Below are positions 1 to 64,000 of a DNA stretch of 64,000 nucleotides, piece after piece. The notes under the pieces were generated by a model. The model searched no databases and was not told the DNA's origin. It worked only from the letters and a program-made list of their open reading frames with translations. The translations under genes were made by a program, and so were the position numbers. The DNA comes from Heptranchias perlo (lineage: Eukaryota). Every line of letters begins with the position of its first letter. Position 1 is the first letter of the stretch. Location: contig NC_090326.1 in NCBI RefSeq assembly GCF_035084215.1, positions 159,464,001-159,528,000 on the forward strand. Reading direction: 5' to 3'.

Positions 1-265
1 GGCGGGAGGTTTAGAGGGGATTTGAGAAAGAACTTTTTCACCCAGAGGGTGGTTGGAGTCTGGAACTCACTGCCTGAAAGGGTTGTGGAGGCAGGAACCC
101 TCACAACATTCAAGAAGCATTTGGATGAGCACTTGAAATGCCATAGCATACAAGGCTACGGACCAAATGCTGGAATATGGGATTAGAGTAGACAGGGCTG
201 ATGGCCGGCGCGGACACGATGGGCCGAAGGGCCTCTATCCGTGCTGTATAACTCTATGACTCTAT
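1..265 (+). mobile_element. CR1 3' end, cut by the window edge
   Basis: FFTQRVVGVWNSLPERVVEA motif and actctatg tail; near-identical to the reverse complement of 56131-56393. Confidence 0.9.
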
Positions 266-1000
266 AAATATTGGGATGCAGTACGTTAGCAAGAAATAAA
301 GAAAAAGTAAAGTTAAAATAAAAGTGAAATGTTATGGGAGAAGAAAATAAAGAAAAACAGAATGAGGTGAAGGTTAAACTGTTTTGTGAAAGTTTGAGAA
401 GTGTATATTTTAGATGTAATATTGCAATTTTATTATCTGTGACACTGGGGATTGTTTCACAAACTGAATAAAAAGGCCTGAAATTCTCTGGAGCCACTGT
501 CAGTCTAAGGGTTAAATACCAACCTGTACGTTAAGATGATTTGCTGGACTCATCACCATGTACCTACCCTTCCTCCTCTCCACCTCCTGGGGGAGGTAAA
601 AACACATGGACAGCTGTAGCCAATTCAGGAATCCTCTTGTCAAGAATTCCTCTCCCACCCCATAAAAGCGACCAGACAAGCCAGAGGAGTGGAGAGCTTG
701 TATCAGGACTATTCCTACAGATCTGGGCTGTGTATATAAAAAAACTAATGTTGTTTGGCATCTTTATGTTTTAGAACACTGCACAAACTGGCTGCTGAAC
801 AAAAAAAGAGGCACTTAATGTGAATCAATGGAATGTAAAAACTGGAACACTTTACTTTGTCCCAATAATGTGTTATAGACGCAATAAAAATGCAAACTGC
901 TCTCAACATTTGCAGGCATAGATGTATGTGGAGAACCATCTTTCTGATGAATGGCACTTCCCTATATGATACTGGTAAGATAACCAAGAGTCATACTCAC

Positions 1001-1088
1001 ATGAAGAACTGGGAACCATTGGTGTCTCTTCCTCTGTTTGCCATTGACAACAGGAACTCCCTGTCGTGTTTGAGCACAAAATTCTCAT
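1001..1088 (-). CDS. NKTR: NKTR-type cyclophilin coding exon (88 nt): (D)[28 protein letters not shown](I); the gene continues beyond position 1
   Basis: Acceptor gacag and donor gtgagt; LSMAN..TNGSQFF cyclophilin motif. Confidence 0.95.
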
Positions 1089-1311
1089 CTGTCCAAGAAA
1101 GGAGTAGCTGGTCAGCTTTGAGAGACACCACAAAGCAACTGCAATCTATTTGCCAATTGCACTAACAACAGAGTAACAGCCTTGCTTTAGGCCTCACCAC
1201 AGCTTTACACTAAAATAACGTGTTGAGGAGGAACACAAATTTCAAATTCTTTTACATTACCGGTACTGAAGCTAATGCACTAAATGATCTAGGTGAGCAG
1301 TTTCATGTCGT

Positions 1312-1314
<3 letters not shown>

Positions 1315-1353
<39 letters not shown>
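1315..1353. repeat. (TG)n microsatellite
   Basis: Read directly from the sequence. Confidence 0.97.
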
Positions 1354-1358
<5 letters not shown>

Positions 1359-1850
1359 TTTAAAGTCTGCAAGCAATAAAGAAAATCGGACCATATATTC
1401 CATCAACTCACTGCCAATAACGGTACTTGCTGGGGAGGGTGCAAGGGAGTGTGTTTTAATTGTGTTACTTAGCTTTTTTTTCTTACCTTTTCATTTTGCA
1501 AAAGATCACATTCTCTATAAATAAAAGAATATGTTGAAAGTTTTAGGCAGGATGATAGGTTTTCTCATGAATAAATTGCCTAACCTCCATGCTGCAAGTT
1601 GCGAGCTTACTGCATAATAATTTACCTTTTAATTCACTTTTTTTTGTAGTTAACAGTGAACACGCTAAGAAACAATTAGCCCAAATTCATGCATCTATTT
1701 TGTGCATGCAACATTTCAAGCACTAGCTACATGCAACAGGTGAGGGAATTAAAAGCAATGCTATTCACGTATTGTTAGAGGGATTCTTCTATTTAGTAAA
1801 TGAACAGATTAATTTGGGCTTTGAAATGTAATTAAAAAAGATGTCTCTAC

Positions 1851-1895
1851 CTTCAAAGTATCCGCCATAAATAGATTCTCCTCCTCGTCCATTAC
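1851..1895 (-). CDS. NKTR: NKTR-type cyclophilin coding exon (45 nt): (G)NGRGGESIYGGYFE(D)
   Basis: Acceptor ccttag and donor gtagag; GNGxGGESIYG cyclophilin motif; phases fit. Confidence 0.93.
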
Positions 1896-2559
1896 CTAAG
1901 GATCACAGGTGTGTTACTTACACTAGGCTCCACATTGAACGGTTCTATACAATTAATGAAAAGTACACTATGCAGGAACTAAGAATAAGAGTAGGTTAGG
2001 TCAATGTCCTTTCATATCTGGTTTTTCATTCATCCTGGCAGGTGGCAAGAAGGCCGTGACTTTTAGCAGGCTATAAAACATCTTCAGTTCTGGCATTCTC
2101 CATTCAGCTTTCAGATACACGAGAGCACACCACTGAAAGTGCTTCTCAAATCTGACAATCTTACTCTAACAGGACAGAAGGAAGATTAGGGGAGCATCAA
2201 TTGAATGAGGCGTGCTTTCCTGAAGCTGGGACCGCAATGCATCGTTGGATCCCAGCCTCCTCCCCAAAAAGAATGTCTAATCCCATCACCAGTGGAAAAT
2301 GCATCATCTTCCCCATCTTTTGTTGAACACATAAAATGCATGCAAATTTAAATGAAGCCTATTGTATAAATGAAAATAAAAGTTAGCAAACTTGTCATCT
2401 TTCAAACACAGACCCTGTCATCATTCACTGTTGTCATCATACAAGGTTAGTGAAAAAATATACACCCTTCAACAATGTCATCATTGACAATGAAAAGACT
2501 TTGCTGCTCCATCAAAAAAAATGAAAATACAATACACTATGAAATAACACACTGTGCAA

Positions 2560-3292
2560 TACAAAGAGGAGTGAAGGAACAGAGAGACCTGGGGGTTCAC
2601 ATACACAAATCATTGAAGGTAGCAGGACAAGTTGAGATGGCTGTTAAAGGAGCATAGGGGAGCCGTGGCTTTATAAACAGAGGCATAAAGTACAAAAGCA
2701 AGGAGGTTATGCTAAACCTTTAAAAAAACACTGGTTAGGCCTCAGCTGGAGTATTGTGTCTACTTCTGGGCATCACACTTTAGGAAGGATGTCAAGGCTT
2801 TGGAGAGGGCGCAGAGGAGATTTACTAGATTGGTATCAGGGATGAGGGACTTTAGTTATGTGGCGAGACTGGAGAAGCTGGGATTGTTCTCCTTAGTGCA
2901 GAGAAAATTAAGGGGAGATTTAATGAAGATGTTCAAAATTATGAAGGATTTTGATAACAGTAGATAGGGAGAAACTGTTTCCACTGGCAGGAGGGTCAGT
3001 AACCAGAAGACACACATTTAAGATAATTGGCAAAAGAACCAGAGAGCAGATGAGGAGACAAATTTTTATGCAGTGAGTTATGATGATCTGGAATGCACTG
3101 CCTGAAAGGGTGGTAGAAGCAGATTCAATAATAACATTCAAAAGGGAATTGAGTATATACTTGAAAAGGAAAAAAATGCAGGGAAAGAGCAGGGAAGTGG
3201 GACTAATTGGATAGATCTTTCAAAGGGCCGGCACAGGCACAATGGACCAAATAGCTGTATGACATATGATGATCTGTGCTGTATGATTCTAT
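2560..3292 (+). mobile_element. Degraded CR1 3' part
   Basis: QRDLGV and LVRPQLEYCV-type motifs; attctatg tail. Confidence 0.85.
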
Positions 3293-3509
3293 GAGATCTA
3301 CTTTATATCTGCGTGGGAGAAAGAAAACAAAAACGTTAAAGAGCAAAGCAGGACCATGCCAAATTTAAACCTATTACTATTGGCATCCTTAGCTACCTTG
3401 ATGACACTCATCACAGCTACCACCCTAATCTACTGGCAGGCAGAACCATATTCCTTATACACTGTTGAATTTAGTTGAGGGACAACCTTCTGGACAGGGT
3501 TTACACTAT

Positions 3510-3878
3510 CCAAGTTAGAATGGTACTGATGTACCAGCACAAGAAGGACCCAGGTTTAATCCCTGGATTGTGCTCATCTCACCCAGGGTGGTAGTTGGGA
3601 AGTTACAATAGGCCCGTGTCCGAGGATTAAGGATGGGGAAATTATAAAATACATAGCACGCTCGAATGCTCCGATTGCTATCCAGCAGTGCTTGCTGGGA
3701 AGTGAGTGCATATGGACATCAGGCGAGTATGTAATTCGGCTCTCATGGTTGAGCAGCCTAAAATACACAGCATCTAGGCTTACAAGTGAGGAATGGGCAC
3801 TTGGATGAAGCACCGGAAGAGTGCCTGTGGCGTCGCACAGCAGCAAAAGTCAGCAGCCTCAGAAGACGGGAAGGAGCA
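3510..3878 (+). repeat. Old SINE-like interspersed repeat, third family; related copies at ~31490-32075 (split by a CR1 tail) and ~60560-60910
   Basis: Shared motifs ccaggtt(t/c)aatccct, gattgctatccag, gaatgg(g/a)ca(c/t)ttgg and a purine-rich end. Confidence 0.5.
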
Positions 3879-3899
3879 ATGCTAACATCTAGAGGCCGT

Positions 3900-4380
3900 A
3901 AAGATAAGATAATCACTAATCAATCAAATAAGGAATTCAGGAGAAACTTCTTTACTTAGAGAGTGGTTACAAAAAAAAGCTGTTGAGGCTGGGGGGTCAA
4001 TTGAAAATTTCAACACTGAGATTTATAGATTCTTGTTAGGCAAGTGTATTAAGGGTTAGGGAACCAAGGCAGGTAGATGGAGTTAAGATACAGATCAGCC
4101 ATGATCTAATTGAATAGCAGAACAGGCTCGAGGGGCTGAATGGCCTACTCCTGTTCCTATGTTCTAAGTTCTCATAAATGTGGAACTCGCTACCACAAGG
4201 AGTAGTTGAGGCGATTAACATGGATGCATTTAAGGGGAAGCCAGATAAGCACATAAGGGAGAAAGGAATAGAAAGATATGTTGATAGGGTGAGATGAAGT
4301 AAGGTGGGAGGAGGCTCGTGTGGAGCATAAACACCATCACAGACCATTAATGGCCTGTTTCTGTGCTGCAAGTACTATAT
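3900..4380 (+). mobile_element. Two adjacent CR1 3'-end fragments
   Basis: FRRNFFT motif; gaatggcctactcctgttcctatg and ggcctgtttctgtgctg 3'UTR ends. Confidence 0.75.
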
Positions 4381-4924
4381 AATCTTATTAAGAGAGGGGG
4401 GAGCACAAAGATTTTCACTCTGAATGGATAGATTGCATAAAGTACCAACAGACATGCATAATATATGATGCATTTTAACACTGATTTCAATATTGCCACA
4501 TCAGAGGTGTTTACAACACTGATCTTATACTGGAGTCCGTTTAGTCATTCAGCAAATGGGACCTTCCTTGCTACTCAGCCAACAGTGGAACCAATACTAT
4601 TTTCATAAACTAAAACTAGTGTCTGCTTACATCGCGATGCACAGTTACACAAACATGCATGACTGTGCATGCTAATCTCTCTCCCCCAGAGCACACAGAG
4701 CAGTCCTGCTGGGAGTGAAGTGTGAACGGAACAGCTCAATCACATCAGCACAACATCCTGGACTCAGACAGCACGCGGTCAGGTGACAACTATAAATGAG
4801 GCTGCAGGGATAGTACCTTCCTATTTCAGACATTAAGCATTTTCAGTCACTTCACAGCAAAAAAATAAATTTCAAAACAGCCTGGTCAAAGTTAGAGCAT
4901 GGCAGTTTTAATAACTGTTTAATA

Positions 4925-5378
4925 TCAACATCCAGGACAAAGCAGCCCACTTGATTGGCACCCCATCCACCACCATAAACATTCACTCCCTCCATCACCG
5001 CGCACCGTGGCTGCAGTGTGCACCATCTACAAGATGCACTGCAGCAACTCGCCAAGGCTTCTTCGACAGCACCTCCCAAACCCGCGACCTCTACCATCTA
5101 GAAGGACAAGGGCAGCAGGTACATGGGAACACCACCACCTGCACGTTCCCCTCCGAGTCACACACCATCCCGACTTGGAAATATATCACCGTTCCTTCAT
5201 TGTCGCTGGGTCAAAATCCTGGAACTCCCTACCTAACACCACTGTGGGAGTACCTTCACCACACGGACTGCAGCGGTTCAAGAAGGCAGCTCACCACCAC
5301 CTTCTCAAGGGCCATTAGGGATGGGCAATAAATGCTGGTTTTGCCAGCGACGCCCACATCCCATGAATGAATTTTTAA
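4925..5378 (+). mobile_element. CR1/L2-group LINE 3' end
   Basis: ORF 5007..5318 has SF...GSKSWNSLP and FKKAAHHHLLKG, a typical ORF2 C-terminus, followed by an aataaatgctgg..gccagcga hairpin and atga tail. Confidence 0.8.
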
Positions 5379-5481
5379 AAACTGCCATGCCCCGTTTAAT
5401 CACATCAGTTCACATTACAGTGAACTGCCTTTATACCACTTCAGCTGGACTAATATACATTGCAAATTATGTCCTTCCCAC

Positions 5482-5589
5482 CTTCACTGAAGTCACCACC
5501 TTGGATCATAAATTCTTTTACAATACGATGGAAAGTGGAGCCCTTATAACAAAGCTGCTTTCGAGTTTTTTTTCCTAATCCTTTTTCAC
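5482..5589 (-). CDS. NKTR: NKTR-type cyclophilin coding exon (108 nt): (G)[35 protein letters not shown](G)
   Basis: Acceptor ttacag and donor gtggga. Contains the [11 protein letters not shown] active-site motif and the divergent-cyclophilin loop insert. Overlaps ORF 5450..5638. Confidence 0.95.
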
Positions 5590-5668
5590 CTGTAAGAGAT
5601 AAATTAATGTTAGTACACACAAAACAGGATTCATACAAATATATGTGAGAGTGAAGGATAATTTATTG

Positions 5669-6114
5669 CAATAGTTTTCAAACTTTTCTGGACGGGTGAC
5701 TCCCTGCAAATATTAACACACTCCCAGGACTCCCTGCAAATACTGCTGCACTACCGAGGCCCTCCTGTGAGTACGAACACACTCCCAGAGTCCCTCGCAA
5801 ATTGCGACACACTTCTAGGCCCCTTACCTACAAATATTGAAACACTCGGGGTTGGGTGGGGGGGGGGGGGGGGGTGGTGTCTCTTGTCCTAACTTCTAGA
5901 AGACACTGCTGACTATCCAATGGAAGAGTGTGTGTTACCACTACAGGAATTTTTTTTTTAAAATTACTTTACAACACAGTTTACAGTGGCAGAAATAATA
6001 TGCTAGTAAGTCAAATACAGAATGCTTGGGACCAGAAGGACAGAAATCTGATGAACTCACGCCCTCTCCCCACAGTCCTACCAGGGTGCGGGGACCCCAG
6101 TTTGAAAACCAATG
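5669..6114. mobile_element. Old hAT (Charlie-like) MITE with an internal ~30-bp tandem repeat (~5698-5848) and a poly-G run
   Basis: Imperfect TIRs caatagttttcaaact / agtttgaaaaccaatg resemble the CAGTGGTTYTCAAACT hAT termini. No convincing 8-bp TSD remains. Confidence 0.55.
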
Positions 6115-7534
6115 CCTTACAGTGATCGGGGAAGAGCTGCAAAGCAAGGAGAAAGAGAAAAAGAAAACAGTAGCTCTTCAATGGAATCATTTATCAATTG
6201 AATGTGTAAAAAGAGATACAACCAAAACCAACACCATACCATGGAGGAGCTCAGCTTGCTCTGGCTATCCCCCTCCGCGCCCCCCCCCCTCCATTCTTGC
6301 TGATCTACAGTGACTCCCTGGCTTCCTCAAAATCCTTACCATCATCTCCAAATCCCTCCTCGGTGTGATTCCTTCCTGCCGTTACAACCTCCTCCAGCCA
6401 TACATCCTCTTAACTCTGGCCCTTCCCTTCGTCCAATCATCTGTGACAGAACTTCAGACTGCCTGGAGCTCCTTCTGCCTCTCTACCTCTCAGTCCTCTT
6501 AAAAACCTTCATAAATCTCATCTTTGTGATCTAGCCATCGGTCAGTTCTCCTAACCTCTCTCCCATGACTCAGGATTCAGTCCTCATTATTTCTCTTAAA
6601 GCATCTTGGAATATCTTGTATGTTAAAGCGATGTATGGGTCAATGCAAAGGGCCAAATCATACAAACACAGCCCTGCTAGAGTGTGCGCTCTACATACAG
6701 TGTAAAATTCATAATTTTGGTTTTAGTCCCTTGCATGTCAATGCTCTTGTTTGCTGCCTAAGGAATATAGGTTGGTGTTACCATAGGACCCAGAGAGCAT
6801 GGCTTTTCTTTCTTTTGTATGCTTTTCCTGAAAAGAATTGAACTAGGATATTTTCTGGAGGTTTGTCATCCGGCACCAATTGGTGGAAGTCCCACAGATT
6901 CCTGAGAAATCTGAAAACGGTGATAGGAGGTCCAGCACCAGGAACAAAGAAACTATAGCTGAGGAAAACTGGTGAACTGGTGCAGGTCCTGTGGATTTAT
7001 ATGATGGGTAGTAGAACTATCAAGCAAGGCTATAATCCTAATTTATATGGAGGAATTGGGAATACAAAGGATGCCACACCAATAAGAAAGGAAGAGGCTG
7101 TCAACACGAGCTCTGAGGAGACCAGTGCAAAGACACATTCACCGAGGCAGAATTAGAGAGATGCACCTCATCAAGTAGGTGCCTTATCTGCTTCTATAAT
7201 AAAAACATTTTTGCATCTGTGTCGTCTGCTTAAAGTCTCACTCAGGAGCTCTCTGATTGTAAGCTTGTGTCTAATCTTTCTGATTGACTCAGCAACTCTA
7301 TGGTTTGTAATTGGTGTCTATAGGGTTATTTCAGATTGGTCTTGTGATTGTTTCAATCATATTGTAACAAAACAAATTCTCTAAGATACACCTGTCATAG
7401 GAATTCTGCACATCTCAGGTCGCTATTAGACAGGTAGATTATGATAAATAAATATAATTTGTAAATTGATGTCTCCAAATGAAAATTCATCCTATTCATG
7501 CACCCCCTCCAACCCTCCCCCCTCCCCAAACATA

Positions 7535-7734
7535 AAGTTATAGTCCAGCAATTTTATTTTAAATTCACAAGCTTTCGGAGACTTCCTCCTTCCTCAGGTA
7601 AATGTTTACCTGAGGAAGGAGGAAGTCTCCGAAAGCTTGTGAATTTAAAATAAAATTGCTGGACTATAACTTGGTGTTGTAAAATAGTTTACAATTGTCA
7701 ACCCCAGTCCATCACCGGCATCTCCACATCATGA
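7535..7734 (+). mobile_element. 200-bp Penelope-derived fold-back insertion with two opposed hammerhead motifs
   Basis: Perfect 68-bp inverted repeat 7535-7602/7605-7672, followed by the PLE tail ending ccggcatctccacatcatg. 13-bp TSD ctccccaaacata at 7522-7534 and 7735-7747. Confidence 0.92.
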
Positions 7735-8584
7735 CTCCCCAAACATAGGCAGGCTTCTGCCCTCCTGGTTCAGCGCCAAGGCTGGCACCACCACGTACCA
7801 CCCACTGTTGCTCCTTTCCTGTTCCCAGGTTGACACAATAGCCTTTCTATGACCTGCTACCCATAACTTGCGAACAATGCCACAAGAGCAGCCAACAGAT
7901 GCACAGAACTTCAGAACACTACATAGGCAGGGACACCTTCTTCCAGGTACTGCTGCACACTCCAGTCTCAATATTGTGAAACTCTTGACAGCCTTACACT
8001 AGCTTATATAAACCCGCCCCCATCCCCAAAAAAAACCCTTTGCATGCAAATGAAACACATGAAGCTTAAAAAGAAAACAGTGAATGTCATAATTCTGAAA
8101 TAAAACAATCCTGGACAGCAGGTGATGAGCATCTTAAAGAAAAGGGTTTGTCAACTGATCGACCTGTAGGGAGTTTCTAGCATTTTCTGTTTTAGTACAA
8201 TGAAATGCACAGTATTCTACAAAAGTAAAATAAAATTGCCAAGATGTGTAGCTTATTGTACCCAAGTTAAACATTTAAAGACTGAAATGCCTCTAGCGAC
8301 AGAAAGCCAAATGTTTCATGGGACACTGCAGACATTTCACCTGAATTACCCTCGATGACTGCACTTCATATGCACTCATCCAGGCCACTAGATTGCACTG
8401 GCTCAGTGGACTGTTCCCACTAAGCTAAGCATGCCTCCCACAAAGCAACAGGAACAGTCAACGATGGTAGCCACAGAGATGCCAGTAGGCCAGAACATCC
8501 CACCCTACTCGCTAAAGCAAACCAGAACAAAGAATATAATTTCTTCCACCTCCCTCCCCCTCCACCCGAGGAACATTGTAATTC

Positions 8585-9140
8585 TAACATAAAATGCTGG
8601 AAATATACAGCAGTTCTGTCAGCATTTGTAAAGGAAAAAGATAAGTTAGCATTTTGTCAAAACAAACTAAGGGTTCTGATGAAAGGACTTGAGATGGGAT
8701 TGCAAACTCATCTTTTTTCTTTACAGATGGTGACTTTTTTACTTGACACGATTTCTTTTGTTGTTTAAATGGACTGCTCCCATTTTCTCGGACAGCAGGT
8801 GCTGGTATTGGTTCTGCTGTTGCCATTTACATCTCTATTGTTTCTTTACTTGTACCATTATCACCCTCCTTCCCTTGCACCATCAAAGATTTTGTCATTT
8901 AATCACTCCTGCCCTCCATCCTACCTTCCCTTTAGTTCTTTAATCCCCTCCCCTTTCCCTGGCTACATACTTGCTTAAAAACTTAATTCTTTATTTCTTC
9001 CAGTTCTGACGAAAGGACATCAACCTGAAACGTTAACTCTGTTTCTATCTCCACAGATGCTGCCTGACTTACTGAGTATTTCCAGCATTTTCTGTTTTTA
9101 TTTCAGATTTCCAGCATCTGCAGTATTTCGCTTTTGTTTT
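8585..9140. mobile_element. Older second family of Penelope-type 3' ends with hammerhead-like cores and inverted arrangement
   Basis: ctgacga-aagg-acatcaa-cct-gaaacgtt at ~9006-9034 is followed by aactctgtttctatctccacagatgctgcc...ttccagcattttct. A diverged inverted copy, aaaatgctggaaatatacagcag, lies at ~8590. Related pieces occur at ~8090-8195, 44995-45066/47396-47512 and ~62050-62240. Confidence 0.6.
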
Positions 9141-9248
9141 GTGGTTCCTTTGTGCTCAGTGCAAAAACAACCCATTTTTCTTTCTGGCCTGGCAACTCTG
9201 AAAGACCCACTGTTATCCACCTTAGAGCATGCACCTTCATCTACATAC

Positions 9249-9323
9249 CTGTGCAGAGAAAGAGGAAATTCTTACAGGTCTTGGGGCAGACATCTGAAAA
9301 TAATTCAAAGACTATGCGGCCCA
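9249..9323 (-). CDS. NKTR: NKTR-type cyclophilin coding exon (75 nt): (V)[24 protein letters not shown](G)
   Basis: Acceptor tttcag and donor gtatgt; phases fit both neighbouring exons; cyclophilin GRIVFELF...PKT motif. Confidence 0.95.
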
Positions 9324-9908
9324 CTGAAACGAGAAGAAAAACTGAAGATCAACTGACAGGCTCTGAAAAAGAAAAAAGTGTAAACATATGCAGCTCAAAT
9401 TTATCTATGCTCAGCGTCAGCAGCACCACAGGTACCGTGTTATTAAATGACACCGACACCCGAGCAAGCTTCCTGCTTTGCTGAATTAGCATGCTGACAA
9501 CAGCATTTCCTCCAAAGGACACTATTTTCTCAGCTAAGTCTCACTTAAAATCTAATACTTTCTCCCTCCCCTCTCAAATGTCGCTAAAATGATTTAAAAC
9601 GAAAACCTAACATTTAAATTACAAATCTGGATGGGTTAATGCATTAAATGTATAAATTTGGTCTGCACCAACAGAATATTGCTGTACTTAAATATTCAGA
9701 ACTGGGCCATGCTCAGCTCAACAGCAGTGAACTACTGGGTGACGGGCTGAATAGGTGTGGTTAAACAGGAAGCCGCAATACAAAGTAGAGATTAAAAAAA
9801 TCTTCTGGTTGATGCACAAGACGTTCGCTGATCTAAACTCTAAAAATACATTTCAGCGGTAGTTTCGCCACTGCAGTTAAGTCGGCAGCCTCCTGCGGAC
9901 CGAACCAA

Positions 9909-9951
9909 GAGTGTGTGAGAGAGAGAGAGAGAGAGAGACAGAGACAGAGAG
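9909..9951. repeat. (GT)/(GA)n compound microsatellite
   Basis: Read directly from the sequence. Confidence 0.9.
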
Positions 9952-10860
9952 CGTGAATTTCCAGACCATAATATGCCCAGCCAGCCAGCTTCCAGGACAA
10001 GATAAATTGATCCTTTAATATTTTGCTCATTAAAATTTTTAATTGAGTATTCAATGCGATTATTCAGTACAGCTGCACGAAAATTGATTATAGGAGATTA
10101 AAGTGTGCAGAGTCTAACAATCTATAAATCCCGATCTTACCATACGTGAATGTTTTCACAAGGCAGCACTGGTGCTCATATATATTCCCTAAAAAATACT
10201 GCATTAATAACGCTGCTATAAACAGTTACAGATAAACATTTCTCTGTACATATTTCTTGGTGATTGGCTGTAGATTAAATTCTGGTAAACTTGCAGGTAT
10301 CATCACAATTTGATTCTTCAGATGCCTGATGGCTATGCATCAACTGCGTGAGGCATCTTGGATAACAGTAGCCATAATGCCAAAGAACAGGGAGGGAAAA
10401 AGCAAAATCCTCCTCTGAACTGCACAAAAAACAAACACACAAGGGAGCATTCTCAAAGTTGTAATATCATTGGGATTCAGAGGAAGGTTATAAACCCTCC
10501 AGCTTCATTATCAGGATGTCATTTAAATTCAAAGATTCAATCCTCTTCCTGATCATCAATCATTATTCCATAATCATTACTTTCCAGTAAAATGTATTTT
10601 TTTTAAAAAACAGGAAAAAGCACCTTTTTAATTGAAGAATGAACGAATGAACTTGAATTAACGTAGCCTTTCACGTCCTCAGGACATCCTAAAGCACTTC
10701 ACAGTGAATGAATTGCTTTTTGAAGTGTGGCCATTCATAACGTAGGCAAACATGGCAGCCAATTTAGGAAGACTAGAATGTGGGAATTGCTCTAGTTCGC
10801 CTTCTATCATCCTGCTAGCCACATGATACAACAATAATGCAGTTGTTGATTATTAATAAC

Positions 10861-11928
10861 CATGATGTGGAGATGCCGGTGATGGACTGGGGTTGACAAA
10901 TGTAAAGAATCTTACAACACCAGGTTATAGTCCAACAATTTTATTTGAAAATCACAAGCTTTCGGAGATTATCTCCTTCGTCAGGTGAGCGTGGGACTCC
11001 TTGAACGTTTCGCATTTATAGTCAGAGAACAATACCAAGTGATTACAGATAATCTTTCCAACTGCCCATTGTCAAGGCAATCAAAGTGTTCAGAGGTGTT
11101 ACCTACAAGATCACCGAATACACAAACGGCCAGAACACAAGACAGAGAGAGGGGGAGAAACATCCGAAAGGAAGAGAAAGACAGAGAATGACCTGTTGTA
11201 TTAAAAACAGATAACCTTTATTCGCTGGTGGGGTTACGTGTAGCGTGACATGAACCCAAGATCCCGGTTGAGGCCGTCCTCATGGGTGCGGCACTCGGCT
11301 ATCAATTTCTGCTCGACGATTTTGCATTGTCGTGTGTCTCGAAGGCCGCCTTGGAGAACGCTTACCCGAAGGTCGGTGGCTGAATGTCCTTGACTGCTGA
11401 AGTGTTCCCCGACTGGGAGGGAACCCTCCTGTCTGGCGATTGTTGCGCGGTGTCCGTTCATCCGTTGTCGCAGTGTCTGCATGGTCTCGCCAATGTACCA
11501 TGCTCCGGGGCATCCTTTCCTGCAACGTATGAGGTAGACAACGTTGGCCGAGTCACAGGAGTATGAACCATGTACCTGGTGGGTGGTGTTCTCTCGTGTG
11601 ATGGTGGTATCTGTGTCGATGATCTGGCATGTCTTGCAGAGGTTGCCGTGGCAGGGTTGTGTGGTGTCGTGGATGCTGTTCTCCTGAAAGCTGGGTAATT
11701 TGCTGCGAACGATCCTGTAGGTAACACCTCTCTGTCTGAACACTTTGATTGCCTTGACAACGGGCAGTTGGAAAGATTATCTGTAATCACTAGGTATTGT
11801 TCTCTGACTATAAATGCGAAACGTTCAAGGAGTCCCACGCTCACCTGACGAAGGAGATAATCTCCGAAAGCTTGTGATTTTCAAATAAAATTGTTGGACT
11901 ATAACCTGGTGTTGTAAGATTCTTTACA
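10861..11928 (-). mobile_element. Penelope-like element, 5'-truncated (GIY-YIG C-terminus + 3'UTR), with an inverted copy of its 3' region (~10901-11112 vs ~11711-11928)
   Basis: ORF 11234..11743 is highly similar to ORF 53870..54421. Flanking TSD attattaat(a/g)ac at 10849-10860 and 11929-11940. Hammerhead motifs at 10952-10988 (-) and 11841-11877 (+). Confidence 0.93.
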
Positions 11929-12179
11929 ATTATTAATGACAATCAATCTCTATCAATTAGTCTACAGCAGACCCAGATATTAGGTGAGGAAAATCCCTAG
12001 TGGTAGAAAGCTTCGGGAACCATAGGTCCAAAGTCACATATTCCTCCCTAGCATGCTACACTTAACATATGTCTTATCTCATGTTGCTCATATACTGTAT
12101 TTTCTGAAAGGAATATATCTAATTTGCATTTGAATGAATCAACACTATCTGCTTCCACCATCTCCAGAGGGAGCCTGTT

Positions 12180-25599: not shown

Positions 25600-26170
25600 G
25601 TTAGGGAATGAATAACCACTCCCAGTCAGTCTCCAGGAATACGGTGATACCGTTTGTGTCAATTTCTCCTTATCGCCCCTCTGGCTCTTTTGCCAATTAT
25701 CTTAAATCTGTGTCCAATAGTTACCGACCCTCCTGCCAGTGGAAAGAGTTTCTCCCCATCTATACCAAAAACTCAATTTTGAACACTAATATTAAATCTC
25801 CCCATAACCGTCTCTACTCCAAGGAGAACAATCCCAGCTTCTCTACTCTTCACATAACTGAAGTCCCTCATCTCTGGTATCATTCCGGTAAATCTCCTCT
25901 GCACCCTCTCCAAAGCCTTGACACCCTTTCTAAAGCATGGTGCCCAGAATTGGACACAATAATCTAACTGAGGCCTAACCCGTGATTTAGAAAGGTTTAG
26001 CATAACTTTCTTGCCTTTGTACTCTGTGCCTCTATTTATAAAGCCAAGGATCCCATATGCTGTTTTTTTAAAAACAGCCTTCTCAACTTGTCAACTTGTC
26101 CTGCCGCCTACAAAGATTTGTGCCATGAGAACCCTCAGGTCTTTTTGTTCCTGCACCCCCTTCAAAATTG
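25600..26170 (-). mobile_element. CR1 fragment
   Basis: ORF 25773..26003 has VRPQLDYCVQFWAP..LERVQRRFT. Confidence 0.85.
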
Positions 26171-28047
26171 TAAATATATATATATATCTCAAGATAAACA
26201 ATTCTATGTCATGAATTGATAGAAAACTACTTCCGGGCCATAGCTGCATCAGTTCTGATGAGGTTAATGCATTTCCTTCCAGTTTCTTTTAAAAGCTCAG
26301 GTGAGCAACAAAACAAAATCGGAAGCTGACAAACCTGGGTAACGAATTGATGATCCGACAATTTTAATTGTGAGCTTCAGGCCACTGTTCGGAAACACTT
26401 AAGACCTGAATCAGAAAACAGGATAAAATCTCAGGAACAATTTAAATCACCCGCTTCAAGTACGAGTCGCATTTGACAGTCGAGATTTGCACTCGACGTT
26501 CAAAGTAAATCTCCTGCTATTCATACAAGTGCAAATGCAATAGCAAGACACACATATCATAAATAGATGAAAAAAATTCCTTTCCCTAACCTCCCACCCC
26601 TCCACGCAACTATCAGTGTCATGCAACATTCCCCAACAGCGAGGATGAGTGTGCAGGCTGCTCCCCAGCTTTGGATAACCTTTGCTCAGTCCAACCCCTA
26701 ATAGCATTCCAGCAATAATTCACCCACCCACCAATTTCCCATCCTGATTGATAGTGTCAATCGAGATCTTATTGGGAATTTTAAGCAAGAATCTTTCTGC
26801 AAAGCTGAATACAATTTGGCAGATTGCCATTGAAACAGTGCTTTTACTGAGGTTGTAAAATTCTACAGATGAGTTGCAGCCCCTTGCTAAATTCAAAACA
26901 AGACTGCATCGGCATATTCTAGAGGATCTTCAACCCCCTTTCATATATGCAGGATCTGAAGTTAATGTACTTCTAACGACTGCTAAATGAATTATTTTCA
27001 TTTGAACGAAGGAACCACCTTAGTTTTAAATTATGGCTCATTTGAACTGAATTTGCTATTATTTAAACTGAATTTCAATGAACTCAATAATAAATTAGCA
27101 AACCGACATATGTCACAGGTTGTGTCTTGTTCAGGTCTGTATGAATGTGCAGGATTCCATCCAGGCCACAACAGGAAGGAGCTACATAATGAAACTGCCT
27201 CAAATTTGGTGTACACACTACTGATTGTTACTAATATCACACAGCGGGATTTCAAACACATTAATTTGTCTGCATGAAATTCTTCTGTCTGCTGTTTTAA
27301 CAAAGGCATTGACACAGGTTAAAAGAATGGGCAAAAGAATTTCATGTGAACATGTTACATATCACACAGCATGATGTCAACCCATATTTAATCTGGGAGA
27401 AATGACCTTTCCCTAATTGTGTGAACTCAGTTATTTAACAATGTAACTGCACTAGTCTACTTGTATGAGGATGATTTAAAAGAATATTCGTTCTCAGGAT
27501 GTGAGCGATGCTGGCAAGGCTGCATTTATTGCCCATCACTAGCAGTCCTGCTTTCCAGTAAAACAAAAGTTTGACCTACTTTGTGCTTAGCAACAGCTTC
27601 AAGCTCTTCAAATCAGGTTCAGCGCAATTAAGATGACATCAGTAAGATATGTGAGCAATCAAATTACGTCCCGCCACCAGTGGCACTTCAGAGTGATCAA
27701 AAGTCCGATGTTGCCTGATTGCCCACACCTGCCAAGATATCACTGACCATTTCTGCAGGCCCTGGCACATCTTCCTGACAATGACTGTGAAAAGTTGGCT
27801 CCGAACTTCTCTTCCTCCTGCAATTCTCAGGTTCCTCAAACTGATTCTTGGTATCATCCAATCAGTACGTCCTGATTTGTCTTCTCTTTTACTCTTCCCA
27901 ACCGTGATGGATTCCTGGACTGTCGGCCTTGGCCCTTCTCAATAAACTGTTACGGCCACGTGGACGCTGCAGCAATCCACACCATATCCAGACACAGTGA
28001 CCCTTGTGTTTACCAGGTATGAAAAGAAGCCTCGCCAAAACACCACA

Positions 28048-28051
<4 letters not shown>

Positions 28052-28089
<38 letters not shown>
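28052..28089. repeat. (AC)n microsatellite
   Basis: Read directly from the sequence. Confidence 0.97.
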
Positions 28090-28092
<3 letters not shown>

Positions 28093-28912
28093 CTGCATTT
28101 AATGTTGGCCCTCAAGGAGCCTATTATCATCCAGAACATGAACCTTTGACTTAACTGGACACAAATGTCACTGTTTCCCAATTTATAACCTTTTTATAGT
28201 CCCAGTTGCCATTAGCAACAAAGCTGGATTGATAAAATGTGAATCATTAGTTCCTCCTGCCTAAAACTCATACGTTTGCATTAGCCTTTCTATTTTTAAC
28301 ATAAGTAAGTTTCACTAACCTTTGGGGGAGGGGCATGAAAATATTTATAATGCTGATGGATTTTTTTTAAAAGCCTCGTATTCATTATTCTCCACATGCC
28401 AACTGAATTTGTCCACGCTGAAGTATATTTGATTTATTTTCTATGTCAATAGATGTAAAATTTAAAAGCTTTTTTTTATAAACTACTATAAATCTCTGCA
28501 GAGTGAATGTCACCTTCAAAACAAGTTATGAGGAAATATCAACCACATGAACATCTTTGTTTCTTTTCTAAGTAGTGGGTGTTGATAATACTGATGATGG
28601 GGAGCAGTTACTGAGCCTGGCAGCATGAGGGAGCTGAAAATACACACTGATTGCTGTAGCACTCTCGGTTTAATGCCTCGAGTGTCTCTAATGATATTGA
28701 TTCAGCTCCCTCATTCTGTCTCAAATTAGCTCCCTCAATTAGCCCATTATTCAGCAGTCACAATATTTTTTTTTAAAGGGAGCAAGGAGGTGATTAAAGT
28801 TGCCCGTAATTCTTTGTAACCGTTTAGTTTTTAGAAACAGAGGCCATAACAGTGACAGGGGAACTCAAAAGATAGGACTAAAAGGGAAGGAAAGTCTCTT
28901 TTGGATCAAACT

Positions 28913-29360
28913 GTTTCCCCATTTTATATATAACAAAATTATATACATATGACATTTTAAAATGTTTGTAAAAAATGCACATTTTATTACCCCCAAGAAA
29001 GACTTTGAAATCAAGGCTGCCTCCCTGCCAGAACCCTCCGATGTGGTAACCGATGGGAAGTGCCCCAGAACGACAATGTAGGAAACGTGAAGGGGAAGGA
29101 GGGGGCACGCTCAAGCTGCAGAACTCTGAAACCAGGATGCCGGCTAGGGTTGCAAATTCCAAGCCTGTAGCAAGGTTTCTTTGAAGTCCTACAGCTGTGG
29201 ATTCACTCCTGCAGCAGCTCTGGGATGTTGCCCCGGTGAGCCTAGCAGGAAGGGAGGACATCACTTGAGGGTCTCTTTAAGGATGAGGAAATACACATTT
29301 TTACAAAAAGTTCAAACATGTCGTGAGTTTATAACTTTTCTATATATAAAATGAGGGAAT
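28913..29360. mobile_element. Decayed palindromic MITE-like element
   Basis: Imperfect terminal inverted repeats of ~90 bp (ttccccattttatatataac... / ...ctatatataaaatgagggaa) with weaker complementarity continuing inward. Confidence 0.6.
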
Positions 29361-31175
29361 AGAATTACATAGAATGTACAGCACTGAATCAGGCCACTCG
29401 ACTCAACAGGTCCATGCCGGTGTTTATGCTCCCCACAAGCCTCCTCCCACCCTTCTTTATCTAACCCTATCAACGTAGTCCTTTCTATTTCATGTGTTTA
29501 TCTAGCTTCCCCTTAAATGCAGCAATGCTATTTGCCTCAACTACTGCTTGTGGTAGCGAGTTCCATATTCTCACCACTCTCTATGAGTAAAGAAGTTTCT
29601 CCTAAATTCCCTATTGGATTTATTAGTGACTACCTTATATTTATGGCCCCTAGTTCTAGTCTCCCCCACATGTGGAAACATCTTCTCTAACCTATCAAAC
29701 CCTTTCATAATCTTAAAGGCCTCGATCAGGTCAGCCCTCAGTCTTCTCTTTTCTAGAGAGTACAGCCCCAGTCTGGTCAATCTTTCCTGATAGATATAAT
29801 CTCTCAGTTCTGGTATCATCCTAGTAAATCTTTCTTGCACCTTCTCCAGTGTCTCTATATCCTTTTTATAATATGGAGACCAGAACTGTTCGCAGTACTC
29901 CTAAGTGTGGTATAACCAAGGTTCTATACAAGTTTAACATAATTTTCCAGCTTTTCAATTTTATCCCTCTAGAAATGAACCCCAGTGCTTTGTTTGCTTT
30001 TTTTTTAAATGGCCTTATTAACCTGTGTCGCTACTTTTATTGATTTGTGTATCTGTGTACCCTCCAGGTCCCTCTGCACCTCTACCAATTTAAACTCTTA
30101 TTTTCCAAGAAGTATGTGGCCCCCATATTTTTCCTACCAAAATGTACCACCTCACACATATCCATGTTGAAATTCATTTGCCAATTACACACCCATTCTG
30201 CAAGTTTGTTAATGTCTTCCTGTATTTCATCGCAATCCTCCTCAGTATTAACTATACCCCCCAATTTGGTGTAGTCTGCAAATTTTCGATTGCCGAGTCC
30301 AAATCGTTTATATCAATGCTGAACAACAGTGGTCCCAGCACTGATCCCTGTGGAACACCACTTCTCACCTTTTGCCAGTCCGAATAACTACCTTTAACTC
30401 CTGCTCTCTGCTTTGTAGACAGCTTACTATCCATTCTGCCACTTGTCCCCTGACTCCACATATTCTGACCTTAGTCATGAGTCTACAATGCGGTATCTTA
30501 TCGAAGGCCTTTTGAAAATCCAAATATATTACATCTACTGCATTCCCTTGTCTACCCTTTCTGTTACTACTTCAAAGAATTCAGTAAGGTTGGTCAAGCA
30601 TGACTTTCCCTTTTGAAATCCGTGCTGACTATTCTTTATTATATTTTCAGTTTCTAGATGTGTTTCTCTTACATCTTTGAGTAAAGATGCCATTATCTTT
30701 CCTTCCACCGACGTTAAGCTAATTAGTCTATAGTTCCCTGGACTTGTACTATCTTCTCTTTTTAAATATAGGAATCACATTAACTGTCTGCCAGTCCTCT
30801 GGCACTATTCCCTTTTCTAATTAATTTTTATATATATGTAACAGTGCCTCTGCTATCTCTTCCCTAACTTATTTTAATATGCACGAATGCAATCCATCCA
30901 GACCAGGGGTTTTAGTCTCTCTAAGTTTGATTAGTTCATCTATTATCTCCCCCCCACTCTATCTTAAAATGTCTTTATATCTTTTTTGATCATGTTAGTC
31001 TCCCAGGTAAATACTGAGGCAAAGTAATTATTTAATATTTCTGGCATTTTGCTGTCATTACCTGTGAATTTATCATCTGTATCCCTTAATGGCCCTATCC
31101 CTATCCTGATTTTTCTTTTGTTATTTATGTGTCTGTAGAATACTTTACTATTTCTTTTTATATTCCTTGATAATT
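29360..31175 (-). mobile_element. Degraded CR1 ORF2 and 3'UTR
   Basis: ORFs 30964..31257, 30252..30461, 30082..30264 and 29571..29840 carry successive CR1 RT motifs. Confidence 0.9.
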
Positions 31176-33067
31176 TAATGTAATACTTTGAACAAAAATA
31201 CTCACCTAGAATTTCTTTCTCATTTAACCTCAAAATGGTACTGTTACTTTTGAACATACAAAATTATAAATCACAATGGAACAAACAGTAAGTACGATTC
31301 ACTTAACACAGTATGAAACTTACAATAGATTTACTGGTTAGGAGGAGGAAAGTATAATATATAGTACTTGTGAGAAATTTTTTTCTTACACAAGACCTCT
31401 AGCATCAGACTATAAATAACCAAACTTTAGAAATACCAGCACTGAGTACCCTAATGACATAGGAGGTAAAAAGGCATTGCCCAGTGCAATACTCAGCTAT
31501 ATCAATCACAAGGTCCTAGGTTCGACCTTCAGCATGAGTTAGCTGATCTAAGCCAGGGCACTACAACAGTTGTGATCTGGAATGCATTGCCTGAAAGGCT
31601 GGTGGAAGCTGATTCAATAGTAACTTTCAAAAAGGAACTGGATATATACTTCGAAAAGTTAAAATTTGGAGGGCTATGGGGAAACAGCGGGAGAGTGGGA
31701 CTAATTGGGTAGCTCTTTCAAAGAGCCTGCACAGGCATGACGGGCTGAATGGCCTCCATCTGTGCTGTATGATTCTATGAACTAGCTCCATCGATAGGAA
31801 AGTGGCATTGTGGCCGGGGGCGGGGGCGGGGGGGGGAAATCCATGAGGGTACGGTTTCTGCTCATTGCCCATTGACTCCTACTGGAAAGGATGTGCAAGT
31901 GTTGGATGAAGACAGATCAGGCTTGCCTTACATAACCCCTCCCTCATGAAAAAATAGACTGTTGACACTGTTTAGGCTCACTCATGATGAATGGACATTT
32001 GGTTACGGTGCCGCAGAGCTTTCTAGCAAGCACAGAGCTGTAACCCAGCCTTCGGGACGGAGTGGGAGAAAAGGGTAGAAAGGTGGAAAAATAATGCATT
32101 AATAGAACCATTCGGTACCTCACATTATTATCCAGTGGCAGCCCTCCACATTCCAACACATTCCCACAAATACACATGGAGACTGGTACCTATAAATGCA
32201 GGTATGCAATAAAGCAGCTCTGCAAATTTCATTCTGTAGCTTTTTTACGAGAACATTTGGAGTAAGGATTCATTTTTTTGAAACAAGCAAACTTTTGACT
32301 CCAGCTTCATCCAATGATATATGTTCATAATCAACACTGCAAGATTTAGCATCACAATTTGTGTCAAGGTTATATTTCTGATCTTCCTATACCTCGGGAG
32401 AGCAGCTGGGTAATGAAGTCATTGCATGAAAAAGTGATTCAGGGCTGCAAAAATCATTCTTGCACCTTCAGTCACACAACTGAAACTAAAACAACTGGGT
32501 TTTGGGTAGCTGGTGTTTTGGTAGGAAGATCAGTTAAGATTAGCCTTTTCCTTGCAAATCAGTTACTTCTGTGTTCATCTGAAGTACCGCTGCCAAGTTT
32601 GTGAAGGTGCTGAGAGCTGACAGCTCCTGAACTCAGGAGGAGGAGGAGGAGGAGTCATATGATGAACACTGGGATCCACATCTTAATAATGGAATGTTAA
32701 TGGTAACGGTACTGGCTTACTAACAATAGAGTGTAAGTGGTTAAATTATTGTACATCAGACTGTCGAAGTTAACGTGAATCATTTAACAAAAGCTAAACA
32801 TGGCTTTGATCTATTCACTGGTCCTTGGGGCGGGCTTGAACAAAACACCCTCAGGCAGCATAAACACAGTTTTCAATTCATGCGCTTAGCTTCTGAGTAA
32901 CAACATTTCATATTTATAAAGCAGTTTAAAACACAGTCGAATAATAAAAAAATACAATACAAAGACCGTTCACAGATCTGTTCTAAAAAAACAATACACC
33001 AAAAATGTTATATGTAATCAAGATAAAAGTACTTGCTGGGAATAAAAGGGGAACAAAAGAGCCTTAC

Positions 33068-33125
33068 CTGGAGTCCTGTTTATTTCCACATCAAAGTAGC
33101 ATTGCGGGCGGTTCTTCACCCCCAT
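33068..33125 (-). CDS. NKTR: NKTR-type cyclophilin, first coding exon (exon 2-equivalent), MGVKNRPQCYFDVEINRTP; whole exon 33068-33148 includes 23 nt of 5'UTR
   Basis: Minus strand reads tctag|gtgtgcacagagtgtataccgtgATGGGGGTGAAG...ACTCCAG|gtaagg. There are 58 coding nt ending in phase 1, and the peptide matches the NKTR N-terminus (MGAQDRPQCHFDIEINREP). The symbol is given on family resemblance; orthology is not proven. Confidence 0.9.
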
Positions 33126-34917
33126 CACGGTATACACTCTGTGCACACCTAGATCAGAACAAAGAGGAGCAGGTTGGCAAGATCGTTGTACGAATCCCGG
33201 CTGAAACTCAAAGCTGCTTTGCTATAGAAAGAGGCCTCCTCTTGAAGTCTTGCAAGCATCTATTCTCTCTCCATCCCCCCCACCCCCACCTTTCTGCTAA
33301 GCCAATTCTGATGCAAGCAAAGGCAGCACATCCCTCCTTCCTTATGCTCATGCCTCGCAGCACGTGAATGAACTGCTCAGAGGAAAGGGGAGGGGGGTGG
33401 GGGTGAAGATACAACTCTGCGAGAGCGTGAGAGATATAAATTTATATATGCAAACTCATCTATTTTGAATAGCGTCCCTACCAGCCCATTAAACAGGCAC
33501 TTGAAGACAACCACTGTTCTGTAATTAAGCAGGCTGTTGTACTGAACTGGTGAAGGAGCATTAATTGAAGGAACTAAACAAGAAGGCAGCACAACTGTAT
33601 GAAATGAACTCATAAATATACACAACCATTGCATATGCAGTGTTATGGAAAATGAAAAGGACTTTTGTAATATAAAAAAAATCACAGCTCTTGAATCTTG
33701 ACTGCCAACACTTTACGCAACCGGCAAAAAAAGTGAAATTAAGACTTGTAAAATGAAACTGAACCCAAAAGAAGAGTTAGAAATAGAAAGCTTAGATTCA
33801 TTCTGACTGCATTTTTAAAAAAATTTAAGCGTTGAAACAAACTACCAAAAGGACTGCTCTGCTCCCTCTGGGTATTATACACGCACATTTTCACAAATTT
33901 ATTACCGTAACTCTGGTTGCCAATAACAGTAAAAGGGTCTTCCCAGGAGAGTTGAACATTCTTTCTGCTAACATACTGAGCTGCACTGAACTACCAAGTT
34001 CACAAGTTATTTTTACACAGGTGCCTGGGACTATGGGAGAACCAGCTCGAGCAAAGACTCTCTAATCCACAAGCACCACATCCTACTTTTTGTACCGACA
34101 GTGGGGAAGGTTACCACTGGATCTCGTGCTGCAAAATTGTTTTTAAAAAATGTTTGCAAAGAATGGATTTAGAATTTTGCCACAGGTAGTGCACAGAGGG
34201 ACCACCCACGACTGGGCATCACCACCCACGTTGCAGGATTGACAGAAAGTGGTGCTCGTTTTCTAAATCTCTGACCTGCATCCTTGGGAGTGCAGGGAAA
34301 GTTGGGTCCCTGTTGGAGGCGTGCTGCTTGTATGGTACAGTTGCTGTTGGTGCCAGGAGTGATGTGCTTCTGCCACCGATAGCACGCTACCAATGTAAAA
34401 ATACCAACAGTGTCGCAGTATCAACAGAAAATCTACCAAAGCCACATGTCCTCAACTCTGATGACTCCAGACTCAAGTGGAGTCTTAAAGGCATGTTTAC
34501 ACGACCGAACTGTGTCCGGTGGAAATGTTTCTGCACTGGTGAAGCTGCTGGGAATCTGGGTGTAATCATAGCACCAGTGAAGCTATGAGTTGTTTAGAAA
34601 TCTTGTTTGCGATTTGGAAGATTCTGACCCTGCACGTTCCCCGCTATCATTCTGACCTGTAGGATGGGGCTTAGCTCTGCGCCCACCCACACTCGGGAGA
34701 CACATTGGACGGTAGTGTAGAGCAGCAGCGAAGACAGCCACTGAGGTTTGCTTACTGTGGTACTCTCCTTCTGGGGATCCAATGGAAAGCTCCCCTGTGA
34801 GAGGGCGGGCTCAATGTCACCACAGGCACGAACTTACCTTGCTTATATTACAAGGCTGTCTCCAGAGGCAATGCTGCGATATAAATGCAGCATTATTATG
34901 TAAAAAGGCCTTGTCCA

Positions 34918-37270
34918 ATCATAGTATCATAGTAGGTACAGCACAGGAAGAAGCCATTTGGCCCATCGTGCCTGTGCTGGCTCTATCCAATTAGTCCCAT
35001 TCCCATCTCTTTCCCCATTGCCCTGTAATTTTTTTCCCTTCAACTATTTATCTAATTCCCTTTTGAAAGTTACTATTTAATCTGCTTCCACCGCCCTTTC
35101 AGGCAGTGCATTCCAGATCATTACAACTTGTTGTGTTAAAAAATGTTTCCTCATGTCACCTCAAGCCCTTTTGATGATCACCTTAAATCTGTGCCCTTTG
35201 GTTACTCACCTTTCTGCCACTGTAAACAGTTTCTCCTTATTTACTCTATTAAAACCATTCATGATCTTGAACACCTATATCAAATCTCCCTTTAACTGTC
35301 TCTGTTCAAACAGCAACTTGCATTTATATAGCACCTTTAACGCAGTAAAGCGTCCCAAAGTGCTTCACAGAAGAGTTATCAAACAAAATTTGGCACCGAG
35401 CCACATGAGATATTAGGACAGGTGACCAAAAGCTTGGTCAAACAGGTGGGTTTTAAGGAGCGTCTTAAAGGAGGAGAGAGAGGTAGAGAGGCGGAGAGGT
35501 TTAGGGAAGGAATTCCAGAGCTTAGGGCCGAAGCAGCTGAAGGCACGACCTCCAACGGTGGAGCGATTAAAATCGGGGACGCGCAAGAATTGCAGGAGCG
35601 CAGAGATCTCGGAGGGTTGTAGGGCTGGAGGAGTTTACAAAGATAGAGAGGGGCGAGGGATTTGAAATCAAGGATGAGAATTTTAAAATCGAGGCGTTCC
35701 CGGACCAGGAGCCAGTGTAGGTTAGCGAGCACAGGGGCGATGGGTGAACGGGATTTAGTGCAATTTAGGATATTGGCAGCACAGTTTTGGATGAGCTCAA
35801 GTTTATGGAGGGTGGAAGATGGAAATCTGGCCAGGAGAGCATTGAAAGAGTCAAGCCTAGAGGTAACAAAGCCATGGATGAGGGTTTTAGCAGATAAGCT
35901 GAGGCAGGGGCGGAGACAGGAGACATTATGGAGGTGGAAGTAGGCAGTCTTGGTGACGAAGCGGCTATATGGTCGGAAGTTCAATTCAGAGTTAAATAGG
36001 ACGCCAAGGTTGCGAGCAGTCTGGTTCAGCCTCAGAAAGTGGCCAGGGAGAGGGATGGAGTCGGTGGCTATGGAACGGAGTTTGTGGCGGGGACCGAAGA
36101 CAGTGGCTTTGGTCTTCCCAATATTTAATTGAAGGAAATTTCTGCTCATCCAGCATTGGATGTCAGACAAGCAGCGTGACAAATCAGCGGCAGTGGAGGG
36201 ATCCAGGGAGGTGATGGTGAGGTAGAGCTGAATATCGTCAGCGTACATGTGCAACCTGATGTCGTGTTTTCGGTTGATGTCGCCGAGGAACAGCATGTAG
36301 ATGAGAAATAGGAGGGAGCCAAGGATAGATCCTTGGGGGACTCCAGATGAGAAGCCATTGCAGGTGATTCTCTGGCTACAACTGGATAGATAAGAATGGA
36401 ACTAGGTAAGCGCAGTCCCACCCAGCTGCACGATGGAGGAGAGGCGTTGGAGGAGGATGGTGTGGTCGCGAAGGATGAGGAGGGATAGTTTACCATGGTC
36501 ACAGTCACATAAGATGTCATTTGTGACTTTGATAAGGGCCGTTTCAGTAACAGTGGCAGGGGCTGGAACCTGATTGGAGGGGTTCAAACATGGAGTTGTG
36601 AAAGATGGGTACAGATTTGGGAGGCGACAACACGTTAAAGGACTTCGGAAATGGGGTAGTAGTTTGCAAGGACAGAGGGGTCACGGGTGGGTTTTTTTTG
36701 AGGGGGGTGAAGACGGAGAACAACCCCAGGTTCTCCAGTCTCTGCACATAACTGAAATCCCTCATCCCTGGCAACATTCTAGTAAATCTCTTCTGCATTC
36801 TCTCTAAAGCCTCGACATCCTTCCTAAAGTGTGGTGCCCAGAATTGAACACAATACTCCAGCTGAGGCCTAACCAATGTTTTATAAAGGTTTAGCATTTA
36901 CTTTTGTACTATATGTCTCTGTTTATAAAGCCCAGGATCCCATGTGCTTTTTTAAAACTGCATTCTCGACTTGTCCTGCCACCTTCAAAGATGTATGTGC
37001 ACCCCCAGGTCTCTCTGTTCCTCCATCCCCTTTAAAATTGTACAATTTCATTTATATTGCCTCTCCTCATTCTTCCTACCAAAATAGATCACTTCACACT
37101 TCTCTGCGTTTAATTTCATCTGCCATGTGTCTGCCCATTTCACCTGTCTGCATGTCCTCCTGAAGTCTGTTACTATCCTCCACATTGTTTACATTTCCAA
37201 GTTTCGTATCATCTGCAAACTTTGAAATTACACCCTCTATACCCAAGGCCACATCATTAATATATATCAA
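34918..37270 (-). mobile_element. CR1 3' part split into ~34918-35308 and ~36716-37270 by an L2 insertion
   Basis: ORF 36544..36897 begins with CR1 motifs; the sequence ctctgttc|...|ggagaacaacccc is contiguous in other CR1 copies (e.g. ~40906-40930). Confidence 0.85.
35309..36715 (-). mobile_element. L2-clade LINE, RT and 3' end
   Basis: ORF 35379..36296 has HMYADDIQLY, WMSRNFLQLNIGKTK, NLGVLF, FVTSRLD and LHWL..R..FKIL. The end ggtgctatataaatgcaagttgctg is L2-type. Confidence 0.9.
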
Positions 37271-37814
37271 AAAGATGTAATGTAATTTGAATTATTTCGT
37301 AACTTAAATCTTATCTTTTTAAAAGAGGGTGGTGAAGAAGAAAAAAAAAGATATAGTAAAAAATAAACAGACACACATTGCAGGAGCGCAGCATACAACT
37401 GCAATCTGCGGTGTAAACGGTCTGACGCTCAGAGAAGTGATGGCATTGTAGACTCAAGAAAATGTGGGTTCATGAATCTGCCGCTGGATTAAAGTCAGCC
37501 AATTCTCAAAACAAACGGAGGGAGCCAGTCTTCCAGTTCTGCATTCAATCGCAATCAGGCCTGCACATCGCACAAAAGAGCCCCACAGATCAAGAGCTGA
37601 ATGAAACGTGTGAAATGGGGAGAGTGGCAAACATAGTTTGCTCTCCCAAGACTAGAACAATTTTATGACACAAGTATGAACCAAGCAAGATGACCTTTCC
37701 TCTCTCATTTGCCCCCATCTACCACGCACTTTTAATTTAACTGCCTCCTACCTTTACTGAACAACCCAGAGTCCATGAGACACATTTAAATCAGGAGCGG
37801 AAGTCACATTTATC

Positions 37815-38218
37815 AGGACACTTTGCATAAACTTAGCTTGTGTTCCCTTGAGTTTAGAATGTTGAGGGGGTGATCTAATCAAGATATTTAAAATTATAAT
37901 AGGATTCAATAGGGCACATACAGAGAAACTTTCCACTGGTGGGGGAATCCAGAACAAGGGGGCATAACCTTAAAATTACAGCTAGGCCATTTAGGAGTGA
38001 AATCAGGAGTCACTTTTTCACAAAACAGTAGTGAAAATCTGGAACTCGCTCCTCCAAAGGATGTGGATGTAGGGTCAGTTAAAATCTTCAGACTGTGATC
38101 CATATATTTTTGTTCGGTAAGGGTATTAAGGAATATGGTTTGAGGTACATTGAGCCATGATCTGATTGAATGGCAGAACAGGCTCAAAAGACTGAATGGC
38201 CTACTCTTGCTCCTATGT
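37815..38218 (+). mobile_element. CR1 3' fragment
   Basis: ttgagggggtgatctaatc and gggcataaccttaaaatt motifs, CR1 3'UTR; a similar copy is at ~51265-51650. Confidence 0.75.
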
Positions 38219-39627
38219 TGCTATAGCAAACAAGCTCTGCTGACAGCCAGGAGAAGTACTGTGGAAGATATCACTATCAGACAGCTGTTACTGCATAATT
38301 GTTCTACTTACAGACCAATGGGGAGCCACCTTTTCATATCGTTGCTTCTACAGCAAAAAAAACTTTCATACGGACTGTGCGTTAAAGAGAAAAAATTCCC
38401 TGTTCAGGTTGTTTTTTTTTTAAAGCAGATCAACAATGTGGCAATTAACTGTGGCTCAGCTGACATGCTCTACAAAGATTCCCTGCCGATGTCCATGGAA
38501 TATTTCAGCTGGCAGCAGCAAGCTAGATACTGAGACATCATCAGCCCAGCCTCTATACGAGTTGGGAATTAGGTGCTGTTCCATCCAGAAAGCATAGGAG
38601 ATAGAACTTAAAAGTGAAATAATTACAGGGTCCCATTTTAATTACACAAATCATGGTGTTGGCTAAATAAAATGTAAATACATGAACAACAACATTAACC
38701 CATTAGCAAGTCGGTTTTATGCTTAAAAAATGTTTTTAATTTGCTAGACGCATACAGACGTACCAAGAGGCGGCAAGTAATTTTGTGCAGAGGTTGCCGC
38801 AGAGCGCCCATGTAAAATACAATGAAATGCGAGTAGTGGTGCTTCACACACAGCACTCCTATCGTCTCAGCCTCCTCCGAGTGGGGGCCATGGAAATTAA
38901 ATACACTGTGGGGGGGCATGGTGCGATAGGATCTAGGATTGTTACTGTAGCAAAATACCAGACGTGCGATCCCTTGATGGAGCAATGAGTACAAATACAT
39001 ACATCTTAGTGGGGCTTTCTTTGCATGCAACTGAGTTTTGCATGCGACAGTCTGCCCACTCAGGTGGACATAAAAGATCCCAAGGCACTATTTTAAAAGA
39101 AATTGGCTGCTGCGTTTCCTACATTTTAACAGTGACTACACTTCAAAAGTACTCCATTGGCTTTAAAGCGCTTTGGAACATCGTGAGATCATGAAAGGCG
39201 CTACAGAAATGCAAGTTCTTTCTTTCTTACCAGCCTAGTTTATCTGGGTAATCGGAAATGATCCAAAATGTTCTCTCCGCCTGTACTCACATCTTGAGGG
39301 GAGTGATTTTTAAAGTTTTTTTTTGCAGTTTCCAAGTATTTTCAGTATGGAGATCAGACTAGTACCAATCAGAATTGAAGTAAAACAGATAACTAGAGAG
39401 AGGATGACACGTACACAATACCCTGCACATAATACGTCCCTCTTCACAGGAGACTGAAAGACACCAAGCGGGAGGTGGGGGAGAAATTACTGGAGCTGAC
39501 CGGATGGACTTTTGGAGAGGCAGGTTTTTAATGAAGTGTGTGAAGGTGATGAGAGGGGTTAGAGAGCAAGGCAGAGGGGTTAGGAAGACAGTCTCAGATT
39601 GCATAAATGAGCGGTTGAAAAATAGAA

Positions 39628-40014
39628 AGTACATTTATGTAGCGCCTTTCATGACCTCAGGGCGTCCCAATGCGCTTTACAGCCACTGATGTACATTTGA
39701 AGTGTAGTCACTGTTGTAACGTAGGAAACATAACAACCAATTTGCGCACAGCAAGCGATGTTGATTGAGGGATAAATGTTGGCCCTGCTCTTCTTCGAAA
39801 TAGTGCCATGGGATCTTTTACATCCACCTGAAGGGGCAGATGGGGCCTCGGTTTAACATTTCATCTGAAACGTGGCACCTCCGACAAGGCAGCGCTCCCT
39901 CAGTACTGCACTGGAGTGTCAGTTTAGATTTTTGTGCTCCAGTCTCTGAAGTGGGACTTGAACCCGCAACCTTCTGACTCAGAGGCGAGAGAGTTACCAC
40001 TGAGCCACGGCTGA
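39628..40014 (-). mobile_element. tRNA-derived Deu-domain SINE (SacSINE1/AmnSINE-like), near full length
   Basis: Minus strand has the A box TGGCTCAGTGG and B box GGTTCAAGTCC, then the Deu-like core gtggatgtaaaagatcccatggcactatttcgaagaagagcaggg and an L2-type tail. Confidence 0.85.
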
Positions 40015-40514
40015 CACTTTGAAGGCAGAGCAGACTGAGGGATATAGAAATCGATCAGAGGGATAGAAGGGACTTGTTATGGAATAGGAAATGAGCAGCC
40101 GAGTTCTTGATGAGTTGGAGCTTATGTAGGGCGGAGCTTGGAAGCCCGGCAAGAAGCATGTTGGAGCAACAAAGTTTTGAGGTGACAACGGCATAGATGA
40201 AGGTTTCAGCAGTAAAAGCAATAACTAGAAAACGCAAAGCAAAATTTGGGAACTGCTTGTCGTACTGAGGGGCAAAGAAACTATGACGGAAAAGTTGAAA
40301 TAGACAAGAAATATACCCTTCCATCAACTTTTTAAATCCCTGTCTTTCAAAACAGGTGAGACCAGCAACTCAGATTCCTCAATGGCTTTCAACATTTCTG
40401 CTTCGCCACAAGGCATTCAGCAGATAATGAATGGCACTGGCAAAAGAAAAAATTCACCACGTAAATCATTTATGAGGCACATCACAAACACCAATACCCT
40501 CATTATAGCAGGAA

Positions 40515-41066
40515 TTAGAATCACAGAAAGGTTATAGCACGGAAGGAGGTCATTCGGCCCATCGAGTCTGCGCCAGCTCTATGCAACAGCTATCCAGCTA
40601 GTCCCGCTCCCCCGCCCTATCCCTGTAGACCTGCAATTTTTTCCTTTCAAGTACTTATCCAGTTCCCTATTGAAGGCCATGATTGAATCTGCCTCCAACA
40701 ACCCCTTGGGCAGTGCATTCCAGATCCTAACCACTCGCTGTGTAAAAAAGTTTTCCTTGTGTCACCTTTGGTTCTTTTGCCAATCACCTTAAATCTATGT
40801 CCTCCGGCTCTTGACCCTTCCACCAATGGGAACAGTTTCTCTCTATCTACTCTGTCTAGGCCCTTCATGATTTTGAATACCTCTATCAAATCTCCTCGCA
40901 ACCATCTCTGTTCCAAGGAGAACAACCCCAGCTTCTCCAGTTTGTCCATGTAACTAAAGCCCCTCATCCCTGGAATCCTTCTAGTAAATCTCTTCTGCAA
41001 CCTCTCTAAGGCCTTCGCATCTTTCCTAAATTGCGGAGCCCAGAACTGGACACAATACTCCAGTTG
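40515..41066 (-). mobile_element. CR1 3' fragment
   Basis: ORF 40647..41000 has QKRFTRRIPGM..LRGDLIEVFKIM. Confidence 0.9.
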
Positions 41067-43713
41067 AAATAGGAAATTTCCCTAAATCCAAACCAATTAT
41101 AGTTCGGAGAGTTTATCGTGGCAAGTTCTACTAAACGTGCACACAAGTAAAGAAAAACCAGCTATGGGAGGAACGAACAAGCCAGTGTCAATTCAGACAC
41201 CTTTTACTGCAATTGAGGAGCAAATGATTTACCACATCAACCCCCAGCTCGACTATGTTTTATATACCTGAACAAGTATTCAGCAGGGATAGGGTTCTAA
41301 TCAAAGAAAGACACTCCAGATGACTGATGTTAGTAAATATATACCATTCCTTGTACACCAAGCATTTCCCTTTAAGGCACTGCTCAAAGTCCCAAACTGG
41401 GTTCAAAAAACACACGGGACATTTGGCTTCCATTTCTCACTGCAAACATGCGGATTTGCAGTGGTGAGTTAACATGGCCAGTGTGCCTGTTTTCATATAT
41501 CTAGCTTGGGATACAGCTTCTTTTAGCACGTTAAAAGTAGCTTTTAAAAATAAAATTTTTTTAAACTTGAAGTATCTTGAATCGTGCATTTCTTTTGTTC
41601 ATTTATTAAAAAAGAGGAAAGCTTTTTAGTAGCAGTCATATCCAAGGTAGAACCTATGGAAATGACTCCTATAAATGAGCCTGTGCAAAGTGAGGGGCAT
41701 GTGTGATTTACTTTTTTTTTAAAAAATACTATTTTTTTTCCCTGTGTTGGTAAAACTGCCTATTTCACCAACAGGAGGCAGAAACTACTGCACCTGGAAT
41801 GTAGCTCTGAGCAAAATCACAGGCTACAAATCCCATTCCTCACCAGCCAGATTTTTGTTTCAAATTTTACATTTCTTCTGCAAACTGAGGGATGTTCATT
41901 ATGATTTAGGCTGCCTGTGAAGCACAGATGTTATCAGTAGAGTGAGAGCAACACAGAAATAAAAGGCAAATCATTAAAAAGTCACTTAAAACTTTCTATT
42001 TTAGCACCTCCCAAATTAATCTCTGCAATTCTTAAAGTAAATTATTTTGGTGAGCATCGATTTAAAAACAAAATCACTGGAGGTCACATGTACATAACAA
42101 AATAAGGAACTTACTCAGCTTAAAATAATTTGACTGATCCCTTTAAAAGGCATCAACGCAACATGTAGTTTTCCAGTGACTGAGGGTTGAGATGGCACTT
42201 GATTATTTAACCAGGCACCATCAACATTGTGCCCTCACAAACATACACATGATTGACTCGGACATCATAGTGGGCTCTTAACATCAATCTTCATCTGCCT
42301 CCCGGTCCTCGGTGGGCTCTGACTTCAATCTTTCTCCTCTTCTCGGGCATCATGGTCATGCTCTGGAGCCAGTGTTCATCCACTTCACACTCCCAGTGCA
42401 ACAGCACAATGAGTGGTTTCAGGGCAAGTCAAGCATTTATAAAAATTGTTCCTCGCAGTTGACCAGTCATTTATCGAGCTGAAGATCCTCCCCCTTGTAT
42501 TTATTTCCCAAAGTGACAACATATTGGGCATTCAGCCAATAACGAATGAGAAGATATGCCTGTATCATGGGGTTCTATGAAGCAAATGCCTGTTGCAGCA
42601 TTTACACCAGATACAACATATAATAGGGGACTGGATGAAACAGTTCCTGTGCAATATTCACAAAACGGTTTTACAAATGTTGCATTACTAGCCTGTTGGA
42701 GCGTTGGTTTCAATTTTACCATGATCTAGTTACTACCACTCCCATGTACTTCAACTCTGGTTAAGCATGTACTTGGCCAAAAGGTTGTCATGCCCTACAA
42801 GTGCTGTTCCACCAAAGTATAATCATTAAATTTTAAGTTTTGTACTGATTTTGAAGCGGGTCCATAGGAGCACAGAATTAAAATCGCAATCTCCTTTACT
42901 CCGCTGTTAATGCAGTGTCAAAATGTACACCATGTGCTGCCAGCTTTAAGCCAGCTGCACATTAAATACATCACTGAGCAAGTTGACTGATTACAAACCA
43001 AACTCTTCTGAACACAGCAGGTAGTGGACGTCAACATCATGGAGTCAAAAACAGAAAGCCATATAATTACATTATCTTCCAGAGAGAGAGAGGGAGAGAG
43101 AACACACTATCCTTGTTAGAAATTGGTAAGAATTATTTATTAACTAAGTTGACAGCTAAATGATTATGATTCTTGTATTTCTGTCTTTTCCATGCTAAGC
43201 TACATGCTGTTGGAACAAGGATTGGAAAAGTTTGACGTTAACTTCCCAGCTCAGGAAGAAAAAAGACAACTCACTTGCTCACAAGGATCTTTTCTCTCCC
43301 AAGCCAAAACTTCCTAGTTTCCAACTTTTCTGTGACTGAGTCAGATCCTGCACGTCCTGTTGCGGCTCCTCCCTATCCTACAACAAATCCATCGCTCATT
43401 CCTTTTTATTTTTAAAGATGACTTCTGCTGGGTAATATTCTACAGTTCCCGGGCAATGAGCTTTGGCAAGTTCAAAAAAATAATAAATACTTTTCTTAAA
43501 AGTTTGTGCTCACCCAATGGTGAATAACTTAAAACATCTTTTTCAGGGTTATGCTTGATTATGTACAACTCATGCTCTGCTTCATGACGGGCAAAGAACA
43601 GTACAAACTCAGCAAAAAAAAATTACGTTCAGTTTACAGCAAACAGGTATGAAATGAATTTGACTTATGCGGAGAACTTGAAATCAGACTTCAATCCCTT
43701 TCATAAATAAAGG

Positions 43714-43923
43714 AAGGAATCTTACAACACCAGGTTATAGTCCAACAATTTTATTTTAAAATCACAAGCTTTCGGAGATTATCTCCTTCGTCAGGTGAGT
43801 GAGTGACGAAGGAGATAATCTCCGAAAGCTTGTGATTTTAAAATAAAATTGTTGGACTATAACCTGGTGTTGTAAGATTCCTTACATTTGTCCACCCCAG
43901 TCCATCACCGGCATCTCCACATC
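43714..43923 (+). mobile_element. ~210-bp Penelope-derived fold-back insertion
   Basis: Perfect 80-bp arms 43714-43793/43804-43883 with a 10-nt loop, then the PLE tail; TSD tcataaataaagga at 43701-43714 and 43922-43935. Confidence 0.92.
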
Positions 43924-45066
43924 ATAAATAAAGGACACAGTCACAGTGTCCTTTTAACAGCTCACATAGTGGAATCTAAGGCAAACAGGATAAATTTCCC
44001 ATTTAAAGTAAGTATAAAAATGTAGCATGAGGCAAGAGAAAAGAATACTTTTGCTGACTGAAACTCATCCTTTAAAGTTAAGTAGCTACCTAATGCAGTT
44101 AGCATCGCTTTTCCACTAGAAGTCACACCATCTCACCACCAAAAACACAGCATTTCATAATCCATTTCTTTCCCAGAAACTTTAACACCCTTTGTTCCTG
44201 TGAAAGTCACCAAGACAGCTGATGTCCTTGAAACACAGCTTGCAGTTTTCTCCATACATTGTGTACAGGTAGAGTTCACAAATAGTTTTACTCTGTTCTC
44301 AGTGACACTTTTCAGCTGCGGGCATCACGACAAAAGGCAATTTAATCCCATCATTTGAATCAAAGCTGCATGCGCACCATCCCATTGAACTGCAGTGATT
44401 CCAGGCCTTATTTCCCTACACATTGAACGGGAGCGGCACACCCTGCATATGACATTATCAGCACAGCATGGTCTCTGGGAAAATTTGACTTGATGGAATC
44501 GCAAAAAACTCATCGAGTGGAAATTGATGTTAACTAAGGTTGGAAAGGTCGGACCAAAAATATGGTGCAAACCAGACTCCTTCCCACAGTACCACTGCAA
44601 CCACATACACAACTAAAAACTAGAAAAATTCTCAGTGCCAAACAGTGGTCTTATTATGTATGGAAGCCACGGTGTCAATGAAGGCAGACAAGATACTGGA
44701 AATGCTGGAGGCTGAACCAATAAGATTTCTTCGATAACTGATTATTTACTGCTAGCTTTCAGAGATAAATATAACATTCTACTTCAGGCAATAGGCTTAA
44801 TTCAGATGGCATTCCACTCAATTTCATGCTTGAAAAACATATTCACTAGTCTGACAGAATATTCTATATTCCCCCATCCCCTTCACACCTACCCCAATTC
44901 CATTGCAGAAATTGAGCCTACTTCAGGAAACCAAGTGGGGAAAAAGTTTAATATAGTTGGATAACCGTTGTCCCAGTATTTAGACCCATTGACAAAAATA
45001 TAAAATGCTGTAAATACTCAGCAGGTCAGGCAGCATCAGTGAGGACAACAGACCGGTTGACATCTC

Positions 45067-47395
45067 TGTAATGAGCCAGGGTTAATTAATAATGTCCTAG
45101 TTAAGGATCCCCTTGGAATGAGTGACCATAACATGGTTACATTCCATATCCAATCAGAGGGTGAGAAGGTTGGTTCTCAAACAAGCGTACTGAGCTTGAA
45201 TAAAGGAGACTATGATGGTATGAGAGCGGAATTGATTAAAGTGGACTGGGAAAATAGATTAAAGGGTAAGACGGTACATGAGCAGTGGTGTTCATTTAAG
45301 GAGTTATTTTACAACTTTCAAAAAATATATATTCCGCTGAGGAAAAAAGGGTGTAAAAGAAATGACAGCCATCCGTGGCTAAGTAAAGAAATTAAGGATA
45401 GTTTCCCACTAAAAACAAGGACATATAAGGTAGCTAAACTTAGTGGGAGGATAGAAGATTGGGAAGTCTTCAAAAGACAGCAAAAAGTAACGAAAGGATT
45501 GATTAAGAAAGGGAAGATAGATTATGAAAATAAATTAGCAAAAAATATAAAAACAGATAGCAAGAGTTTCTACAGTTATATAAAAAAAAGGGCGGCTAAG
45601 GCAAACGTAGGTCCTTTAGAGGATGAGACCGGGAAATTAATGGTGGGAAACATGGAGATGGCAAAAATGCTGAACAAATATTTTGTTTCAGTCTTTACGG
45701 TAGAGGACACTAAGAATATCCCAACACTGGACAAACAGGGGGCTCGAGGAGCTAAATACGATTTGTACTCAGTAAATTAATGGGACTCAAGGCGGATAAA
45801 TCCCCTGGACCTGATGGCTTACATCCGAGGGTCTTGAGGGAAGTGGCAGTAGGGATTGTGGATGCTTTGGTAATAATTTTCCAAAATTCTCTGGACTCGG
45901 CAAAGGTCCCGGTAGATTGGAAAACTGCTAATGTAACACCCTTATTTAAAAAGGGTAGTAGGCAGAAGGCTGGAAATTATAGGCCAGTTAGCTTAACATC
46001 TGTGGTGGGTAAAATTCTGGAGTCTATTATTAAGGAGACAGTAGCAGAACATTTGGATGAACATAATTTAATAGGACAAAGTCAGCATGGCTTTACGAAG
46101 GGGAAGTCATGTCTGACAAATTTGCTTGAGTTCTTTGAGGATATAATGTACAGGGTGGATAAAGGGGAACCAGTGGACATAGTGTATTTGGACTTCCAGA
46201 AGGCATTCGACAAGGTGCCACATAAAAGATTATTGCTCAAGATAAAGAATCACTGGATTGGGGGTAATATTCTGGCATGGGTGGAGGATTGGTTATCTAA
46301 CAGGAAGCAGAGAGTTGGGATAAATGGTACATTCTCGGACTGGCAACCAGTAGCCAGTGGTGTTCCGCAGGGGTCGGTGCTGGGTCCCCAACTCTTTACA
46401 ATCTATATTAATGATTTGGAGGAGGGGACCGAGTGTAACATATCAAAGTTTGCAGATGATACAAAGATGGGAGGGAAAGTAGAGAGTGAGGAGGACATAA
46501 AAAACCTACAAGGGGATATAGACAGGCTGGGTGAGTGGGCGGAGATTTGGCAGATGCAATACAATATTGGAAAATGTGAGGTTATGCACTTTGGCAGGAA
46601 AAATCGGAGAGCAAGTTATTATCTTAATGGCGAGAAACTGGAAAGTACTGCAGTACAAAGGGATCTGGGGGTCCTCGTGCAAGAAAATCAAAAAGTTAGT
46701 TTGCAGGTGCAGCAGGTGATCAAGAAGGCCAACGGAATGTTGGCGTTTATTGCTCGGGGGATAGAATATAAAAACAGGGAGGTATTGCTGCAGTTATATA
46801 AGGTATTGGTGAGACCGTACCTGGAATACTGCATACAGTTTTGGTCTCCATACTTAAGAAAAGACATACTTGCTCTCGAGGCAGTACAAAGAAGGTTCAC
46901 TCGGTTAATCCCGGGGATGAGGGGGTGGACATATGAGGAGAGGTTGAGTAGATTGGGACTCTACTCATTGGAGTTCAGAAGAATGAGAGGCGATCTTATT
47001 GAAACATATAAGATTGTGAAGGGGCTTGATCGGGTGGATGCGGTAAGGATGTTCCCAAGGATGGGTGAAACTAGAACTAGGGGGCATAATCTTAGAATAA
47101 GGGGCTGCTCTTTCAAAACTGAGATGAGGAGAAACTTCTTCACTCAGAGGGTAGTAGGTCTGTGGAATTTGCTGCCCCAGGAAGCTGTGGAAGCTACATC
47201 ATTAAATAAATTTAAAACAGAAATAGACAGTTTCCTAGAAGTAAAGGGAATTAGGGGTTACGGGGAGCGGGCAGGAAATTGGACATGAATTTAGATTTGA
47301 GGTTAGGATCAGATCAGCCATGATCTTATTGAATGGCGGAGCAGGCTCGAGGGGCTGATTGGCCTACTCCTGCTCCTATTTCTTATGTTCTTATG
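45067..47395 (+). mobile_element. Young CR1 LINE, 5'-truncated ORF2 (APE C-terminus + RT) and 3'UTR
   Basis: SDH endonuclease motif; ORF 45780..47288 has [41 protein letters not shown] and FADD. One frameshift near 45760-45780. Tail ttcttatgttcttatg. Confidence 0.95.
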
Positions 47396-48789
47396 GTCTG
47401 GATCCTTCATCAGCCCACATCTGAAACGTCAACTTGTCTGTTCTCTCCACAGATGCTGCCTGACCTGCTCTGAGTGTTTCCAGCTTTTTCTGCTTTTGAT
47501 TCAGATTTCCAGCACAGAAAGCAGCCATTCGGTCCATTATGCCTGTGACAGCTCTTTGAAAGAGCTATCCAATTAGTCCCACTCCCCTGCTCTTTCCCCA
47601 TAGCCCTGCAAACTTTTCCTCTAAGTGTATATCCAGTTCCCTACAGTATCTGCAGTTTTTTTGTTTAGAGCACTTATATTCTTTTCACAAGTTTTGTACT
47701 GCAGTGCACAGAGGGTCTCAATCAGCCTGAGGACAATGCTTTTCCCCAGCAGACAAAACACAAATGTGTGCTGGGATTTTAAAACTGGAAAGTTTTTAAC
47801 GTGGGCTGCATTTTTCGTCAATCTCAATCTCGCCCTTTTGTTGTGAAAATTAAACCATCGGGAATGTTTCTGTCAGATTTCTTACCAAATGATCTGTGCC
47901 CGCTCGGCTCAAAATTAAAGCCATGTAAATGTTTTGCTATTCTCACTCATTAAAATTTAGCCATAAATTTAAACTGCCCTATTTTTGCACTAAGGTAATG
48001 TGGAACTTGCTACCACATAGACTAGTTGAGGCGAATAGCATAGATGCATTTGAGGGGAAGCTCCCTCATAAGTACATAAGGGAGAAAGGAATAGAAAGGA
48101 TATGCTGATGGAGTTGGATGAAATGGGGTGGGAAGAGGCTCGTGTGAAATACAAACACTGGCAGAGACTAGTTGGGCCCAATGGTCTGTTTCTGTGCTGT
48201 AAATTCTAATGGTTTGCGGTGGGGTGGATTGTATTGGTGGCATGACCCCTCTTTGCACAATTTATTTTTTAAATAAGTAAACTTTCAGATAATATTTTTT
48301 AAAAGGCTAAAAATAGTAACATTTCTGCTAAATATGCCTTTCATAACCTTGGAGTGAGATGCAGTCACCTGAACACGTTTTCCTCATAGGATATCTTTCT
48401 GGTCAATTTCCCAGCTAGTAGCAACTGCATGGTGAAAATAAAATGTTGCTGTTTTGTTAGTCTAGGGAGCAGTGTTGTGTTGAACAGGGTCAGAATGACC
48501 AGCTTCAATGTACCATACTGTATTGTACCCTGCATGTTGTTCTTGGCTCAAAGACAAGCTCAGCTTCGCAGAATGAAATAAAATGAACACAAACCTGAAT
48601 ATTAACCAATTTTTAAATGGAAAGTCTACCTCTTTTGGCTGAAGACTTAGTTGCAACTGAATTTTCCACATGGACACACTAAAGAGACAACATTTGGAAG
48701 TGGGAAAGAAAAACTCAACAACTTGCCTTTAACGTAGTAAAAGGTCCCAAGGTGCTTCTCAGAAGCATTATCAAACAAAATTTGATACC

Positions 48790-49218
48790 CTTTTATATAG
48801 CGCCTTTCACAACCTCAGGATGTCCCAAAGCACTTTACAGCCAATGAAGTACTTTTGAAATGTAGTCACCATTGTAATGTAGGAATAACTGCAGCCAATT
48901 TGTGCACAGCAAGATCCCACAAACAGCAATGTGATAATGAGCAGATAATCTGTTCTAGAGATGTTGGTTGAGGGATAAATACTGGCCTGGATTCCAGGGA
49001 AAACTCCCCCGCTCTTCTTTGAAATAGTGCCATGGGATCTTATGTCCACCTGAGGGGGCAGACGTCTCATCCAAAAGTCGGCAACTCTGACAGTGCGGCA
49101 CTCCCTCAATACTGCACTGAAATGTCAGCTTAGATTACGTGTTCAAGTGTCTGGAGTGGGACTTGAACCCCAACCTTCTGATGCAGAGGCAAGAGTGTTA
49201 CCGATGTCAAGGCTGACA
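48790..49218 (-). mobile_element. Deu-domain SINE, followed by an inverted partial copy at ~49248-49520 (+)
   Basis: Same B box, core and tail as the 39.6-kb copy. Confidence 0.85.
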
Positions 49219-50549
49219 AGTATGCCACAACATGTATAATCTGCTGCCAGCTCAAATGGACATAAAAGATCCCATGGCACTATTCAAATGAGTGTAGGAG
49301 AGTTCCCTCAGCATCTTTGCCAATATTTATCTCTCAACCAACATCACTAAAGGATTATCAAATCATTTATCTCCTTGCTGTTTGTGGGACCTTGCCATGC
49401 ACAGATTGGCTGCTGCGTTTTCCTACATTACAACACTGACTACACTTCAAAAGTACTTCATTTGCTGTAAAGCGCTTTGGGATGTTATGAAAGGCACTAT
49501 ATAAAGGCATGTTCTTTCTCTCTTTCTTGTTTAATCTGGCATTTGTGTGAGGTTGCCACGGCATTTTTGAACGATATTCACACACTCCACAGCTACATTA
49601 AAAAAATGTAACATTTTCACAGGTTAAGTGGCTCATTAACTACTAAAGTATTGAAGGATTATCGTGGGTAAATTGAACTGGCACTTTCTTTTACCGCTAC
49701 TATTAAATGAAATTGCATTCACAGAACTATGTTTCAGAACAATGCAATCCTTCCATTTTGACAGTGAACTGAGAGTAATGAAAAACATGCATTTAATCTT
49801 TTTTCTAATGGAAAATATGGCCCTAGTCACTGCATAAACAATATCCACGTTAAGATCCTGTTAAGAACAGGATGTGCAGTTATGTTCCCTTATACGCACA
49901 GCTCATTGTCTTATCGCTGGAACAGATTTACCATTGGCTACCAGATACTGCACAAAGCCACGGTCAAGAATGAAAGTTGAGAAGAAGAAGAATGGTTTGG
50001 CAATTGGGAGATTTGAAAAGGAAAGAATCGGAGGCACCGCAATAAGAACAGGAACCTATTGCACAGAACGTGGAAAAATGGCAGCGCAAGCCCAAATAGT
50101 GGTATTGGGTTCCAATCTACACAGTTTAATGAAGGTTTAAAATGCCCTTAGATCAGATTCCCATTTCACGTGCCACAACTTGATCCAAAATTTTTGTCTT
50201 ATAGAACATGCTACAAGATAATTGACATTCTGACACAGAATTACAAACCAACACAGAGGTCAGAGCATTAAATTATTTTTGGTACAATTCGCACCAAAAA
50301 CTTCAAAGCCCTATAAAGGTTGCACCCCAGGATAAAGTAGTGCAAATGGGGTTTAAGGGCTGTGTGAAATTCATTATTGAATTGTGTTGGATAATTTATG
50401 ATTCTCAATTAAACAGTTGCAAACACACCCATTAGCTCTGGGGTGCAAAAATGTCAAGAAATCATTTTTCATCACAGAAATCTCAACTGCAGATGATCCA
50501 CTGCACAGTCTACATAACAACATAAGAAACTGGAGCAGAAGTAGGCCCC

Positions 50550-51028
50550 TCGGTTAATCCCGGGGATGAGGGGGCGGACGTATGAAGAGAGGTTGAGTAG
50601 ATTGGGACTCTACTCATTGGAGTTCAGAAGAATGAGAGGCGATCTTATTGAAACATATAAGATTGTGAAGGGGCTTGATCGGGTGGATGCGGTAAGGATG
50701 TTCCCAAGGATGGGTGAAACTAGAACTAGGGGGCATAATCTTAGAATAAGGGGCTGCTCTTTCAAAACTGAGATGAGGAGAAACTTCTTCACTCAGAGGG
50801 TAGTAGGTCTGTGGAATTTGCTGCCCCAGGAAGCTACATCATTAAATAAATTTAAAACAGAAATCGACAGTTTCTTAGAAGTAAAGGGAATTAGGGGTTA
50901 CGGGGAGCGGGCAGGAAATTGGACATGAATTTAGATTTGAGGTTAGGATCAGATCAGCCATGATCTTATTGAATGGCAGAGCAGGCTCGAGGGGCCGATT
51001 GGCCTACTGCTCCTATTTCTTATGTTCT
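50550..51028 (+). mobile_element. CR1 3' fragment nearly identical to 46900-47390, nested in an older minus-strand CR1 tail (~50513-51225)
   Basis: ORF 50566..50928 matches the C-terminus of ORF 45780..47288 except one substitution and a 3-aa deletion. Confidence 0.92.
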
Positions 51029-52520
51029 CAAGCCTGCTCTGCCAATTAATCAGATCACGGCCGATCTTCGACCTCAACTCCACTTTCCCGCCCAATTCCC
51101 ATATCCCTTGATTCCCCTAGAGTCCAAAAATCTATTGATCTCAGCATCCACAGCCCTCTGGAATACAGAATTCCAAATATTTACAACTCTCAGTGAAGAA
51201 ATTTTTCCTCATCTCAGTTTTACTTGATCTCCTGCAGAAAACCCTCTCAAACCCAGGGCTGAAAGGGTTAAATTAAGAAAGCAGATTGCACAAACTTCAC
51301 TTGTATTCCTTTGAGTTTAGATAGTTGAGGGGTGATCTAATTGATGTCTTTAAAATCATAAAGTGATTCAATTTCCTCTGGTGGGGGAATCCAGAACAGG
51401 GGGGCATAATCTTCAAATTTGAGGCAGGCCATTGAGGAGTGAAATCAGGAAGCACTTTTTCACAAAGGGTTGTGGAAATCTGGACTCTCTCTCTCCCAAA
51501 AGGCTGTGGATGCTGGGATAATTGGAGCTTTCAAGACTGAGCTCGATAGATTTTTGTTAGATAAGGCTATCAAGGGATATGAAACAAAGGCGGGTAAAAA
51601 GGAGGTACTATCAGCCGTGATCGAACTGAATGGCGGAACAAGTTTGATGGTGGAGTATTCCAATGATGTGGTGCCAGGGCCAACGAGGTCCACGTAGATC
51701 TATAACCCAAAGAAAATCACAACTGAAGCGAAGATGCTGGGATCAGTTTCTTCAACTGCTCTCCCGAGGGTCGTCAGACTTACTAAGCTGCCTCACTCAG
51801 TGATTAAACAAATTTGGGAAATGTATTGGGGCAATATACAATAGTGTCACTGGCATTGACAGCTAAACAAACACAGAAAAAATATCTCTTGGCTAGTTTG
51901 CGTCTGGTTTGCCTGAAACTAACAGTTAGAAACTGGCTGCTGTGTATCTGTAAAGGGATTTCAATTTCAAATGATGCAACCCAGAATACACCTCGCTCTG
52001 ACTTGAAATTCAGTCCGATCGCATGCCAAGTGCATGTGTAGACAAGGTTTTTTTTCCAAGCGACGAGTTTGAGTTGCCAATGCTGACCACAGCCTAAAAG
52101 AGCAACTCAGGATTACTGAAATATGCTTTTGGGACTATCCAGGATGGAGCTATCAGAAGTCTCAATAAGTGAGGCACAAGTTACCAGCAATTAACGCAAC
52201 ATAACATAAGCATAGGTCACCAACAGGGTCAGATCACCAGCAACACCTTTAGGATGCTTTTGAGGCTCAAGAACTCTTGAAAAATACTGGAAACTTTTCT
52301 GAAAAGCACCGGAAGATATAGTGAAACGATCACAAGCTGTTCATGGTCAAGTACAGAACAAAAAACTTCAATGCAATAAAATAAAAAAAAGTGAGCTTGG
52401 AGCTATGTTAACACTAACACCGACTGAAGGATGAATTGTGGATTGGAGTGGGGGAAACTTACTGTGCACACTTTGCGACCCATGGGGTCGTGGGTGGGGA
52501 ACAAAGTAGAGACCATTTCC

Positions 52521-54802
52521 TGTGCCGCACTCAGAAGACAGTCCAGAATGTCACCCGAGCACAACGCAACGCCATCAACGCTCTCAAGACCAACCGCAAC
52601 ATCGTCATCAAACCAGCGGACAAAGGAGGAGCCATAGTCATACAGAACAGAACGGACTATTGCAAAGAAGCATACCGACAACTGGACAACCAGGAACACG
52701 ACAGACGGTTACCCACAGACCCGACCAAAGAACACACCCACCAGCTCAACAAATTGATCAAGACCTTCGATCCAGACCTTCAAAGCATCCTACGCACTCT
52801 CATCCCACGTACTCCCCGCGTGGGAGACTTCTACTGCCTCCCAAAGATACACAAAGCCAACACACCCGGACGTCCTATCGTATCAGGCAACGGAACCCTG
52901 TGCGAGAACCTCTCTGGATACATCGAGGGCATCCTGAAACCCATCGTACAGGGAACCCCCAGCTTCTGTCGCGACACTACAGACTTCCTACAAAAACTCA
53001 GTACCCACGGACCAGTTGAACCAGGAACACTTCTCACCACGATGGACGTCTCGGCACTATACACCAGTATCCCCCACGATGACGGCATCGCTGCGACAGC
53101 ATCAATACTCAACACCAACAACAGCCAATCTCCGGACGCCATCCTACAACTCATCCGCTTCATCCTGGATCACAATGTCTTCACCTTCAATAACCAGTTC
53201 TTTACCCAAACACAAGGAACAGCCATGGGGACCAAATTCGCACCCCAATACGCCAACATTTTCATGCACAAGTTCGAGCAGGACTTCTTCACTGCACAAG
53301 ACCTCCAACCAACACTATACACCAGATACATCGACGACATTTTCTTTCTATGGACCCACGGCGAAGAATCACTGAAGAGACTACACGATAACATCAACAA
53401 GTTCCATCCCACCATCAAGCTCACCATGGACTACTCCTCAGAATCAGTTTCTTTCTTGGACACACGAATCTCCATCAAAGACGGGCACCTCAGCACCTCA
53501 CTCTACCGCAAGCCCACGGACAACCTCACGATGCTCCACTTTTCCAGCTTCCACCCTAACCATGTCAAAGAGGCCATCCCCTATGGACAGGCCCTGCGAA
53601 TACACAGGGTCTGCTCAGACGAGGAGGAACGCGATGGACACCTACAGACGCTGAAAGACGCCCTAGTAAGAACGGGATATGACGCTCGACTCATCGATTG
53701 ACAGTTCCGACGGGCCACAACGAAAAATCGCATAGACCTCCTCAGAAGACTAACACGGGACGCAACCAACAGAGTACCCTTCGTCGTCCAGTACTTCCCC
53801 GGAGCGGAGAAACTACGCCATGTTCTCCGCAGCCTTCAACATGTCATCAATGACGACGAACACCTCGCTATGGCCATCCCCACACCTCCACTACTCGCCT
53901 TTAAACAGCCACCCAACCTCAAACAGACCATCGTTCGCAGCAAATTACCTAGCTTTCAAGAGAACAGCGTCCACGACACCACACAACCCTGCCGCGGTAA
54001 CCTCTGCAAGACATGCCAGATCATCGACACAGATACCACCATCACACGAGAGGACACCACCCACCAGGTGCATGGTTCATACTCCTGTGACTCGGCCAAC
54101 GTTGTCTACCTCATACGTTGCAGGAAAGGATGCCCCAGAGCATGGTACATTGGCGAGACCATGCAGACACTGCGACAACGGATGAATGGACACCGCGCAA
54201 CAATCGCCAAACAGGAGGGTTCCCTCCCAGTCGGGGAACACTTCAGCAGTCAAGGACATTCAGCCACGGACCTTCGGGTAAGCATACTCCAAGGCGGCCT
54301 TCGAGACACACGACAACGCAAAATCGTCGAGCAGAAATTGATTGCCAAGTTCCGCACCCATGAGGACGGCCTCAACCGGGATCTTGGGTTCATGTCACGC
54401 TACACGTTACCCCACCAGTGAACAAATGTTATCTGTTTTTAATATAACGGGTCAGTTGCTGTCTTTTCTATGTTTCTACCTCTCTATCTCTGTTTTTTTT
54501 GTTTGTTGTTTTTTTTGGTGATTTGTATATTCTGTGAGACCTGGCAGGTAACACCTGTCTGTCTGCACACTGATTGCCTTGGCAACGGGCAGTTGAAAAA
54601 ACTGTCTGTACTCACCAAGCATTGTTCTGTGAATTATAAATGCGACTTCATTTCGAGGATTTCATTTCCACATCGTTCACCTGAGGAAGGAGGTAGCCTC
54701 CGAAAGCTTGTGAATTTAAAATAAAATTGCTGGACTATAACTTGGTGTTGTAAAATTGTTTACAATTGTCAACCCCAGTCCATCACCGGCATCTCCACAT
54801 CA
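52521..54802 (+). mobile_element. Penelope-like retroelement, 5'-truncated: RT + C-terminal GIY-YIG endonuclease + 3'UTR/pLTR
   Basis: ORF 52436..53701 has PLE RT motifs (IKPADKGG, PKIHK, GRPIVS, DVSALYTSIP, GTAMGTKFAPQYAN, RYIDD). ORF 53870..54421 is in the same frame and has VVYLIRC..C..WYIGET..LRQR..H..E..N. One in-frame TGA at 53699-53701 separates them. Confidence 0.95.
54676..54714 (+). ncRNA. Minimal type-I hammerhead ribozyme motif in the PLE 3' region
   Basis: UUCAC-CUGAGGA-A-GGAG(guagc)CUCC-GAAA-GCU-U-GUGAA. Stem I is UUCAC/GUGAA, the core is CUGAnGA/GAAA, stem II is 4 bp, and stem III is reduced to the palindrome AGCU. This is the known minimal PLE-type hammerhead; activity is untested. 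Confidence 0.75.
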
Positions 54803-55231
54803 GTATTTCCAAGGGAGGAACAGATCTGCATCATCACAACTGGAGCCAATGTAACATGTATATATCACAGCATCCAGGTTTGTAGTGTGATCTAGACGAT
54901 AGACAATACTGTGAAGGGGGAGGAAGAGGAGGACTGGGTAGAGGTATACCTCACAGCACATTCACAGGCCACAGATATTTTTATACTCCTCAAAGGCTAA
55001 AGCAAATGGATAACACTGGCAAAAATGTAGAAAAATTCCAGACATATCCATTTTTAAAAGAAGTTTTGAATTGGGGTCGTCTCCACCATGCTGGAATCGA
55101 TGCACCTGTGAACCCAGTTACATTCTGGCTTCACCATCTCCACTAATTAACACTTCTCATATATATAAACTGCTGCAATTTTTGTTTGTAAAATGAGCAT
55201 CATTTTATGGCTTAAGGCAAATCCTCCTTAA

Positions 55232-55725
55232 AGGTGGTGCAATGAAGGTTCACTAGATTGATACATGGGATGAGCAGGTTGTCCTGTGAGGAGATCGAGT
55301 AGAATGGGCCTATACTCTCTGGAGTTTAGAAAAATGAGAGGTAATCCCATTGAAACATATAAGATTCTGAGGAGGATTGACGGGGTAGATGATGAGAGGT
55401 TGTTTCCCCTGGCTGGAGAGTCTAGAACTAGGGGGCACAGTCTCAGAATAAGGGGTCGACCATTTAAGACTGAGATGGGGAGGACATTCTTCACTCACAG
55501 GATTGTGAATCTTTGGAATTCTCTACCTCAGAGGGCTGCGGATGCTGAGTCATTGAGTATATTCAAGGCTGAAATTGATAGATTTTTGGACTCTATGGGA
55601 ATCAAGGGATATGGGGATTGGGTGGGAAAGCGGAGTTGAGGTCGAAGATCAGCCACGATCTTAGTGAATGACGGAGCAGGCTCGAGAGGCTGTACAGCCT
55701 ACTCCTGCTCCTATTTCTTACGTTC
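55232..55725 (+). mobile_element. CR1 3' fragment
   Basis: ORF 55286..55639 has GLYSLEFR..TRGHSLRI..WNSLP. Confidence 0.9.
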
Positions 55726-56129
55726 TTCCACAATGACTGTATTGCTGAAAATATTATGGAACTCTGGCCATGGGATGCAGTACATCCTGCCTTTTACCCC
55801 ACTTACTGTGGCACTAATGCCAGCAAACAAAACAATGCAGAACTAATGCCATCAGAGGTTGACAGCACACCACTAACAGTGGTGTTAACCCACACTTCTG
55901 ACAGCAACATTTGCACCTGTCATGTACCAAACTGCTCACACCTATCCTGTATAGATTACTGAAATCACTTTGCCCTTGCTGTCCTGCCTGTACGGTACTT
56001 TCTCCATCTAATGGCAAATGCAGCTGTCAAAATGTGGATCTGGTGGTGTAAGAACAATCCAGCAACATAAATAGGCAGCTTCCGCAGCACTGCTGGCATT
56101 GCACAACCACTTGTTGCAATGACCTGTAG

Positions 56130-56773
56130 CATAGAGTCATAGAGTTATACAGCACGGATAGAGGCCCTTCGGCCCATCGTGTCCACGCCGGCCATCAGCC
56201 CTGTCTACTCTAATCCCATATTCCAGCATTTGGTCCGTAGCCTTGTATGCTATGGCATTTCAAGTGCTCATCCAAATGCTTCTTGAATGTTGTGAGGGTT
56301 CCTGCCTCCACAACCCTTTCAGGCAGTGAGTTCCAGACTCCAACCACCCTCTGGGTGAAAAAGTTCTTTCTCAAATCCCCTCTAAACCTCCCGCCTTTTA
56401 CCTTGAATCTATGTCCCCTTGTTATAGAACCCTCAACGAAGGGAAAAAGCTCCTTAGTATCCATCCTATCTGTGCCCCTCATAATTTTGTACACCTCAAT
56501 CATGTCCCCCCTCAGCCTCCTCTGCTCCAAGGAAAACAAACCCAATCTTCCCAGTCTCTCTTCATAGCTGAAGCGCTCCAGCCCTGGTAACATCCTGGTG
56601 AATCCCCTCTGCACCCTCTCCAAAGCGATCACATCCTTCCTGTAGTGCGGCGACCAGAACTGCACACAGTACTCCAGCTGTGGCCTAACCAGTGTTTTAT
56701 ACAGCTCCATCATAACCTCCTTGCTCTTATATTCTATGCCTCGGCTAATAAAGGCAAGTATCCCATATGCCTC
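56130..56773 (-). mobile_element. Young CR1 3' fragment
   Basis: ORF 56210..56713 (LYKTLVRPQLEYCVQFWSP...LRGDMIEVYKI...WNSLP); actctatg tail. Confidence 0.92.
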
Positions 56774-57009
56774 CCATAGATGCAGAATTAGTCTATAATT
56801 TGATTTAGATTACAAATTTATTTGGGGGACTGGCATGCATGAAAATCCATCATCGTGTTGAACTGTCCCTACACCAAACTACTAAGAAATCCATGCAGGA
56901 AGAGTTTTTGTTTGCTCAATGCAGAGTTAACACTGTCCCTGTAGAAACACAAACCGTTTATCTAAACCCAGAGAACTTAGGCAAACGTTGGCAAGACCTA
57001 GGATCACCA

Positions 57010-58210
57010 AAGAGCAGTGGGAGGCATTCAAGGGGTTCAGAGTAAACATGTTCCCACAAAGAAAAAGGGTGGGACTGCCAAATCTAGAGCCCCCTGGATA
57101 ACAAGCAGCATACAGGGTAAGATAAGACAAAAAAGGGAAGCTTATGTCAGACACCAAGCACTCAATACTGCAGAAAGCCTACACGAGTATAGAGAGTGCA
57201 GGGGTGAAATTAAAAAGGAAATTAGGAAAGTAAAGAGAGGGCATGAAAAAATACTGGCAAGTAAAATTAAGGAAAACCCAAATATGTTTTATAAATACAT
57301 AAAGAGCAAGAGGATAACTACAGAAAGTATAGGGCCTATTAGAGACCAAAAAGGTAACCCAAGTGTGGAGGCGGAAGACGTGGGTATGGTTCTTAATGAA
57401 TACTTTGGGTCTGTCTTCACAAAAGATTCAGAGATTGTAGTTAAGGAGGAGGAGTGTGAAATATTTGATGGGATAAATATAGAGAGAGGAAGTATTAAGG
57501 GTAATAGCATCTTTGAAAGTAGATAAATCGCCAGGCCCGGATGAAATGTATCCCAGGCTCCTAAGAGAAGCAAGGGAGGAAATAGCGGAGGCTCTGACCA
57601 TCATTTTCCGATCCTCCGAAGCTACAGGTGTGGTGCCGGAGGACTGCTAACATTGTACCATTGTTTAAAAAGGGAGAAAGAGGTAGACCGAGTAATTATA
57701 GGCCAGTCAGTCTAACCTCGGTGGTGGCAAATTATTGGAATCGATTCTGAGGGACAGCATAAATCGTCATTTAGAAAGGCAAGTGTTAATCAAGGACAGT
57801 CAGCATCCATTTGTTAAGGAAAGGTCGTGTCTAACCAACTTGATTGAATTTTTTGAGCAGGTAACAAGGAGGGTCGACGAGTCTAACCCGTTTGATGTAG
57901 CGTACACTGATTTTAGCAAGGCTCTTGACAAGGTCTCACATGGCAGCCTGGTCAAAAAAAGTAAAAGCACATGGGATCCAAGGGAAAGTGGCTAGTTAGA
58001 TCCAAAATTGGCTCAGTGGCAGGAAGCAAAGGGTAATGGTTGACGGGTGTTTTTGCGATTGGACGGCTGTTTCCAGGGGGGTTCCGCAAGGCTCAGTACT
58101 GGGTCCCTTGCTTTTTGTGGTATATATTAATGATTTGGACTTGAATGTGGGGAGGCTTGATCAAGAAGTTTGTAGACGATACAAAAATTGGCTGTGTGGT
58201 TGATAATGAT
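57010..58210 (+). mobile_element. CR1 ORF2 internal fragment; a separate CR1 3' end lies at ~58803-59008
   Basis: ORFs 57017..57526 and 57735..57995 have APWIT, LNEYFGSVFT and SCLTNLIEFF, followed by [10 protein letters not shown] and KFVDD. Confidence 0.9.
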
Positions 58211-61200
58211 TTCCTCCTGAATTTGAGGGGGGGAAGCCCTTAAATTCACTTTTTTTAAAAACCAAAAATCAGGTCTTGGGTTGTGCATGGATGACATCTC
58301 TTTAGAATCAACTATTTTATATTTCTGTCAGACTTTTAAAATATTTATGATACGATGGTGCGATGTGCTACATTAGACATTTCAGCGGTCAACATTGTGC
58401 ATCACGACAGCTATAAATATATTTTACTGTCAAAATATGTCAACAGCATTTTGTGATCATGTAAACTTATATCACATTATTTTTGCAACTTTCATTGAGG
58501 CCTACAAAAGTGGTGTCTGTAAACTGCGTACATAATTGTGGGTTCTCATTTAGCTTGAGTGTGCCATCTTCGTCTCTTGCTTTTTTTCTTGATGTTCAAA
58601 AATAAAAAATGTATTCTCTGAATTTACCTGAGTTTTTTTATAAATCTAATTTTCCCCTTGATGTTCTCCCAGTTTTTGATGCTAAATATAAAATCTGAAA
58701 AACTCAAGTTTTTAAATCAACAATAAACAATGACTTTATTTATAACATATGGTATTCCTAAATACCCTTGGCGAAGGGGGAAACGAAAGCTGGATATCCC
58801 TTATGGTTAGGATCTAGAATGCTCTGCCAGAGTGGGTGGTGGAGGCAGATTCATTCGTGGCTTTCAAAAGAGAATTGGATAAGTACTTGAAAGGAAAATA
58901 TTTGCAGGGCTACGGGGAAAGGGCGGGGGAGTGGGACTAGCTGGATTGCTCTTGCTCAGAGCTGGCACGGACTCGACGGGCCGAATCGCCTCCTTCCGTG
59001 CTGTAACTTATAATTCTATTTGTAAGATACCATACAAGCAGGGAGGGCAGGCAGAGCAACAGGAAACATGGTGCAAATCTGGGAAGACACCTCACCAGTG
59101 ACATTTACCAGTAGCACCTCCACTATTTTAACGCCACCAGATTAATGGATATTAAAATGGTATCTTTCTTCTCCTCATCCTCTCCTGATATCTACATTCT
59201 TCCCTCCTCGGGCCATTACTTGTATGTAATTCTGCAACCCACAAAGTTATGCCAGAGCAAAGTTGAAGCTTGATAAGCCACACACACTTCTGTGAAATGC
59301 TATACGGATGTGATATCCTGGTTGTCCACTTGATTAACATATTGTTGCAATGTATTTTATTTACAATGAAAAAGGTACAAAGTTTTCAATCCACACCTTA
59401 TCAACCATAGGCAAGGTTGTGATTGCTGATGTCAGGAAAGGGCTTCCTAGAATTTTAAAGTCAAGACCTGGCACCAATTCAAAAATGTTGATATTGTTAC
59501 TCAAAATCAGTTAAAGTATTTCCAAAAGCTTACAAAGCTTGTGCATGCTGATAATCAAAAGGTGAAAAACAAATTGAAGAGATAGCGTGAAATGTGGGAA
59601 GGTGATGCTGGAAAAAGTCAAATAATGGAATCTCTTAAAAGGGACAGGTGCCCTGAAAATGCCTCCTCTCCAATGGGTCTTTGGATCATGATATGGGGAA
59701 AGCAAAAGAACAATGGAAAATTCCAGTCATAGCCCACCCCATCAATTCCCCGGGATAGATTGCAGCACGTGGGTAAGTACTTCCGCCTGCACTGCCAACA
59801 TGTTAGGACGTCTTCTGCTTTTCGTCACCGAGTGAGCCGGAAAAGACGAAAGCAACTTGGTTTGTTGTGCCAACGAAGCGACCAGACATTCACTGAGAAC
59901 GTCTCTTGTCCCTGACCAAACAGGTTTTTGAACCAGTTTTCAGCCTGAAACGGATTGTTAGCAATGTGGAGTGAAGCTGGATGGAGGAGTCCGTAGAGGC
60001 AGAGGGAAACCGGTGGGTTTATAAGGTTTAAAAAGAAAAATCAATGGGAGATTAAAGGCAAAAACAGAGAATTAGAAAGAGAACAGGAAACTTGAGACAA
60101 TGGTTATAATCTACAACTATTCACTTTTAGGGTGTAGTATTTTACTACGGTAATAAACCAATTCCAAACATGTCCGTAGCATTGTTAAGTAACATTAAAG
60201 AATTCCTCAGCTTCACAATGTATGGAAGTGAAACATTAATGGCCAGCAAGGGGGTGGCGGAGTAAGTGCACCTATTCCTGCCCCACAAGATCTCAGCACT
60301 GTAATAACAGTTAACATTTATATATTGCTGTTAATGTAGAAACACGCCCCAAAGCGCTTTACAGAGGCACATGTTTTTTTAAAAATTGATGTTGGCCCAA
60401 AGAAGGAGATCTCTGTAGGGGTGACCAAACACTTGGTCTAGGCTTCAAGGAGTGATTTAAAAGGCAGAGAGGGCTGTGAAGATGCAAAGAGGGGTTTAAC
60501 AGAGGGAATCCCAAAGTATGGGTCCTAGGAGACTGAAGCCATGGCCGACACAACGCGACTAAAGTCTGTGCTGAGCTAGTCGTTTGCAGATGGGTAGTAG
60601 TAGTAGTGCTAATCCCTGAGCTGGGGAAGGTTAAAATGTCTCGTCAGGATTCTCATTCCTGATTGCTATCCAGTGACCCCTGACAGAAAGAAGTGTGCAG
60701 ACATTGGGTGAAAACAGGTTCAGGCCCAGCTGTGAGGAGGACAAGCAACTGCTTTGCCATCATTTCCTCCATGATTAAACCTGCCAACATTCACTGTTGA
60801 TGCTCATACATGAAAAATGGCCACTTGGGGCAATGTGCTGGAGGACAGTTGCTGACACCTCCAGAACCATAAGCACAAGTTATCAATTTCAGCAGAAAGA
60901 GGGAGAGAAGAAAATGTGGGGAAGGGGGTGTTCAGGAAAGAGCAAATGAATTTTAAATTAAACAAAAAGCAGTATCAAAAATAATCCAATTATAGTCAGC
61001 TGTTCTCTGGGTTATGGGACTGTCATGGGAAGGATGAGGAGCTTAGAAATAATGGAAAAGAAACTATTGTACATGGTTTGCTTTGACCATTACTTGTTTT
61101 AGTATTGACTGAAGCTGAAACCAGTCACCAGATAGTTTAATTTATAAGTACTAAATTAAAGTTGCTTTTATACTGATTTAATGTCGCCAGCTCCTCCGTA

Positions 61201-64000
61201 ACCTCAACGGAAATATAGTCCCTTCAGCCCGGAAAAATCTATTTTTAAAAATTATTTTTACACAGGGTCTTTATAGCCCCACCAACACCACTGATGTGCA
61301 TTCAGGATATACAGCCCCTTGTGGAGACAGGCTCCCCGCACACTCGGGACTTAGTGATGCACTGTTTTGATTGCTCTGCCCATCGATTTAAATGAGCAGC
61401 TCTCCTGTGCTGATAAGCACAGGGTGCAGAGAAAGTTCCAGTGTAGATCAACTGCAAACTTAATCCTGTGACTGACAGGGCAGTGTGGCACTGGATCACT
61501 GGATTCCAACCCCTCCACCCCCCCCACAATCATCCCGAGGACGTGGACAATGCTGGGAAGGCTGCATTTATTTCACATCCCTAGTTACCCTGAAAATTGA
61601 GTGGCTTGCTAAGCCACCTCAGAGGGCATTGAGTCAATCACATACGGAGTCACATGTCAGCAGGACCAGGTAGGGGTGGCTGCTGGCTCCCTTCACTGCA
61701 GGATATTATTGAATCAGTTGGGCTTTTACAGCATAACAGCAGCTTTCATGGTAGTTTCTTGTACAAGCCCACAAATAACCAGATTCACTGAATTTAATTT
61801 CACAAATTGCCATGGTGTGATATGAATCCACGACCTCCAGATTGCTGGCCCAGTACCACAACAACTACATAATGTACCCATGTCACAATCAGTCGTGCTT
61901 GTGCACAAATGCTGGGATTAGGATCACAATGGTCTGTACTAAGTCCAGTTGTACTATGAATGTGGGAGAGTGGCACATATTGGCTGCTCTCCATAGACAC
62001 CCCCCACCCAAAAAAGACACACAGAAGCTCTTATTTTTAAAAAAAAATTAAAAGAAAAAAAACCTGCAAATATTGGAAATCTAAAACAGTAAATGGTGTA
62101 AATACACATTGGGAGAGAAAAACTAGACGTTAACATTTCAATAGACCCTGCACAAAAGTTCTGATGTAGGATCCAGCTGTGAAACATTAACCTGGTCTCT
62201 TTTTAGATGTCGATGGCTGATTTTTTTCACTGCATTTCATTTGAAGAGAGAGAAAAAGCAGAAAGCTTGTTGTACAAGCCAGACAAAAGGGCTGTTGCAT
62301 GGCATGGAGAAGGGGGAGTGAGAAGGCAAGACAATGTCAAAATACAAGGCAAGAAAAGGGGCAGTATACAGCCTGCTCCCACACCTCCATGCCCATTTTG
62401 TCTGAATCACAAGAGGCACCTGACAGCAACCTAACCTGGCAACGATCACCCTATCCCCTTCTCCCTGATCGTCCCTTCTCTCTGCATGAAGGCAACACAC
62501 AACTCCTTGAAGTTTAGAGTAAATATATTTTTGGCTTAGTTAAGCTAAAATCTAACTTTGGCATTATACCCCTAATAGTGGATCACATTTTAATTCAATT
62601 AAAATACTAACAAATATCAAAAAAAAAATTCAAGTACCGCTACAATGAACACAAATATCATGCAAAAGCTATTTTTAGTACAATACCTCCAAAAAGTATT
62701 ATCGGCAATATTTGATCAATTTAATAATGGGAGGGGGGCAGAAACAAGACAACAACAAATATAAATATTTGATCACAGGGCCTTCTAAAAGTTTGCTATT
62801 CATCAAGGCTGCATATAGTGACACCTCTATTCCTGGCCAGAATGGAGATGATGGGGGAATTCCCCCGTCAATCACGCCTGGAGGCCGCTCTGCTGTAAGT
62901 GACTGGGATTGATCTTATGCACATAATTTGTATTATGTAACTATCCTCCACTCACTGCATTTTGCTGGAGAAATAATCCTGCTTTTATCGGGAGACTTTG
63001 CTGTAGTTTCAGTCATGAGTTCTGTTTGCTATAGTTCATAGAGACTCTTTTTAAATAGACTTTGTTTGCTGTAAAATAATCTGTTGGCGGTAAGTCCTGC
63101 CGCAAGTCTCGCCCCGCTTCCAACTCATTGACAGCAGTGTCAATACTCACTTTGATTCATTAAAAGGTGTCTAGGGGCTCAAGAGTGATGGTTAATTTAC
63201 ACTGTAAAGCCTCCTAGGTCTCGTCTTAAACACTTATGCAAAACCTTCCAGTCATGCTTCTCCGGCCGGGCATAGCCTACAGGCAAACCTTTAAAACTTC
63301 GAACACGTTATTTTTGAATATCTAAACTCCAAATTAAGATCAACTCCACCAAATTTTCAGAGAATTGTCCAAGTAAATAAACATTTAAAACATATACAAT
63401 AATGGATACCTGGACTGTAATTTATATTGAATGGTTTAAATTGATATTAAGCTGCAAGACAGAAGCTTACGGTGAATCTCAAAGTTAAATCAGTGTATTA
63501 CAATCACTCTCCTCTCCCACCCCCTCATTCAATAAAATGTACCATTGTCTTAACAGTATGAAGTGACTGTCATATTCTGTGCGTACATGATGCAGCTGAT
63601 ATCAATGCTCTATTTCTTCATTAACCTAATTTACAGGTTATAATTAGGGCACTGTGTCCAGTATAACAGCAGGGAGAGGGATCATTAAAAAAACAACCAG
63701 ATGTGGGAAGCTGTTCGGCCCATCTAGCTCATCCTTCCATAGAAATCCATTATCTCACCATCACCGTGCTCTACTGCCCCTTAAATGATTCCACAGTTTT
63801 GCTTCACTACTTTAGCTAGAAGACCATCTCCAAACAGCCAGTGGAAACTCCAATATAAACCTACTGAGGCTGGATCGAGAAAAACTGGATATAAGCGAAT
63901 TAAGACAGGTTTACTTTGGGGTAAAACTGCCCGAAACCCACGCTTCGGGAAGCACAAACTCTCCCTGCTGTTATACTGAACACAGTTCCTTAATAATAAT

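What the first reader, a model, noticed from the sequence alone, without database searches (positions are those of the whole stretch)
7535..43923. Recurrent ~200-bp TSD-flanked fold-back insertions built on a Penelope hammerhead motif (7535-7734, 19100-19305, 43714-43923)
Seen: three independent insertions share one design, TSD - inverted arm (68, 85, 80 bp) - turn - same arm - PLE tail - TSD (12-14 bp). In all three the hairpin turns within about 10 nt of the CUGAnGA hammerhead core. Each copy has its own stem-II loop (gaagt, gaaag, ataat), and both arms of a copy carry the same variant. The arm lengths differ between copies. Known: PLEs carry minimal hammerheads and often show inverted partial duplications. 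Inference: either reverse transcription stalls at, or the template is bounded by, the ribozyme and the cDNA self-primes, making each hairpin anew at insertion. The alternative is a non-autonomous palindromic retro-MITE class mobilised by the PLE RT/GIY-YIG. The stereotyped turn point and the density (3 in 64 kb) are the unusual part.
Basis: partly seen in the sequence, partly recalled or inferred. Interest (0 to 1): 0.8.

Follow-up and report, generated by a model that had tools for sequence, protein, structure and literature searches.

The report
Head-to-head Penelope 5' UTR hairpin insertions
These hairpins are the shortest by-products of a Penelope-type jumping gene: two DNA copies of the front end of its RNA joined back to back, and where they stop seems to mark the RNA's start rather than its ribozyme.

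Summary
In detail: arms of 68, 85 and 80 bp, TSDs of 13, 12 and 14 bp. The interpretation needs changing. The genome holds about 20,000 such hairpins, about half of the sampled tailed copies of one Penelope-like family. They are mostly made anew, not a spreading MITE: 97 distinct junctions in 103 copies, with mirror-image junctions in both orientations. Fold-back of one cDNA is disfavoured: the inverted arm is the longer one as often as the tailed arm (46 vs 39), and some hairpins join two subfamilies. Arms pass through the whole ribozyme and do not pile up at its cut site. Their modal end is 29-30 nt downstream of a conserved TATA box in two subfamilies with different TATA-to-core spacing, and copies without a hairpin end in the same zone. 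The inserts are the 5' UTR, since the tail runs straight into the ORF start. Best model: two target-primed cDNAs run off the mRNA 5' end and are end-joined. The start site is inferred, not measured. The inverted-copy-plus-tail layout is published, and this scan noted such hairpins before in other genomes.

The parts
7522..7534 (+). h1 left target-site duplication (13 bp)
7535..7607 (-). h1 inverted arm; complete minimal hammerhead (C3 at 7597); ends 10 nt upstream of C3, which is TATA+30 for this subfamily
7605..7734 (+). h1 tailed arm: 5' UTR with hammerhead (C3 at 7610), tail, and first bases of the ORF start; 3-nt overlap with the inverted arm
7735..7747 (+). h1 right target-site duplication
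10861..11713 (-). longer family member: tailed arm with GIY-YIG end of the ORF and pLTR; 12-bp TSD with one mismatch at 10849-10860/11929-11940
11714..11929 (+). its inverted arm, running past the TATA box (11809) and hammerhead (C3 at 11845), lacking the tail
19088..19099 (+). h2 left target-site duplication (12 bp)
19100..19223 (-). h2 tailed arm (C3 at 19219; ends 4 nt upstream of it)
19221..19305 (+). h2 inverted arm, starts one base inside the core (no C3); last 3 nt overlap the right TSD 19303-19314
43701..43714 (+). h3 left target-site duplication (14 bp)
43714..43806 (-). h3 inverted arm; complete hammerhead (C3 at 43794); ends 12 nt upstream of C3
43804..43923 (+). h3 tailed arm, starts one base inside the core (no C3); right TSD 43922-43935
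52523..54421 (+). 5'-truncated ORF of the parent family: RT (one in-frame stop at about 53699) and GIY-YIG with a CX4CXXC linker
54635..54801 (+). its pLTR end: TATA (54635), inferred start zone (about 54664), hammerhead (C3 at 54681), tail

Best explanation
Each hairpin is a dead-end insertion made anew by the family's RT/GIY-YIG protein. The protein cuts both target strands about 13 nt apart and each 3' end primes reverse transcription near the 5' UTR-ORF junction, one at the distal start site (keeps the tail) and one about 35 nt further in (no tail). On a template whose 5' end is the pLTR transcription start, both cDNAs run out after about 90-135 nt, just past the ribozyme, which lies at the front of the RNA. 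The two cDNA 3' ends are trimmed and joined head to head by short homologies, sometimes with added A's or filler. Shown: anatomy, counts, symmetry, chimeras, TATA spacing, tail-ORF junction. From the literature: two start sites and extension of both strands in a related element. Inferred: that TATA+29/30 is the RNA 5' end, and the joining step.
For: Tail is directly followed by the ATG of an 822+ aa open ORF in full-length copies (860 exact junctions), and 31 of 92 tailed ends match 4 or more nt of the ORF start. The inverted arm's outer end lies 33-37 nt inside the tailed end in 73 of 104 hairpins, matching the 30-40 nt tail between two RT start sites in PMC11167929. 44 of 92 tail-picked copies end 113-145 nt from the 3' end; 13 of 15 short copies with no inverted arm end at 124-151. 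A TATA box lies 36-47 nt upstream of C3 in long copies (30 of 40 score 8 of 8). Hand tallies: subfamily with TATA at -46, 16 of 64 arms end at -16/-17 and none at -18 to -23; subfamily with TATA at -40, 8 of 20 short arms end at -10/-11. With classes set by stem II alone, A vs B differ relative to C3 (p=0.006) but not relative to TATA (p=0.62). Tailed arm longer 39, inverted longer 46, equal 19. Mirror junctions GG 24 vs CC 18 and GGTGAG 8 vs CTCACC 5 in the first 100 rows, on several stem-II backgrounds (hand count). Arms differ at 2 or more diagnostic columns in 10 of 124 (1.2 expected) and at 3 or more in 4 (0.06 expected). Runs of 5 or more A or T at the junction in 7 of 103, two with both. 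Zero-loop palindromic junctions, which cannot prime by snap-back, in 3 of the first 50 rows.
Against: No RNA 5' end was measured; only contigs were available. In the TATA -40 subfamily 7 of 20 short arms end at -18 to -20, upstream of the inferred start, at an AGATCT palindrome, and the three-class test relative to TATA is still p=0.039. Many arms end short of the edge, some inside the core. 100 of 124 hairpins have fully concordant arms, which one RNA, one active source, or copying of one cDNA would all give. Two of the 10 discordant hairpins (L161, L181) look like junction or decay effects. A/T runs lie beside an A-rich end, so some may be slippage. The promoter of Drosophila Penelope is internal and TATA-less (PMC2377424). 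Samples come mostly from the first 25 Mb of one contig, and hairpin sets were picked by gap range.
Confidence: 0.62

Rival explanations
1. Mixed snap-back: both strands are primed, but much of one arm is copied from the other cDNA after it folds back at the template end; the second cDNA supplies only the outer part or the tail.
For: High arm concordance (100 of 124; 1.7% within vs 7.6% between copies). Arm lengths are coupled: short-short 47, long-long 7, mixed 1. Locally templated fillers occur at junctions (L080, L164, L135). Self-priming was proposed for rotifer elements (PMC3846280).
Against: Chimeric arms differ at columns close to the junction (L029, L164, L185, L189). Two-base and zero-base loops are poor snap-back primers (inference). 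A-runs and T-runs on both sides of one junction point to two free ends (L207).
Confidence: 0.17
2. One reading: RT stalls at the ribozyme, or the RNA is cut by it, and the single tail-primed cDNA folds back to make the second arm.
For: Turns do cluster within about 20 nt of the core. The stem I/core near-palindrome gives the commonest junction of one class.
Against: This model needs the tailed arm to be at least as long as the inverted arm, but the inverted arm is longer in 46 of 104. Arms pass the cut site and the core. No cut-site pile-up in 50 listed early turns, which fall at A/T-rich palindromes. The predicted stem I spans only 4-6 nt upstream of C3 while the edge is at -17 in one subfamily. 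In a related element, core mutants did not change insertion products.
Confidence: 0.08
3. A non-autonomous palindromic element (retro-MITE) spreads as a unit from a few master hairpins.
For: Some junctions recur: the BLAST-ranked set for h3 shares the same few junctions across many contigs.
Against: That set was selected by a query containing the junction. In sets not picked by junction sequence, 97 of 103 junction cores are distinct. The same junction occurs on different stem-II backgrounds and in both orientations. Subfamily variants appear in both arms together. Hairpins lack the TATA box and the downstream ORF sequence that a related protein needs for binding.
Confidence: 0.06
4. De novo two-ended joining, but the edge reflects something other than the RNA 5' end, such as a bound protein, a splice site or the supply of microhomologies.
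For: An intron end maps to helix I in Drosophila Penelope (PMC4209133). The -18 cluster in the TATA -40 subfamily follows a palindrome.
Against: No AG acceptor at the -17 edge. Copies with no inverted partner show the same zone. Two spacings give the same TATA offset.
Confidence: 0.07

Closest known systems
Canonical EN+ Penelope-like element insertion unit: inverted 5'-truncated copy plus 30-40 bp tail (PMC8557442 passages and section 15; PMC3846280 passages and Discussion)
   Same: Inverted copy head to head, tail at one end only, TSD, hammerhead in the pLTR, palindromes at the junction.
   Different: Here the unit is reduced to two 5' UTRs, occurs about 20,000 times, and has a sharp subfamily-specific 5' edge. 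The data favour two joined cDNAs over the self-priming on an antisense template proposed in PMC3846280.
Anole Poseidon element in vitro (PMC11167929, parts 1-2 of 4 read)
   Same: Both strands cut and extended, two internal RT start sites defining the tail, initiation near the pLTR-ORF junction, uncleaved RNA used as template.
   Different: That work leaves the later steps open and, in the parts read, does not treat inverted junctions or 5' end points. Here the ATG follows the tail, and the linker is CX4CXXC (Neptune type per PMC8557442).
Minimal type I hammerheads of metazoan PLEs (PMC4209133, parts 1-2 of 4 read)
   Same: Core, extra base after A9, G10.1-C11.1 pair, palindromic 15.2-16.2, short helix I; paired motifs on opposite strands 100-700 bp apart were noted in Schistosoma.
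   Different: The two motifs here are about 40-70 nt apart and often one is broken; no activity was tested.
L1 twin priming (recalled, not read)
   Same: Both target nicks prime cDNA; ends are joined by microhomology, giving an inversion inside a TSD.
   Different: In L1 the two cDNAs cover different parts of the RNA; here both cover the same stretch.
Minus-strand strong-stop DNA of LTR retroelements (recalled, not read)
   Same: Priming near the RNA 5' end gives a short run-off cDNA.
   Different: Primed by target DNA, not tRNA; no strand transfer was shown, and arm-length coupling argues against independent jumps.
Non-LTR retrozymes (bioRxiv 10.64898/2026.07.22.740005, part 1 of 5 and passages)
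   Same: Short hammerhead-bearing sequences derived from PLE pLTRs.
   Different: Retrozymes are head-to-tail tandem repeats; these are single head-to-head pairs.

Membership tests
EN+ Penelope-like element | RT domain with DKG motif | tested here: met
   Pfam RVT_1 42.9 bits, above cut-off 29.6; DKG
EN+ Penelope-like element | C-terminal GIY-YIG endonuclease | tested here: inconclusive
   Pfam GIY-YIG E=6e-4 but 20.5 bits, below cut-off 22.6; position and motif fit
EN+ Penelope-like element | 30-40 bp tail at one end of the unit | tested here: met
   33-37 nt offset in 73 of 104
EN+ Penelope-like element | Adjacent inverted 5'-truncated copy and TSD | tested here: met
Neptune clade | CX2-5CXXC linker between RT and EN | tested here: met
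   CX4CXXC; criterion from PMC8557442
Neptune clade | Phylogenetic placement of RT | not tested
   no tree with named references was built
Minimal type I hammerhead | Core, extra base, G10.1-C11.1, GAAA, palindromic 15.2-16.2, helices I and II | tested here: met
   39 long copies: CUGANGA in 33, GAAAGCUU in 38, four pairs each of helix I and II kept in 37-39; fold z-scores only -1.1 to -1.4; no Rfam hammerhead hit
Minimal type I hammerhead | Self-cleavage | not testable with these tools
   needs a bench assay
MITE | Inverted repeats at both termini | tested here: not met
   tail extends about 35 nt beyond the paired arm
MITE | Uniform copies from few masters | tested here: not met
   97 distinct junction cores in 103
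Non-LTR retrozyme | Head-to-tail tandem units each with a hammerhead | tested here: not met
   single head-to-head pairs

The most novel reading that the evidence does not exclude
Penelope-like elements have a strong-stop step. Both RTs of a dimer start near the 5' end of the mRNA, and the abortive run-off products are the family's commonest insertion. The hairpin junctions would then be a fossil record, thousands of copies deep, of each subfamily's transcription start and of two-template priming, and would explain the inverted repeats of these elements without an antisense template. Long copies would need a different template class (tandem read-through or circular RNA), chosen for both strands together.
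Probability: 0.45. Interest if true: 0.72.

Novelty: new variant of a known kind. Interest (0 to 1): 0.5.

Why it matters
How Penelope-like elements form their inverted repeats is stated as open in PMC8557442, and PMC11167929 leaves the steps after priming unvalidated. About 20,000 junctions in one genome make three things testable: one cDNA or two, one RNA or two, and whether the ribozyme or the RNA start sets the 5' end. The data here favour two cDNAs and the RNA start. It also warns annotators against calling such hairpins MITEs or miRNA precursors (sub-threshold miRNA hits).

Tried and rejected
Assembly artefact: rejected on distinct TSDs, arm mismatches and copy number; not checked in raw reads. 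RNA evidence: no RNA holder listed with raw reads; laying four contig sets gave no start sites and no usable empty-site evidence. Rfam: only sub-threshold miRNA and tRNA hits, no hammerhead. No solved structure matched the RT. The BLAST-ranked set first suggested a master junction; dropped as selection by the query and excluded from all counts except the chimera test. Arbitrary 10-kb stretches gave too few copies. Cleavage-bounded template: no pile-up. Splice acceptor at the edge: no AG. Independent strand transfer as the source of long copies: not favoured, because arm lengths are coupled. Literature searches found no paper on these hairpins or on a start-site edge; Repbase, Dfam and subscription papers (Arkhipova 2006; Evgen'ev and Arkhipova 2005) were not available. 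Three text supplements of PMC11167929 held none of five terms; its supplementary figures and the bioRxiv supplements were not seen and may bear on novelty.
Full report
Observation. The three insertions are present as described, with arms of 68, 85 and 80 bp (0, 3 and 0 mismatches) and perfect TSDs of 13, 12 and 14 bp. Each junction has a 3-nt overlap between the arms. The window also has two longer relatives. One encodes an RT (Pfam RVT_1, above cut-off) and a GIY-YIG domain (E=6e-4, below cut-off) with a CX4CXXC linker, which PMC8557442 gives as a Neptune/Nematis trait. The host is an unnamed 3.25-Gb genome; that it is a cartilaginous fish is my guess from recall.

Scale. The 29-nt tail has 43,266 exact matches. 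Inverted pairs of the ribozyme 3' motif number 9,919 at gaps of 25-55 nt, 6,660 at 56-86 and 1,515 at 87-148; pairs that turn earlier number 2,813, with a different anchor. That is 320, 215, 24 and 55 per nt of gap. Three hairpins in 64 kb is above the mean of 0.33 but expected in about 230 windows. From the first 100 listed tail matches I recovered 92 distinct copies; the other 8 were collapsed on identical 3' flanks or not recovered, and one duplicate pair remains. Of the 92, 47 have two short arms (three of these with wide gaps), 16 are short with no arm assigned, 7 are long-long, 1 long-short, and 21 long with no arm seen within 1.5 kb.

What the insert is. In full-length copies the tail is followed at once by the ATG of an ORF open for at least 822 aa; 860 such junctions match exactly, and 26 of 30 fetched continue over 1 kb into the ORF. 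Tailed ends match 0-14 nt of the ORF start. The inverted arm starts 33-37 nt inside the tailed end in 73 of 104 hairpins. PMC11167929 (parts 1-2 of 4 read) shows that an anole element cuts and extends both strands, starts RT at two adjacent internal sites that define the tail, needs ORF sequence downstream, and uses uncleaved RNA. So the short inserts are copies of the 5' UTR (inference from these calls).

Where the arms end. The per-nt rate of 5' ends is 0.026 at 126-145 nt from the 3' end, 0.009 at 113-125, 0.004-0.005 in the two flanking bins and 0.0005-0.002 elsewhere (BLAST ends overshoot by a few nt). Thirteen of 15 short copies with no inverted arm end at 124-151, so the edge does not need a hairpin. 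The predicted cut site is about 91 nt from the end; the 50 listed early turns fall at A/T-rich palindromes, not there. Long copies keep a TATA box 36-47 nt upstream of C3 although the spacer diverges (30 of 40 score 8 of 8). By hand, 64 distinct arms of the -46 subfamily gave 16 ends at -16/-17, 26 between -6 and -15, none at -18 to -23, one at -24 and 21 long. Forty-nine arms of the -40 subfamily (4 duplicate rows dropped) gave 8 ends at -10/-11, 7 at -18 to -20, 5 elsewhere and 29 long. Both modes equal TATA+29/30. With classes set by stem II only, median longest arms were 5, 10 and 13.5 nt upstream of C3; classes A and B differ relative to C3 (p=0.006) and not relative to TATA (p=0.62), but the three-class test relative to TATA stays at p=0.039. 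I infer a transcription start at that edge. It is not measured: only contigs were available. Drosophila Penelope has a TATA-less promoter (PMC2377424, passages), while a rotifer pLTR has TATA and Inr motifs (PMC3846280, passages).

How the arms are joined. Fold-back of the tail-primed cDNA requires the tailed arm to reach at least as far as the inverted arm. Observed: tailed longer 39, inverted longer 46, equal 19 of 104 (p=0.52). In the first 100 rows, mirror junctions occur as GG 24 vs CC 18 and GGTGAG 8 vs CTCACC 5, each on several stem-II backgrounds (hand count). Junction cores are distinct in 97 of 103. Arms agree at all 13 diagnostic columns in 100 of 124, differ at one in 14, at two or more in 10 (1.2 expected from background mismatch) and at three or more in 4 (0.06 expected); two of the ten look artefactual, and this test included the BLAST-picked set. 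Seven of 103 junctions carry A or T runs of 5 or more, two of them both, and several carry templated filler. These fit two DNA ends joined by microhomology; a polymerase-theta-like process is my inference from recall. Against: the high concordance and the coupling of arm lengths are also what partial snap-back copying would give, so that rival keeps 0.17.

Role of the ribozyme. The motif meets the minimal hammerhead description of PMC4209133 (parts 1-2 of 4; counts), though Rfam does not call it and the fold is weak. Its stem I and core also form a near-palindrome that supplies many junctions. I found no sign that it stops RT or cuts the template of the short inserts.

Comparison and novelty. 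The layout of inverted copy, tail and TSD is published (PMC8557442, passages and section 15; PMC3846280, passages and Discussion), and the latter explains junction palindromes by self-priming on an antisense template. Retrozymes are tandem and differ (bioRxiv 10.64898/2026.07.22.740005, part 1 and passages). Seven searches found no account of a start-site edge or two-template junctions, but Repbase, Dfam and key subscription papers were out of reach. Two earlier notes of this scan describe such hairpins in other genomes as ordinary; none exists for this genome. Verdict: real; not a new element class; a new variant of a known kind whose value is mechanistic. Interest 0.5; best model 0.62.

Noticed in passing
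G000:C2:21273031-21276294 (listing): Nine tail-ORF junctions at a 404-bp period: a tandem array of a short PLE piece, possibly retrozyme-like.
   Followed up: no
L268-L294: Near-full-length copies with no upstream TATA: by eye, 9 of 12 begin 41-73 nt upstream of the ATG, downstream of the predicted ribozyme cut site, unlike the short inserts. A hint that long and short copies use different templates.
   Followed up: partly
L045, L107: Junctions with 40-70 nt of non-element filler between the arms.
   Followed up: no
G000:C1:188733827-188740024 and C1:4461032-4467245: Tandem full-length copies at a period of about 3.08 kb.
   Followed up: no
window 45061-47374 and 50549-51034: LINE-like RT ORF of 510 aa and a second 3' piece 97-99% identical to it; many other LINE-like 3' ends in the window. 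Family name CR1 is recalled, not tested.
   Followed up: no
window 13712-13784: Weak tRNA-like Rfam hit (30.1 bits, E=0.03), probably a SINE head.
   Followed up: no
window about 15400-15600: The plus-strand translation resembles, from recall, the antisense reading of a histone H2A sequence; not tested.
   Followed up: no
runs X17-X19: Contigs of three other coded organisms hold related PLE sequence, so the family is not confined to this genome; hairpins there were not examined.
   Followed up: no
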